This document shows, piece after piece, positions 1-64,000 of a DNA stretch of 64,000 nt. Source of the stretch: Isurus oxyrinchus (taxonomy: Eukaryota). The translations under genes were made by a program, and so were the position numbers. Location of the stretch: contig JANJGN010000008.1 of assembly GCA_026770705.1 (NCBI GenBank), positions 18,724,001 to 18,788,000 on the forward strand. The letters are read 5' to 3'. Positions within the stretch are counted from its first letter, which is position 1, and the number at the start of each line of letters is the position of its first letter. The notes beneath the pieces were generated by a model that saw nothing but the letters and a program-made list of their open reading frames with translations, had not been told where the DNA came from and ran no database searches.

Positions 1-84
1 AAAGACACAATTCCAAAGCAACAATCTTAACAACATCATAACTGTAACAATGGTTAATCACATGTGCAGGAAAGTGGTCACTGA

Positions 85-2730
85 ACGTTCAGTGCTCAGC
101 AGCGGACTCAGTTTCATACTCTTATGCCTTCACCTGCTTAGGGTCACCAGGCACGATGCTGAGCTCTTCTTCCGCTGCCTTCATCTCCGTGCTCACTTCT
201 TTGGGCAGGAGTCCTCTCCCCGTTCAACAGACACTTTTACCTGCCTTCAATATTCTCCCTCCACCTAGACCCCTCCCCCTGGATTCTTACCTGCTCTCGA
301 TCTTTTCATTGAGAACTGTCAGCGTGACATCAGTCGTCTTAATTTCTCTGCTCCTCTCACCCACTCTAACCTGTCTCTTTCTGAACTTGCCGCACTCCGT
401 TCTCTCAGGTCCAACCCTGACTTTGTCATCAAACCTGCTGACAAGGGTGGTGCTGTTGTTGTCTGGCGTACTGACCTCTACCTCACAGAGGCTGAGTGTT
501 ACCTTGCATACACTTCCTCCTACCTCCCTCTGGACCATGACCCCACCAGTGAACACCAAGCCATTGTTTCCAGGACTGTCACTGACCTCATCTCCTCTGG
601 AGATCTTCCCTCCACAGCTTCCAAACTCATAGTCTCCCAACCTCGGACAGCCCGCTTCTACCTCCTACCCAAAATCCACAAACAGGACTGTCCCAGCAGA
701 CTGATCGTGTCAGCCTGTTCCTGCCCCACGGAACTCATTTCTTGCTATCTTGACTTCATTCTCTCTCTCCTTGTCCAGTCTCTTTCCACCTACATCCATG
801 ATTCCTCTCATGCCCTACATCATATCAACAATTTCCAGTGCCCTGGCCCCAGCCGCCTCCTCTTCACCATGGATGTCCAATCCTTCTTCACCTCCATCCC
901 CCACTGGCATGGTCAGAGGGCTCTCCACTTCTTCCTCAAGCAGAGGCCCGAACAATCCCCATCCACCAATACTCTCCTCCGTCTGGCTGAACTTGTTCTC
1001 TCACTGAACAATTTCTCCTTTAACTCCTCTCACTTCCTCCAAATAAAAGGTGTGGCTATGGGTAGCCGGTTGGGCACCAGTTATGCCTGTATCTTTATGG
1101 GGTATGTGGAACATTCCTTGTTACAGTCATACTCAGACCCCCTCCCACAACTCTTTCTCCAGTACGTTGATGACTGCTTTGGTGCCGCTTCATGCTCTCG
1201 TCTAGACCTGGAAAAATTTATTAATTTTGCTTCCAATTTCCACCCCTCCATCATTTTCACATGGTCCATCACTGACACTTCCCTTCCTTGACCTCTCTGT
1301 CTCAATTTCTGGTGATAGACTGTCCACTAATATTCATATGAAGCCTACCAACTCCCACAGCTACCTCGACTACAGCTCCTCACACCCCAATTCCTGTAAG
1401 GACTCCATCCCAATCTCTCAATTCCTTCGTCTCCATTACATCTGTTCTCATGATGCCACTTTCAAAAACTGCTCCTCTGTCATGTCTTCCTTCTTCCTTA
1501 ACCCAGGTTTTCTACTCATGGTGGTTGACAGGGCCCTCAACCGTGTCCGGCCCATCTCCTGTGCATCCGCCCTCACGCCTTCTTCTCCCTCCTAGAACCA
1601 TGATAGGATCACCCTTGTCCTCACTTATCACCCCACCAGCCTCCACATTCAAAGGGTCATCCTCCGCCTTTTCTGCCAACTCCAACATGCTGCCCCACCA
1701 AACACATCTTCCCTTCATCCCCCCTGCAGCTTTCTGCAGGGATCATTCCCTCCGGGACACCCTGGTATCACTCCTCCATCACCTCCTACAGCTCAACCCC
1801 CTCCCACGGCACCTTCCCATGCAACCGCAGAAGTTGCACTACCTGCCCCTTTACTTCCCCCCTCCTCACTGTCCAAGGGCCCAAACACTCCTTTCAAGTG
1901 AAGCAGTACTTCCCTCAATTTAGTCTACTGCGTTCGCTGCTCCCAATGCAGTCTCCCTTACATTGGAGAGACCAAACACAGACTGGGTGACCGCTTTGTA
2001 GAACACCTTCGGTCTGTCCGCAAGCATGACCCAGACCTCCCTGTTGCTTGCCATTTCAACACACCACTCTGTTCTCATGCCCACATGTCCATCCTTGGCC
2101 TGCTGCAATGTTCCAGTGAAGCTCAATGCAAACTGGAGGAACAGTAACTTCATCTTTTGTCTTGGCACTCAACAGTCTTCTGGCGTTAATATTGAGTTCA
2201 ACAACTTCAGACCATGAACTCTCACCTCCATCCCCACATCCATTCCGATCCCCCTTTTTCTAATAATTTAAAATATGTTTTTCTTTTCCCACCTATTTTT
2301 AAATTTATTTTAATCTATTGTTTTATCTCCACCTTTTAGCCCATTTCGAACTGTTCCCCCCACCCCACCTCCACTCAGGCCATCTGCCACTAGCTTATCC
2401 TGCTTTCTAACCTTAATGTCCCCATTAACACATTCCTTAGATAATATCACCACCGTCAACACCACTTTGTCCTTTTGTCTATGACATCTTTGGCAATCTC
2501 TTCTTTGCCTCTACCTATCACTGGCCCTCAATCCAGCTCTACCTGTCCCACCCCCCTCAACCAGCTAATATTTCACCTCATTTCTCTGTTTCCTTAGCTC
2601 TGATGAAGAGTCATACGGACTCGAAATGTCAACTGTTTCCCTTTCCGCAGATGCTGTCAGACCTGCTGATAGACCAGCTATTTTTGTTTTTGTTTCTGAT
2701 TTCCAGCATCCGCAGCATTTTGCTTTTATC
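85..2730 (+). mobile_element. Penelope-like retroelement (RT plus GIY-YIG endonuclease), decayed, with 3' terminal repeat
   Basis: ORFs 707-1291 and 1227-1595 contain FTMDVQSFFTSIPH, QIKGVAMGSRLG, QYVDD and PFLDLSVSI. Region ~1917-2020 reads NLVYCVRCSQCSLPYIGETKHRLGDRFVEH (GIY-YIG). Stops and frameshifts present. Confidence 0.92.
2600..2634 (+). ncRNA. Minimal type-I hammerhead ribozyme-like motif in the Penelope terminal repeat
   Basis: CTGATGA-A-GAGTC(ATACG)GACTC-GAAA-TGTC: conserved core boxes flanking a 5-bp stem II. Confidence 0.65.
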
Positions 2731-2919
2731 CATTATGTTTAAGGTTGAGTTGACAGAGTTTTAATCTACAAGGGATTCAAGAGTTTTGGGGAAGGACAGT
2801 GGAGTTAAGGCCTTAATCAAATCAGTCATGATCTTCTTGAATGGCAGAATAAGCTTGAGGGGCCAAATGGCCTACTCCTTTTTATCATGTTCCACTCTTT
2901 TTCCTGTTTTGAGCAATTT

Positions 2920-3130
2920 TGGATCTCAGCCTAAATGCCCACGATTCTGCTGATGTCTAAATCCTGAGCTGGAAATGGAGAGGAAGCTCGCCTGTCCTGT
3001 AATTTCACAAGAGACAACGTCAATTACTTTATGTAATGTAATAACTGAAAACAGCAGCTTGTTGGGTATCTCTGCACCAGGAGCTTTGCTGCTTACTCTC
3101 TGGGCCACTTTAACACTCTTTTCCCAAAAG
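2920..3130 (+). pseudogene. Promoter/first exon of the Ig-receptor gene (paralog 1)
   Basis: Homologous to 47310-47516 and 60130-60335. GAGGAAG (Ets core), AACGTCA, hydrophobic frame ITENSSLLGISAPGALLLTLWATLTL, donor AAG|GTAGG at 3130/3131. Downstream intron also aligns (3860-3925 with 47925-47985; 4415-4560 with 47992-48130). Confidence 0.65.
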
Positions 3131-3409
3131 GTAGGTTATCTTACCGCAATCATAATTCTATTTAAATGATTTATCAATATGCCTTTGAATAACAGCAACT
3201 TGCTCCACAATTTTACATCATTTTTGATCTTTGAATTTAGACTGAACAAGGACATCAAGTATTTATTGATAAGGTTTCATCTGCTTTTGCATAAAACTCA
3301 GTGGATTTCTTGCAACACAATGTCTGTCAATTACCATTTTACACTTTTGAAGCTTTCCTGTCTGTTGCTTGATCAATGTAACAGTTTCCTTCTATGTTTT
3401 TGTTATATC

Positions 3410-3830
3410 TAGCTCTAGACTTGACTAAACTAACAGACTCCTGGCTGGTCTTCCACTGTCTTGAGCTCTGTAAGCTTGAGGCCATCGAAAACCTGCTGCT
3501 TGTGTGCTAACATGCAATAATTTCTGTTCACCCATCACCCTTTTGACATACAATCCATTGAGATATCTCCAATCCTTCAATTCTGGCCTCTTGATCATCT
3601 CTGATTTTAATCATTCCATCGCTGGCAGCTCTGAATTCATCTGCCAAGGCTCCAAGCTCTGAAATTCCCTCTATAACCTCTGTAGCTCTCTACCTCTCTT
3701 TTGTAATTGAGGCACTCCTTAACATCAATGAAGCTCTTGGTCATCTGCCCTAATATCTCCTTATGCAATTTGGTGTCATATTTGATGACTTCCCCTGAAT
3801 TGCTTTGAGAGGTTTTAATATTTTCAAGGC
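3410..3830 (+). mobile_element. L2 LINE 3' fragment
   Basis: Degenerate SRLDY.N.LLAGLP-type ORF2 C-terminus and L2-like 3' end. Absent from the paralogous introns. Confidence 0.7.
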
Positions 3831-3949
3831 ACTAGGTACAGAAGGACACATTGTGGTAACAACTCAATTTGGTGTTTCTGGTTTTCCAAGTGACCCTTTG
3901 GTTCCGTTTGAGGTTTTCATTGTCGAAAAAAAACATGTTCTATTTATTT

Positions 3950-4167
3950 AACTGAAAATGCTGGAAAAACTCAGCAGGTCTGACAGCATCTGTGGAGAGA
4001 GAAACAGAGTTAACGTTTTAAGTCCATATGCCTCTTCTTCGGAGCCTTACGGACTCGAAACGCTAACTCTGTTTCTCTCTCCATAGTTGCTGTCAGACCT
4101 GCTGAGTTTTTCCAGCATTTTCTGTTTTTATTTCAGATTTCCAGCATCCTCAGTATTTTGGCTTTTA
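3950..4167. mobile_element. Two head-to-head Penelope terminal-repeat fragments forming an inverted repeat
   Basis: GAAAATGCTGGAAAAACTCAGCAGGTCTGACAGCA ... TGCTGTCAGACCTGCTGAGTTTTTCCAGCATTTTC; homologous to 2600-2730. Confidence 0.8.
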
Positions 4168-4239
4168 TTCTATTTATTTCATGCCTTCTAAAATAATAAT
4201 AAATTGCAAGATGCTTTCTGGAATGTTATGAAGCGAAGT

Positions 4240-4412
4240 TTGTTTCCAAGCCACTAAAGGAGCTATCAGAGCAGATGACCAAATCCTGATCGAAGAGATG
4301 GACTTAAAGGAGTAACTTAAATGAGGAAATAGGGAAAGAAATAGAAAGGCAAAGAGATTTAAGGAGGGAATTCCAGACCTTCGGACATCATCGGCTGAAG
4401 GCCTGGCCACCA
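4240..4412 (-). mobile_element. L2-like 3' fragment
   Basis: Similar to the L2 3' end at 18640-18800. Confidence 0.5.
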
Positions 4413-4659
4413 AGGTTCTGCTGGCTATTCAATTCTTTGACTGAGCTGTGAGGCTCAATTTAGTTGAACATATCTCCCAGAGAAATAAGAGCTGCAAAAG
4501 TCACAAAATAAAATATAAGCAAAAAAATTGAACTATTATGGATGAACTTAATTGGCAGATCATAATGTGCGCTTGAATACTGTCCTGACTTTGCATTCAG
4601 CACTTCCTGTACTTGAAAGCTCCTTTCAGTAATGGTGACCATGAAACTGTCATTTTTTT

Positions 4660-5060
4660 AGTTGTAAAAATCCATCTGGTTATTTTATGCCCTTTTGAGA
4701 AGGAAATCTGCCATCCTCACCTGGTCTGGCCTACAGTGACACTAAGAGAGGCATCATCAAACATTAAGATGCACTGCAGCAACTCAGCAAGACTCCTTAG
4801 ACAGCACCTTCCAAACATACGGCCGCGGGCACCTAGAAGGACATGGGCAGCAGATACATGGGAACACAAATATAGCCGTTCTTTCACTGTTGCTGGATCA
4901 AAATCCTAGAGCTCTCTCCCTAACAGTACTGTGGGTGTACATTCATCACATGGGCAACAGCAGTACAAGAAGGTAGTTCACCATGGCCTTCTCAACGGCA
5001 ATTAGGGATGGGCAATAAGTGCTGGCCTTGCCATCGATACCCACGACCTATGAATGAGTA
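4660..5060 (+). mobile_element. HE1-like SINE core joined to a HER1/CR1 LINE 3' end
   Basis: GAAGGAAATCTGCCATCCTCACCTGGTCTGGCCTACA core; tail CAATTAGGGATGGGCAATAAGTGCTGGCC...ATGAATGA. Confidence 0.7.
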
Positions 5061-5222
5061 TATTTTGGAAATACTCAGCCAATCTGGCAGATGTGGAAAA
5101 GAAACAGGTAACATTTCAAATCCATGAACAAGAAAATGAGAGAGATTTAACTGGTATTAAACAAGTACAGTGGCAGGTGTTACAAATATGGCATTTTTAA
5201 GATTGTTATGTTTTGGGATTAT

Positions 5223-6604
5223 GGGCAGAATTGTCCCAGATTTGCACTAATTATGGGGATAAAGGATGTGTTACCTCCCGGCTGCAATGGCGGTTTTTCA
5301 CGCCGCATTGTCTGCTTCCTGCCTCATTAATTATACAGCCACAGGAAACATGCCGTCTCGCTGGCGGGCAGCCTCTGAATCGCCCTCTAAGCCATTACCT
5401 CACCATTTCCCCCACTTCAAGTGCCATATCTAAACTGCAGCTGCACACACAGTTCTCAATGCTTGCAGCCCAGGACTGCCCCAGTAAAGCTGTGAAGATC
5501 AAGAAGAGTTTGGTGACCCATCACTGGAATGCCTTTTGAAGGCCCACCGTGATGTCCTCCACCTCCACTTTGGCCAAAGGAGGTCCATCAATCTCACCAC
5601 TCCAGCTTGGGAGGTGTTGACAGTGGTGGTCAGTGCCAATGCTGCACAGAAGAGGTTGGCCATCCAATGCAGAAAGAGGATGAATAATCTCATCTGTGCC
5701 GCCAGAGTATGGCAACCATCTCATCACTCTAAACTCAGGCACTCACAAGGCCATCATACATTCACTAGCATCTTACTCACTGCCAGTTCAAGGGACATCA
5801 CAACTCACTCTCTCACACACACCCCCACATCTCCATCTGGCCTCATCTCCTCTGGAGGCTGCCTCTTCAGGCCTCAACATCTTGAGGCCACTTGCATGGA
5901 TCAACATGTGCCCCCACAACACACCCTGGGAAACCTACTTACCCCAGTCCAGCTCTCATCCTGCAGCATCTTCGCTTACCCGAGGCCTCCTCTCCCGCTT
6001 CCCCAAACAAGCCCCAGTCATGCAGCCTGCAGTTTATTTTTATTTGTACATGGGATGTGGGCAACACTGGCCGGGCCAGCATTTATTACCCATCCCTAGC
6101 TACCCTTGTTCAGAGGGCATTTAAAAGTCAACCGCATTGTTGTGGGTCTGGAGTCACATGTAGGCCAGACCAGGTAAGGATGGCAGATTTCCTTCCCTAA
6201 AGGACGTTGAAAAGTCACTCCCGTAAAGACCTGTCTGTGAAACCTCCTAAAAATGATGTGGTGCATCCTGGGAACCCTGGCGCTGATGACCGTGAGTGCT
6301 GCCTGAAGCGCGGTAGGCAACCAAACTTCAAAGTCCCGAGTGAAACAAGTCAGCGTGTAATCACGTCGACATGCCCAGATGATCCAGCATGGGGGATGAT
6401 TCCGGCTGGCAGGGATTATAATTACATCCAGATGTATTAAAATAACATCCCTGATGTCTGGCAGTGCGAAACACAGTCTGCCATTGACAGCTGATCGCAA
6501 ATTGGTTTCACGACGTTATGAAGCTGATTTTTGACCTTCCTGCCATATTGTTTACTCACGTCTGCCATGATGCACGACGCCAACGTGGACAGGAAATTCC
6601 AGAC
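5223..6604 (+). mobile_element. PIF/Harbinger-type DNA transposon remnant with a Myb/SANT fragment
   Basis: Degenerate TIRs GGGCAGAATTGTCC / GGAAATTCCAGAC and a 3-bp TAT duplication (5220-22, 6605-07). ORF 5536 reads PAWEVLTVVVSANAAQKRLAIQCRKRMNNL (Myb/SANT-like). Confidence 0.75.
6035..6210 (-). mobile_element. HE1-like SINE (5'-truncated) nested in the Harbinger remnant
   Basis: HER1-type tail plus the GTAGGCCAGACCAGGTAAGGATGGCAGATTTCCTTCC core. Confidence 0.75.
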
Positions 6605-7813
6605 TATGTCTTGAATTTTGGGTAAAATGAAGGAGGGTCATGTGACCTGGTCTGAATTCTGCTGCCAACAGTCTTGGACAGTGTGGCCGTTAAAGATTAA
6701 TGAGGGAAGATGATGTAAAATGTTCAGAGTTGTAGATAATGACAGAAGCACCTGTGCCTACAGTGAATAGTCTCCAAAGTTCCAGGAAGGCGTTAAGAAT
6801 GTCAGGTTTTATAAGAGGTTATGCTTTAACTGTCTATTTAATTTCAAGATAGAATGGGGTTGGGTTCTAAGCATGGCTAATTAGTATTTCTGGCCAGATA
6901 CAAAGATCCACGTTGCCATGGAGATGGGCTTTGAGAGGGGAAGGGCTCATTGGAAGGAATTATGGGATTGGATTAAAAGATTCTCCTAAAAGATGTCCCT
7001 GAATTTCACAGAAATATCAGTCTATGGGGTCCAAGAGAGAGAGAGAAGGAGCAGATAGGGGCACAAGTCCCCTATGGTTCACTCTGCAGGAATGTGGGTG
7101 GGAGCTTGCACTCAAATTGAAAAGCTCAAATTCATGAGGATTTAAAAATGAGGCTGGAAGATTCACCTTGTTCAAGCTAAAGGGAGAATTTCCAGGAAAG
7201 TTCTGACCAAGAAAGATGGTTCTGGGGCTAAAAGTTACTGGGCTGGGAAAAGGAAAGAATGAAAGTAAAACCTCTAGGGCCAAGAATCACTTTGGACTGT
7301 CTGGCAGAATTCAAATTCCTATTAAGGAACAGTGGACAGTATAACCATGGAGTGGGAATTTCAGTTATGTTAAAAGTAAAAAGGAAAGCTAAAAGTAAAA
7401 AGTCCTGTTTAGATCATAAGCTGCCTACTGAAATAATGGTTAGTCATTGGTACTCATAGTTCGTTTGTTACAGTAAAAGCCTTAAAAGTTGAAATTTGTT
7501 AGGTCATCCTGTCAGCTATTGACTGAAAGCTCAAATTTGTTTTTAAAAGTTATCGCCTTCTATAGAGATTGTAAAACAGGAAAGGAGGGATAGGGGAAAA
7601 GAACATAACATAAATTCTGTGATAGGGTGAAAAGCAGGAGAGAGTAAATGAAAACAAGGGTGATGATGGAATACAAAAGGATATGGAAATGGAACAAGTA
7701 AAGAAAGATAGATGGGTCAAGATGAATTGTAAATGGGAATAGCAAAATTAGCACCAACAGCCATCAATGGAGCAGCAGTGACTATGCGAATGCTACTTGC
7801 TGTTAATCCATAG

Positions 7814-7910
7814 ACTTGTATAAAATTCACCAGTTTGTACAACTATGTATAAGTGAACATTATGGTGAAGTATTTTGCAACAGTAATATTGTCCATTCTT
7901 CCTATAGTAG
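7814..7910 (+). CDS. Candidate leader (signal peptide) exon of the Ig receptor
   Basis: Acceptor CCATAG|; strong Kozak AACATTATGG (ATG at 7862); 49 coding nt MVKYFATVILSILPIV+G; phase-1 donor G|GTAAAT joins in frame to D1 (G-NANYVYF). Confidence 0.5.
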
Positions 7911-8117
7911 GTAAATTACATATATTTTCTTTTTCCACTTAAATTATTTTAATTTTAAATTCTTTGTGGGTCATGGATACAGGTTGGGTTCAAGATGCAT
8001 CACATATCACTGCGAATAGATTAATTGCATAGTTTAAAATTTTATGAAATGACTTCTGCTACAATCATCACAGGAAGTGGTGGAGTACTTTACTGAAAAT
8101 GTTTATTGTAAATTTTA

Positions 8118-11100
8118 AAGTTCCCAGTTCCCATGTGTCTGCTGCCCTTGTCCTTCTAATTGGTAATGGTCATGGGTTTGGAAGGTACTGTCAAAGGAGC
8201 CTTGGTGAATTCCTGCATCTTGTAGATGGTACACACTGCTGCAACTATGCATCAGTGGTGCAGGGAGTAAATGTTTGTGGATGGGGTGCCAATCGAGCGG
8301 GCTGCTTTTTCCTGATTGGGTCAAGCTTCTTGAGTGTTGTGGGAGCTGCATTCATCCAGGCAAGTGGTGAGTTTTTCATCACACTCCTTAGGTTGTGCCT
8401 TGTAGATGGTGGACAGGCCTCTGGGGAGTTAGGAGGTGAGTTACTTGTCACAGGATTCCTAGCCCCCAGCCTACTCTTGTAGCCACAGTATTTATATAAC
8501 TAGTCCAGTTCAGTTTCTGGCCAATGGTAAGACCCAGGGTGTTGATCGTTTGGGTAAAGTCAATGAACATTAGGGGGCAAAGGTTGGATTCTCTCTTGTT
8601 GGAGATGGTCATTACCTGACACTTGTGTGGTGTGAATGTTACTTGCCATTTGTCAGCCCAAGCCTGGATATTGTCCAGGTCTTGTTGAATTTGGACATGG
8701 ACTGCTCCAGTATCTGAGGATTCATGAAAGGTGTTGAACATTGTGCAAATATCAGTGAACATCCCCACAGGTCACTATCCTGAGGAACATCTGCAGTGAT
8801 GCCCCGGAGCTGAGATGACTGACTTCCAACAGCCTCCAACAATGACAACCACCTTCCTTTGTGCCAGGTATGAATCCAGCCAGCGGCCAGTTTCCCCTCT
8901 GATTCCCATTGACTCCAATTTTGCTAGGGCTCCTTGATGCCACGTCAAATGCGGCTTTGATATCAAGGAAAGTCACTCTCACCTCATCTCAGGAGTTCAG
9001 CTCTTTTGTCCATGTTTGAACCAAAGCTGTAATGAGGTCAGGAGCTGAGTGGCCCTGGCGGAACCCAAACTGAGCGTCAATGAACTGGTTATTGCGAAGG
9101 AAGCCTTGGAGGAGTAAAGAAAGTGTAGCAGAGGTGGGAGATTCTTCGAAAAGTAATTAAGGGAATGAAGGTCTGGCATGAAAAAACACTGGTGGGCAAG
9201 ATGAAGGAAAATCCCAGAGCACTTTATAAATGTATTAAGAACAAGAAGTTAACTGGGGAAAGAGTCGGGCCCATTAGGGACCTAAGTGGCAATCTGTGTG
9301 TGGAGCCAGAGGAGGTGGTGAAGTTTTGAATTATTACTTTTCATCTGTGTTCACTATGGAGAAGGATGATGTTGGTGTAGAAATCAGGAAGGGGGACTGT
9401 GATATACTTAAATTAGCATTGAAAGGGAGGAGGTATTAACAATTTTAGCAGGCTTAAAAGTGGATAAATTCACAGGCCCAGATTAGATGTATCCCAGAGT
9501 CGTATGTAAGGCAAGGGAGTGGATTTCAGGGGCTCCGACACTAATTTTCAAATCCTCTCTGGCCACAGGAGAGGTGCCAGAGGACTGGAGGACAGTGAAT
9601 GTGCTACCATTACTCAAGAAGGGTAGTCAGGATAAACCAGGTAATTACAGGCCAGTGAGTCTAACAACAGTGGTAGGGAAATATGGAAAAAGTTCTGAGG
9701 GACTGGAGTAATTTCCACTCAGAGCGACAGGGATTAATCCGGGATAGTCAGCATGGCTTTGTCAGGGGGGAGTTCATTTCTAACAAATTTGATTGAATTT
9801 TTCGAGGAGGTGACTAGTTGTGTAGATGAGGGTAATGCAGCTATTGTATTCTACATGGACTTCAGTAAGGCTTTTGAAAAGGTCCCGCATGGGAGAATGG
9901 TCAAGAAGGTAGGAGCCTGTGGGATCCAGGGCAATTTGGCAAATTGGATCCAAAATTAGTTTAGTGGCAGGAGGCAGAGGGTGATGGTCAAAGGTTTATT
10001 TTTGTGATTGGAAGCCTGTTACGAGTGGTTTACTACAGGGATTAGTGCTGGGACCCTTGCTGTTTGTAGTTAATGTTAATGATTTAGATGTGAATAGAGA
10101 AAGCATGGTCAGTAAATTCGCAGATGAAGCGAAAATTGGTGGTGTGGTAAATAGGAAGGAGGAAAGCCTTAGATGACAGGACGATATGGATGGGCTGGTA
10201 AGATGGGCTGAGCAATGGCAAATGGAATTTAATCCTGAGAAATGTGAGGTGATGCATTTTGAGAGGACTAACATGGCAAGGGAATACACAATGAATGCTA
10301 GGATCCTGTGAAGCACAGAGGAGCAGAGGGACCTTGGTAGACATAATCCCTGAAGGTAACAGCACAGGTAGATAAGATGGTTAAGAAAGCATATGGGATA
10401 CTTGCCTTTATTAGCCGAGGCATAAAATATAAGAGCTGAAGTTATGTTGGAGCTGCATAAAATCCTAGTTAGGCCACAGCTGGAGTACTGTGTGCAGTTC
10501 AGATCACCACATTATAGAAAGTGTGTGATTGCACTGGAGAGTGTGCAGAGGAGATTCACCAGGATGTTGCCTGCGACAGAGAGTTTCAGCTATGAAGAGA
10601 GACAGGATAGGCTAGGGTTGTTACCCTTAGAGCAGAGAAGGCAGAGACAGGACCTGTTAGAGGTATACATAATTATGAGGAGTATAAATAAGGTAGATAG
10701 AAATAAATTTTTCCCCTTAGTGGAGGTGTCAATAATCAGGGAGCATATGTTTAAGGTAAGGGGCAGAAGGTTTAGAGGGGATCTTTTTCACCCAGAGGGT
10801 GGTTGGAATCTGGAACACACTGCAGAGGCAAGAACCCTCACAACATTTAAGAAGTATTTAGATGAACACTTGAAATGCCAGAGCAAACAGGATTACGGGC
10901 CAAGTGCTGGGAAATGGGATCAGAATAGATAGGTGCTTGATGGCTGGCACGGACACGATGGGCTGAAGGGCCTGTTTCTGAGCTGTATAACTCTATGTCT
11001 CCATGACTCAAGTGCCACTTGATAGCACTGTTGATGACCCCTTCCATTACTTTACTGATGAACAAGAGTAGACTGACGGGGTGGTAATTGGTTGGGTTCG

Positions 11101-11780
11101 ATTTGTCCTGCTTTTTGTGTACAGGACGTACTTGGACAATTTTCCACATAGCCAGGTAGATGCAAATGTTGTAGCTGCACTGGAACAGATTGGCTAGGGG
11201 TTTGGAAAATTCTGGAGCACATGTCTTCAGTACTATTGCCAGAATATTGCTCGTAGCATTTGCAGTATCCAGTGCCTTCAGCCGTTTCTTGATATCACGT
11301 GGAGTGAATCGATTTGGCTGAAGACTAGCATCTGTGATGCTGGGGACCTTCGGAGGAGGCCGAGGGGGATCATCCACTTAAGCTCTCCTTGCTAATGATT
11401 GTAGCAAATGCTTCAGCCTTATCTTTTGCACTGATGTGCTGGGCTCCCCCATCATTGAGAATGGGAATATTTGTGGAGCCTCCTCCTCCAGTGAGCTGTT
11501 CAATTGTCCGCCACCATTCACAACTGGATGTGGCAGGACTGCAGAGCTTATACCTGATCTGTTAGTTGTGGGATCGCTTAGCTCTGTTTATCACTTGCTG
11601 CTTATGCTGATTGGCATGCAAATCATCCTGCATTGTAGCTTCACCAGGTTGACGCCTCATTTTTAGGTATGCCTGTTGCTGCTCCTGACATGCCCTCCTG
11701 CATTCTTCATTGAACCAGGATTGATCCCCTGACTTTCTGGTAATGGTAGAGTGGGGAATATGCAGGGCCATGAGGTTACT
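8118..11780 (-). mobile_element. HER1/CR1 LINE ORF2 fragment split by a nested CR1 (pieces ~8118-9099 and ~11008-11780)
   Basis: RT motifs LDIKAAFD, MFTDIC and NYHPVSLL..ISKVMEGVIN. The sequence resumes across the insertion, as shown by the uninterrupted copy at ~30745-30785. Confidence 0.85.
9100..11008 (+). mobile_element. CR1 LINE, 5'-truncated
   Basis: GNYRPVSLT, YMDFSKAFEKVPH and LVRPQLEYCVQF motifs; CTCTATG-type 3' tail. Confidence 0.92.
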
Positions 11781-12252
11781 GCCGGCGTCAATGGAGTTTT
11801 GAACAGTTTGCCACATTTTTCAGTCTCACCCCTGTCAGGATGAGGCCATTAAATTCCTACCCCCCACCCACTGTTACAGGATAAAGGGAGTGTAGACCCA
11901 ACCCATCTGTATCCTGCACCAATTTCTCTCCCACCACCCAACCTATTCATACTGATAATCCTCCTCACAAGGTGATTGGGAGACTTTATTTTCAGTAACA
12001 TGGAATTAACCATGTTCTCACTTCTTATTTTGACTATTTAGTTTGTAGTAATGATACATATTCAGATAACCCTCCTAACAGATGCACTGAATGTATAATG
12101 GAATTGTTCTGTTTTCCTCAGCAATAGTGAGTGAAATGACAGCAACATGATCAGCTGAATATAAAAACATGACTGTAATAAAACAGCAATATTAATCATT
12201 GCAAGCACTGGATGAAGGAACTGTGGTTTGTCATTATTCCTCTTTCTAACAG

Positions 12253-12918
12253 GAAATGCAAATTATGTTTACTTTTTGCATGAGGGAGATGATATTTCAT
12301 TAAAAGGATCAGACAATCCTGGATAAAAATAAAAAAAACTGCGGATGCTAGAAATCCAAAACAAAAACAGAAACAGAAATACCTGGAAAAACTCAGCAGG
12401 TCTGGCATCATCGGCGAAGAAGACCACAGTTGACGTTTCGAGTCCTCATGACCCTTCAACAGAACTAAGTAAAAATCGGTGACTAAGTAAAAATTGTCAC
12501 CCCTCCCCTTTAAAGCAACTTATATTTCACCCCTTTCCTATTTTTACTTAGTTCTGTTGAGGGGTCATGAGGACTCGAAACGTCAACTTTGCTCTTCTCC
12601 GCCGATGCTGCCAGACCTGCTGAGTTTTTCCAGGTATTTCTGTTTCAGACAATCCTGGAGATGGTCCTGTTGCCTGGAAATGGATACCACACTCAGGGCT
12701 AGAAATCCAACCGCTGGTTACTTTATACAAAACGTGACTGGGCTGGAGGCTTGCAGAATGCAGTGAATTCTTAGAGACAGCAATTTGTTTAATAAATTTA
12801 ATAGATTGGTACCAATCTGAAAATTAGAAATCCCACATTTAAACTGGCAGGATTCATTCATCTTGATTCAAACCCAGCCTCAAAATCCTCAAATGGTATG
12901 AAATATTTGGGATCAAAG
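12253..12918 (+). pseudogene. Ig domain 1 exon (V-like, lacking the canonical B-strand Cys), disrupted
   Basis: Acceptor TTTCTAACAG|. With the insertion removed it reads GNANYVYFLHEGDDISLKGSDNPGDGPVAWKWIPHSGLEIQPLVTLYKT*, then NLKIRNPTFKLAG in another frame, then KWYEIFGIK+G|GTGAGT. AWKWIPH parallels D3 AWSWKPRH. Confidence 0.75.
12324..12644. mobile_element. Inverted Penelope-terminus insertion in the D1 exon with a 15-bp TSD
   Basis: TCAGACAATCCTGGA at 12309-12323 and 12645-12659; internal inverted copies of the 2590-2730 repeat family. Confidence 0.9.
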
Positions 12919-13169
12919 GTGAGTGGAAACAACGTCCAGCAATAAAATAGTTCTCTGTAAAAAATTTAATTGTAATCAGGAGACTGTGAGGAGTAAGTGA
13001 AGATTATATCTCCTAGTGCAGAGTATATCTCTTATTAAAACAATCAGAGGTAAGAGGGTGTGTTGGAAACATGTTTCCATAGAATAAGTCCTTAAAAATG
13101 TACCAGTTTTAACCTGTTCACAATGTGCATGCTATATTTCAATTAGATCACCCTAAACACACACAGGAA

Positions 13170-13395
13170 ACCAACTGAGGAAAAGAATATTTGAGATCCA
13201 GGATCTCAAACCCGAGACTAAGATCGTGGTTTATCAGGCAGCAGTGATGCCCTTGTTTCTATATGCTTCAAGGACTTGGGCAACCTACAGCAGACACCTC
13301 AAAGTACGGGAGAAGCATCACCATCAATGCCTTGTCAAGATCCTCCAAATCCATTGGCAAGAAAGGTGGTCCAACAGCTGTGTCCTCTCCCAAGC
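13170..13395 (+). mobile_element. RTE-clade LINE fragment
   Basis: TKIVVYQAAVMPLFLYASRTW...HHQCLVKILQIHWQER. Confidence 0.8.
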
Positions 13396-13587
13396 CAGCA
13401 ATAAAATGGTTCTCTGTAAATTTCATTGTAATAATGAGACTGAGAGGATCAAGTGAAGTTTATATCACCCAGTGTTCACTATTTCTCTTGAAACGTTCAA
13501 CACGAGTAAAGCATATTGATAATTTTACCAGATTCTAGTAAACTGAGTGTTATGTTGTTATTTGTTTGTAAATAAATAGGAACTAAT

Positions 13588-14290
13588 TGTTGTGGGAATG
13601 TACACCCGGGGTGACACATTATACTGCTGCACTGCAGTCATGTGCTGAGCGATAATGCATCAGTCCATCAGCCACATGGAGAGGTGAAAGAAATATGCCA
13701 GAGGAAGCTCCAGTGTTTAGAGTCTAAATTGTGATTATTTTTACTTATGGGAATCAGAAGACCTAACATGGTGGAAGCGGGTTTTCTGTGAGTAAAAACC
13801 CAAGCATTTTAAATGAATTTAATTCACTGAAAAATCAACTCGAATTACGGCCAGAGAGTGACAGGGGAGAATTTTCTCCCCAGTGGGCAGGAGCAGGCGC
13901 ACAAAATTGATGCAGCTGCAGCAATGTACATAAAACTCCAACCCAGGGTGAATTGAAAGGCTAATGATGTCGTACAACATTTGAGAAGATTAAACAAAAG
14001 TGCGAATTGACATTCAGCAACTTTCTAAAAAGATAGTGAAGAGGAAAGGGTCATGACCAGCCACATTCTTTTGTGGAGAGGAGGGAAAGGGTTAAATTCA
14101 TTTAAAAGCTGTGGGCTGAGTGAAGATAACAGTAGAAACCCGGACAAACTTTTTGCAAAGTTCAGTCCACATCTCTAGCCAGCCAAAGTCAAATCATCAG
14201 AACCACCGATGTGAATTTCAAGGACTGAGGCAGGAATCAGGTGAGCCTGTTGATGAGGCTGTAATGAGGTCTAGAGTCCAGTGTTCCTGG
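13588..14290 (+). mobile_element. Old Gypsy LTR/gag remnant
   Basis: TGTTGTGGG start, PBS-like TGGTGGAAGCG at ~13769, gag-like HRCEFQGLRQESGEPVDEAVMR. Confidence 0.5.
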
Positions 14291-14930
14291 TGGAAACCGT
14301 ACCAAGCATCAGGCAGCAGGTTATAGCTGAGTAAGTGTGGCTTGATAGCACTGCTGACGACACCTTCTTTGCTAATAATTGAGAGCTGGGTGATGGGATG
14401 GTAGATAGCTGGATTGGATTTGTTGTGCTTTTAATGGAGATGAGTTACCTGGGCAGCTTTCCAAATTTTGGGGTACATGCCAGGTTTGAGGCAGCACTGG
14501 AACAGCCTGACTAGAGGCATAGCTAGTTCAAGAGCACAAGTCTTCAGCACTAAAGTTGGGATTTTTTCCAGAGTACATAGTTTCTGCTGTATCCAGTGCC
14601 TTCAGCTGTTTCTGGAAACACATGGAGTAAAATGAATGGTGTGAAGACTAGCATCTGTGATGGTGGGGACCTCAGGAGGAGGCCGAGGTGGATGATCCAC
14701 TCAGCACTTCTGGCTGTAGATGGATGTAAATGCTTCAGCCTTGTGTTTTACTCTGACATCCTGAGAGTCACCATCATTGAAGGTAGGGATGTTGGCTGAG
14801 CCTCCTCCACCTCCTGGTAGCTGTTTAATTATCCATAACCATTCATGTCTGGATGTGGCATGAATGCAGAGCTTTGATCTGATCCTTTGTTTGTGGGATC
14901 ATTTATCTCTGTCTACAGCATGTTTCTAAC
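14290..14930 (-). mobile_element. HER1/CR1 ORF2 fragment
   Basis: Colinear with 11010-11600. Confidence 0.75.
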
Positions 14931-15099
14931 TGAAAGTCTAGGTGGTGATTTTGGACAAATCTTTCCTGAAATACCATTCCTAATGGATGCTCAATGATTG
15001 GATCCCTGTGCTGAAGTATTTTGGGAGCTCACTAATTTCAATGAATTCTGGGGCTGTTATGAGTTCTGATGTGGGTTTTATGCACAGGCTTCAAGCGCC

Positions 15100-15817
15100 T
15101 CCTCCTCCTCCTTCTTCTTCTTCTTAGGCAGCCCCTCAGGATCGAGGATGACTTGCTTCCGCTCTGGTTTGATGGGCTCTGAGTTGGCTGCTAAGTCCAA
15201 TGTGTGTTCTGCAGACTCTGCCACATGTTGGGGAGCCAGTGGTGCTTGGAGAGGTGGGTAGAGGAGGTGCTGGCAGTGTTGTGCTCTCTGTCCGACATCT
15301 CAAGTTCACCCCTTCGTGTTCCTGATGAAGTTTCTCCATGTGTTCAGTGCCCTCCCCAATAAACCTTCTCCATTTTGATCAGCCACATGCCGGGGACTCC
15401 CATGAGTCTGCGGGGAGGTTTGATCTCTTCAGGGATCTTTGAGCACATCAGTAAAAGATTTCCGCTGTCCTCCTAGGAATCTTCTGCCACGACTAATTTC
15501 TGAGTAGAGCAGTTGCTTTGGAGGCCTGTTCTCAGGCATATGAACGATATGTCCTGCCCAGGGGAGCTGGCATTCAGTGGTTAGTGCCTCAATGCTGGGC
15601 AGGTTGACTTGGGAGAGGATGCTGCTGTTGGACTATCTTTTTTTCCATTGGATTTGGAGGATCTTGTGAAAGCATCGCTAGTGGTACTGTTCCAATGCTT
15701 TGAGGTGTCTGCTCTAGGCTGTCCAAGTCTCTAAAACATATAGGAACACAGGGATCTCTGCTGCCCAGTAAACCATGAGCTTAGTCTCGGGTTTGAGGTC
15801 CTGGTTCTCAAATGCTC
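15100..15817 (-). mobile_element. RTE-clade LINE 3' end
   Basis: CGRVCRTHIGLSSQLRAH C-terminus, (GAA)n/(GAG)n tail, LKPETKLMVYWAA; runs into the N-gap. Confidence 0.85.
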
Positions 15818-16041
15818 NNNNNNNNNNNNNNNNNNNNNNNNNNNNNNNNNNNNNNNNNNNNNNNNNNNNNNNNNNNNNNNNNNNNNNNNNNNNNNNNNNN
15901 NNNNNNNNNNNNNNNNNNNNNNNNNNNNNNNNNNNNNNNNNNNNNNNNNNNNNNNNNNNNNNNNNNNNNNNNNNNNNNNNNNNNNNNNNNNNNNNNNNNN
16001 NNNNNNNNNNNNNNNNNNNNNNNNNNNNNNNNNNNNNNNNN
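15818..16041. other. Assembly gap
   Basis: Run of N. Confidence 1.
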
Positions 16042-16464
16042 TTGAAATGTTCTGTGCTCTGTGTACATTGAGAATAAATTAAAAATAGGATTTTTTCCCC
16101 ATGATTTATACTGTGACAATATTTTTCAACCACGCCCTCTTCTGGTGAGGGTCCATGACATATCCATTGTGGTGTGAGTTTCCCCAGATACCATCCAAAC
16201 ACTGAAACTTTGATCTGACTTCAGGTTTTCCAGCAGGTTCAGAGGTCAAGGTCAGCAGTTTTGCTCTGCCTCACTTACACTGATGGAGCAGAACCGAGAG
16301 TCCATGTTATTCTACTGTTCAAATGCACGTGTCAGTCATCTGGTCTAACTCTTCAATGCAGCAAGGAACAAGTGCTGATAATCGGTAGAGGCACAGTTGG
16401 AACATAATCATGGGATTTTACCTGCCACTATTGACAATAAATCTAATTGATCTGTTTTTCACAG

Positions 16465-16734
16465 TTGAGACAAGTCCACAGTGGTCTGTGGTGGGCAATG
16501 ATGTTACTCTCAGCTGCACAATCTCCAAACTCTCAGATACAGTCAGTCTTCACTGGAAACAGAGAGACTCATCTCAGCAGAACAAGAGGAAAACTGATCA
16601 GGTCCAACTAAATGACACAGTCTATCTGATAGTCAAACATGTTGCAGTAGAGGATGGGAAATTTTATGAGTGTGAAGTGAAGGAAAATGGATTCATCATT
16701 CTCACAGGAAAGGCACGTTTTTCAGTGGATAAAA
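16465..16734 (+). pseudogene. Ig domain 2 exon (C2-type), open frame
   Basis: TTTTTCACAG| VETSPQWSVVGNDVTLSCTISKLSDTVSLHWKQ...YLIVKHVAVEDGKFYECEVKENG...FSVDK+A|GTAAGC; phase 1/1; C-W-DxGxYxC pattern. Confidence 0.92.
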
Positions 16735-17779
16735 GTAAGCACAGTTTTCAGACAGTTGATATTAAACAGCTACTAATATATATTTTTATTCATTCAAGGG
16801 ATGTGGGTGTCACTGGCTAGGCCAGTATTTATTGTCCACTCCTAATTGCTCTTGAGAAGGTGGGGGTAAGCTGCCAATATCAAATGGTTATTTATAATGC
16901 GATGAAAGTATAAGAATTATCATAGTATTTTTCGGGTTTATTATGAAGTAGATTCATGGGAGTAAGTATAGTTGGGTGTGTGTGATTTAATTACATTTGG
17001 AGTCAAATAGACTAAGTTTGAAATCATCAAAAGAAGCTAGGTGCTTGACATGCTCATGAGTAAACATGGATGCTGGCTTAGCATGTAAGATGTGAAGGGA
17101 ATTTGCATTTTTTTAGATGAATGAAGAGATTTGGATATCAAAGGGATCTTAGTCTGTTTACAACTTGCCAGATAAGCAAGGCTAAGGGAAGGTATTTATT
17201 TTTCCCAAACGGTTCTCACAACGTATTTATTGGCAACATGAAATTTTTTTATTATGAGGAAGATTCCGTTTCAAAGACAAAGGAAACAATAGAATTTACA
17301 TATTAAAAAGAGAGAAACATGTATGAAGGAGAATGAAAGGCTGTGTGTCAAAAGGCCATGTAGAATCTAACAGGAGTGTGTGAAATAGCCTTAATGAAGT
17401 GTCCAGCATTTGTGCATAAGGCTGCTATATAATGAAACTAAAGTTTGGGAAATGTCATTTGGAATTCTACTGTCCAATGTATTGTGTTAACTTGCTGAGT
17501 TTGTTTTAAATCTAAAATATATTTTGAGCAATTGCTTTAAAGGGGGTATAATTGGGAGTCAGGTTAATTAAGAATTTTAGGAGCTATTAAAAGAGTAAGT
17601 AATTTTAGTTTTATGTATGTGTTTGAAATCTTTTATATTTTGATAACAAATATGTTATTTTTATTAGGATTAACATACTATGATTAAAACTAAAATGTTT
17701 TCAGAAACAGCATTTTGAAGAAAGAAAAAAAAAATCCTCCACAAAGTGGAAATCAGGATTGTTGCAAATTTTCAGGGAG

Positions 17780-19340
17780 GTGACTGTAAAGCTGGACAAA
17801 GTTCAGCAAGAGGTGGAGGGGTTCAGGGAGGGAGTCCCATAGGTTTAGGCTGTTTTACCACCAATGGTGGAATAGAGGGAGGGAACAGAGAGATGACGAC
17901 AGGGAATGTGAAAGGAGATCATCCTGTAGGAAATTCTAGAGGTACATTGGGGTGAGGCGGTGGAGAGATTTGTCAACAATGATGAGGATTTTAGATTTGA
18001 TGTGTTGATGGACAGGGAACCAGTTTTTGTCAGTGAGGATGGGAGAGGAGGATTTAGTGTGGAATAGAATGTAGACAGATCTTTTGACCACATGAAATAG
18101 CAAGCCATCTTTCTGGGATGTAAAACTTGCTGCCAATTTATCATTACCCATTTACACCATCACATAACACCAAATTATGCTCATAGTTCTTTAAGAAAAG
18201 ATCGCAATTGCTTCCTGGGCAATAATTAAAACATTTCAATCTTGTCAGCTGCCATGTTGTTTTTCAGCAGCAATTAAAGCATTTCTAGGCACACTGACAG
18301 AACTGAAGGCTTTAACAGAAACAATGAAAAAGAAATAAGATTGTGCACTTCTTGCACAGGAATAATGTTTGTGCAAAAATATTATATATCAGAGGAGATA
18401 AATGTTCGGTGTAAAAGGAAAAAACCCACAGGTTGCCTCCAACTCAAACCACAGTAACCTTGCTTGGTGGGTTATGTTAATATGGCCCAGGACCATGGAG
18501 CTGACATGGCCATTGTGGTCAGGTGAGTACTGGAGTCAGGTAGTTTGTCTTTGAATAATTGTTCCAGGTAATAACAACAATGTAACTTATAATTATATTG
18601 TGCCTTTGGCATAATAAAATGTCAGGAATGTTATGAAACAAGATTTGATGCCGTGCCATTCACAATGATATTAAGGCCGTAAGCTTGGTCCAAAGAGGTG
18701 GGTTTTAAGAGGCAGCTTAAAGAAGGAAGGAGAGGTAGAGAGGCCAAGAAGTTGAGGTACAAATTCCAGGACTGAGGGCCTAGTTGGCTGAAGGGACAGC
18801 ACCAATAATGGAGCAATTAAAATCAAGGGGCCAGAATTAGATGAGTGCAGATATTTTTCAGGATTGTGTGGCTAGAGCAGATTACAAAGATAGGGAGCAG
18901 CCAGACTATGGAGGGATTTGAAAACAGGGATGAGAATTTGATAACTGAGGCATTGCTTGACTGGGAGCCAATGTAGGTCAGTGAGCACAGGAATGATGGT
19001 TGAATAGGACTTGGTATGAGTAAGAACACAGGCAGTGGAGTTTTTAATGACCTCAGCTGTATGGAGGATGGACTGTGTGAGACCAGCTAGGAGTGTGTTG
19101 GAATAGCCAAGTCTAGAGGGAACAAAAGCCTGGATAGGGTTCAGCAGCAGAGGAGCTGAGGCAGGGCTGAAGTCGGGTAATGTTACAGTGGTGGAAATTG
19201 GCAGTCTTAGTCGTTGCACAACCACATGGTCGGAGCTCACCTAATGGTCAAATATGACACCAAACAGGGAACAATCTGCCTCAGCCTCACACAGTTGCTC
19301 GGGAGAGGGATGGAGTTGGTAACTACGGAATGGAGTTTTA
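17780..19340 (-). mobile_element. L2 LINE fragments (~17780-18090 internal; ~18570-19340 3' end)
   Basis: ORF 18872-19240: IQAFVPSRLGYSNTLLAGL...IIPVLTDLHWLPV...FKSLHSLAAPYL. Confidence 0.8.
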
Positions 19341-19967
19341 GTGGAGGAAAAAATAGCTTTGATTTTCTCAGTGCTTTAGGGGAACAACTTTATGCTCATC
19401 CAGACTGGATGTCATTTGAGCAGAATATGTACACTGGTTGTGCTGGTACTTACAATGGTTTTAATAATATCAAAGAGAGAGTTGAGAGTTCAGTTGATCA
19501 AATCAGTTGCTGAAGAAAGATTGTGGTGAACAGAGGGACAAAGGTTAGAAGGTTAGGATTTTGAAAGGACCATATTGGACATGAAAGGAATGCCTGAAGG
19601 AAACCATCCTTGGACCTATGTGAAATTCAACATTTAGAGAAAAGTAAAATTCAACATGTCCTGCAGCTGCCACCAGCACCACTCAATATTGCTGACCAAA
19701 ATTCAGAATATTGGGCCTGTGATGGCTTCATATTAAAAATCAAAAAGATTTAATTTTTAGAATTTCCTGTTGCCTTATGGGTATTATATTCACCCAAGTT
19801 TATAATGTTTAAACAGTTCATATCTTTGACAAAATCATGATCAAATGATATTATGATGATCTGAACTTTGATGATCATCTAATTGTGGCAGCAAATTACT
19901 TTTAATTTTCTCTGTATCTCAACAACAATAAAATTCTAACACAATGTTCTCTGTCGCTCTATTACAG

Positions 19968-20317
19968 AGTTATATGGTGAGAGTTACATTCTTTATCGAT
20001 CAGGCACAGCTCACAGTGAACTCTATCTGATTTGCTATGCTTATTACAATAGGATTTTTCACATTTACTCCATTGCTGCATGGAGCTGGAAGCCACGTCA
20101 TCCTCCAAATCAGGAGAAAGAAATAGCATCTGCATCGAAACATCAGCCCATCAATGTAAACAGGACTGACTTTGGGAATCGTCTTGTCCCCAGACAAGTT
20201 TTAATGGTGTGAATTTCAGCGTGAGGATTGTCCCCGTGCTGTTTGAAGATGCTGGAGTTTACACATGTTCTCTGGATAGAAAAACATGGGTGACCATTAC
20301 ACTAATCACAGTTAAAG
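19968..20317 (+). pseudogene. Ig domain 3 exon (V-type), one frameshift
   Basis: ATTACAG| KLYGESYILYRSGTAHSELYLICYAYYNRIFHIYSIAAWSWKPRH...TDFGNRLVP, frameshift at ~20190, then SFNGVNFSVRIVPVLFEDAGVYTCSLDRKTWVTITLITVK+G|GTAGG. Confidence 0.9.
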
Positions 20318-20395
20318 GTAGGAGACAGAATGTTGCTGCTGTTTTCAATGATCAAGTCAATGTTTAAAATCTAAATGATTTTCTTGTTTACACTG

Positions 20396-20660
20396 TGACA
20401 ACTGAACCATCTGATGCAGTGACTGAGGGAGACAACCTTACCCTGAACTGCTCCGTCTCTGATGTCACTGAAACAATGAGACTTGTTTGGATCAATAGTG
20501 ATGGCAAAACTGTTGTAGAGAAAACATTGAAGGAAGAGAAACAGGAACAGGGTTATTCTGATTATTCAGAATGCCGACCGAGACAGAAGGAACTGGACAT
20601 GTGTTTTGTTTCATCAAAACACACCCAAAGTTTTAATTCCATATTATCTGAAGGTTAACA
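20396..20660 (+). pseudogene. Ig domain 4 exon (C2-type, WxC motif), broken acceptor and a frameshift
   Basis: Acceptor reads TG at 20394-95. VTTEPSDAVTEGDNLTLNCSVSDVTETMRLVWINSDGKTVVEKTL, frameshift at ~20551, then VILIIQNADRDRRNWTCVLFHQNTPKVLIPYYLKVN+A|GTAAGA. Confidence 0.9.
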
Positions 20661-21638
20661 GTAAGAGCCTCAGATTATAAACTTTGCAACCCTAATCCCA
20701 AGTTTTTAACTCCTTATTGAAGGTTAACAGTCAGTCTTTCAGATTTGTTCTTTGTAACCTCCATCGCAAGTTCTTGTCACTTACCGGTCTGTTATAACTT
20801 TTCACTTTCATGTGTTTTTGCATTCCACATTGTTAAGATTAGACCATAGGTGTTGCATTGAAGGATCAGCTGGTTGACCCAAGGACGTTCCTTCATCCCT
20901 TGTCTGTATTTAATCCGATAATAACAAGGTTGCATCCATGGAGGTTCTGCCAGGACATGAAAAGTGAAAGTATATCTCCGGGTTTCCACCTTGAGGTGAG
21001 AATTGGGACTTGGTTCATTTCCTGGACATCGCTATCCTGCCTCCTGAGTAGCCATGTCCTCCCACTGTACATTCCCCTGTCAGAGTCAGGGGCAGGTTGG
21101 AGTCGGGATCATGGCCTCCCGAAGCAGATGATTGCCGAAGCAGCCAAGCAGCTTCTGTTCAATGGGACATTGACCCAGCTCTGTAAATGAGGTTGAGCCC
21201 TTCTAATCTTCACCCCCTCTACCACTGCAACCATCCCTCATTCCCAATGCCCCATATTGCCACCATATTTCCTCATCATCCCTATACCCCTCCATATACC
21301 CATCCATATCCCCTATGCCAACCCTCACCTCATGCACACTCAGCCACACACCTCACACCTTCATCTCTCCCATGCCAAATTACTCACACCCTCACCCTTT
21401 CACCACATCATGCACACTCACCCACCTCCCTCATCCATTTACCCCCATGTTCCTCATCCACCCTTTACTTCCACATGACCACCCACCCAGTATCCACTAT
21501 ATACTGAACTCTTGAGCTCTTTAATAATATTGGGAAGTCTTTGCAATGTTCATGAAAGTGCCATGATAAACATTTAAGAAACTACTTTTAAAAACCCTCT
21601 GAAGTGGTCATAAAACTGTTAATATAAGTAAACTCACA

Positions 21639-22191
21639 GGCCTGGATTTTCATCTTTGAGTTGGTGATCGCTCATTGGGCCATTTCCCAAAGTTGCGATC
21701 CCACCACCTGCCGGGCAGAGCCCACCAAGCCCCCCGCCCCCCACATGCTATTTTCATTGTGTTTTGTTAGGGGCCACCACCTCCCAAAGCAGGTTGGAAG
21801 TGGGAGCGGAGGTAGCTGAATGCCAATTTCGAAGGCCTGCCTCTGTTCCCTTAACATCGCCCAGTTTGTTAAATGGGTATAAGGCCCCAGAATCCTCACC
21901 TCCTTCCTCCCTCACCCCCATGCCATCTATGACCCCCATCCCATTCCACTCATGCCCCCCATATCTTCTTCATATCTCCCATGTTCCCCTATATCCCTAC
22001 AACACCCCATGCCCACTTGCCCACCTCCATGCCTCCTAACACCATACGGGTCTGTCTCCGGTGCTCACCTGCTGAACTGAAGAACGGAATGATGCGCAGT
22101 GATGGCGGAACACACGCCAGACGGTACCGCGCATCATCTTATGCGTCGGCGAGCGGGGCTCACCCCCCACGCTGGTCAGAAGATTCAGGCC
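21639..22191. mobile_element. Non-autonomous Harbinger-like element
   Basis: TIR-like GGCCTGGATTTTC ... GAAGATTCAGGCC with a C/A-rich low-complexity interior. Confidence 0.5.
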
Positions 22192-22439
22192 ATGGTCACA
22201 GACAGTAGTGAACCTTGGAAGTAGAGATTACAGGCAACAGTGAGCATCTAACATGGAGGCTATACCTTTAATTCTGCAGCCTTACACATGGTGATGTCAA
22301 TATGCACCTTCTTAAAGGTACATGTCATTGTCTGCATTGGCATGCATACAATGTCAAAACATCCCCCTTTTCCTGCTTGACATGCCAGGTGGGAGAGCAA
22401 TGCAGGTGTGCACTCTGCCCCCCAGCTTCTTGGGCGAGT

Positions 22440-25400
22440 AAACACCTTCCAGGCAACACTCCCTTATAGATGTTTAGCTATAATAAAGTCCAGTAATATT
22501 ATCCATGGCAAATTGCTGTAGCTTTAATAGAGGCATACCATATGTCCTCTCAGCTTTCTCCCACTTTGCTGTGAAATCCAAACTTCAAAATAAAGCTGCT
22601 TATTGCAGCCAAAGGCTTTTCTGGCTTGACTGGATGGCTGGTTCAAACAGCACCTCCTCCCAGCTCAGAGCTGACAGCTCCCAACTCAGTCTTCAGCTGC
22701 TACCAACAGTTCAAACAGCTACATCTCCAACTGCAGCTCAACAGCTACCCTAAGCTCCGTGCAGTAACTCTAAAATACATTTTTCCCCTTTCATCTCAGG
22801 TTCCATTGTGTTCATATCTCTTTGAAACTCAAATCCTCCCAAATATAAGATCTTTCATGTTTCCATCTTATCTTTGCTTTTGGGTCAATAAAATATAATA
22901 TCCCCCCCACCTTATATTTACCTATGGAACTCCTGAAAGATGCAAACATGTTCCTTTCTAACGTCTGTGTCCTCTTTGATATTCACACAAACTCTCAATT
23001 AATCTAAAAATGCGAATATTAGGTCTAATGTAACACCTTTATCCTGTTCATGTTTTATGCCCCCCTTGTCAACCTGCCTCATATTAATCCCTGCCCAGCT
23101 TAATTAAATCATAGCACACACATTGGCACATGGAGCCTTTTCCACAGAATAACACAACATTCCCCCAAAAGATTGTTTTAAAAATCCATATCTCACACCT
23201 CCCTCCTTGACAAAAAATGAACCATCACAATTCCAGAAAGATAGCTTCTTTTTTCAACCCATTTCTTATTCCTTACTACATTTAACAATGCAACCAAAGC
23301 TATTATGCTACAGCGTGCATGCATTAAACAGTAAAATATATACAAATCTTTTGGAAAAATAGAGTTCATTCCAGACCATTCTCGATTTGCCAATATCCAA
23401 GTTCTATTGAATTTTAAATTCTTGACAATGCATCTGCTGCAATCAAATTTTCCCATCCAGCCACATGTATAATTTGTATATTGAATTATTACAATAATAA
23501 ACTCCACTGAAGCAGTCTTGCGTTTTTGGCATGAAACTTTTCCAGAAACCTCAAAGTATAGTACATATAGTATAGTCTCTGAAGAATAGTTTGCAACATA
23601 TACTTCAAAACTCTGTAAAGCTAAGACCAACCTTCAAGTCTCTTTCTCTATAGTTGCATATTTCTTCTGGTGTACATTCAACTTTCATGGGAAATATCCT
23701 ACCGGCTTCTCATTTCCCGTTCACCTTCTTGTAGCAACACAGCAACAACACCCGCATCACTGGTAAAATCAGGTACTGATAGAATAGGTGTACTTGTAGT
23801 ACAACTTCCAAGCTGTCAAATGCATTCGGACACTCCAGCGTCCACTGGAATTTTCTGTTCTTTTTTCAGAATCCAGTCAGTGGAGTAACTGCACCGCTGA
23901 GGCTTGGCACTAATTTCCAATAAAATCCACCGATGCCCAGAAATCTCAAAAATTCCTGTTTTGCTGTAGGCACTGAGAATTCTACAATAGCTTTTACTTT
24001 TGCATCACGTGGGGCCACTTGACCATGTCCAACAGTATGGCCGAAAGATGTGACTTGTGGTTTTGCAAATTCACTTTTAGCCAAATGTACAACCAAATTG
24101 GCTTCCTGCAGTCGATCAAACAGTTCCTTTAAATGTTGTAAATGTTCCTCCCACATTTGATTGAATACTATTAAGTCATCAATATACATAGCACAATTGC
24201 TCCGCCCTCAGCCACTTTGTTAGTCCCTGAAATGTTGCTGTTGCAATATTCATACCAAACGTCATAACTTTGCTTTAATATAAACTATCCAGTGTCACAA
24301 AAGCTGATATCTCTTATGCCTATTCCAATAAGGGTGCTTGCCAATATACACACACCAATTCAACCTTTTGTGATAAATGTTGAATGTCCCAATTTCTCAT
24401 TAAAATCCTCCAATCATGGACTAGGATATGAATCTGCTTTTGTTACTGCATTCACTTTTCAGCAGTCAATACATAGTCTTTGTGGTCCACCCAGTTTCGA
24501 CACCATTACAATGGGTGAACTCTATTTACTGTGACTGGGCCCTATGATGTCATTTTGTAGCATGAATTGAACATCTTTCGCACTTGAGCTAATTTTCCTG
24601 GATATAATTTGTATGGGTATCGCCTTATTAACTCTGACTCTCGCACATAAACATCATGTATAGCTAAATCTGTTTTCCCCCATTTATTTCTACAAATTGC
24701 TTTGTGTGACGGCAATAGCTGTTTTAAATCACTCCAACACTTTGCTGGAAGGTAACCCAATGTCACATTTAAATTTTTAAGTATCTTCCCATTGTCCAAT
24801 TTAATCAGAGGAAGGTCAATTCCACAATCCTTCCTTTCTATCTCTGTTTCCTTACATACAACTATCAGTACCTCCTCCTGTTTATTCTGTCTGTCAAAGT
24901 ATTTCTTTAAGCATATTTAAAAGGCATACTTGCTGACTCTTTCTTCTATCTGGAGTATTTACTACATAGTTTTCCCTCACTCAAACTCTTTTTAATGAGG
25001 TCAGGTCTGCTAAACCCCACCTTCAACAGTTCGTCTGACACTGGCACCAATACTAACACTTTTTCCCCAGCCACAAAATGACAAGCCATTGCCCTCTAAT
25101 CTGCCTTTACCTTCATTACTTGTTGAGGTATCTTTAAATATTTCCTAGCAAGCTCACACCTATTACTTAATCTCTCTCTGAATTTCATCACAAAATCCAG
25201 GAGAGTTCTTTCAGAGCTTAGACCCAATAATTTCTCCTGAATCCGTTTGGGTGGTCCCCTTAATTCATGACAATAAATTAACTCAAAAGGACTGAAATAA
25301 AAGCAAAATACTGCGGATGCTGGAAATCTGGAACAAAAAGGATTGAACGCTGCTGACTCATTAGGGGCGTCTCTAATAGTAAATAACAAGAATGGAATTC

Positions 25401-28400
25401 CTCGATCCCAATTATGTGGTAGTCTTGATTATGTGATCTAATGATAGTCTTTAAAGTCTGATGCCACCTTTCTAAGGCACCTTGTGATTCAGGATGATAG
25501 GCTGACAACCTACATTGCTTTATTCCTGGGCTGTTCATTACTTCTTTAAAAAGCTGTGACATGAAATTCAAACCCTGATCCGGCTGTATTCCTTTTGGTA
25601 ATCTATATCTAGTAAAGAATTGGGCTACCTCCTCCACAATCACCTTTGTTGTTATTTTCTTTAAAGGTATTGCTTCAGGAAATTTCATGGACACATTCAT
25701 GACTGTCAGTAAGTACTGATTCCTGCTTTTAGTCTAAGGGATATAATCAATGAGGACCTTGTTAAATGTTCCTCAAATGCTAAAATTGGACTTACAAGTG
25801 CAGGCTTAATGACTGCTTGTGGTTTTCCTATCTGCTAACATGTTTGACAGAATTTGACCACACCTTTGTGTAGTCCAGGTCAATAGAAATGCTTCTGTAT
25901 CTAAGTTTGAGTTTTCCTAATTCCCAAATGTCCAGCCATTGGAATTGCATGAGGCAGCCTCAAAATTTCATTCTGGTACCCACATGTTACTTGGTGCACT
26001 ATCGCCCACTTTTCATCTGCTGGATTATGAGGTCGTCTCCATTTCCTCATTAACACATTGTTCTCAATGTAATAACACTCTGGGATGTATTCTGCTCTTG
26101 TTTCTGGATAAGCTGTCTCATATAACTGCTTCAAGTCTGAATCCTCCTGCTGTAATTCCATGATCTTCACTAAACTAAACACCTCAACACCTCATTCTCG
26201 TTAATCTTCTCCTCCTGAGTCACCTTTTCAATGATTGATCCAACCAACTGAATTTCAATGTCCTCCCCTGGCTTTTAAATTCTTCCACATCCTGTTTAAA
26301 CTCATACATTTGTGATCTCGTCGCCATACCATCGGGAAATGATCCAGGATGCTCTTTCTGTAAAATCTCGGATGATTGTGTCTCAACAGGCTGCTCCACT
26401 ACAGTAGGCATAGTCAATATCCCCTGCAATGGGCAATTTCTCTACTACCCCAACAATCACTCCCTCCTGATTTCAAATCACTTTTTAAATTTACCTCACA
26501 CATTAAAATAAGTTTGACTTCACCTTGGATTCCCTTCATTCATATTTTTCCTGCTATAACTCTTCTGGACAACAAATTGCACTAACCTATATCATTAGAT
26601 TAGTTATCATAGCTCGTCCCAGTATCCCTGAAAATTTTGACATCCTTTCCTGTTCTTCCCTGTATTTTCCCTTCACATATATAATCTTTAAGCAACTCTG
26701 CAACCTGTCCTTCAGATCTCCTTTGGGTAAGTTGTGAACACATTCCCACTTCTCTAGCTACCACTGACTCTTCCTGCTCCACGTATACAAGAACCAATTG
26801 TTTTTCTTGCCTCTGGTTCTGAGAGGCCACAGTACTCTTACTTCTAGAACATTTCTGAGTTCCTACCACCACAATAGTTTTCCTATTTAACCTCCAACAA
26901 CTTGATCCTTTATCTCCAGCCTTATTACAATGGTAACATATCAGTTACCTTCCTTTAACTCTACTTTCCACCTTTCCATCTTTAATAGACTGGCACCCTT
27001 CAGCTTGATCCTTGTTACTAACACTTAAACCATCACTAGGTTTTCTATATCTCCAATGTCCTTCCTGATTTCCACATGACCCTTTTCCTACACTCAAACA
27101 TTTGTGCAAAATATCATCTGTGTCAGCTAAAACAGCAGCTTCCCTGATCTTTTTGCTTTGTTTTTCACCGAAATATGTCTTAATGTTTAGCAGAATGCCA
27201 TTTCTAAATTCTTCCATAATCATAACCACTCTCACATTTTCAAATGTCTTATCTAATTTTAATGCGCTGAACCATTGACGTCAGGTAATTTATTTTTCTC
27301 TTGCAAACTCGACATAAGTCTGATGAGTTATTTTCCTTAAAGTTCTAAACTTCCACTGATAAGCTTCAGGGACAAGCTCACACACATTTACTGTTGTGTT
27401 CTTTACTATCTGGTAACCTGCAGACTGTTCCTCTGATAGGCTTGCGTGCACATTCATTGCAGTACCTGACAAAACACTTTGTAACATGATAACCCAAGCA
27501 CCTCTTGGCCAATTCAATTTCATAGCTATCTTTTCAAATGAGGTGAAATATATTTCAACTCCACCCTCTGTAAACTTCGGCACTTACCAGAGATTTCTAG
27601 TTCAATCAAATTCCTCAAAGTAATCAAAGTCACCATCTGAATCAATATCAATCCTTTCTTCCTTTATTCTAAGTTTCACTTTAGGCAATTCATACCGTCT
27701 GGCTTCTTTCACTTCTGAAGCTCTCTATTCCTTTCCCTCTTTCTTTCCTCAAATGCTAACTTCTCCCTGAAGTTCAAGTTGAAGTTTATTCATTTGCAAC
27801 TGAAGTGTTAATACCTCTAGCTGTGTCACACTAGTTTCAGGTATCACTTCCTCCAACTTTAAAATATCAACCTTTTGAAATTCCAATTTTATCTCTATCT
27901 GCACTTTAAATGCTAATTCTTTCAACTGAGTTTTAGTCAGAGATTTCAAATACTCCACAATAACATTTTCCATTCCCAGAAAGTTGTAGCAATTGGAAAA
28001 GCCATTTTGCAGTCCAACACTTTAAAATCCCTCAACACAAAACCCCTGAGTTCAGCACTCTTCTTGTACTTATATCCTCGGAATCACAAACTCCAACCCA
28101 ATCAAGGAATTTTAATGATCCCAGATGAGCCCCCAAATTTAATATGACTACAGCCAGTTAATTGCTGCACAAACAAAATCCCAGAGGGAAACTTGGCATA
28201 TGGTCCATAGCCTTTTTTCTGTATTCTGAAAACAAGGAGAAGATGTTCTGATCTCAGCAGTAAGAAGTCCAGTAGCACTGTTGGGATTTTAAAGATTAAA
28301 ATTAAAAGTTTTATTAACAATAATAGAAGAAAACTGAAACACACAAGATTACAGTTGCACAATTATGGTTAGTCTTACAAAACATTCCCCCAAAAAGACT

Positions 28401-29201
28401 CTACACTTGGTCAGACACAAATAAACCCTTCTAGGCAACACTCCCTTCAAAATGTTTAACTATAAAAAATCCAGTATTATTACTCAAGGCAAACTGCCGT
28501 AGGCTCAATAGAGGCATACCGTGTTACCTTGCAACTCTCTCCCACTCTACTGTAGAATCCAAACTTCAGAATAAACTGCCTGCTGCATTCCAAGACTTTC
28601 CTGGCTTGACTCGATGGCTGGTTGAAATGACACTCCTCCTAATCCAAAGCTAACGGCTTCCAACTCAGCTCCAACTGCTATCAACAACTCAAACAGCTAC
28701 ATCTTCAGCTGCAGCTCAACAGCTATCCCAAGCATTCCACAGTAACTCTAAAATACCTTTTTTCCTCGGTTTATCTCAGGTTGCATTGTGTTCACACCTC
28801 TTTAAAACTCAAATCCTTCTAAATATAAGTTCTTCCATATTTCCATCTTGTCTTTAATTTTGGGTCAGCAAAGTATAATATCCCTGCCCCTTTCTATTTA
28901 CTCGTGGAACTCCTGCAAGATGTAAACTTGTTTCTTTCTCACCTCTGACTCCTCTTTGATATTCAAACAAGCTCTCAACTTATCTAAAATTGCAAATGGT
29001 AGGTCTAACGCAACACCTCTATCCTGTCCATGTCTTAAATCCCCCAGACAACCGGTCTCANNNNNNNNNNNNNNNNNNNNNNNNNNNNNNNNNNNNNNNN
29101 NNNNNNNNNNNNNNNNNNNNNNNNNNNNNNNNNNNNNNNNNNNNNNNNNNNNNNNNNNNNNNNNNNNNNNNNNNNNNNNNNNNNNNNNNNNNNNNNACAC
29201 A
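22440..29201 (-). mobile_element. Gmr1-like Gypsy element (SCAN-like gag; PRO-INT-RT-RH order)
   Basis: LTRs ~28140-29200 and ~22440-23159. PBS TGGGGGCTCATCTGGGAT (28118-28135, tRNA-Pro-like); PPT at 23160. ELVPEAYQWKFR, FRDTGTS; INT 25096-26182 lies upstream of RT (YIDD, 23866-24189). Confidence 0.88.
29061..29196. other. Assembly gap
   Basis: Run of N inside an LTR. Confidence 1.
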
Positions 29202-29467
29202 ATCTTTCTCAAAAATATTCTTAAAATATCATCAATTTCTCACGCCTGTATATTGGGAACCATTGTCTGAAATGATGGTTTCAGGCACACAAAACATGTT
29301 GAAAATTGCACTGAGCGTGTCAACAATCATGTTTCTGGTCATGTCCTTGATCTGGTGAATGAAAGGGAATTTGGTAAAAATGATCCGTTATCAAAATGTA
29401 ATCTTTGCCATCTAGGTGGAATAAATCAGTGACAATTTTCAAGCATGGGACAGAGGAGATTTCATGT

Positions 29468-30995
29468 CTTTTTTATTCATTCATGGGATGTGGGCTTCGC
29501 TGGCTGGCACAGCATTTATTGCCCATCCCTAATTGCCCTTGAGAAGGTGGTGGTGAGCTACCTTCTTGAACCGCTGCAATCCATGTGGTGTAGGTACATC
29601 CACATTTCCACAGTGCTGTTAGGGAGGGAGTTCCGGGATTTTGAGCCAGCAATAGTGAAGGAATGGTGATATATTTCCATTTCAAGATTGTGAGTGACTT
29701 GGAGGGGAACTTCCAGTTGGTGGTATTCCCGTCTATTTGCTGCCCTTGTTCTTCTAGATGGTAGTGGTTGTGAGTTTGAAGGTGCTGTCAAAGGAGCCTT
29801 GGTGAATTCCTGCAGTGCATCTTGTAGATGGTACACACTGCTGCTACTGTGCGTCGGTGGTGGAGGGAGTGAATGTTTGTGGATGAGATGCCAATCAAGC
29901 GGGCTGCTTTGTCCTGGATGGTGTCAAGCTTCTTGAGTGTTGTGGATGCTACACTCATGAAGGCAAGTGGAGAGTATTATATCACACTCCTGTCTTGTGT
30001 CTTGTAGATGGTGGACAGGCTTTGGGGAGTCAGGAGGTGAGTTACACATCGCAGGATTCCTAGCTCTGACTTGCTTTTGTAACCATATTATTTATATGGC
30101 TAGTCCAGTTCAGTTTCTGGTTAATGGTAACTCCTAGGATGTTGATAGTTGGAGATTCAGTGATGGTAATGCCATTAAACATCAGGGGGCAATGATTGGG
30201 TTCTCTCTTGTTGGAGATGGTCATTGCCTGACACTTTGTGTGGCATGATCGTTACTTGTCACTTGTCAACCCAAGCCTGGATATTGTCCAGGTCTTGCTG
30301 CATTTGGACATGGACTGCTTCAGTATCTGAGGAGTCAGAAATGGTCCTGAACATTGTGCAATGATCAGTGAACATCCCCACTACTGACCTCATAGTGGAA
30401 GGTCATTGATGAAGCAGCTGAAGATGTTTGGGCCTAGGACACTACCCTGAGGAACTCCTGCAGTGATTCCGTGGAGTTGAGATGACTGACCTCCAACAAC
30501 CACAACCATCTTCCTTTGTGCTGGGCATGACTCCAACCAGTGGAGAGTTTTCCTCCTGATCCCCATTGACTTCAGTTTTGCTAAGAATCCTTGATGCCAC
30601 ACTCAGTCAAATGTGGCCTTGATGTCAAGGGCAGTCACTCTCACCTCACCTCAGGAAATTAGCTCTTTTGTCCATGTTGGAACCCGGGCTGTAGTGATGT
30701 CAGGAGCTGAGTGGCCCTGGCGGAACCCAAACTTGGCGTCAGTGAGTCGGTTATTGCTAAGCAAGTGCCGCTTGATAGCACTGTCGATGACCTCTTCCAT
30801 TACTTTACCGATGGTCAAGAGTAGGTTGATGGGGCGGTAATTGGCCAGGTTGGATTTGTCCTGCATCTTGTGTACAGGACATACCTGGGCAATTTTCCAC
30901 ATAGCCGGGTAGATGCCAGTGATGGAACAGCTTGGCTAGGGGTGCAGCAAGCTCTGGAGCACAAGCCTTCAGTACGATTGCTGGAATAGTGGTAA
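29468..30995 (-). mobile_element. HER1/CR1 LINE (5'-truncated) inserted in the Gypsy integrase
   Basis: GVPQGSVLGPNIFSCFINDL and NYRPINLL motifs; HER1 3' tail at ~29470; CATGT at both flanks (29463-67, 30996-31000). Confidence 0.9.
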
Positions 30996-33900
30996 CATGT
31001 GGTGACAATTGTTCTCTGCCGTGCTGTGGTTGGTGCATATGACAAGTTTGTCTCTGTGAATTTGTCAATGTCCTTTTTAACACCTGGCCGACAAACTGAT
31101 TCTCTGGCAAGGTGTGTTGTTCATTCTGCACCCATGTTTCCGATGATTAGGTGACTTACCATGGTTTGGCACATTGCCTGAGGTATGAGGACCAGCTTGA
31201 ATTTGAATATGATGCTTCTGGAGATGCCCAGTTCATTTCCTGCAGTGCCAAAATTATCAGATACTTTCTTGGATATCCGTGATGTGATCAGGCCAACCTG
31301 CGAAAATAACTTTCTTCAGCTGCTGAAGCTGTTGGTCTTCTTGGGTGGCCTGTTGTATCATTTCAGTTTGACCTTGTTCAAAATGGCTCCATGAGCATGT
31401 GTAGATTGTTGTTATATTTCCCATTAGTCTTACCAAGGACTGTGATGTCATCAGTGATGCACAGGCACCTAGGCAAGTCTCTGTGATGTGGTCCATGTGT
31501 TTTTCGAACATGTCTTGACTCACCGAGAGCCCAAACTGCAAGCACAAGAAGCAATACTGTCCAAAAGCAACATGAAAAATGGTGAGCTCGTGTGATGCTA
31601 GTGCCAGATAGATGGATTCTTGGCATCCAATTTGGGGAAGCATTGGGCTCCCGCAGACTTGGGAATCAGTCCCTCAAGTGTGGGGATTTTATATCACATT
31701 GAGTGTCTTGGGTCTCGTCATAAACATAGTGAAGCATCCCTCTTAAGACCATCGTGTCCAACGCTTTCCACTTGCCTTGGATATGGATGCTGCTCTGAGG
31801 TGGGTCAATGCTGGTTTGAGCATCATCCTTTAGGTGCAGCACTGTGTCACCTCTGAAGTCTCCGATGATGTGGTAGTGATCTGGGTACGTGGTTGTCAGG
31901 TCCATTATGCAATCGATTCATCATTTGGTGTTTTCCTGTACGGTGATAGTGTCCTCTGCCATGATGTGGACAGTAAGCATGTTCATGTCACTGTACACTG
32001 GCAGACCAAGATTTCCGGGCCACTGGTTTCCACAACCTAAAAAATCTCCGGTGTCCACCTGGGTCTTCGATATTGGCATTGAATTGTGATGGTGAAAAGC
32101 AGTGGATGTCAGACCCATTGTAGACGGTAAGTCTGTCAGATGTTGACTGGGTTGAGCTGTGCCATTGTCCCATTTATGTGGTGTTGGGAACATGCAAAGG
32201 TAAGATATTGGCCTTAGCACCTGTTTTGATTTTTGCTCGAATAGTATACTGTCCACAGTGTTGTGAATATTTAACGTTTTCAGATGCAAATACTTCAACT
32301 CATCTCACTCCATTCACATGATAAGTGAGGTTGACAATGTGTAGAGTTTGGCCTGGATCTGTACACTGTGGTGTATTGGGGAAGTCTTGCACTTCATTGA
32401 CATGTTTACATTTTACAGGACAAGCGCTGGAACTGTGATTGGTGTTGGATTTATGTGGAGTTTTTCTTTGTTGTGAGTTTTGTACCTTGGCAAGTCTGGT
32501 TTATTGCATTTGTGACAGATTTTTGTCCAACGCCCTCTGGTGAAACAGAGTTTTCACATGTCAGAAAATGCTGAACATTGCCTGGGTAAGTGTGTAAGAC
32601 CACCCTGCTGTCAGGCTTTGGGTGTCTTTGATGTTTTTGTTATCTTGGCAATGGTAGATTTGTGATTGAGGGCTTGAAGCTTCTGTCCGCCAGCCACTAA
32701 TGCCTCAAATTTTCTACCTTCATCCAGAAGTGCACCTATTGAGTAACCTCTGGCTTTGTCTATTAGAGTTTTCCTGAAGTTCTTCATGGGCATTGAAGCG
32801 ATGACAAGCTCCGTCACTCTCTCCACAAGCTCATCGGCATTGAAGTCACATTCGACTCCTTTGCTCCAGCACCTGTTTATGAATTGATCGATGCTTTCAC
32901 TTGGTTGTTGTTGGTACGACATGAAATCTAGCTGGTGAATTCTAAAGTTAACCTCCAGTTGATTTTCGATGATTTTGAAGATTTTATCGGGGTCTTCATC
33001 AGATAGACCTAATGAATTTACACACATTAGCCCCATAAACCCCTCATTGCCAAGAGCAATTAGTAATTTGGCAGCTTTTCTCTCTTGTTTCTGTACCTGC
33101 TGGTCCAGAAGGTGTAAGTAAATCTTCTGTCTGAAGAGTTGAAATTCTGCAAGAAGACCTCCTGGTTGCCAGTTCAAAATCAAATCTCTATTCACCATCG
33201 TGATGCTCTTGGTTATTAGCTGCACTGGGTGCTACCCAAATGTAGTTGCTGAGTGCTGTGTCTCTTTGGAAGCTGCAACAATGTATTCCTGTGGGCTCAT
33301 AACAGTGTGCTGCTTAGGGAAAAAGCTTGCTTCTTCTTTTGCGGTATGTTTTAAAAGTAGCACTTTAGGTGCTTGGCTTAGCCTGGCTTGAAATAAGGAG
33401 AAAGAATTTTAAGTTGCAGATCTTTAGATTACAAAGATTGTGCCTTGCTTCTTGTTTCTGGTGCAGGATTGAAACTGCCATTTTATTCTACCCTCCCCGA
33501 TTGTTGGGGCAGGAAAGCTGGTTTTGGCACCGAAACAAAAGAAACAAACTGACGGATCCGACCGAGAGTTGTGCTGAGCTCTGCCGAGAGCCATTGGAAC
33601 CTGCATCTCTGGCCCCCTCAGCCTGGGACACATTTGTTTCTTTCTAACAATCCCGACATGCTAGCCTTCACGGTTAAGGTGAGTGGCTTACAAATAGCTG
33701 ACCCTGATGTTCATACAAAGCGAAGGCTGCTGCCCAAACCATTGAGCTCGGAGTGAAGTCTTCACTCGCTTTTGAACCCTGGCGTTTGTTGGAACTAGTG
33801 TCTGTGCCTAATGTCAGATGCCATGTTCTTGTGGCTGAAGAACTGGACCTTGTTTTTATTTTTAAACCGAGGCACCTGGACTGAGGTTCCCTGTGAGTGA

Positions 33901-34116
33901 CTTCACTGTGAGTGCAGTGCTTCCAGACTGTCCTTCCCTCGAGGAGTCTGGATTGGAGCTGGGTAAGTGGAATCACTACCATTGGTGTTGCTGCTTGAGT
34001 AGTCTCTGGCCTTGTGTTCTGGTATCTTCAGAAATTATCTTCACTGCTGCAAGATCTTTAAGCGAACACCGCTACCAACCATGTCGTGGTCTCTTATGTT
34101 CTGCTGCCACCATACA

Positions 34117-34418
34117 TGTTGAGAGTCTCGACGTAGACCTCAAGGGATCTGTTTCTATGCTATCAATGCTAAGCAAGATTTTGAAACTGTAGAACTTATA
34201 GCTTAGGGCTATGTAGGACTGTAGCTTTAATAATAATTCTGTGTTGTAAGATCACATCATCTGTATAAACCAATGTGTTAGCAGAGCAGGGATCCTCCAC
34301 AGGAGAGCTATTCTTTAGTTATGGAGTTTGATGCACATGTGTAGCTGCTGCTGCTGTCTTGTAAATAAAGTTAAATGTTTCCACAAAGAAAAGTTGTCTG
34401 AAGATCAACTTTATGACA
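34117..34418 (+). mobile_element. Probable solo LTR inserted between the PBS and 5' LTR of the Gypsy element
   Basis: TGTTG...TGACA termini and AATAAA at 34364, opposite orientation to the host. Confidence 0.55.
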
Positions 34419-35307
34419 GGAACTGACAAGGGTTCAGGTCAAACACAACTACATGAAGTTTATTGCTGCCAACAACTATGTACAGCTCTGGACAGGCCTT
34501 GATCTATCCTTGGTCCTAACAGTTACACAGAATGATTATCTGAGTATATGCCTCACTCATAAGGTAAACATAATGCCTTACTGTTACAGAGTCATAGCCT
34601 GTATCAAACATCTGCCATAGAGAAACAGGCAATAGTCAGCATCTAACATGGAGGCTGTACCTTTTACCCTCTAGCCTTCAACACGTTGATGCCATAGTGA
34701 TGTCACTATGCAGCTTCTTAAAGGCACATGTCAATGTCTACATTGGCATGCGCACAATATCACAACAGCCATAGACCGCATCAGAAGCCGGCCTAACTGC
34801 GTGAAAATAGCGGGATGTCTGAAATGCCCATCCCTGCAACGGAGCTCACAAAGTGGGGAGAGCTGTGTTTGTGCTTGACACCCGCCCCATTTCCTGTGTT
34901 GATCAAAGTAGCTGATGATGGGAATGGGACGGGGGCGGAGACTTCCCCATGTGGGACCCACAAGCCTCCATTTCTGCCCGCCCATGCCGTGTTTGCCCCA
35001 TGTCAGTAAGCCAAGCCATTCCTGGCTTTTTCCTGGGACATTTAGTCCCGATTCCACTGGGCAGGAGGTTCAAGATTCAAACACTCACTTCCTGAACAGT
35101 GACATTATAGATCATTGAACACAGGAATAAATTGTGGATTGCAAACCAGACATTAGAGAAGAAAAATACATTGACATGGAGAGTAAAATAGACAGAAATG
35201 GTTAGGGCATTTCATGGCAGAAACATTCATCGTGCTGTTTAATGGATTAAAATCTTGACCGTGACCAATGGTATGGCAGATAATCTAATTGAGCAGAATT
35301 ACACTGG

Positions 35308-35844
35308 GGGCAGAATTTTGCCATCGGTGAGCAGGGGACCGACCTGTATAATGATGCGGGATAATGTTGGGCAGAACCCCCGATCTCACCCCACCCCATT
35401 TAAATTTTCAGGAAGGCAGGAGCACAGCAAAATCAGCTGCAGGCCCGCCGACCTGTCAATGGCCACTTAAGGCCAATGACAGGATCGATTAAGCAATTAA
35501 AGGACCTGCCCGTCCAACATTAAGGTTGACGCGCAGGCCAGGAGCCCCGGCGGGGAGTAGAGTAAACATGAAACCTCATCCAGCGGCGGGATGAGATTTC
35601 ATGCAGGGTTTTAAAAATTGTAATAAAGTTGTTCTGTAAATTATGAACATGTCCCAACTCAGGTGACATTGTCACATGAGGGGGACATGTTAGGGATTTT
35701 TCTTTTCTTTATCTTTAATAAATTTAAAAGTCAAAGCGAGTTACCTGAGGCACATAGCGGGGCCCACTTCGCTGGTGGGGATTGGCTCCGCGCCTGCTGG
35801 AGGTCGCTTTGGGCCCGCCCGTCTGACAGGTAGAACATTCTGCC
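35308..35844. mobile_element. Harbinger-like MITE
   Basis: TIRs GGGCAGAATTTTGCC / GGTAGAACATTCTGCC; TGG at both flanks. Confidence 0.65.
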
Positions 35845-36498
35845 TGGGAGTCTGCCTGTGCAGGAAATTGTCAATTTACATCATGCAGTGTGATAATATT
35901 TTAGTATTTTAGATTTTGAAATAAAATAATAAATTAAATGTGCAATAGTTAAGTGTTATTTTTAAAATGGATCCTTCAAAAGCATGTATGGTAGCAAAGT
36001 TGGATATGAATAATTTCATTAAAATGGCACTTATCAAAATAGGTGTTTTTTTTGAAATAATGACTTGTTTCAGACCTGTGGCTGTTTTGCACCTTGATAG
36101 TTAATGTCTTCCAGGGCAGCACAGCCAAGATTGGGAATTTGCTGCCCAAGGAATCTCAGGTGTGAATCTGTACTCTACCAGTCTGGTCAAGACAAAACTT
36201 TTACATCGGTTTATTCTAACGTAGATAATGAAAATCTCCCTTTTCATTCACTCAGAGCTGCTCACTTTAGTTCAAAACCATTCCACCCACAACAATCTGT
36301 GAAAATATGTGCAGATATATAAACTGTGACTTAAAAAGAAACACTAGGATAATTTTTCACAAAGATCCGGTGCTCTGGCTCTAATGTTTAAAGCAGAATA
36401 TTTTCACTTTCCGCATCTTTCATAGAATAAAAGGCTGGAATTTTTAAATTTTAATTGCAATGGAGAGACAGACCAAATAATAACTTTGTCATTCACAG

Positions 36499-36608
36499 TG
36501 AGAGCGAGAACCCTTCCAGACATTTGGATCATCACAGTTTCCGGTTACTTGTTGGTTAAACTGAGCTTTGCAGTTGGACTAATTTGCTGCTTGAAGAAGA
36601 TGAACAGC
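36499..36608 (+). pseudogene. Transmembrane exon of the Ig receptor
   Basis: ATTCACAG| (M)RARTLPDIWIITVSGYLLVKLSFAVGLICCLKKMNS |GTAAGA; phase-1 start matches D4; hydrophobic span with an internal K, then CC and KK stop-transfer. Confidence 0.85.
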
Positions 36609-37761
36609 GTAAGAATTATTTAAAGTTTTCCAATAAGTCAGGAATTAGTGTTGAACTGTCACTTGACATTGAGAAAAGTGATGCCATTGAACAGATATTA
36701 TGTGGTCACAAACTGAATTTTAAAATACTATTTAAATGTTGTACATTTCCAGGATATAAAAGAATCATCAAGTGGTACAGATAAACAGAACAATTGCTCC
36801 AAATTGTGTGAAATCTTAGAGCATTGGCATTTTTCCTGATTTAAATGCCAGAAAGTTCCTTGTTCCCACTTTCCACAAGACTCAAGGAAGAAATTGGGAA
36901 CAACCTAGATCACCATCCCTGTTTATCAATGAATGGACAATGCTCAAACTCGGAGTCAATCTTTTAATATTATTCATTGACTATCACCAATGTTCCTCTT
37001 TGGAAGTTATTATTTTGGAAACTGTTAGGAAGCAATACTTTAACAGTTAAAGCATGAGCTGTAAAAATGACGATGAACTGAAAATACTACTATATTTTGT
37101 GACAATTTGAGTATATTTTTTGTGTGTGCTGTTATTCTTGTTATTGTGGGCTGGTGTCACTAGAGAGCTTCAGTAGGGTTGGGTTTCAGAATCAGTTTGT
37201 CACTTTGCAAACCACTTCCTCTGTGCCAGGTTTGGCTTACCTATTTCCTCATGGTGAAATCTCAATCAATTCAAAATGAAAGATTCTATTTTGGAGAGCC
37301 CTGACCAGTTTGTGTTCAAGGGAGGAATGTTTCAAGGCTGTTTGCTTTTCAGTGAAGCGAGATTTGTAGAAAAGGAACCAGTTGGGTAAAAGATTCAACA
37401 ATGTTGTAACCACTGGGAAGATTGAATTTACATCAAAGGTGTGAGGTAACCTGTATTGTTTAAGATGTTTACATAGAATTATATGGTAGCTACAGCACAG
37501 AAGCAGGCCATTCAGCCCAGCTGGCCTACGTTGGGAATCATGCACCATATGAGCTCTTCCCACTCTTCTGACACATCCTTCTTTTCATGTCTCTTTCCTG
37601 TAAACTCTCGCTTCCCCTGAAATGAATCATCAATGTAATGCTTGCCTCAGCTACACCAGCTGTTTATGAGTTCCAGCAAGGAAAGGATCAGGGAAATCCC
37701 TGATGCTCAGAACTGATTATAAATGAATGAAATAAAAACAGAAAATGAACATTGCTCACAT

Positions 37762-38130
37762 TACAGAATCACAGAATCACACAGTGCAGAAGAGGCCCTT
37801 CGGCCCATCGAGTCGGCACTGACATGTGAGAAACACTTGACCTACCTATCTTATCCCATTTACCAGAACTTGGCCCATAGCCTTGAATGTTATGACATGC
37901 CAAGTGCTCATCCAGGTACTTTTTAAAGGATGTGAGGCAACCCGCCTCCACCACCCTCCCAGGCAGCGCATTCCAGACAATCACCACCCTCTGGGTAAAA
38001 ATGTTTTTCTGCACATCCCCCCTAAACCTCCTGCCCCTCATCTTGAACTTGTGGCCCTCATGACAGACCCTTCAAATAAGGGGGGCAGCTGCTCCCCACT
38101 ATCCACCCTGTCCATGCCCCTCATAATCTT
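37762..38130 (-). mobile_element. CR1 LINE 3' end
   Basis: FTQRVVIVWNALPGRVVEA...FKKYLDEHL; (TGATTCTG)n tail. Confidence 0.9.
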
Positions 38131-38650
38131 AGAAGTCTAAAAATAGGAACCTATTATTCTAGTGTTAATATTTTCAAATAGTTTACAATCACATCTATTC
38201 CTCTTGGAAATTAGTAACGTCAAATTGCCAGAAATTAATCAATTTGAACAGTTGTTGGTTAAAATGTGACAAATAAAAATGACAACAGGTTGAACAGTGA
38301 TACTGAATATTGTGAAAATGAATGATTCCGTTAAACTTCACAGCAAATCACAGATCAGGGAGGTAAAGAAAGAGATTTGACCAGCAGCTCTGGGTGGAGA
38401 ACATTGTTCAGTCAGAGGCAGAGTCGTAAGTTCAAGGAGGTTACTATATAGGTGAGGTTGGTCAGCCACAAGGAGATCCTGTTGAGATATGGTCACATTG
38501 TGGCCAAGAGCTTTGGCCTCTGTGGTGTGAATCTACTTCACATTCAGATTTTCACAGCTGTAAAAACCTTCCACAAAACATTCTATCAGTAACTGGAACG
38601 AGTTTATAATTCCAGGTTTGTTCCTTCCAATTTCTTCCATTGAAGCCTTT

Positions 38651-39360
38651 GAGTGGAATTTTGCAATAGCCTGCCATTCCCAATGTTGGGGTGAAATCCA
38701 GGTCAGGAATTTGGATGTGGTTGTGGTGGGGCTTCGGATGCAATTTTCCTAGAGGCGGCCAATTTACAAGCTGCCTGCAGGTGCCTTGTCCAATTAGGAA
38801 CAGCAGCCAGGTTCCTGTGTTCCAATCAGTGTGGGCTGTGGATAGGGAATTCAGCCATTCTGATAATGTGGGCAGTGCCAGGGCAAGAAGAGGAGTGGCA
38901 GTAGCACCCTCCAATGGGATAAAAGAGTCATTGCAGCAAGGTAAGGATTATTGGAGACATCGGTCCCTATTCAGTGAATGTGAGGGTATGCCCTTGCTAT
39001 CCTGGGTCAGCCCCACTTTGTGAATTACTGCTGACAAATAATCTGAAACCCTCAACTGAGTCACAGGTCGGGTCTCCAGCTGCGATGCCAACTCCGATCC
39101 ATTGTCAGACCCCTGAACCAGTGAGAGGCCCATCCATTCCAGGGACAATCTCTTTCCCCATGCAGTTAACTGGTTCATGGCCACACTTCATTGGCACCAT
39201 ACTGCTGCCTGGCAGGTTACCATCAAACCTATTAGCCCACCTCCTGGAAAAACTCATGGAGGCAGGAATGCATTGAGGAGCCAACCCAATCTAGACCTTT
39301 CCTAATTTCCTCCCCACCATGTTCCAAAGCTGCATCTGTAGGTCTGGGAAAACTCAGCCC
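38651..39360. mobile_element. Non-autonomous Harbinger-like element
   Basis: Degenerate TIRs GAGTGGAATTTTGC / GGAAAACTCAGCCC. Confidence 0.5.
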
Positions 39361-39531
39361 TTTACCTGTTGCAGTGATCCCATTAACAATGATTCGGTTT
39401 TGTGTGGGTCAAGTTCTGTTCAGTTGCCCATTCTGTAAAAATGTCTTTATTTGATTTGCACTTCATCCATCACTTAAGCCCAATGTTTGTTCCTGAAGGA
39501 TTTATTTAAATACATTTTTGCCTTTTGTTAG

Positions 39532-39633
39532 ATATCAAACAATAGGAATCCACCCAAGGCGACTGGAAATAAAGAAACTGTCCAATTACAGACCCTGAAC
39601 TCTGACACTGATTTGAGATCATGGAATGAATGA
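39532..39633 (+). pseudogene. Probable cytoplasmic-tail exon
   Basis: Strong acceptor TTTTTGCCTTTTGTTAG|; phase-0 frame ISNNRNPPKATGNKETVQLQTLNSDTDLRSWNE*; the last codons overlap a CR1-tail-like fragment. Confidence 0.5.
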
Positions 39634-41059
39634 CATAGCACAGAAGGAGACCATTCAGCCCATCATGTCTGTGACCAGTGATCAATCCAAGCTCGGAAAC
39701 TGAAGAGTTGGTTTAGTTTTGGATATCTCCTGTGGTGATATTTTTATATAGCTAGATTTGTTTACATTGCAAATTGTCATTTCGTTGGTTCCCAATCTCA
39801 TTATCTCTTAGTTTACTTCACAACCACTAACTTTCCAGGTTATTGTATGAAATTGCAATGGGTGGAAATTCATTTGGAAATTGTTCTGAATTCCTGATCT
39901 CCATTCCTGTCTGGTGAGGCTCCACACTGTCAACATGATTTTATGATCGGAGGAATTGATGTTAACCCAGTCATGAAGCTGAGTGAAATGCTTGAAGAAT
40001 TGCAACATGGAATTGTGACTGTGGGTCCCCAGTGTATGATCAGCTGGACTCTCTCTGCACAGGAGCTGAATGGAGCTGATTTGCTGCAAATGAGAAGGAA
40101 TGAACCTCGGTTCAGTAAATATGGGTGTCTCTCATTCATCTCCCAACACCTGAGCACACAATGAGGCAGCAGAACCTCAGGAGTAGGTTGTGTCCATGCT
40201 CTCAAACAAGGGATTGTTTATAACCAACCATAGCTAAAAGATTGACAACAAAATAATCATGATAATATGACCATGAATAAATGATGTGGAAAAGCAAATG
40301 AACACTTTCAAGTTGGAGTGAATAATGTTTTGGGGAAAATGTATTTGTTTATCATCAACAATCATTTAAAAACTCCAATAATCAACTGATTATATTCATA
40401 GATTGTGGTGATGAGATTGGTTCAGAATGGAATGGGAAAGTATTTCCTATAGTCATTGAATGACTCCTGCCCAATCACAGGCCTTCCCCTTTGATCTTTC
40501 CCTATCAGGGAATGTTTGATCTGTTTGTAAAGAGAGCTCCCAACTTTCTTTGCAATGACTTAAAATTGTAAACTTTGAAAGGAAATTAGCAAAATCATTA
40601 ACCTGGATTTTCAATTCTTTTAGCTCATAATTTTTGAATTTTGTCATTGAAAATTTGTGACTGTTCATTTATGATATATATAAAGGTTTGTGTGTATCTA
40701 TTGAGTGTAAATTCAAATAGAGACTGAAAAATCATTAGCAAGTTTGTAAACCTATTAATAAAAGAACCCTTTAAGGATGATATATTTGGACAATTTTTGA
40801 AGCTTAATTGATTACTATATGTCATGGTTGACACATTGAACTTTAATTTCTGAAGCTAATAAATGATAAAGGACAAACTGTACACAGTAAGAGAACAATA
40901 ATAATGTTTTTAAGAATCTTTAACGATGAATTTAACTTCCGTAGTAAAAAACTTTCAAAGGAATGATTGTACTGAACAAAGGAATGATTCCAATGGTGTA
41001 GATAAGTTTAATGTTGCTTAAATATAATATAAAATTAATACACTCACTTCTTATTGAGG

Positions 41060-41462
41060 CACTGGGGGTTCAAGTCCCAGTCCAGATACTTGATCACCAC
41101 ATCTAGGCTACTTCAATGCAACACTGAGTGAATGCCACATTGGCAAAAATGCTGCCTTTGGAATGTGAAGATAAACTGAGGCCCCGCCCACCCTCTCAGC
41201 TTTCTAAGCTTACTATTTCGAAGAAGAACAAGGGAATTCTCCCTGATGGCCTGGCCAGCATTTACACCTCAACTGCCTTCTATGAAAACAGATTGTCTGA
41301 TCGTTATTCCATTGTTGTTGGTTGGATCTTGCTTTGTGTGAAATGCCTGCTGTGTTTTGCACATCAAAACAGTGACTCCATTTCACCACTAAAGGCACTT
41401 TGCTGTAAATCACTTTGGGATATCCAGAGGTCAAGAATGGTATTATATAAATACAAATCTTT
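41060..41462 (+). mobile_element. tRNA-derived SINE with an L2-type tail (DeuSINE/SacSINE1-like)
   Basis: B-box GGTTCAAGTCC; 3' end TGTAAATCACTTTGGGATATCC...TATATAAATACAAATCT. Confidence 0.55.
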
Positions 41463-42949
41463 ATAATCTGAAATTTTTCTGGGACAGGAGTTTGGTGCTC
41501 TGATTTTTAATGTGCTCAGTTATTCGTGTTGCTGTGAATTGCTGTGATAGAGAGCTGAAGTAGTGTTGGGGCTAAGAAATGAAGAGGCTGGATCTTATGA
41601 TCAGCTGTAAGGCAATGCTCTCACTGCTGCCTGAGAAGAAAACTGCCTGGAAAGATCCGGAAATATCTGTGGCACAGACTTCCCCTTTCCTGAAAGCAGT
41701 TTCAAGCTGTAGCTGCGAAAAAGGGATTCTCGTGCATCCAGTGGCAGAGATACCCTGGAGTAGCACTGAATCACTGATAACAATGTCTGAAATTCCATGT
41801 TATTTTGCACACGTGCAAACTGCTGATTCAGAGGCTCAGATTCAGTGAAGTACAGGTGGCCAATGCTGACAGTTTTGCTAATGTCACTGCCAAGCTGCAA
41901 TAATTTGCTACTCTGAGTGGATTTTAATGCTGCTCCTGTGACTTTGGAGGCAGAAACCATATATTCTATGGGGGTGGTGATGTATTGTGGGAACCCTGCT
42001 ACATTACTTTAATTCTGGGGTGGGAAGGTTCGTGGACAGATGGCAACTGATGCAATTAATTCCCACTTAAGGACCTCACCCCACTGCCAATGGTATTTAA
42101 TCAGCAGCGGGTGATGGAGTTGCCCCATGGGGACCCTGTTCCTGTTCATCTCAGGTTTCATATTTTTACCCAGCTCCTCTAGTTTTATATCCATAATTCA
42201 ACTTAAACAACTTGCTCACACTTAAATTTTCAGTCACTCCCATCAGTGTAAACACTTGGATCAAGCCGCATGTCTGCCTCAATCATTTAATGTAAAATTA
42301 TCTCCATCTGTCACTCATAAGTTTGATATAACCAGAAGTGAACATTCACTACATTGTTCCTTCCTGTTTTAATGCAATTGTTGCCGTTTTTAAACAGCTT
42401 CCGTTTTCACTGTTAAATTGACTATTTTAAAAGAAAATCTGCAAAAATCTGACATGTCAAGATGTCTGAGCAGAAGAGAGAGATGGCACAAATAGCGATA
42501 AATGTTTTTCTAGATATAAAGGCAGAAAATGCTGGAAAATCTCAGCAGCTCTGGCAGCATCTGTGGAGAGAGAGAGAGAGAGAGACAGAGTTAATGTTCT
42601 GAACACAATTGGACTTGAAGCGATAAGCTAAAGGACCGACCTTGATCATATGAATGTGGCTGTGCCTGAACTCTCTCAGCTGCAGAAGAATGGTCAATTT
42701 ATACAAGGTGTCCCTCATGTGTGGCTGCTTCCCTCGCCCACCACCCCACCCTCCGGCACCCTAAATGTGCTTGTACGCTACCTCCGACCGCAGGGCAGCC
42801 ATTCCCACCACCCCCTCACCCCCACACCACAAAGTTGCCTCAACCACTGGGCAGCCTTTGCCTCTCCCCACCGCCTGCCAATGCACTTCTACCTTGAAGG
42901 CCAACAGGCATCCCTTGCGAGCCCTTTGCAACGTTACTGTGCACTCACC

Positions 42950-43476
42950 TTCGAGTTCCTGAAAGAGACACCTGCAGAGATAATGGATGCACTGGCTATA
43001 ATTTTCCCAAAATTCCCGAGATTCTGAAGCGGCCCCAGCTGATTGGAAGCTATGACACTGCTATTCAAGAAAGGAGGGAGAGAAAAACAGGGATATAGAA
43101 GTTAGTTATTTTGACATCAGTCATCTTGAAAGTCCTGGAATGTATTGTTTAGAAAGATTTAAAAATGCCATTAGAAAAACAGCATAATCAGAAGTCAATA
43201 TGGTTTTGTGAAAGGGAAGTTCTGTTTGGCAAACTTATTGGAGTTTATTTTATTCTTTCACAGAATGTGGGCATCACTGGCTAGGCCAGCATTTGTTGCT
43301 CATCCCTAATTGACTTTGAGAAGATGGTGGTGAGCCTGTTATTTAAACCACAGCAGTCCATGTGGTGTAGGTGCAGCCAGAGGACTGTCAGGAAGGGAAT
43401 TTCAGGATCTAGATCTAGTAACACTGAAGAATCTGCGATACAGTTCCAAGTCAGGATGGGGTGTGGTTTGGAAGGG
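42950..43476. mobile_element. CR1 internal fragment (+, ~42950-43245) and HER1 3' end (-, ~43245-43476)
   Basis: LKETPAEIMDALAIIF motif; HER1 tail. Abuts the left end of the duplicated block. Confidence 0.7.
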
Positions 43477-46400
43477 ATCAGTGATACCGTTGAGGCTGAT
43501 AAACTGCTGAAACTCAGCAGTCGTAAATGCCATGCCGTTCTCAGAAACCATTATCTGATAGTCCGTGAATGGCAAAACTCTGACCTAGTTTCTCAATTGT
43601 AGCACCTGACGCTGTTCACTTCACCTCTTAAACGTCCAACCATTTTGAATGGGCATCGACAAGGAACAGAAATATTATTCCCAGGAAAGGCCCAATGTAG
43701 TCAATGTGTAAACGCCCCCAGGGTCTACCTAGCCACTCCCATGGATGTAATGGAGCTTTCACTGGCAACATTTGCAGGTGCTGACATTGAACACAGTGCT
43801 TTACTAAACTCTCTATTTCACAATCCATCCCAGGCCACCAGAAAACGCTGTGTGCTATGGTCTTCATTCGGGAAATTCCTGGGTCTGAACTGTATAGTTC
43901 AATTAAAAGTATCTCCCCACCCTTTGGAGGAACTATCTCTCACGCACCCCACAATAGGATGTCAAACTGATTGACTATTTCATGTATTCTGTTGAAGCAT
44001 GGCTTCTTTGACCAACCATGTTGCACTTGTTCTCGTATTTGAGATAGGACTAGGTCCTGACTTGTCCAGTCTCTGAGCTGTTGAGCTCATACCAGCAAGA
44101 AATCTCAGATATTTAACAGTTAAACAAGTTCCTGTGGAACTGGGAATTGCTCCTCATTTTCTTGTAAAGGTAAAAGACTAAGGGTATCGGCCCTTGCGAT
44201 TTGATTGTCAGGCCTATGTAGGAAACTGTATTCATACGCTGCCAGAATTAAGGTCCATCATTGTATTCTTTCTGAGGCTGTGGGTGGCATCCCTTTGGCC
44301 TCACTAAACAAACCTAACAATGGTTTGAGGTTTGAAATGACTAAAATGCCAGCCATGTATGTACTGGTGAAGTTTCTTGATACCAAAGTTGATGGTCTAT
44401 CTGTAAGTATCCCTTATCCACTGTGGTGACGGTACTTGATACATAACCTGTTGGATGTTTCTTGCCGTCATATATCCAAAGTGATACCACTGCTCCCACT
44501 CCATAGGGAGATGCATCACATGTCAGCACAAATTCTTTCTCTTGGTCATAATGCACTCGTAGATTGCACGAGTGCAACAATTGCTTCACCTTTCTGAAAG
44601 ATTCTTTCTGGGGCTCCTCTGAAGAGCAATGTTAGTTCTTTATGAGTGGGGATTGCAGTGGGCCAGCACAGTAGATAAATCGGATAAGAACCATCCTTAA
44701 TGGTTAATCATTCATGGGAATGATTTGAATTCTGAGGCGTTCTTTGGCGCAGGTGCCTGTCACTTTCACCTCAACCGGGTGGAGACCCTGTGAATCTACT
44801 CGGTGACCAAATAGATTACCCACCTTGGTTGCAACGTGCAATTTTCTTTCAAGCGCACACTTTAATCTCGCCCTTTTTTTGACTTCATTATTAGCCGGAC
44901 TGCTCTCAGATACAAGTTTAACTTGCCTAACCTCAATGCCGAGTCTCCCAAAATGTCATTATCTGTCTGCTTTTTGGAAAATTCTGCGACTTGCTCTTCC
45001 AAAGCCTCTTTGGCTTCATTTAGCTGATTCTTCAACTCTTCCATCTCCTTTTTGTATTTGTTTGCTGCCTCCTGGAAAATTGAACATTGTTGTGTCTTCT
45101 CTGCCAACTCATTCTTCAGTTTGTTCAGAGAGGTGCTGAATTCTTTCTGTTTCTCTTCATACTTTCCCAGAGGTACAAACTTTGACCTGAGGGAATCTTG
45201 TAGTGTGTGAAAGTCTTTTAACAGCTTTTCGTTTTCCCTTCAAATGTTGCTCACCTCATTTCGAACTCTGTCATCAAACAGGGTTACTTTGAGGTTGTTC
45301 TTCCAGGTTTTGGTTTTAGACAGCCTGCATTTCTTCAGGTTGTTGAGTCCTTACACACTCCTTCGTCAAAACAGGAACACTTCCAGCTTCCTTTTGGAAT
45401 CTCAGTGGCCAATCACGGTTGATTTCCCTTCGCCAATTTCACGGTAGAGGGCTTGGTCCTCTGCCTCTCAATACCAACACTGGTCGCTTTGCTGATTGGC
45501 TTCCATAATTGACAGCTACACTGCTTATGCCTTTTACTTGCCTGTCTTGACCTGTGCAAGTTCTTAGTTTGGTGGCTGCTCACTCCAAACTTAACTGATG
45601 TTCACTATTATTCAAATATCTGAAAGTATGTTCCCCGATTTTTCATGTCCACTTCCATTTTAATAGATTTGCCATTTACTTTCACTGTGAGAAATATTGG
45701 CTCTCTCTTTCCAACTTAAAGATTAAACAACAAGGAATTGTCAGAATTTGTTCTTTCAGGCTCTTCCACATTGTAGATTTCATTGGGCCTCTTCTTTTGT
45801 TTCCAAGTAGCTTGAATCTTTCCTTGCACTGCCTTATGATATGTCTATTTCTCTGAAATTAGTAGCATTTGAATTTTTTAAACTGCCAATTGCTAAAAGA
45901 CTTATTGTTTCCACCTCTATTAAAATTATTCTTCAATTTCGCTCCTCAGTTATTTTTCTTTATTCTTCAGCTAGCGGGGACTGTTTCCGGCTTCCTAGCA
46001 GATCCTTGCCTTTTTGCGCCACATTCAGTTGAGGTTTCCCATCCAATGAGGAGGACATTGCCATTTTGCATACCCTTTGTTCATTTTGAATCTCTTAAAG
46101 TGCTTTCCATGGCCAGTGCTTTCTCTAGCACCTTCTTGAAATGTGGATTCACTTCGGACAAAAATCTTTTCTGAATAGCAGCCTCTTTCACACCTCACAC
46201 TAAATGGTCTCTGAGCATATCGTTCAGAGTCGTAGTGAAATCACAATGTTCTGTTAGCAGCTTCAAATTTCCCAGATAGCATGCAATTGTCTCTCCTGGG
46301 GCTGTATTTCGCAAATTCAACCTAAACCTATACATTGTGACTGCGAGCTTGTGTTGAAAATGCTCCTTCACAAGGTTCACCAATTCATCAAAATTCTTCT

Positions 46401-47165
46401 AATCTGGGGCACTGGATGACTTCAAACTGTGAATAAAGCCATAGGTTTTGTTCCCACAAATACTCAAGAGGATCACTCGCTTCATATCTTCCCCTGTAAT
46501 CTCGATCACTTGATAAAAGAATGTAAGGCATTCTATATATTGAGACCAATCATCTCTGGCTGGTTCAAAAGGATCAATTGTCCCAAACTGTGGCATTTTG
46601 TGGGAGGATAATTTCTTCAATTCTAATGGAGATTGCTAATTACAATCACTGTATGAGGTACAGTGCCAATTTCTTTCCAACTTAATTTCTTCTGTTTAAT
46701 CCTGTTTTATCCTTGTCACCAGTTTGTTGTAGGGTGGCCTACAAGTTATATCTTTGGTAACAGAGTTGATCTGCAGACACTTCTTGGGTGGACATATGAA
46801 GTTTATTTACAATAAACTCCATAGCAACTACACGGGTGCTTGCAGGTCCAACTCTATCTCTACACTGAATGCTGAGGTACCTGCACTACTCTCCTATTGG
46901 TTACTACAGATCACGTGCTCTTTCTTACAAGTATTATTCTTAAAGATACACTGCACACTAGATAAAAGCATAATTACTATATTCCTCCCCTTCAACTCAG
47001 CTATACATATAATATTTACCAGTACATATTTTTCAAGACAAAATAATATTTACACTGGGTAAGGAACTTACAATTTCAGACTTTCAGGTGGCTTCCTGGT
47101 ATGTGTGGAACATCGCAGCTCCACAACTTCAGATTCTTTGTCAGGTTATCTCCCTTCTGGAGTTG
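43477..47165 (-). mobile_element. Non-autonomous Gypsy element copy A (3'-truncated)
   Basis: LTR 46725-46981, PBS TGGTGACAAGGAT, gag 46195-46620, protease, RNase H (LTCDASPYGVGAV), integrase (LHPWEWLGRPWGRLHIDY). Confidence 0.9.
44938..45340 (-). other. Captured coiled-coil coding segment (UACA-like) inside Gypsy copy A
   Basis: ENEKLLKDFHTLQDSLRSKFVPLGKYEEKQKEFSTSLNKLKNELAEKTQQCSIFQEAANKYKKEMEELKNQL lies between the protease and the RT C-terminus. Confidence 0.7.
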
Positions 47166-47295
47166 TGTATATAAAATATATGTATAAATAAAGTACATAT
47201 AAAATAACATCCCAAATGTGACCCCTTTTATCCCCATCACCAAATATTTTGATATTGATAAGTTCCCATCTTGACCTACAATGTGTTTTCTATTT

Positions 47296-47516
47296 TGAGC
47301 CAATTTTCAGTCTCAGCTTGAATGTGAACAGCTCTGATCATGTCACAATCCAGAGCTGCAAAGAAAGCGGAAGTGCCTGTTCTGTGGTTTCACAAGAGAA
47401 AACGTCAATGAATTAATTGTGCAGGGTAAGGACTGAGAGTCTCAGTTTGTTGTATATCTCTGTCCTGGCAGCTTTGCTGCTCAGTCTCAGTGTTTCTGCA
47501 AGTCTCTTCCCACAAG
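47296..47516 (+). promoter_or_regulatory. Promoter plus first exon of Ig-receptor paralog 2
   Basis: Ets GCGGAAGTG 47367-75, RUNX TGTGGTT 47383-89, CRE-half AACGTCA 47401-07; frame TESLSLLYISVLAALLLSLSVSASLFPQ+G|GTAAGC. Confidence 0.65.
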
Positions 47517-47684
47517 GTAAGCAATCTAAATGTGGTCATAATTCTTTTTAATGTATTGATTTAAATGTGGTTTGAGTAATTGAACACATTGCTCAAAGAT
47601 CTGCTACTTTCTGAATGTTTACTCTTTCAAATCAGCTCTTCTGCTGCACCCTGTTCCTCATGAGACTAAACAAGGACATCAAGT

Positions 47685-47778
47685 CAGAAACAGAATTACC
47701 TGGAAAAACTCAGCAGGTCTGGCAGCATCGGCGGAGAAGAAAAGAGTTGACGTTTCGAGTCATCATGACCCTTCGACA
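47685..47778 (-). mobile_element. Short Penelope-terminus insertion with a 10-bp TSD
   Basis: GACATCAAGT at 47675-84 and 47779-88; empty site in copy B (~60494) and in paralog 1 (~3251). Confidence 0.9.
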
Positions 47779-48539
47779 GACATCAAGTGCCTGTTTATAT
47801 GGTTTCATCTTTTTCAGAAAACTCCAAGAAGGTTTCTTACAACTGAATGAGTGCCATCTGCCATTTTACACATTTTAATCTCTCCTACTTGTTGCCTGGC
47901 CAACGTAATTTTTTGGCTATAACTAGTCTTGGTTTCTCTCGTTTGCCATGTGACGTTCTGGTTCTGTTTGAGGTTTTGATTGGCCTTCAAACTTCTGTTG
48001 CCAATTCAATTCTTTAACTAATCCATGATGTCCAATTGAATTGAAAATGTTTCGTAGAAAAAAAGAGAAGCTAAAGTCACAAATGCAACGTAACAGAACA
48101 GATGAATCATGATGGACAAACTTGATTGGTTGTATTTAACATTGATGTGGCAGCTACCCCTAATTTTAAGTCAGTTCCTCCAGTGAATATGATAGAGGAA
48201 AAAGCAGAAACTCTAATTGACCTAAGGATATGTCAACCTGTTACCTTCTAATTCAGCTTGGAAAGCACGGCAATGACATCTTGCAGCTTCATAATGTCAA
48301 AGTTTCCCTTTCTCAGCACAGTGCTTGTGAGGTGGTACAATCCTCCCGATCTTACAAACCACCCTCAGACCTACTGTGAGTAGCACCATATCAGATACAT
48401 TATCCTTCAAGTATGTAGTATGGAAATATATAATCAGTCTCTTTAAAATGTTGGAAAATAATGTGATTGATGGGCTTGTCTCATGGGTCCTGACTCTGGT
48501 CACGTGACTCTCCCGAAGCAGTAGATGATTATCTTCCTG

Positions 48540-48617
48540 TCACAGTTTTAGATGAACCACATTGGGGTCTTAGGCAGATTGTTGAAGGAAGTGGCTGTGG
48601 TTCATCTAAAACTGTGA
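48540..48617. repeat. Perfect 22-bp inverted repeat inside a degenerate ~270-bp fold-back
   Basis: TCACAGTTTTAGATGAACCACA (48540-61) / TGTGGTTCATCTAAAACTGTGA (48596-617); copy at 61271-61348 has one mismatch. Confidence 0.9.
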
Positions 48618-49218
48618 TACCAAGAAAACCATTTACTTCATTGTGCTACTCACATGATCAAAGCCAGGGCAATTAGACAAACAAATGACAATTTTGTCCA
48701 ACATTTGCAGATCTGGAAATAAATAATCTAACTTGTCTTCCAGATTTGGTGTGAAACATTTCATTTGTAATTTCACATTTAAAATCAATTGTCACACATT
48801 TTAGTTCTAATGTTCAAAATATGAATTGTTGGTCTGGACTCGTTTGTGGCCCTTTCAGATCAGAGTCAGAAGACGGGGGTTAAGAAGCCTTTCCAATCAG
48901 CAGTTAGAATGCAATTGCAGTAGGGGTCTGGATATCTAATCTCAACTGATTCTTCAGTCCATTCTGATGAAAGGTCATTTTGATCTCAAACATAAACTCT
49001 CTTTCTCTCCACAGATGCTGCCTGACCTGCTGAGAATGTCCAGTAGTTCTTGCTTTCATTTCAGATTTCCAGCAGCCACTGTATTTTGCTTTTGTGTATT
49101 TGATTTTTCATTTTTTTTGGAGGTGTCGTCATTTGAATGAGATGTTAATCTGATGCACTGTGGCTGCATGTTTTACAGAAGGCCAGGTTAGTGTGAGGCT
49201 AGTCCCATTCCAAGTTAT

Positions 49219-49533
49219 TTGGCACTTCTTAAAGGGGAGGTGTATTCTAACTGCTGCAGGTGCTGGACTTGGATGGGAGAGACATTTTTCAGCAAGAAGA
49301 AACTAAAGGATTGGGGCAGCAAGGTGGGGAGTGGGTTCTCAGATACAGCGCTAGATGTCTTAATGCAGGAGGTGGCAAGGAAGAGCGGTCATCTTTCCAC
49401 GGGGGTTAAGAAGCCTTCCCAATCAGCACTTAGAATGCAATTGGAGCAGATAGCTTCAGAGATCAATGCCAGGTTTCTGGCCCTGTGGATCCGGACACAG
49501 TGGCAAAAAAGGTTCAATGACCCCACACAAGTG
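49219..49533 (+). mobile_element. Harbinger Myb/SANT remnant (copy A)
   Basis: FSDTALDVLMQEV...LEQIASEINAR...RTQWQKRFND. Confidence 0.75.
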
Positions 49534-51715
49534 TCATAGAGTCATAGAGGTCTACAGATGACCCTGAGGCCCAACGAGTCTGCACCAGTCAAAAAAGTAC
49601 GTAACCATTCTAATCCCATTTTCCAGTCCTAGACCCATAGCCTTTTATGCCATTTCATCGTAAGCACATATCCAAATACTCCTTAAATGTGCTGAGGGTA
49701 TCTGCCTCTACCACCCTTTCAGGCAGAGAGTTCCCTATCTATGCCACTGATAATTTTATAAACCTCAATCATGTCCCCTCTCAATCTCCTCTGCACCAGG
49801 GAAAATAACCCCAGGCTATCCAATCTCTCCTCATAACTAAAATCCTCCAGCCCAGGCAACATCCTGGTAAATCTCCTCTGCACTCTCTCTGGTGCAAGCA
49901 CACGTTTCCCAAAATGCGGATTAGAGAACTGCGTGCAATACTCCAGCTGTGGCCTAACCAGCGTTTTATACAGTTCCAGCATAATCTCTCTGCTCTTATA
50001 TTCTATGCCTTGGCTAATAAGAGCAAGTATCCCATATGCCACCTTAATCGCCTTAGCTACCTCACCCGCTACCTTCGGGGATTGGTGGAAAACAAGGTCC
50101 CTCTGATTCTCGGTACTTCCCAGGGTCCTACCATTCACCGTGTATTCCCGTGCCTTGTTTGTCCTACCCAAGTGCATTACCTGTCACTTATCTGGATTAA
50201 ATTCCATTTGCCACTGATCAGCCCATATGGCCAGTCCGTCTATATCCTCCTGTAATCTAAGGCTATCCTCCTCACTATTTACCCCCCTCCAATTTTTGTA
50301 TCATCCATGAAATAACTGACCAACCCTCCCACATTCAAGTCTAAATCATTTATATATACCACACACAGCAGGGGACCCAACACTAATCCCGGTGAACCCA
50401 ACTGGACACAGGCATCCAGTCACAAAAACACCCCTCGACCATAACCGTCTGCTTCCTGCCACTCAGCCAATTCTGGATCCAATTTGCCAAATTGCCTTCG
50501 ATCCCATGGGCTTTTACCTTTGTTATCAGTCTCCCATGCGGGACCTTATCAAAAACCTTTTTGAAGTCTAAGTAGACTATATCAAATGCATTGCCCTCAT
50601 CTACACCTCCTCTTCGAAAAATTCAATCAAATTGATCAGACATGACCTCCACTTAACAAAACCACGCTGACTGTCTTTGATTAATCCCTGCCTCTCCATG
50701 TGTAGATTAATTCTGTCCCTCAGAATTGCTTCCAATAGATTCCCCACCACTGAGGTTAGACTGACTGGCCTGTAGTTCCCTGGTTTATCCCTTTTTCCCT
50801 TCTTGAATAATGGTACCACACTGGCTGTCCTCCAGTTCTGTGGCACCTCTCCTGTGGCCACAGAGGTATTGAATATTATTGCCAGCGCCCCTGCTATCTC
50901 CTCCCTTGCCTCACTCAACAGCCTGGGATACATTTCATCCAGGCTTGGAGATTTATCTACTTTTAAACCTGCCTGACCACTTGGAACCTCTTCCCTTTCT
51001 ATGCTAATTTCTTTAGCTATATCACAATCCTAATGCTTGATTTGCATACCCATGTTGTCCCTCTCACTTGTGAACACTGACACAACGTATTCATTCCGAA
51101 CCCTACCTACATCTTCAGGCTCCACACACAGATTACTACTATGGTCCTTAATAAGCCCTACTCTTACCCTAGTTATCCTCTTACTCTTAATGTACTTGTA
51201 AAATAACTTTGGATTTTCCTTTATGTTACCTGCCTGTGTTCCTTCATGTCCCCTTTTTGCTCTCCTAATTTCCTTTTCACATTATATACACATTATATAC
51301 ACCTTGAGGGCTTCCACTGTTTTCAGCCCTCGGTATCTACCATAAGGCTCCCTTTTTCTCTTTATCCAATCCTGCATATCCTTCAACATTCAGAGTTCCC
51401 TGGATTTGCTGGTCCCACCCTTTGTCTTTACTGAAATGTGTTGGCCCTGTTTCCTTCTTGAATGAGTCCCTCTGCTCCGATGCAGATTTACCTAAAAGTA
51501 GCTGCTCCCAGTCCAATCTGGCCAAATCATATCTGATCTTATTAAAATTGGCCTTCTCCCAGTTTAGAACTCTGATTTCTTGTCCATCCTTACCCTTTTT
51601 CATAACAACATTGAATCTAATGTAGTTATGATCACTATCTGCAAAATGCTCCCCCACTGATACCTCCACCACTTACCCAGCTTCATTTCCTAAAATTAAG
51701 CCCAGGACCTCTCTA
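49534..51715 (-). mobile_element. CR1 LINE, 5'-truncated
   Basis: ORFs 49719-50177, 50601-50933 and 51337-51672 (endonuclease C-terminus GEHFADSDHN through RT); (CTCTATGA)n tail at 49534. Confidence 0.92.
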
Positions 51716-51719
51716 GTAG

Positions 51720-52560
51720 GAACTTTATTGTAAGGGGATTGGACTGCAGGAATAAAGAAGTCTCGCGACAATTGTACACAGTTTTAGTGAGACCACATCT
51801 GGAATAGTGTTTGGAATTTTGGCCTCCATACATAAGGAAGGATAGATATCCTTGCATTTGAGGCAGTACAGTGAAGGGAGATTGGACCGGGGGATGAGAC
51901 GGTTGTTCTATGTTGAGAAGCTGAGTAAATTAGCTCTACACACTCTGGAGTTTAGGCAGACTGAGCAATAATCTTATTGAAATATGTAAAATGATGAAGA
52001 GACTTTACAGGGTAGATGCTGAGACTTTTTTCCGGAATCTTGTAGAGCTGACAGGGGTCTCACCCGCTAGCTGGAGAGCCAGCGAGATACCGGCATCACC
52101 GCATTTCAGGAAAGCCCGTCTCTTCTTGTTCCACTCAGGCACTTGGAAGACCTGCTGCTGGTCTTTAGTGAACCTGATGGGCTTTTACAAGAATATCAAA
52201 ATCCTGGAACTTGCTCCCTAATAGCACTGTGGGTGTACCTCCACCACATGGACAGCAGCGGTTCAAGAAGGCAGCTCACCACCACCTTCCCAGGGATAAT
52301 TAGGGATGGGCAATTAATGCTGGCCTAGCCAGCGACACCCACAACCTATAAATGATTTTTAAAAATTATAGCATTCTATGCTGGTTGTCATGGTCACCAT
52401 CACTGAGGCTAGCTTTTTTTTAAAAAAAAATCCAGATTTCTTAATTGCATTTAAATCCTATGAGTTGCCATGGTGGGATTTGAATCCCTGTCCCCAGATC
52501 ATTGGTCTGGGTCTCTGGATTACTGATTAGTGCCTTTAGCACTATGTCACCAACTCCCCA
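51720..52560. mobile_element. Patchwork of CR1, HER1 3' end and tRNA-SINE head fragments
   Basis: LVRPHLE-type CR1 remnant; HER1 tail at ~52195-52345; reverse B-box GGATTTGAATCC at ~52476. Confidence 0.6.
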
Positions 52561-53300
52561 GTAAGGGTTGAGCTGGTAGTGTGGGAAAGTAGCTGGTTAT
52601 GGAGCTTAGGTGGTAAGGAATGTGGGTAAGGGGGTAAGGTTATTGAGGTTAGAATGTTATTGCGTTAGGGTGGGGTGGGGGAAGGGTGTATGGGATAATT
52701 GGGTAAGGGGTAGGGTGGCAGGATGTCAGCTGAGTCTCGTGTCAGGGTGGCAGCTGAGGAGGATGGTAGGTGGGTAAGGTGACTGGTGGATGAGGTGGCA
52801 GGGTGACGGGTGGTTAAGGTGGTAGGTAGGGAGGGTTGCAAGGCGGCAGGGTGGTGAGGTGGCTGGGTGGCAGGTGAGTGATGTACGTATGGTGTCAGCT
52901 CGGTAGGGTGGCAGGTGCACGTGGTGGTTAGTTGGGCCAGGTGAGTCCAGCAGCAGGTCGGTGGGTAGCGAAGTATTGCCAGGTTAGGGGCTAGTCAGGT
53001 CGGCCTGCGAGGTAGTCAAGGAGTTGGGGGTAATCAGCTCATGGGTTCTGTTCATATAGAGTTGGGGGTGGTCATCTGGTGGTGGGGGCTACTCGGGGCA
53101 GGCTGTAAATAATTGGAAGGGATCGAGGGGCACTCCTGGAGTTGGAGGGTGTTGGGGGGTTCGGAGGGTGACAGAGGGATCGGGGGCATTCAGCAGGGTA
53201 AATGGGGTAGTCACAGTGGGCGGGAGCTGTGGGCTATGTGTCAGGGGCAGACAGGTGGGGCAGGATCAGTTGTGTAGTTAGCCAGCTGCTAGGCTTCCAT
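52560..53300. repeat. G-rich low-complexity tract with degenerate GGGTGGCAG units
   Basis: Dense GGG runs; the complement resembles the C/A-rich tracts at 21200-21530 and 21900-22040. Confidence 0.7.
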
Positions 53301-55230
53301 TTTTTTCCATCTAACATTTCCTGAGTAACTATCCGGATAAGTAAGTCGGAACTGTCCGAAGTCTCCTACTCTAACACAGTGTTGGAGACATTTTCAGAGG
53401 TTCCCTGGGAGCAGGGGAATTGCCCACCAGAACATCACACTTCTTGGACAATACATAAAGTGTCCTTGCTTTGCAACTTCATTGGATTGCATAGCGCAGC
53501 TTCCAGGTTACATCCAGTCTCTGCCGATCTGGAAATTGGACAATCTGGGCCTATATTTGAATATAACGGTTAGTCAAAGGTGATTTGGATCCTTACAAAT
53601 GGATGTGGGCAATAGTGTAAATGAAATAAGGAAATGGTAGAATTGCTGCATCAAGTCTTCACAGTAGTAAAATAGGGTAACGGATCTGACATTCGATGGA
53701 AACTAATAATAAATCAAGGATTGGAACTGAATAATATTAACAGAAGCAAGAATGCAGTATTAGAAATAACAATGGCACTAAAGACTGACAAATGCCCAGG
53801 ACCTGATGATTTCCACACTTGGGTTTTAGAGGAAAGATGAGGGGATTTTGCAAAAGCTTCAGCCATGATCTTCCAAAGATCTCTCGTTTCAAGAATTTCC
53901 CTTTAGGTTGGAAATCCTAAATGTAACTCTGTTATTTTTGAATGTGGAGAGAGAGAAAAACCATGAAATTGTAGATGTGATTAACTTAAGTTATGGAGAA
54001 GTTATAGAAATCTCTAATGAAGGGGAGGTTGACTGGACATTTAGAGAAAGTTGTCCTGATTAAAGAGAATCCACAAGGATTTGTGAAAAGTCAGTCGTTT
54101 CCAACAAAACTGTGTTTTTTGAGTAAGTAACTAAATTGTGATTCAGGAATATCTATGGGTTGTAGTTTTTTCTTTCTACAAAACAGTTTGCAGAGTTTTG
54201 AACCATGGAACAAACAACGCTAAATAAAGATTTCTGGAACATATAAATAAAAATACTTTTATTTAAACATCAGCAAGAGATTGCACATAAGCCTATAGAG
54301 ATCTAAATCTTTATTCAAAGATCATGCTGACTTTTACCAAAAATCCCATACATACGAATACCAGTGAGTAGTGAGTTCAGCAGTGATTCGACATAGCTGT
54401 TAAACTAGCAACTGACCAAGTTACTTCTTTGACTACAGCAGTGAGTAGCTTTACGGTTCACCTATTATACTTTTTCCTTGGACTGGGCTTGCATGTTAAA
54501 CTGACAGGACCTTAGGTCCTGTAAAAGTTCTGCTTAATACAAAATGTACAATAGTATGTTGAGTTCTTTGTCTAAAACCATGGAGTAAATGCCCACCCTC
54601 ACACATAATTCCCAAGCAATATGAGTTGTTTCACAGATTCTCTCATCTACCTGAAGATGCCATATTGGCCTCAAAATATTAACTCTGTTTCTCTCTCTCC
54701 AAAGATGCTGTCAGACTTGCTGGGTTTTTCCAGCATTTTCTATTCTTATCTCAGATTTCCAGCATCTGCAGTCTCTGCATTTACTCTCATGCACCTTATC
54801 AGGCTTAGGAATGTCTTGTACCAAGTACACTCTCAGTTGTTAACTCTTACCCAAAGACTTCCTTATCTGTGAGAAGCAGCTTGGATCATTCAGCAGGTTT
54901 TATTTTCCTTTGTAGAAGTTGTTTGGCCTTGCATTGCAGATAAAATTGGGTCATTTGTTAAGTTTGCTCAGCTTACAACAAAACTCTATATTCCTGTGGC
55001 AGTAATTTATATCAACATCTGGAAAGCATCAACATCTCCATAAGAGACTGTGAGCCAAAGTGAAAGCTTATGGTATTAATGAAAAATGATTGCTTAGACG
55101 ATTGTTTTATAAATTTTTGCCCTTGAGATTTAAGTTCTTCTGAATGTGGCCATACTGTTCCTGATTTACTGCCTCTCATCTTCTGTTATCTGGAGTTTGT
55201 CTGATTAACTGTGAGTTCTGCTATTTGAGA

Positions 55231-58200
55231 TCCTTCAGGGTGGCCAAGTTGTGTTATTAGTAATAGAGTTGATCTGCAGACACTTCATGGGTGGAAACAT
55301 TAATTTTTTCACAATATACTCAGCAGCAACTACACATGTGCTTTCAACTCCAACTCTATCTCTACACTGACTGCTGAGGTACCCGGACAACCCTTCTATT
55401 AGTTATCACCGACCATGTGCTCTTCCTTACAAGTGTTATTCTAAAAGGTACATTACACACTAAATAAATCCATTTTTACTATATTCCTCTTCCTCTAACT
55501 CAGCTATACATAATATATTTGCAAGTAGATATTTTCAAGTCAACTTAATATTATCACTGGGTAAGGAACTTACAAATTCAGTCTTTTAGCCGCTTTCCTG
55601 GTATGTGTGGAATGTCGTAGCTCTACAATTTAAAATTCTTTGTCAGGTACCTCCTTTTCTGGAGTTGCCTGAACATCAGATGCATCAGTAGGCACCTGCA
55701 GTTCTGTATCCTCAACTCTTACAGGAACATCAGATGTGTCAGCCCTGGGTTGAGTGTCCTCGGCAGAAACGCAGACCCGGTCGTGGTCATTGGTGGAACC
55801 ATATCTTCATGAGTTATTTATCTTCCTTAAATGGTCGACATGTTTATGGATGATCTGGCCTTCCATTTCTACACAGTAAGATGGAGCTCCAGTCACTGCA
55901 CTCATTTCACCCGGTAATCTTTTTTGTCCTTCCCCAAAGTTCTTCACGTATACCAGCTCTCCCATGGTGATTTCCCTCTCACGACTACTCAGCCATGTCT
56001 AATTTCCTGGCATCCTTTCTACCTTCCCTTCTAAATTCGGCATTATTAAGCCAAATCTCGTCCTGAGATGGTGTTTCAACAATAACTCCGCAGGTGTGGC
56101 ACCTGTTGATGTGTGAGGGGTAGTCTTGTAGTAAAATAGAAAGCGTGCTAGCTTGGTTGCCAAGGAATCACGAGTTAACTTTTTCATGCCTGTCTTGAGC
56201 ATTTGAACCGCCCTTTCGGCCAGTCCATTTGAGCAAGGGTGATACGGTGCAGTTTTCACATATCAGTGATACTGTTGAGGCTGATAAACCGCTGAAACTC
56301 AGCAGTCGTAAATGCCATGCCGTTCTCAGAAACCATTATCTGGTAGTCCGTGAATGGCGAAACTCTGACCTAGTTTCTCAATTGTAGCACCTGACGCTGT
56401 TCACTTCACCTCTTATACGTCCAAGCGTTTTGAATGGGCATCAACAAGGAACAGAAATATGTTCCCAGGAAAGGCCCAATGTAGTCAATGTGTAAACGCC
56501 CCCAGGGTCTACCTAGCCACTCCCATGGGTGTAACGGAGCTTTCACTGGCAACATTTGCAGGTGCTGACATTGAACACAGTGCTTTACTAAACTCTCTAT
56601 TTCACAATCCATCCCAGGCCATCAGAAAAAGCTGTGTGCTATGGTCTTCATTTGGGAAATTCCTGGGTCTGAACTGTGGAGTTCAATTAAAAGTGGCTCC
56701 CCACCCTTTGGAGGAACTATCTCTCATGCACACCACAATAGGATGTCATCCTGATGTCTTCTGTTGAAGCATGGCTTCATTTCATGAGATACAGGCTCCT
56801 TTGACCAACCATGTTGCACTTGTTCTCATATTTGAGTTAGGACTAGGTCCCGATTTGTCCAGTCTCTGAACTGTCGAGCACTTACCAGCAAAATATCTAA
56901 GAAATTTAACAGTACAACTATTTGCTGTGGAACTCGGAATTGCTCCTCATTTTCTTGTAAAGGAAAAAGACTAAGGGTATCGGCCCTTGCGATTTGATTG
57001 CCAGGCCTATGTAGGAAAGTGTATTCATATGCTGCCAGAATTAAGCTCCATCATTGTATTCTTGCTGAGGCTGTGGGTGACATCTCTTTTGCCACATTAA
57101 ACAAACCTAACAATGGTTTGTGGTTTGAAATATATGTAAAATGCCGGCCATGTACATACTGGTGAAATTTCTTGGCACCAAAGACTGCCCTTTTTCTATC
57201 AATGGGTATCCCTTTTCCACTGTGGTGAGGGTGCTTGATACATAACCTGTTGGATGTTTCTTGCCATCATCCATCTAATGTGATACCACTGCTCCCACTC
57301 CATAGGGAGATGCATCACATGTCAGCACAAATTCTTTCGCCTGGTCATATTGCACTCATAGATTGGACGAGCGCAACAATTTCTTCACCTTTATGTAGGA
57401 TTCTTTCTGGGGCACATCTCAAGAACAATGTTAGTTCTTTATGAGTGGGGATTGCAGTGGGCCAGCACAGTAGAAAAATTACATAAGAACCAACCTTAAT
57501 AGTCAATCATTCATGGGAATAATTTGATTTCTGAGGCGTTCTTTGGCGCAGGTGCCTGTCATAGGGCTTTCACTTTTACCTCAACCGGGTGGAGACCCTG
57601 TGAATCTACCCGGTGACCCAAATAGATTACCCCCCTTGGTTGCAATGTGCACTTTTCTTTCAAGCGCACACTTTAATCTCGCCCTTTTTTTGACTTCGCT
57701 ATTGGTTGGACTTCTCTCAGATGCAAGTTTAACTTGCCTAAACTCAATAGCCGAGTCTCCCAAAATGTCATTATCTGTCTGCTTTTTGGAAAATTCTGCG
57801 ACTTGCTCTTCCAAAGCCTCTTTGGCTTCATTTAGCTGATTCTTCAACTCTTCCATCTCCTTTTTGTATTTGTTTGCTGCCTCCTGGAAAATTGAACATT
57901 GTTGTGTCTTCTCTGCCAACTCATTCTTCAGTTTGTTCAGAGAGGTGCTGAATTCTTTCTGTTTCTCTTCATACTTTCCCAGAGGTACAAACTTTGACCT
58001 GAGGGAATCTTGTAGTGTGTGAAAGTCTTTTAACAGCTTTTCGTTTTCCCTTCAAAGGTTGCTCACATCATTTCGAACTCTGTCATCAAACAGGGTCTGT
58101 TTGAATTACTTCAGCTGTTCTTCCAGGTTTTGGTTTTAGACAGCCTGCATTTCTTCAGGTTGTTGAGTCCTTACACACTCCTTCGTCAAAACAGGAACAC

Positions 58201-59984
58201 TTCCAGCTTCCTTTTGGAATCTCAGTGGCCAATCACGGTTGATTTCCCTTCGACAATTTCACCATAGAGGGTTTGGTCCTCTGCCTCTCAATACCAACAC
58301 TGGTTGCTTTGTCGATTGGCTTCCATAATTGACAGTTACACTGCTTATGCCTTTTACTTGCCTGTCTTGACCTGTGCAAGTTCTTAGTTTGGTGGCTGCT
58401 CACTCCAAACTTAACTGATGTTCACTATTATTCAAATATCTGAAAGTATGTTCCCCGATTTTTCCTGTCCACTTCCATTTTAACAGATTTGCCATTTACT
58501 TTCGTTGTGAGAAATATTGCCTCTCTCTTTCCAATTTTCAGATTAAACAATGAGGAATTATCAGAATTTGTTCTTTCAGACTTTTCCACATTGTAGATTT
58601 CATTGGGCCTCTTCTTTTGTTTCCAAGTAGCTTGAATCTTTCCTTGCACTGCCTCATGATATGTCCATTTCTCTGACATTAGTAGCATTTGAATTTTTTA
58701 AACTGCCAATTGCTAAAAGACTTATTGTTTCCACCTCTATTAAAATTATTCTCCAATTTTGCTCCTCAGTTATTTTTCTTTATTCTTCAGCTAGCGGGGA
58801 CTGTTTCTGGCTTCCTAGCAGAGCCTTGCCTTTTTGCGCCACATTCAGTTGAGGTTTCCCATCCAATGTGGAAGACAATGCCATTTTGCATAACCTTTGT
58901 TGCTTGTGAATGTCTTAAAGTGCTTTCCATGGCCAGTGCTTTCTCTAGCACCTTCTTGAAATATGGATTCACTTCGGACAAAAATCTTTTCTGAATAGCA
59001 GCTTCTTTTACACCTCATACTAAACGGTCTCTGAGCATATTGTTCAGAGTCGTAGTGAACTCACAATGTTCTGTTAGCAGCTTCAAATTTCCCAGATAGC
59101 ATGCAATTGTCTCTCCTGGGGCTGTATTTCGCAAATTCAACCTAAATCTGTACATCATAACTGCGGGCTTGTGTTGAAAATGCCCCTTCACAAGGTTCAC
59201 CAATTCATCAAAGTTCTTCTAATCTGGGGCACTGGATGCCTTCAAACTGTGAATGAAATCATAGGTTTTGTTCCCACAAATACTCAAGACGATTAGTCGC
59301 TTCTTCTCTTCCCCTGTAATCTCTTTCACTTGATAAAAGAATGTAAGGCGTTCTATATATTGAGACCAATCATCTCTGGCTGGTTCAAAAGGATCAATTC
59401 TCCCAAACTGTGGCATTTTGTGGGAGCATAACTTCTTCAATTCTAACGGAGATTGCTAATTACAATCACTGGGTGAGGTACAGTGCCAATTTCTTTCTAA
59501 CTTGATTTCTTCTGTTTAATCCTGTTTTATCCTTGTCACCAGTTTGTTGTAGGGTGGCCTACAAGTTATATCTTTGGTAACAGAGTTGATCTGCAGACAC
59601 TTCTTGGATGGACATATTAAGTTTATTTACAATATACTCCATAGCAACTACACGTGTGCTTACTGCTCCAATCTATCTCTACACTAACTGATGAGGTACC
59701 TGCACTACCCTCCTATTGGTTACTGCAAATCATGTGATCTTCCTTACAAATATTATTCTTAAAGGTACATTACACACTGGATAAAAGCATAATTACTATA
59801 TTCCTCCCCTTCAACTCAGCTATACATATAATATTTACAAGAACATATTTTTCAAGACAAAATAATATTTACACTGGGTAAGCAACTTACAATTTCAGAC
59901 TTTCAGGTGACTTCCTGGTCCATGTGGAACATCGCAGCTCCACAACTTCAGATTCTTTGTCAGGTTATCTCCCTTCTGGAGTTG
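55231..59984 (-). mobile_element. Non-autonomous Gypsy element copy B with both LTRs
   Basis: 3' LTR ~55231-55483 with PPT at 55484; 5' LTR 59545-59800; PBS 59527-59541; gag, PRO (VKMEVD), RH, INT (TAPYHPCSNGLAERAVQ). Confidence 0.9.
57750..58165 (-). other. Captured coiled-coil coding segment (UACA-like) inside Gypsy copy B
   Basis: Same peptide as copy A; in frame with the upstream protease C-terminus. Confidence 0.7.
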
Positions 59985-60114
59985 TATATGTTAAATATAT
60001 ATATAATATAAGTATATATAAAATAACATCCCAAATGTGACCCCTTTTATCCCCATTACCAAATATTTTGATATTGATAAGTTCCCACTTTGATCTACAA
60101 TGTGTTTTCTATTA

Positions 60115-60335
60115 TGAGCCAATTTTCAGTCTCAGCTTGAATGTGAACAGCTCTGATCATGTCACAATCCAGAGCTGCAAAGAAAGCGGAAGTGCCTGTT
60201 CTGTGGTTTCACAAGAGAAAACGTCAATGAATTAATTGTGCAGGGTAAGGACTGAGAGTCTCAGTTTGTTGTATATCTCTGTCCTGGCAGCTTTGCTGCT
60301 CAGTCTCAGTGTTTCTGCAAGTCTCTTCCCACAAG
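60115..60335 (+). promoter_or_regulatory. Promoter plus first exon of Ig-receptor paralog 3
   Basis: Identical to 47296-47516; Ets 60186-94, RUNX 60202-08, donor G|GTAAGC at 60335/36. Confidence 0.65.
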
Positions 60336-61949
60336 GTAAGCAATCTAAATGTGGTCATAATTCTTCTTAATGTATTGATTTAGATGTGGTTTGAGTAATT
60401 GAATGCATTGCTCAAAGATCTGCTACTTTCTGAATGTTTACTCTTTCAAATCAGCTCTTCTGCTGCACCCTGTTCCTCATGAGACTAAACAAGGACATCA
60501 AGTGTCTGTTTAAATGGTTTCATCTTTTTCAGAAAACTCCAAGGAGGTTTCTTACAAATGAATGAATGAATGAGTGCCATCTGCCATTTTACACATTTTA
60601 ATCTCTCCTGCTTGTTGCCTGGCCAATGTAAGTTTTTTGGCTATAACTAGTTTTCGTTTCTCTAGTTTGCCATGTGATGTTCTGGTTCTGCTTGAGGTTT
60701 TGATTGGCCTTCAAACTGCTGTTGCCAATTCAATTCTTTAACTAATCCATGATGTCCAATTGAATTGAAAATGTCTCGTAGAAAAAAGAGAAGCTACAGT
60801 CACAAATGCAACGTAACAGAACAGATGAATCGTATGGACAAACTTGATTGGTTGTCTTTAACATGGGTGTGGCAGCTACCCCTAATTTTAAGTCAGATCC
60901 TCCAGTGAATATGATAGAGGAAAAAGCAGAAACTCTAAATGACGTAAGAATCTATCAACCTGTTACCTTCTAATTCAGCTTGGAAAGCAGGGCAATGACA
61001 TCTTGCAGCTTCATAATGTCAAAGTTTCCCTTTCTCAGCACAGTGCTTGTGATGTGGTACAATCCTCCCAATCTTACAAATCACTCTCAGACCTACTGTG
61101 AGTAGCACCATATCAGATACATTATCCTTCAAGTATGTAGTATGGAAATATATAATCAGGACGATTTGTCTCTTTAAAATGTTGGAAAATAATGTAATTG
61201 ATGGGCTTGTCTCACGTTTCCTGATTCTGGCCACGTGACTCTCCCGAAGCAGTAGATGATTATCTTCCTGTCACAGTTTTATATGAACCACATTGGGGAC
61301 TTAGGCAGATTGTTGAAGGATGTGGCTGTGGTTCATCTAAAACTGTGATACCAAGAAAACCATTTACTTCATTGTGCTGCTCACATGATCAAAGCCAGGG
61401 CAATTAGACAAACAAATGACAATTATGCCCAACATTTACAGACTTGGAAATAAATAATCTAACTTGTGTTCCAGAGTTGGTATGATATCATGTATATGTA
61501 ATTCCACATTTAAAAATCACTTTGCCAAACATTACAGTTGAATTATTCAAAATATGAAGTGTTGGTCTCGACTCATTTGTGGCCCTTTCTGATCAGTCAG
61601 AAGAATGTGAATCCCACTCCAGGGGTCTGGATATCTAATCTCGGCTGATTCTTCAGACCATTCTGATGAAAGGTCATCTCAAACTGAAACGTAAACTCTC
61701 TTTCTTTCCACAGATGCTGCCTGACCTGCTGAGTGTGTCCAGAATCTTTTGTTTTTATTTCAGATTTTCAGCATCCACAGTATTTTACTTTTGTATATTT
61801 AATATTCCATTTTATTTGGAGGTGACATCATTCGAATGAGATGTTAATCTGATGCACTTTAGCTGCATGCTTCACAGGAGGCCCAGGTTAGTGTGAGACT
61901 AGTCCCACTCTAAGTTATTTGGCTCTTCTTAAAGCCAACATTTATGTCT

Positions 61950-62700
61950 TAAAGGGGAGGTGTATTCTGACTGCTGCAGGTGATGGATTTGGATGGGAGA
62001 GCAGAATGAAACCAGAGGATTTAGGCAACAAGGTGGAGAGAGGACTCCAGGGTTCTCAGATACCGCACTGGATACTTTAATGCAGGAGGTGACACTGAAG
62101 GAAGAATCCATCTTTCCACAGGAGGTTAAGAAGCCTTCCTGATCAGCATTTAGAAAGCAATTGGAGCAGATAGCTACAGAGGTCAATGCCGGATTTCTGG
62201 CCCTGAGGATCTGGACACAGTGGCAGAAAAGGTTCAATGACCTCAGACAAGTGGGGGAGGTCAGTGAATGCATTTTTCAATGCTGTTGCCTCAATCTGCA
62301 TCACCATCCTCACACATTAATCAATGAACCACACCCCTACCAATAGCTTCTAGTAATCAGGGATCATGCCGAACATTCAAATGCTCCGCACATCCACTTA
62401 ACTACATGCTGCCAGCTATTCAGTTATGGAAGTCAAACACATGGCAACACACTTACTGACCCTCTTCTGTCTCATTTGCAGTACAGAATGTAACACATAA
62501 CAGAAGCAAGCGGTAGAGAACCAATGGGGACAGGCTCGATTGTATCCCCTAACCACCTAGTGCTCAATACTATTGGCATGACCAGCATTAAGGCTGTGCC
62601 AATTGGCATTGCTGAAACCATTGAGGAAATACAGACTGTTCCTACCTAATGTACCTTCTGAATGACCACATTCTCCTCTTCTCACAATCTGTAAAGGTGT
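61950..62700 (+). mobile_element. Harbinger Myb/SANT remnant (copy B, longer)
   Basis: EQIATEVNAGFLALRIWTQWQKRFNDLRQV followed by a donor-like GTCAGT. Confidence 0.7.
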
Positions 62701-62869
62701 CTTCCTCAGAAGTCATTGGAAGCAGAAACAGCACCATTTTATTCCTCTGCAGCTCTTGTAGTGCTGAAACCATCAAACTACAGAGCCAGACCGCGTGGCT
62801 CGAGATCTAAAGAATGAACAGTGTTTCTCTGTGCATAGGCAGAAGCACCATCATTTTCCCTCTATACAC

Positions 62870-63280
62870 ACCTAGGTGCAGAGGTCACAGATTTTGGAAG
62901 TGCTGCCATAAAGCCTTGGTTTGCTGTACAGCGCATCCTGTAGATTGAACACACTGCAGCAATGGTATCCTCATGCTGGAAAGGATGAATGTTTAAGGTA
63001 TTGGATGGGTTTCCAATCAAGCAGACTAATTTGCCAAGGATAGTCAAGCTTCTTGTGTTTATTTGCAGATGTACTCACATTGGCAGGTAAAGAATATTCC
63101 ATCACACTCCTGACTTTGGCCTTGTAGAAGGTTGGGAGGTTATTGGGGAAGCAGTTGCCACAATGTACCCTGCCTTTCACCTTCTCCAACAGCCACAACA
63201 TTTACATGGTTGGTACAATGGAGTTTCTGTTCAATGGTGATCCCCAGGGTGGTGGGCGATTCAGCGATGATAATGTCATT
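62870..63280 (-). mobile_element. Degraded HER1/CR1 fragment
   Basis: TFYKAKVRSVMEYS motif. Confidence 0.7.
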
Positions 63281-64000
63281 GCAAGTTTATTATTATTATG
63301 TATTATCAATAAGCTTTGCATGAATGCATAAATATTAATTGCTGTCAATTAGTACTCTCATTTATATAAAATTCATATGTCTTTTAATCAGTATCAGTTA
63401 ACTATGTTAGTGAAAGTTTTGCTGGAGACATCGTTTGTAAATATATTTTTTGTCTATTCTCCCCATAATCAGTAATTACTTTTCTCTTTTTAATTCCTAA
63501 TTCAATTCTTTTATTTTCAGTTTAAAAGTCTATGGGCTGGATGTTACAGGGCCTCATGGACCCCACATCCCCATCTGTAAAGTCACTGAGGTTTCTGCCC
63601 ATCACACAGCCGGCTGCACCACAGCAATTTAACACTGGCAGCAGCATTCATTCCCTTAAGGCAAAACCTTTGTCCCTATCGCGAGAGGAAATTCTGTCTT
63701 AGAGAGCTGTCAGCCAATCAGATGGCCAGCAGTCTCTTGCACTGCAGTGCCAGATGGAAGCAGCAGTCTCTAGGCACTCCCAAAAAAGAGGAGCCAAGAA
63801 TTAAGCCAAGTCAAGAGTATCACCAGGACCAGGTTGACAGACCCAGGAGAGAACGTTGAGAGGAGTGGGGCCAAGTTGGAGTAGCCAGTAGGGGGAGGCT
63901 AAGGAGTGCAGTAGGACTGTTATGGTTGAGGGGTCTGACACTGATGAGCCCAGGAGACATGCCAATGAGGTGACTCCCTTGCCCGACAGCAGATCACACA

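What the first reader, a model, noticed from the sequence alone, without database searches (positions are those of the whole stretch)
2920..39633. Hidden CD4/LAG-3-like four-domain receptor with activating-receptor hallmarks
Seen: phase-1 exons reconstruct V-like D1, C2 D2, V D3 (DAGVYTC), C2 D4 (NWTC), then a TM exon and a short tail. Established: a V-C2-V-C2 layout with WxC in C2 domains characterises the CD4/LAG-3 family; teleost DICPs also have WxC C2 domains. Inference: there is no CxC/CxH Lck motif and no FxxL/ITIM in the predicted tail, so this is not CD4 or LAG-3 itself. It is more likely a member of an expanded, possibly undescribed chondrichthyan CD4-related receptor family.
Basis: partly seen in the sequence, partly recalled or inferred. 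Interest (0 to 1): 0.85.

Follow-up and report, generated by a model that had tools for sequence, protein, structure and literature searches.

The report
Decayed shark CD4/LAG-3-like activating receptor gene
The window holds the exons of a four-domain, antibody-like surface receptor of the "activating" type, but three of its four domain exons are broken, so it is most likely a dead copy of a large, unnamed fish receptor family whose outer part most resembles CD4 and LAG-3.

Summary

They do not add up to a reading frame.
- D1 carries a 336-base repeat insertion with a 15-base target duplication, one stop and three frameshifts.
- D3 is one base short.
- D4 has lost its acceptor AG and five bases.
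- D2, the membrane exon and the tail are intact.

Both assembly gaps lie in introns.

The best explanation is a pseudogene of the activating type (about 0.8). It belongs to a real multigene family found in sharks, rays, chimaera, coelacanth and ray-finned fishes. All members are annotated "uncharacterized", and I found no paper on the family. It has lysine-membrane forms and ITIM-tailed forms.

LAG-3 and CD4 are the nearest solved relatives by profile and fold search, though by modest margins. The family is neither CD4 nor LAG-3: it lacks both tail motifs and D2 has YxC, not WxC.

This scan already reported the same family on neighbouring DNA (s1-869870, s1-866804). Expression could not be tested, because no RNA run holds this stretch.

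The parts
2975..3130 (+). Candidate leader exon (unverified)
   Evidence: It has an ATG, a 52-codon open frame and the donor AAG|GTAGGT. It ends in phase 0, while D1 needs phase 1. It matches no family N-terminus. Copies about 70% identical lie at 47286-47551 and 60105-60370.
12253..12323 (+). D1 relic, 5' part (V-like, no cysteines)
   Evidence: The acceptor is ...tctttctaacAG|GA, phase 1. It reads NANYVYFLHEGDDISLKGSDNPG, 70% identical to P0005 residues 31-53.
12324..12659 (+). Repeat insertion inside the D1 exon (includes the second copy of the target-site duplication)
   Evidence: The 15-bp direct duplication TCAGACAATCCTGGA lies at 12309-12323 and 12645-12659. The insert has inverted-repeat arms (81% self-complementary). 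Other copies lie at 2547-2721, 3950-4159 and 47685-47780.
12660..12918 (+). D1 relic, 3' part, with a stop and three frameshifts
   Evidence: DNPGDGPVAWKWIPHSGLEIQPLVTLYKT*LG is in one frame, NLKIRNPTFKLAG in the next, SFILIQTQPQ in the third, and KILKWYEIFGIK back in the first. The donor is AAAG|GTGAGT, phase 1.
16465..16734 (+). D2 exon, intact (C2/I-type, YxC)
   Evidence: It is 270 nt, phase 1-1, with acceptor cacAG and donor A|GTAAGC. Pfam Ig_3 E=8.7e-8. It is 71% identical to P0005 D2. HMMER finds 44 proteins at E<=1e-10. Contigs from four runs agree, with no indels.
19968..20317 (+). D3 relic (V-type, DAGVYTC), one frameshift
   Evidence: It is 350 nt. The upstream two-thirds are in one frame (LYGESYILYRSG...NRTDFGNRLVP) and the rest in another (FNGVNFSVRIVPVLFEDAGVYTC...ITLITVK). 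Seven nt stand where relatives have 12. Reading on in the upstream frame meets a stop at 20209-20211.
20396..20660 (+). D4 relic (C2-type, NWTC), acceptor lost and frameshift
   Evidence: It is 265 nt. The bases before the exon are TG, not AG. The frame changes between ...EKTLKEEKQEQ and LIIQNADRDRRNWTC. A multi-copy contig of the related organism B has 5 extra nt (T after 20552, ACAG after 20557), the number needed to restore the frame. The donor is ACA|GTAAGA, phase 1.
36499..36608 (+). Transmembrane exon, intact, lysine in mid-helix
   Evidence: The acceptor is cacAG and the donor AGC|GTAAGA. It enters in phase 1 and leaves in phase 0. It is 69% identical to P0005 residues 435-473.
39532..39633 (+). 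Cytoplasmic tail exon with stop codon, intact
   Evidence: The acceptor is ttgttAG, phase 0. It has 33 codons plus TGA. It matches the tails of P0005, P0036 and P0137, including the C-terminal ...QTLNSD.DLR..NE.
15818..16041 (.). Assembly gap in the D1-D2 intron
   Evidence: N run. It lies between exon relics. It was not filled and its continuity was not tested.
29061..29196 (.). Assembly gap in the D4-TM intron
   Evidence: N run. It lies between exons. It was not filled and its continuity was not tested.

Best explanation
This is an unprocessed pseudogene of the activating (lysine-membrane, short-tail) type. It belongs to a multigene family of paired activating and inhibitory Ig-superfamily receptors that lies in a cluster on this chromosome.

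Shown: the locus keeps the family's layout of (leader)-D1-D2-D3-D4-TM-tail, with one exon per domain and phase-1 borders. D1 was hit by a repeat insertion and has a stop and three frameshifts. D3 and D4 each have a frameshift, and D4 has lost its acceptor. No full-length receptor can be made from it.

Inferred for intact relatives:
- They are type I membrane proteins built of two rigid V-C2 rods, as in CD4 and LAG-3.
- The lysine forms would signal through an ITAM adaptor with an acidic membrane residue (DAP12- or FcR-gamma-like).
- The ITIM/ITSM forms would recruit SH2 phosphatases.
- The ligand is unknown.
For: Exon relics:
- They are collinear with P0005 at 51-71% identity.
- D1 lesions: a 15-bp target-site duplication around a repeat that has other copies in the window, a TGA stop, and conserved motifs read in three different frames.
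- D3 is 350 nt and D4 is 265 nt, where phase 1-1 exons must be multiples of 3.
- The D4 acceptor reads TG.
- A contig of a related organism carries the 5 nt missing from D4.

Family:
- 131 HMMER hits, 44 at E<=1e-10.
- More than 100 elasmobranch proteins, with 4-Ig and 8-Ig architectures.
- Lysine-membrane forms and ITIM-tailed forms both occur.
- Word depth over D2-D4 is 4-20 times that of the flanking introns in four DNA runs, which points to close paralogues.

Scan notes report an intact ITIM-tailed 8-Ig relative 2.2 kb upstream of the window. That is an unchecked lead.
Against: - D2, the TM exon and the tail exon are fully intact, with good splice sites. That is somewhat unexpected in an old pseudogene.
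- The lesions in D1, D3 and D4 were not confirmed by independent reads. The single read-laying run covered only 16042-20760 and showed no contig across 20552-20557 in the source organism.
- An intact D1 exon could be hidden if gap 15818-16041 is longer than estimated.
- Because all domain exons are phase 1, transcripts that skip the bad exons would stay in frame.
- No RNA data were available either way.
Confidence: 0.8

Rival explanations
1. It is a working activating receptor gene. On this reading the apparent frameshifts, stop and lost acceptor are assembly or consensus errors.
For: D2, TM and tail are intact and conserved, and all splice phases fit. The assembly has gaps nearby.
Against: A repeat insertion with a clean 15-bp target-site duplication is not a base-calling error. 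There are at least seven independent lesions in about 950 nt of D1, D3 and D4. Where it could be checked (16042-16558), independent contigs agree with the window and show no indels within the exons (one T inserted at 16090, in the intron, in organism B).
Confidence: 0.07
2. It is a scaffolding chimera. On this reading the D1 relic, the D2-D4 block and the TM and tail exons come from different family copies, joined across the two gaps, and the true partner exons lie elsewhere.
For: The two gaps fall exactly between these three blocks. The family has many near-identical paralogues, which makes assembly hard.
Against: Order, strand and phases are exactly those of one gene. The D3 and D4 lesions lie inside one ungapped block, so that block is defective in any case.
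Confidence: 0.08
3. It is a decaying gene that still makes a shortened product. On this reading exon skipping, which stays in frame because the exons are phase 1, yields a D2-only or D2-TM lysine-bearing protein.
For: D2, TM and tail are preserved. Relatives with fewer domains are annotated, with architectures 12, 24 and 234.
Against: No verified leader or start codon exists in the right phase. There is no RNA evidence.
Confidence: 0.05

Closest known systems
LAG-3 (CD223)
   Same: - It has a V-C2-V-C2 ectodomain.
- It is the best-scoring solved protein for both family profiles (E=8e-12 and 1e-13). The family's D3(E-G)-D4 segment aligns to both LAG-3 D1-D2 and D3-D4, including WxC.
- It is the top Foldseek hit for the four-domain model (3.5e-17).
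- As in shark LAG-3, D1 has no intron and the tail after the TM exon is a single exon (PMC10768021).
   Different: - There is no (F/Y)xxL(D/E) motif.
- D2 has YxC, not WxC.
- D1 lacks the B-strand cysteine in all members read (a few keep the F-strand one), and has no detectable sequence relative.
- It is a multigene family with lysine-membrane and ITIM forms and 8-Ig versions.
- The margin over NCAM, titin and CD22 is only 1-3 orders of magnitude.
CD4
   Same: - The two-domain rod has a continuous G-to-A strand.
- The D1-D2 model superposes best on rat CD4 D3-D4 (Z 15.0, 2.7 A, 171 of 177 residues) and on CD4 D1-D2 (Z 13.3) among 48,161 chains.
- CD4 gives the highest TM-scores in both Foldseek searches.
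   Different: - There is no Cx(C/H) LCK motif.
- The tail is one exon, not several.
- Sequence similarity is weak (E=1.7e-6 and out of register).
- It is not a single-copy coreceptor gene.
Paired activating/inhibitory IgSF receptor families (KIR, LILR, SIRP, CEACAM, teleost NITR, DICP, LITR)
   Same: - It is a clustered multigene family.
- Members with a basic membrane residue and short tail sit beside members with ITIM/ITSM tails.
- Pseudogenes are common in such clusters.
   Different: - The domain types and order (V-C2-V-C2 rods, doubled to 8 Ig) differ from those families.
- DICP domains are described with four conserved cysteines in D1 and D2, which this family lacks.
- CEACAM scores lower (CEA 1e-8 with the first profile; CEACAM1 4e-7 with the deeper one; Foldseek ranks 42 and 47).

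Membership tests
CD4/LAG-3 family (criteria of Takizawa et al. 2023, PMC10768021) | V-C2-V-C2 ectodomain | tested here: met
   Exon relics D1-D4 are collinear with four-domain relatives. The AlphaFold2 model of P0005 has pLDDT 82.7 and four Ig domains.
CD4/LAG-3 family | WxC motif in strand F of both D2 and D4 | tested here: not met
   D4 has NWTC, and W.C is conserved in most relatives. D2 has FYEC in the window and Y.C is invariant in the family. Only half of the motif pair is present.
CD4/LAG-3 family | Rigid V-C2 units with a continuous strand between domains, fold closest to CD4/LAG-3 | tested here: met
   Strands 132-147 and 336-350 run across the domain borders. VIA-align top hit is CD4 D3-D4, Z 15.0. 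Foldseek top hits are LAG-3, then CD4. These are predicted models, not solved structures.
CD4/LAG-3 family | Specific sequence similarity beyond generic Ig | tested here: inconclusive
   LAG-3 ranks first with two profiles, but NCAM, titin and CD22 are within 1-3 orders of magnitude. The D1-D2-only profile finds nothing specific.
CD4 | Cx(C/H) LCK-binding motif in a tail encoded by several exons | tested here: not met
   The tail KKMNS/ISNNRNPPKATGNKETVQLQTLNSDTDLRSWNE has no Cys or His, and one exon follows the TM exon.
LAG-3 | (F/Y)xxL(D/E) motif in a single-exon tail | tested here: not met
   The tail is a single exon, but it has no F or Y.
CD4/LAG-3 family | Genomic position beside CD4/LAG-3 and their conserved neighbours | not testable with these tools
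DICP (diverse immunoglobulin domain-containing proteins) | D1 and D2 domains with C23, C104 and the DICP-specific cysteines | tested here: not met
   The feature is described in bioRxiv 10.1101/2021.06.11.448072. Family D1 has no conserved cysteine and D2 has only the canonical pair. None of 84 teleost relatives is named DICP. No DICP sequence was available for direct comparison.
Adaptor-coupled activating IgSF receptor (functional class) | Basic residue in mid-membrane helix, short tail without tyrosine, inhibitory counterparts in the same family | tested here: met
   The window has GYLLVKL. At least 20 relatives have GYLxxK[LV], and many others have IHYASV plus VIYAQI tails. Adaptor binding itself was not tested.
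Unprocessed pseudogene | Introns retained plus disabling lesions in coding exons | tested here: met
   There is a repeat insertion with a target-site duplication, a stop, five frame changes and a lost acceptor. These were not confirmed by independent reads for D1.

The most novel reading that the evidence does not exclude
The family to which this dead copy belongs may be a third, ancient branch of the CD4/LAG-3 lineage. On this reading it is a clustered multigene set of paired activating (lysine-membrane) and inhibitory (ITIM/ITSM) receptors with 4 or 8 Ig domains. It would be present from chimaeras and sharks to coelacanth and teleosts and absent from tetrapods. It could then show what the MHC class II coreceptors evolved from.
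Probability: 0.4. Interest if true: 0.7.

Novelty: new variant of a known kind. Interest (0 to 1): 0.4.

Why it matters
CD4 and LAG-3 are usually treated as a two-member family of single-copy MHC class II binders. A large fish family with the same V-C2-V-C2 rod architecture, the D4 WxC motif, and both "on" and "off" versions would bear on how these coreceptors arose. It would also add a new set of candidate innate receptors in cartilaginous and bony fishes.

This window adds little to that story. It shows that the cluster holds a lysine-membrane (activating-type) copy next to an inhibitory gene, and that this copy is decayed, as is common in fast-evolving paired-receptor clusters. The intact neighbours already reported by the scan are the better objects for study.

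Tried and rejected
- **ORF at 16225-16384.** It lies just upstream of D2, with an AG in front and a GT behind and V-like motifs in a second frame. I first took it for the second half of D1. No family protein matches it, so I rejected it.
- **Leader exon 2975-3130.** It is in the wrong phase and unlike family N-termini. A small internal intron would restore phase 1 but would give a non-hydrophobic peptide. Left unverified.
- **Expression.** No RNA run holds the stretch, so splicing could not be tested.
- **Read support.** The one read-laying run covered 16042-20760 only. D1 and both gaps were not checked.
I therefore have no genomic structure or neighbours for intact relatives.
- **D1-D2-only profile against the PDB.** Only nanobody-type framework hits came up.
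- **DICP and CEACAM readings.** Neither is supported.
- **Nurse-shark 'obscurin-like' record AGQ17915.1.** No paper text mentioning it was found.
- **Spliced model.** The joined model was never built or searched.
- **Gaps.** They were not filled.
- **Complex prediction** was not used. No adaptor sequence was at hand, and I make no binding claim beyond inference.
Full report
**What is in the sequence.** The window has two N runs, 15818-16041 and 29061-29196. DAGVYTC is at 20248-20268 and NWTC at 20591-20602, both on the + strand but in different frames. A scan of all six frames finds only one Ig domain that is open from end to end, at 16465-16734. Pfam scores it as Ig_3 (8.7e-8), Ig_2, I-set and C1-set. 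The pieces at 20170-20364 and 20368-20655 give partial V-set and Ig_3 matches.

**Relatives.** I searched the intact exon, by reference, against 1.84 billion representative proteins.
- There were 131 hits, 44 at E<=1e-10.
- The best are predicted proteins of sharks and rays (Pristiophorus, Heterodontus, Scyliorhinus, Pristis, Mobula, Rhinoraja, Hemitrygon, Narcine, Chiloscyllium, Heptranchias).
- Others come from the chimaera Callorhinchus, coelacanth, bowfin, eel, a mormyrid and a characiform.
- Nearly all are named "uncharacterized".
- A teleost member finds 84 more in otophysans, salmonids, eels and Umbra, none with a family name.
- A family profile finds more than 100 elasmobranch proteins.
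- The commonest architectures are D1-D2-D3-D4 (47 proteins) and a doubled eight-domain form (24 proteins).

**Exon map against a full-length relative.** The 509-aa Pristiophorus protein P0005 reads leader-D1-D2-D3-D4-TM-tail. tblastn places every part of it on the + strand of the window, in order. No further family exons occur elsewhere, apart from a weak D1-like relic at 30334-30429. With splice sites read from the DNA the map is:

| Part | Coordinates | Length | State |
|---|---|---|---|
| D1 | 12253-12323 plus 12660-12918 | 330 nt | insertion, stop, three frameshifts |
| D2 | 16465-16734 | 270 nt | intact |
| D3 | 19968-20317 | 350 nt | one frameshift |
| D4 | 20396-20660 | 265 nt | acceptor lost, frameshift |
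| TM | 36499-36608 | 110 nt | intact |
| Tail | 39532-39633 | 102 nt | intact, ends in TGA |

All domain borders are phase 1 and the TM-tail border is phase 0. The junction residues fit relatives: window ...YYLKVN-M-RARTLPDIW against Pristis ...HFLKTNMRTFPDIW.

**Gaps.** The first gap lies in the D1-D2 intron and the second in the D4-TM intron. No exon is interrupted. If the 224-base estimate holds, the first gap is too short to hide a whole D1 exon of about 330-350 nt.

**Why this copy is not functional.**
- **D1, insertion.** D1 is split by a 336-base insertion flanked by the 15-bp direct duplication TCAGACAATCCTGGA. The insert has inverted-repeat arms and other copies in the window.
- **D1, other lesions.** Behind the insertion there is a TGA stop (...LVTLYKT*LGW). 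The strongly conserved motifs NLKIRNPTFKLAG, SFILIQTQPQ and KILKWYEIFGIK lie in three different frames.
- **D3.** It is one base short of a multiple of three. Seven bases stand where relatives have four codons, and the upstream frame runs into a stop.
- **D4.** It is five bases short and its frame changes at about 20551-20557. The polypyrimidine tract is followed by TG instead of AG.
- **Read evidence for D4.** A multi-copy contig of a related organism carries exactly five extra bases at 20552/20557, the number that restores the frame. No contig of the source organism spans that spot, so the window's own reading there is unconfirmed.
- **Read evidence for D2.** Over 16042-16558, contigs of four runs agree with the window, with no indels within the exons; the three organism-B contigs carry one inserted T at 16090, in the intron.
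- **Copy number.** Word depth over the D2-D4 exons is 4-20 times that of the flanking introns. This points to several close paralogues.
- **Expression.** No RNA run holds the stretch, so expression is untested.

**Leader.** It ends in phase 0 and resembles no family N-terminus. Copies about 70% identical sit in a 12.8-kb tandem duplication at 47.3 and 60.1 kb. They are in phase 1 but lack a start codon. I leave the leader unverified.

**What the family is.** Intact members come in two kinds.
- One kind has the window's type of membrane helix with a central lysine (GYLxxK[L/V]; sharks, rays and bowfin) and a short, tyrosine-free tail ending ...LQTLNSDPDL....
- The other has an uncharged helix and a long tail with IHYASV-type and VIYAQI-type ITIM/ITSM motifs.

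This is the pattern of paired activating and inhibitory receptors. The adaptor and phosphatase steps are inferred from what is established for such receptors, not shown here.

**Relation to CD4 and LAG-3.**
- **Profiles.** A profile of 11 members scored against all PDB sequences puts LAG-3 in the first three places (8e-12 to 3e-11). The family's D3(E-G)-D4 aligns to both V-C2 units of LAG-3, including WxC. CEA and titin follow at 1e-8.
- **Deeper profile.** A 65-member profile keeps LAG-3 first (1e-13), but NCAM (2e-12), titin and CD22 are close and CD4 is at 1.7e-6.
- **D1-D2 alone.** A D1-D2-only profile finds nothing specific.
- **Four-domain model.** AlphaFold2 models are confident (pLDDT 82.7) and show single strands running across the D1/D2 and D3/D4 borders. 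Foldseek ranks LAG-3 first and four-domain CD4 next, with the best TM-scores.
- **Two-domain model.** An unfiltered structural search of the D1-D2 model over 48,161 chains ranks rat CD4 D3-D4 first (Z 15.0, 2.7 A over 171 of 177 residues) and CD4 D1-D2 fifth (Z 13.3). Other high hits align one domain only.
- **Gene structure.** Takizawa et al. 2023 (PMC10768021) give WxC in both D2 and D4 as the family motif. They state that shark CD4 and LAG-3 have no intron in D1, and that the LAG-3 tail is a single exon. The window shares the last two features.
- **What is missing.** D2 has YxC. The tail has neither Cx(C/H) nor (F/Y)xxL(D/E).

So the family is CD4/LAG-3-like in build and is probably related. 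It is neither gene, and the sequence evidence for a specific relationship is moderate.

**Other candidates.** DICPs are described with extra conserved cysteines in D1 and D2, which this family lacks. No DICP sequence was at hand for a direct test. CEACAM scores lower in both kinds of search.

**Novelty and earlier notes.**
- I found no paper on this family in seven full-text searches.
- A nurse-shark member is in GenBank as "obscurin-like protein" (AGQ17915.1).
- The scan has already reported the same family on neighbouring DNA of this genome: an intact eight-Ig ITIM gene 2.2 kb before this window (s1-869870) and a tandem set 125 kb beyond it (s1-866804).
- I read those notes after my own profile and fold results. 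They agree with mine.

**Limits.** The spliced model was searched exon by exon only and was never joined.

**Verdict.** It is an activating-type pseudogene (about 0.8) in a cluster of an unnamed CD4/LAG-3-like paired-receptor family.

Noticed in passing
window 30334-30429 (+): A short D1-like relic (VRNGPEHCAMISEHPHY*PHSGRSLMKQLKMF) lies just past the second gap. It is 47% identical to the second D1 of Chiloscyllium P0026 and contains a stop. It may be the remnant of a fifth domain, as in the D1-D4-D1-TM form of Heterodontus P0018, or of a former eight-Ig layout.
   Followed up: partly
window 43477-48873 and 56262-61604: A tandem duplication, 92-93% identical, with a period of about 12.8 kb. 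Each copy carries a leader-like segment (47286-47551, 60105-60370) that is 70% identical to 2900-3165. Their hydrophobic core is in phase 1, but there is no in-frame ATG.
   Followed up: partly
window 16225-16384 (+): A 160-nt open stretch lies 80 nt upstream of D2, with an AG in front and a GT behind. A second frame reads like a V-domain E-F region (SLTLMEQNRESMLFYC). No family protein or Pfam model matches it.
   Followed up: partly
window 269-2144 and 9129-10929 (+): Reverse-transcriptase-like open frames of retroelements. The first has a YVDD motif. The second is broken into several frames. They fill much of the presumed first intron.
   Followed up: no
window 12324-12647; also 2547-2721, 3950-4159, 47685-47780, 48962-49050, 61686-61742: A short repeat family with inverted-repeat arms (81% self-complementary in the D1 insert) is scattered through the window. 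One copy is the insertion that splits D1.
   Followed up: partly
window 16674-17780 and 18570-19360: Intron stretches show word depths of thousands to hundreds of thousands in all four DNA runs. They are high-copy interspersed repeats shared by both organisms.
   Followed up: no

What the first reader, a model, noticed from the sequence alone, without database searches (positions are those of the whole stretch)
36499..36608. Lysine in the middle of the TM helix: probable adaptor-coupled activating member
Seen: IWIITVSGYLLVKLSFAVGLICCLKK with intact splice sites and juxtamembrane CC. Established: a central TM Lys with a motif-less tail is how TREM, NKp44 and activating KIR pair with DAP12. CD4 and LAG-3 lack it. 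Inference: the family may form paired activating/inhibitory receptors.
Basis: partly seen in the sequence, partly recalled or inferred. Interest (0 to 1): 0.75.

Follow-up and report, generated by a model that had tools for sequence, protein, structure and literature searches.

The report
Shark activating-type receptor membrane exon
This exon is the membrane anchor of the "accelerator" version of an unnamed shark and ray immune-receptor family, and its buried lysine is kept in every relative found. The gene copy in this window, however, looks broken in its outer part.

Summary
Window 36501-36608 (+) reads RARTLPDIWIITVSGYLLVKLSFAVGLICCLKKMNS, with AG at 36497-98 and GT at 36609-10. Contigs from two likely-RNA runs use this donor exactly, joining 36608 to 39532 and 36608 to 36753.

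The lysine is not pseudogene drift. In 136 family proteins, all 29 whose membrane segment matches the window core at 9 or more of the 22 other positions carry K there. These come from 14 shark and ray species. None of the 30 K-type proteins has an ITIM-like or ITAM motif. By contrast, 53 of 60 members with an uncharged membrane segment have ITIM-like tails. K-type and ITIM-type partners within a species share 87-97% identical ectodomains, so the family is built as paired activating and inhibitory receptors.

Two corrections:
- **Tail:** it is not motif-less. A 33-residue tail exon (39532-39633) carries LQTLNSDTDL, a motif conserved from sharks to skates.
- **Local gene:** it looks decayed. D1 has four stops, D3 and D4 have frameshifts, and the D4 acceptor is lost.

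Adaptor coupling (DAP12-like or FcR-gamma) is inferred, not tested. The scan had already noted this family on neighbouring DNA (s1-869870, s1-866804, s1-869576, s1-866854).

The parts
12255..12323 (+). Remnant of the start of Ig domain 1 (NANYVYFLHEGDDISLKGSDNPG)
   Evidence: tblastn of P0005 and others, 70% identity over 23 aa
12648..12944 (+). Domain 1 (V-like) exon remnant with four in-frame stop codons
   Evidence: tblastn alignments to P0005, P0190, P0154 and P0220, 35-44% identity, stops shown in the subject line
16465..16734 (+). Domain 2 (C2-like) exon, open, AG/GT flanked, phase 1/1
   Evidence: Pfam Ig_3 E 8.7e-8. 71% identity to P0005, 75% to P0220
19968..20317 (+). Domain 3 (V-like) exon with a frame change between 20191 and 20200. 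The donor GT at 20318-19 is followed by an open read-through, GRRQNVAAVFNDQVNV*
   Evidence: frame +2 up to 20191, frame +1 from 20200
20396..20660 (+). Domain 4 (C2-like) exon. TG stands where the acceptor AG should be (20394-95). The frame changes between 20550 and 20558. The NWTC (WxC) motif lies in the second frame. The donor A|GTAAGA at 20660/61 is intact
36499..36608 (+). Transmembrane exon with the central Lys (codon AAA at 36558-36560): the finding itself
36753..36839 (+). Alternative 3' exon joined to 36608 in one contig of run X1. It reads DIKESSSGTDKQNNCSKLCEILEHWHFS*. Contigs continue to at least 37033
   Evidence: joint 36608->36753, GT..AG, records 1 and 2; translation
39532..39633 (+). 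Cytoplasmic tail exon, ISNNRNPPKATGNKETVQLQTLNSDTDLRSWNE*, acceptor AG at 39530-31, phase 0. The 3' UTR runs beyond 39700
   Evidence: Joint 36608->39532 in one contig of run X2

Best explanation
The exon is the membrane anchor of a K-type (activating-type) member of an unnamed multigene family of Ig receptors found across sharks and rays. The family's ectodomain is built from V-C2-V-C2 units, and its closest solved relative is LAG-3. The family comes in two forms. One has an uncharged membrane segment and a long tail with ITIM-like tyrosine motifs. The other has the conserved helix W-x6-Y-L-x-V-K-L-x4-G-L and a short tyrosine-free tail. Shown here: the Lys and its helix are kept from sharks to skates, they never occur with ITIM tails, and the two forms share near-identical ectodomains within species. 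Inferred: the buried Lys docks an Asp-bearing signalling dimer. A DAP12-like adaptor is most likely given a central Lys; FcR-gamma is the alternative. That dimer would supply the activating signal and would probably be needed for surface expression. The copy in this window has a decayed ectodomain, so it probably makes no full receptor, yet its 3' exons are still transcribed and spliced.
For: Exon and splice sites. Donor use in RNA-like contigs, joining 36608 to 39532 and 36608 to 36753, both GT..AG, and absent from the DNA-like run X3. Exon map onto homologues, with D4 donor A plus TG giving Met as in P0190 (LKVNM-RAR...). Lys conservation with the K position masked: 29 of 29 proteins at 9 or more of 22 identities, and 27 of 27 at 10 or more; 110 non-family control proteins reach at most 9. 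These cover 14 species, 6 sharks and 8 batoids. Y(-4), L(-3), K(0), L(+1) and G(+6) are invariant in 25 distinct cores; the first four are partly fixed by my selection pattern. Motif split: 0 of 30 K-type proteins have ITIM-like or ITAM motifs, while 53 of 60 with an uncharged membrane segment have at least one ITIM-like motif. Same-species pairs: P0005/P0188 97.0% over 435 aa, P0209/P0199 91.0% (adjacent LOC numbers), P0225/P0221 93.6%, P0224/P0223 93.8%, P0145/P0142 86.8%. General rule that activating receptors lack ITIMs and carry a transmembrane Arg or Lys that binds DAP10, DAP12 or FcR-gamma: passage read in PMC4701786.
Against: No adaptor was examined. I could not obtain a shark DAP12 sequence by any allowed route, and no paper found reports one. 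The conserved tail motif LQTLNSD(T/P)DL suggests the tail may do something itself. The helical periodicity of conservation is only suggestive: 314 of 5000 shuffles reach it. The RNA contigs carry only 27-30 letters of this exon, and the runs are labelled RNA by guess. They also hold intronic pieces (X1 39255-39441, X2 38133-38283). Nothing from X1 or X2 was laid on 36499-36578. The local gene has four stops in D1, two frame changes and a lost acceptor, so this copy may make no protein. Isoforms and close paralogues inflate the protein counts.
Confidence: 0.7

Rival explanations
1. The Lys is drift in a dead gene: the working relatives have a hydrophobic residue there.
For: The local ectodomain exons are broken.
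Against: All 29 of 29 homologous membrane segments carry Lys when that position is masked in the comparison. They come from 14 species spanning the shark-ray split. The exon itself is open with intact splice sites that are used in RNA-like contigs.
Confidence: 0.02
2. The K-type form is real but does not signal through an ITAM adaptor. It could act as a decoy or ligand sink. It could signal or traffic through its own conserved tail motif LQTLNSD(T/P)DL. Or the Lys could pair it with another membrane protein.
For: The tail motif is kept in Pristiophorus, Heptranchias, Scyliorhinus, Leucoraja, Amblyraja and the window. That is more conservation than a mere spacer needs. No adaptor has been shown.
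Against: Many K-type members lack this tail altogether, with tails of 7-13 residues in P0029, P0027, P0156, P0185, P0209 and P0224, yet keep the Lys helix. The constant element is therefore the helix, not the tail. A buried Lys without a partner is normally a retention or degradation signal (established knowledge, recalled).
Confidence: 0.2
3. The local gene is intact and the apparent lesions are assembly errors, so this window encodes a working activating receptor.
For: The D3 frame change lies at a run of T and the D4 one at a run of G. D2, TM and tail exons are open, and the 3' end is transcribed.
Against: D1 has four in-frame stops and only 35-44% identity in its middle. The D4 acceptor is a substitution (TG for AG), not a length error. 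Carcharodon P0229 has three more residues at the D4 frame-change site, which points to a real deletion.
Confidence: 0.12
4. The exon belongs to a T-cell-receptor-like constant region, whose membrane helices also carry a Lys.
For: Only a recalled resemblance of a Y-L-L-x-K helix followed by CC to TCR gamma.
Against: The exon maps to the end of V-C2-V-C2 receptor proteins in 30 homologues. There was no PDB sequence hit at E up to 10, and no V/J/C organisation nearby.
Confidence: 0.01

Closest known systems
DAP12-coupled activating Ig receptors (activating KIR, TREM1/2, NKp44, SIRP-beta)
   Same: A single Lys near the middle of the membrane helix, a short tail without ITIM or ITAM, and inhibitory counterparts with near-identical ectodomains encoded nearby. 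The principle was read in a PMC4701786 passage. The named examples are recalled.
   Different: Unrelated ectodomain (four or eight Ig domains in V-C2 units). A conserved tyrosine-free tail motif is present in part of the family. No adaptor association has been shown. It works like them by inference only.
LAG-3 and CD4
   Same: V-C2-V-C2 domain order. WxC motif in the D4-type domain (NWTC here). LAG-3 is the best solved-structure match to the family profile (E 1.2e-11), and CD4 follows at 3.3e-7. The WxC hallmark comes from passages of PMC10768021.
   Different: The D2-type domain has YxC, not WxC (FYEC). There is no CD4 Cx(C/H) motif and no LAG-3 (F/Y)xxL(D/E) motif in the tail. It is a multigene family with 8-Ig members, a transmembrane Lys or true ITIM tails. 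Single-sequence similarity to CD4/LAG-3 is no better than to NCAM2 or JAML.
Paired Ig-receptor multigene families of fishes and birds (teleost NITR, LITR, NILT; chicken CHIR)
   Same: Clustered, fast-diversifying genes with ITIM-type and charged-transmembrane-type members (abstracts of PMC2442602, PMC3022915 and PMC10764270 seen in the listing).
   Different: Different Ig domain types and numbers, and no detected sequence relationship. This family is so far seen only in cartilaginous fish.
CEACAM1-related receptors
   Same: CEA is the fourth-best PDB sequence for the family profile, after three LAG-3 sequences (E 3.4e-9). The two-tyrosine tail of the ITIM-type members recalls the CEACAM1 ITIM/ITSM layout (recalled). 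CEACAMs are said to exist in cartilaginous fishes (passages of PMC5112662 and PMC13278318).
   Different: CEACAMs have one N-terminal V domain followed by C domains, not repeated V-C2 units. Their activating members carry their own ITAM rather than a transmembrane Lys (passages of PMC13278318). Membership was not resolved here.

Membership tests
Adaptor-coupled activating Ig receptors (DAP12 / FcR-gamma type) | One basic residue inside the membrane helix | tested here: met
   Lys at residue 13 of 23. It is kept in 29 of 29 homologous segments.
Adaptor-coupled activating Ig receptors (DAP12 / FcR-gamma type) | Short cytoplasmic tail without ITIM or ITAM | tested here: met
   After the Cys-Cys the cytoplasmic part is 38 residues (5 from the TM exon, 33 from the tail exon) with no Tyr. 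0 of 30 K-type proteins have ITIM-like or ITAM motifs.
Adaptor-coupled activating Ig receptors (DAP12 / FcR-gamma type) | Inhibitory counterpart with a closely similar ectodomain | tested here: met
   Same-species pairs are 87-97% identical. This was shown in other species, not in this window.
Adaptor-coupled activating Ig receptors (DAP12 / FcR-gamma type) | Physical association with an Asp-bearing ITAM or YxxM adaptor, and dependence on it | not testable with these tools
   This needs co-expression and co-precipitation. No adaptor sequence was available to me.
Adaptor-coupled activating Ig receptors (DAP12 / FcR-gamma type) | A matching adaptor gene in the same genome | not tested
   Only unchecked scan notes report an FcR-gamma gene (s1-863553, s1-869613). 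There is no note of DAP12.
CD4/LAG-3 family | V-C2-V-C2 ectodomain | tested here: met
   The exon map D1-D4 matches four-domain homologues. Pfam scored the two exon pieces that were scanned (D3 second half, D4 first half) below the curated cut-offs for every Ig family, so domain types rest on homologue mapping.
CD4/LAG-3 family | WxC motif in strand F of both D2 and D4 | tested here: not met
   D4 has NWTC, but D2 has FYEC in the window and Y/L-Y-x-C in homologues.
CD4/LAG-3 family | Tail motif Cx(C/H) (CD4) or (F/Y)xxL(D/E) (LAG-3) | tested here: not met
   Neither motif occurs in the window tail or the alternative tail.
CD4/LAG-3 family | Location in the conserved LAG3-CD4 genomic region | not tested
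CEACAM family | A single N-terminal IgV (N) domain followed by IgC A/B domains | tested here: inconclusive
   The domain order here is repeated V-C2. The profile hit to CEA is E 3.4e-9, with no stretch passing on its own.

The most novel reading that the evidence does not exclude
A sister family of CD4/LAG-3, present before sharks and rays split, already worked as a classical paired-receptor system. One arm uses ITIM tails. The other uses a transmembrane-Lys helix plus a conserved tyrosine-free tail motif, LQTLNSD(T/P)DL, that is a so far unknown signalling or sorting element. This would place adaptor-type assembly at the base of jawed vertebrates and suggest that the CD4 (on) / LAG-3 (off) duality descends from such a pair.
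Probability: 0.15. Interest if true: 0.75.

Novelty: new member of a known kind. Interest (0 to 1): 0.5.

Why it matters
Paired activating and inhibitory receptors are a standard design, so the architecture itself is no surprise. What is useful is that a large shark and ray receptor family has a clearly separate activating arm. That arm's Lys helix has been held constant since sharks and rays diverged. The family appears in the databases only as 'uncharacterized', 'obscurin-like' or 'CD276 homolog', and its nearest solved relative is LAG-3. This gives comparative immunologists a concrete candidate for testing which signalling adaptors existed in the earliest jawed vertebrates. It also provides a conserved tail motif with no known role. 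For this window specifically, the result is modest: the copy is probably a transcribed pseudogene.

Tried and rejected
- **Second copy of the exon, or ITIM-type exons, in the window:** none. tblastn gave only chance-level hits. In one search the 8-Ig and ITIM-type queries P0149, P0154 and P0231 gave nothing beyond 20671 at E 0.05.
- **Family identification of single exons against PDB and Pfam:** only generic Ig matches. The TM exon gave no PDB hit at E up to 10.
- **TCR-like reading:** rejected, see rivals.
- **Word-indexed search with the TM-tail region of P0005:** only 4 proteins among 45 candidates, all of this family, so it gave no evidence that the cassette is shared with other families. 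Its reach is short.
- **Helical periodicity of conservation:** weak, 314 of 5000 shuffles reach it. It is not used as evidence.
- **Papers:** searches found no paper describing this family or a cartilaginous-fish DAP12. I read passages only of PMC10768021, PMC4016189, PMC5112662, PMC13278318 and PMC4701786. Other papers were seen only as listings. Supplementary files were not opened. Those of PMC10768021 could list further CD4/LAG-3-like shark genes.
- **Rows left out:** of the 137 hits I fetched 26 and later added P0097. The other 110, mostly giant Ig-repeat proteins or low-identity hits, were never examined. The family set of 136 is those 27 plus all 109 ids P0138-P0246. Six of the 126 hits were not listed and not seen.
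- **Joined protein model:** the spliced model was searched exon by exon.
- **N runs at 15818-16041 and 29061-29196:** left untouched.

Full report
**The exon.** Window 36501-36608 on the + strand translates without a stop to RARTLPDIWIITVSGYLLVKLSFAVGLICCLKKMNS. The sequence shows AG at 36497-98 and GT (gtaaga) at 36609-10. The exon is therefore 36499-36608, 110 nt, entering in phase 1 and leaving in phase 0. Phase 1 entry is usual for Ig-superfamily genes. The hydrophobic run is 23 residues with Lys at position 13. Neither flank could cross a membrane alone, so the Lys is intramembrane.

**The gene around it.** Mapping homologous proteins onto the window gives one gene on the + strand.
- D1 remnants lie at 12255-12323 and 12648-12944.
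- D2 is 16465-16734, D3 is 19968-20317 and D4 is 20396-20660.
- The TM exon is 36499-36608 and the tail exon is 39532-39633.

The D4 donor (A|GTAAGA at 20660/61) supplies the A that, with the TG opening the TM exon, makes Met. This matches LKVNM-RAR in the catshark protein P0190.

The tail exon has AG at 39530-31, is in phase 0 and reads ISNNRNPPKATGNKETVQLQTLNSDTDLRSWNE*.

The ectodomain is damaged in four ways:
- D1 has four in-frame stops and low identity in its middle.
- D3 changes frame between 20191 and 20200.
- D4 has TG where its acceptor AG should be.
- D4 changes frame again between 20550 and 20558, so its NWTC motif sits in another frame.

Two of these lesions lie at short homopolymers and could be assembly errors. 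The stops and the substitution could not. I take the copy to be a pseudogene, with about 12% left for an intact gene.

**RNA.** Of the 14 runs offered, I laid four on 36300-39700.
- One contig of X2 (408 letters, one other letter in 169 over 39532-39700) joins 36608 directly to 39532, skipping 2923 letters with GT..AG ends.
- One contig of X1 (151 letters) joins 36608 to 36753, skipping 144 letters, also GT..AG. This gives an alternative end, DIKESSSGTDKQNNCSKLCEILEHWHFS*.
- Neither joint is in X3 (DNA-like) or X12.

The predicted donor is therefore used, with two 3' ends. There are limits:
- The runs are RNA only by guess, and X1 and X2 come from one sample.
- Each contig carries only 27-30 letters of the TM exon.
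- Nothing from X1 or X2 was laid on 36499-36578.
- Both runs also hold intronic pieces.
- A near-identical paralogue cannot be excluded as the source.

**The family.** A full HMMER pass with the D2 exon found 137 proteins at E up to 0.001, 12 of them at E up to 1e-30. A profile of 16 members found 126 at E up to 1e-10, of which 120 were listed. All those named come from sharks, rays and one chimaera. They are labelled 'uncharacterized', 'obscurin-like', 'CD276 antigen homolog' or 'VCAM1-like'.

I classified 136 of them:
- 30 have the Lys helix, and none of these has an ITIM-like or ITAM motif.
- 60 have an uncharged membrane segment, and 53 of these have at least one ITIM-like motif.
- 10 have an Arg in the membrane segment.
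- 36 show no membrane segment; they are partial models or possibly secreted forms.

**Is the Lys conserved?** My first tally picked proteins with a pattern that contains K, so it is circular for that position. I repeated it with the K position masked. The best identity to the window's 23-residue core was scored over the other 22 positions.
- All 29 proteins with 9 or more identities have Lys there.
- All 27 with 10 or more identities have Lys there.
- At 8 identities, noise enters: three uncharged segments with I or L, plus one more K-type.

The 30 K-type proteins come from 14 species, 6 sharks and 8 batoids. Tyr(-4), Leu(-3), Lys, Leu(+1) and Gly(+6) are invariant in 25 distinct cores. The juxtamembrane Cys-Cys is kept in only 10-12 of the 25. 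None of the lamniform (white shark and basking shark) proteins retrieved is K-type.

**Pairing.** Within species, K-type proteins have ITIM-type partners with very similar ectodomains.
- P0005/P0188 (Pristiophorus): 97.0% over residues 1-435, diverging exactly where the TM exon begins.
- P0209/P0199 (Mobula hypostoma, LOC134348860 and LOC134348859): 91.0%.
- P0225/P0221 (Hypanus): 93.6%.
- P0224/P0223 (Hemitrygon): 93.8%.
- P0145/P0142 (Heptranchias): 86.8%.

Some pairs may be isoforms of one gene. Others have different LOC numbers.

**The tail.** The window's tail matches those of Scyliorhinus, Pristiophorus and Heptranchias and of the skates Leucoraja and Amblyraja in one short motif, LQTLNSD(T/P)DL. 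Around the motif the tails differ. Other K-type members end 7-13 residues after the membrane or carry an Arg-rich tail. The tail thus has no tyrosine motif, but it is not motif-less.

**Mechanism.**
- Shown: a conserved intramembrane Lys helix, mutually exclusive with ITIM tails, on receptors whose ectodomains match those of ITIM-bearing partners.
- Established elsewhere: activating receptors lack ITIMs, carry a transmembrane Arg or Lys, and bind DAP10, DAP12 or FcR-gamma (PMC4701786, passage).
- Inferred: this Lys docks an Asp-bearing adaptor dimer. A central Lys points to a DAP12-like partner. This positional rule is recalled, not tested.

Unchecked scan notes report an FcR-gamma gene in this genome and none for DAP12.

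**Relation to known families.** Against solved structures, the family profile hits LAG-3 best (E 1.2e-11), then CEA (3.4e-9), then CD4 (3.3e-7). A single member gives only generic Ig-level scores. The WxC hallmark of CD4/LAG-3 (PMC10768021, passages) is present in the D4-type domain but not in the D2-type domain. The CD4 and LAG-3 tail motifs are absent. I therefore describe it as LAG-3/CD4-like in build, not as a member of that family.

**Novelty.** My paper searches found no description of this family. Supplements were not seen. The scan itself had already noted the family, with 'on' and 'off' versions, on DNA just before and 125-190 kb beyond this window (s1-869870, s1-866804, s1-869576). 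It also noted another 110-letter Lys exon 152 kb downstream (s1-866854). The design is the familiar paired-receptor one, and this copy is probably dead. Interest is therefore moderate.

Noticed in passing
window 39532-39633, and proteins P0005, P0036, P0143-P0145, P0189, P0190, P0234, P0244: A tyrosine-free tail motif, LQTLNSD(T/P)DL, is kept between sharks and skates while the rest of the tail varies. Its function is unknown.
   Followed up: partly
window 36753-37033: An alternative 3' exon is spliced to the same donor (36608) in one contig of run X1. It gives a different 28-residue tail. Four of its five differences from the window are also in DNA-like run X3.
   Followed up: partly
window 20318-20367: Reading through the D3 donor gives GRRQNVAAVFNDQVNV*. 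Almost the same peptide ends the annotated basking-shark proteins P0194 and P0220 and, more loosely, the skate protein P0015. This hints at a conserved intron-retaining, possibly secreted three-domain isoform.
   Followed up: no
proteins P0010, P0150, P0168, P0171, P0172 (stingray and manta): A second charged-membrane type has an Arg in the outer third of the helix (IILVITRSLVLL) and a short tail without ITIM-like motifs. P0002, P0140 and P0183 combine a transmembrane Arg with ITIM-like tails.
   Followed up: no
protein P0156 (Pristis, 875 aa): An eight-Ig member carries the Lys helix, so the activating form is not confined to four-domain members.
   Followed up: no
window 37668-38237 and 39606-39700: High-copy repeat. 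Summed contig depth reaches about 787,000 in run X3, and many contigs join it to other places.
   Followed up: no
window 269-2144, 8451-11377, 49722-51672: Long open frames with reverse-transcriptase-like sequence (retroelement remnants) surround the receptor gene. 43.6-46.6 kb and 56.4-59.5 kb look like two copies of one element, as other notes on this window say.
   Followed up: no
protein P0167 (nurse shark, UniProt V9NJF3, 'obscurin-like protein'): This is the only member that seems to stem from a directed deposit rather than automatic annotation. It has an uncharged membrane segment and a 38-residue tail without ITIM-like motifs. No paper was found for it.
   Followed up: partly

Follow-up and report, generated by a model that had tools for sequence, protein, structure and literature searches.

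The 4.56-kb LTR element at 55237-59800 on the minus strand of the window (the whole 64,000-nt stretch of Isurus oxyrinchus DNA that was analysed) is a non-autonomous Gypsy derivative, neither an autonomous element nor a domesticated gene, and carries a piece of the coiled coil of the host gene UACA where the RT core would be. The full explanation that we consider probable is that the RT core of this family (family A) was replaced by a coil obtained second-hand from another LTR family (family B), and that A spread by means of the RT and integrase of a sister family. The passage of the coil through two families is proposed with high confidence, while its retention as a protein is only somewhat favoured.

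Layout of the element and origin of the insert

The features of the window element are given in Table 1. Compared with the full-length sturgeon Gypsy polyprotein P0044 (K02A2.6-like), the window spans residues 1-402 and 615 onward; the ~215 missing residues (~400-614) include the YLDD at 581, in agreement with the original prediction that a YxDD region is absent. The gag region opens a single gag-pol-type frame, and family A has the LTRs (TG..CA), the PBS- and PPT-like motifs, the target duplications and the PR-RT-RNase H-integrase domain order of Ty3/Gypsy elements. The RT core with YxDD and the in-frame pol that characterise an autonomous Gypsy element were found in 0/70 A loci, and three RT-core matches fall in neighbouring elements. 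A target-site duplication was sought for the window copy and none was found. A domesticated host gene was rejected as an interpretation, as the window copy has stops and frameshifts and the best-scoring copies examined, among which no intact one was seen, decay at a Ka/Ks of 0.92.

Table 1 Features of the family A element and of related sequence in the window.
Feature	Position	Strand	Remarks
Extra 3' internal end and polypurine tract preceding the 5' LTR	59801..59984	-	Likely remnant of a tandem copy
5' LTR	59551..59800	-	~250 bp; 82.5% identity to 3' LTR
Primer-binding-site-like TGG motif	59531..59544	-	Immediately past the 5' LTR
Decayed gag, capsid and zinc-knuckle region	58560..59416	-	From a tblastn search with P0044 (sturgeon Gypsy)
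Decayed protease and post-protease linker	58184..58560	-	
UACA piece 1	57841..58183	-	Host exon L031 ~2930-3281; in the protease frame
UACA piece 2	57737..57847	-	Host exon L031 ~3723-3834
~65-nt tail	57672..57736	-	Also in family B; missing from the UACA exon
RT thumb and RNase H remnant	57030..57670	-	Frame differs from that of the coil; missing in subfamily A2
Decayed integrase region: zinc-binding domain, core, C-terminus	55570..57030	-	
Polypurine tract and 3' LTR	55237..55496	-	LTR itself 55237-55483
Second partial copy of the window element	43477..47684	-	Within a local segmental duplication, 93% identity including flank

When L004, a natural copy of the insert without stops, was used as the query, five proteins were matched among 1.84 billion representatives, namely stingray UACA, arowana UACA, two basking shark ORFs annotated as 'uncharacterized' and one unnamed ORF. 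The best non-element match was UACA of the stingray Hemitrygon (E 1.7e-15), and it was through the stingray UACA that the host UACA exon (L031) was found on another contig (C25), where 911 codons are open; over the part searched, the exon shares 99% identity with UACA of the white shark. The window insert matches this exon of the same genome over 236/332 nt (71%, E 2e-41). The resemblance to UACA that had been proposed is thus borne out, with a host gene matched at both the protein and the nucleotide level. A first large protein search had missed UACA, its sole match being a white shark gene model. When the coil was used as the query, Pfam gave generic coiled-coil matches only, all under the cut-off, the PDB search gave 0 matches and the Atlas search returned unrelated coils with low recognition. 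As the UACA piece lies inside one exon, an RNA origin is unreadable from splicing.

The stretch that takes the place of the RT core (~58183-57672) lies within the interval 57600-58440 of the original prediction. As had been described there, the protease C-terminus (TKLRTCTGQ...NCRREINRDWP) runs into the coiled-coil peptide in one minus-strand frame, with three stops between the linker and RENEK..., and the 5' junction is colinear codon-for-codon with RT-bearing relatives. The final ~30 protease codons and the linker are unlike those of the RT-bearing helper family described below and travel together with the coil. Short A-rich words, which may be due to chance, are shared at this old junction between the linker and UACA. 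Where the two UACA pieces meet, at a short repeat of TGAAGAA, 450 nt have been deleted in frame, a deletion that is also present in family B. The proposed return to the RT C-terminus holds at the DNA level but not for the reading frame, as the frame of IYLGHRVDS... in the window differs from that of the coil. In subfamily A1, the coil enters a different RT-thumb frame and reaches a stop within 17 codons in 20/29 RT-thumb-bearing copies; the remaining 3' ends are in the RT frame (3/29), in the third frame (4/29) or without an anchor (2/29). As the return to the RT C-terminus is not in frame, the product is Gag-protease-coil-basic tail-stop and not a repaired pol.

Two families with UACA and a probable RT-bearing helper

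Searches for family A scored 40 of 4,999 candidates at the DNA level, with 86-96% identity apart from the window itself, and 150 of 12,667 candidates at the protein level. The insert is flanked by protease-side and pol-side sequence in 30/30 loci from the DNA search. A 20-mer that spans the 5' junction has 241 exact occurrences, compared with 0 in the reversed control; the junction is therefore not confined to one locus, and the mobilised non-autonomous family that had been predicted exists. This 20-mer is intact in 15/66 sampled A copies, which by scaling gives ~1,060 copies; as well-preserved copies are over-represented in the sample, this is a minimum. Family A has hundreds of copies, likely over a thousand. 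Among 68 distinct loci, the RT thumb and RNase H are kept in 31 (subfamily A1) and both deleted in 33 (subfamily A2), with four otherwise rearranged. In the 19 copies with both LTRs, the two LTRs have 81-91% identity (median 85.5%), and nine of these copies are bordered by exact target duplications of 4-5 bp; the LTR divergence and the target duplications indicate that the A copies are independent, old insertions. The protease triad is most often DTG (12/29 in A1, 12/33 in A2 and 17/30 in the helper).

With an RT query, 4/31 relatives were at 76-82% to the window, and a YxDD-anchored pattern yielded one RT-bearing locus at 67-71%. When one of the relatives from the RT query was itself used as the query, 40 of 5,149 candidates were scored. 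All but one of 32 RT-bearing loci match gag or pol of the window element, most of them also the LTR, at roughly 73-90%. A1 and this RT-bearing family differ only from protease codon ~80 on, with a net distance of ~0 for capsid, RNase H and integrase, and the protease Ks is 0.145 within A1 and 0.140 within the RT-bearing family, as for families of the same age. The copy number of the latter is ~560, from 90 exact matches scaled by 5/31, so that by this rough scaling A is roughly twice as numerous. The RT-bearing family that shares the LTRs of A is likely its helper, and the shared LTRs and the recombination suggest mobilisation in trans. None of the RT-bearing loci examined exceeds ~70% to the protease end and linker of A over most of its length, and for want of a close match to this end the Gypsy element that first received the coil was not found. 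A post-hoc subset of eight A2 copies differs from the rest with a Ks of 0.22 in capsid, 0.06-0.12 in integrase and 0.012 in the coil; the same cassette in different backbones indicates repeated recombination.

The UACA search also gave many decayed, dispersed pieces from outside the span present in A, and these define family B. UACA was present in 18/18 fetched B loci (span 2284-3834, 75-90%), 0/18 of which match A outside the insert, and direct repeats of 110-310 bp, 3.1-4.9 kb apart, flank 11 of them. Upstream of UACA, B contains a gag-like domain that, in L038, shares a natural open frame of 232 aa with UACA. It was identified from the Atlas look-alikes DUF7041, DUF1759 and DUF4939, which we take to be linked to gag, and gave no Pfam match. 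Downstream of UACA lies a piece of TPR (Pfam PF25481, above the cut-off, E 2e-9). Over an uninterrupted ~700 nt, the B copies match consecutive host TPR exons, which span ~17 kb on contig C16, with six exon starts after an AG acceptor and five ends at a GT donor. The joining of TPR exons at their AG/GT edges demonstrates that spliced RNA was captured by B. Family B is thus a gag-like start fused to UACA and at least six spliced TPR exons; no TPR was found in family A. The B lineages have lost large and differing parts of the coil, and some lack most of TPR. In the search for an autonomous parent of B, which was not found, 15/19 gag-like matches were followed by UACA and 0/19 by pol within 1.5 kb, and 93 Gypsy polyproteins gave no match inside B elements.

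The insert of A is nested in B. The jump from 3281 to 3723 seen in A is also present in 9/18 B loci, and two derived characters, the ~65-nt tail of non-UACA sequence and a junction Cys codon, are common to A and a B sublineage. In a host-rooted tree, 62/62 A copies form one star-like clade within B that adjoins L041 and L045 on a stem of 0.27; the FastTree support is low for the A stem (0.59) and 1.0 for A plus L041. A source of the ~65-nt tail was found neither in ~24 kb around the UACA exon nor in a 200-kb TPR stretch.

The timing of the capture was compared using 28/37 B copies that were mapped to the host frame. At lamnid-derived UACA sites, B is ancestral at 16/19, derived at none and unclear at three, and at the changes common to the host and two carcharhiniforms, as against Heterodontus and Heptranchias, it is derived at 8/9. 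At carcharhiniform-only sites six are ancestral, one is derived and two are unclear. Based on these substitutions, the capture would fall near the base of the Lamniformes, whose split was Jurassic, or just before it; the lamnids were the one lamniform family whose UACA was in the set, which limits the placing to this resolution.

Probable selection on the coil and proposed history of the cassette

Ka/Ks was estimated by a transition-aware method on distances between natural copies, with an internal decay baseline; Nei-Gojobori ratios judged by a threshold of 0.75 had proved too lenient and were set aside. The baseline is the value of 0.92 for the coil within A, where no constraint was detected, at low power. 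On the path from B to A, Ka/Ks is 0.45 with the nearest eight B copies (95% 0.25-0.81), with the baseline reached in 1.1% of 1,000 bootstraps, and the inclusion of all 12 B copies changes it little. From host to B the ratio is 1.0 (0.5-2.3), and between two A subsets the coil has Ka close to Ks (0.013 vs 0.012) on a very short branch. The dN/dS analysis that had been suggested for the insert therefore gives a divided answer, with constraint on the B-to-A path and none detected within A or from host to B. The protease stretch that divides A1 from the helper has a Ka/Ks of 0.33. The low Ka/Ks in gag and integrase of A may be inherited from the helper by recombination, because the integrase, which is out of frame in A, also has a low Ka/Ks.

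The commonest stop in the coil is found in at most 21% of copies of either A subfamily, and 23/27 hydrophobic host positions are still hydrophobic in most A copies. Under neutrality, a stop-free stem is only mildly unlikely (P 0.04-0.17, 113 codons). In a comparison of 56 loci, the deletions present in at least two B copies (102, 126, 210, 282, 450 and 453 nt) are in frame in 6/6 cases and the private ones (106, 467, 500 and 755 nt) in 0/4. The second carrier of the 210-nt deletion was taken from the separate 18-locus comparison of B, and the count excludes two pairs that the aligner had split and that add up to 450, as well as a 101-nt version of the 102 deletion. The 5-9-mer repeats of UACA are themselves 55-81% in frame, which alone yields six in-frame deletions out of six with a probability of 0.03-0.28. 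The evidence overall is moderate: the stem to A was likely under amino-acid constraint, which is unproven for the other parts of the history.

The proposed history begins in an early lamniform or a near ancestor, where B would have taken pieces of host mRNA by template switching and placed behind its gag-like N-terminus ~1.55 kb of the UACA exon and at least six TPR exons, spliced as observed for TPR and presumably also for UACA. In-frame deletions, as seen in the copies, shortened the coil in B lineages. A ~510-nt piece of the B sublineage with which A shares its derived characters would then have taken the place of the RT in a Gypsy element, probably by a further template switch, to give a Gag-protease-coil frame ending in a short basic tail. 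The distances suggest that the cassette of protease end, linker and coil evolved on a long stem under moderate purifying selection, and that it later passed by recombination to two or more helper backbones, followed by a burst of amplification. Family A would have provided its own Gag and protease, the coil being a soluble, probably self-associating C-terminal extension. We infer that the capture mechanism was template switching between co-packaged RNAs.

Direct capture of UACA mRNA by the Gypsy element through two template switches, as originally proposed, would fit the short words common to the linker and UACA at the 5' junction, as well as the pattern described in the available text of Tan et al. 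(2016, PMC5131818). The same 450-nt deletion, 3' end and non-UACA tail would, however, have to arise twice; the insert of A nests in B and has the deletion, the junction codon and the tail of B, and this part of the original prediction is abandoned as very improbable. UACA might also have entered B at the DNA level, by ectopic recombination, repair of a break or read-through of an insertion close by. The captured span (2284-3834 of L031) is indeed all within one exon and contains no splice junction, but TPR is present in its spliced form in the same family, and both ends of the UACA piece are in coding sequence, in sense orientation and in frame with the gag-like start (the 232-aa frame), which makes such entry unlikely.

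A reading that shares the same two-step history, and which we regard as a real possibility, is that the coil is a passenger, for which any stop-free soluble stuffer would serve, kept open only for translation of the single gag-protease frame or for escape from RNA decay. It would account for the absence of detected constraint within A and from host to B, the in-frame deletions are partly expected from the UACA repeats, and B lineages drop big and different parts of the coil and in some cases most of TPR. The Ka/Ks from B to A, however, corresponds to amino-acid constraint beyond the avoidance of stops, the hydrophobic positions are largely retained in A, and both of the unrelated captures, UACA and TPR, are of coiled coils in sense orientation. 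Beyond retention of the coil as a protein, the host coils may have been co-opted as accessory Gag-fused domains, forming a cassette portable between unrelated families and helper backbones that helped RT-less elements to outnumber their helper, for example through Gag oligomerising or TPR docking unspliced RNA at the nuclear pore. This extension is speculative and rather doubtful. TPR belongs to the nuclear basket, and it is a guess from this location that the piece in B might act in RNA export.

Relation to known captures

Gag-host fusions in place of pol are found in the acutely transforming retroviruses; to our knowledge, these gag-onc fusions are selected via host cell growth and are not amplified as germline families. 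The single-ORF Gypsy elements of fish, such as sturgeon P0044, resemble A in their Gag-PR-RT-RH-IN order, in 63% identity over the RT thumb and RNase H and in their short LTRs. Family A differs from them in that the RT fingers and palm (residues ~400-614) are swapped for a host coil and the downstream pol is out of frame or deleted.

LTR-mediated retrocopies, with ORF replacement and microhomology, have been reported in zebrafish (5/7 young retrocopies), chicken, mouse and human, according to the available text of Tan et al. (2016, PMC5131818), and the statement that such transduction is rarely described was too strong. In the retrocopies described there, an internal ORF between LTRs is partly replaced by host mRNA, and microsimilarity is found at the switch points; in A, host sequence likewise takes the place of part of the internal ORF, and the spliced form is seen for TPR in B. 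Multi-gene chimeras and further rounds as non-autonomous elements are also part of that description (PMC5131818). The retrocopies in that text are young loci with one or few insertion sites, whereas the shark family A has ~1,000 or more copies, and the relay between unrelated LTR families, the long stem with a Ka/Ks below the decay baseline and the presence of the cassette in several backbones set the shark system apart from what is described there (PMC5131818).

Maize Bs1, as it appears in the consulted part of PMC13317346, is an LTR element with several host-gene segments shuffled into a chimeric ORF, as may also be the case in family B; in B, two host genes are present and the gag-like start is in the UACA frame in one natural open frame. 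Bs1 differs in being a plant element with enzyme and ATPase fragments that is reported there to be transcribed and translated (PMC13317346), while the sharks have a vertebrate Gypsy system with coiled coils, in which all copies seen are decayed and onward transfer to a second family took place. The same part of that source describes BARE-2 and Veju, in which template switching between co-packaged RNAs gave chimeric helper-dependent elements as proposed for A, with BARE-2 having exchanged element sequence only (PMC13317346).

The literature search, with subscription journals and Repbase/Dfam outside its scope, gave no account of these shark families and none that pairs UACA with such elements; the families may be catalogued in Repbase/Dfam without their host origin being noted. 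The mechanism of capture is already known, and it is the relay, the scale and the constraint that were not found in print. Host-gene capture by LTR elements of animals is known mostly from young, low-copy loci, and the shark case provides the long-term sequel, with the serial capture of two coiled-coil genes, the passing of a piece to a second family, signs of constraint and amplification. The many dated copies make it possible to test if the element, rather than the host, profits from captured host domains.

Pieces of these elements are also contained in shark gene models, which is a warning for annotation. Basking shark P0004 is 73% identical to A, compared with 55% to B and 58% to the host, basking shark P0005 is of the B type (67%), and the white shark protein P0002 includes a gag-plus-coil piece.

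Coding ends and rearrangement in the two families

In 19 of the 33 copies of A2, the subfamily of family A that lacks the RT thumb and RNase H (e.g. L025, L061, L072 and L091), the coil frame runs into a lysine/arginine-rich tail and a stop, an ending that follows the loss of these two domains. The frame continues into integrase in three of the 33 copies, and the remainder had no anchor (7/33) or fell into other categories (4/33). A basic tail also terminates the basking shark protein P0004.

Family B, the older UACA- and TPR-containing LTR family, includes two variants, L035 and L042, whose final UACA block, together with the tail, is positioned differently relative to the main UACA block; this displacement is shuffling inside the family. 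The B sublineage nearest family A (L045, L049 and others) has only the last TPR exon piece, and most of the TPR exon run is retained in L038, L042 and L157-L162.

Local duplication and occurrence in a second species

Window positions 43477-48873 and 56262-61604 are 92-93% identical, representing a local segmental duplication that spans the element and its flank. A third, inverted copy of the segment (L002, G000:C8:18857745-18861403) lies approximately 78 kb away, and in the distance tests all three copies were entered as a single insertion.

Matching of sequencing runs X5 and X6 to window 54200-61000 revealed family A at high depth in a second species. Contigs from these runs span the 3′ junction with flanks approximately 96% identical, hinting at an insertion common to both species.

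Other features of the window

The immunoglobulin-like frame is perhaps part of an Ig-superfamily gene at this locus. The retroelement fragments comprise non-LTR RT-like and additional Gypsy gag/integrase-like frames.

Additional window features, all recognised by eye
Feature	Position	Strand
Open frame resembling immunoglobulin-domain exon (VTLSC...FYECEV)	16389-16820	+
Retroelement fragment	269-1291	+
Retroelement fragment	10426-11377	
Retroelement fragment	25278-25733	
Retroelement fragment	32611-33231	
Retroelement fragment	49719-51029
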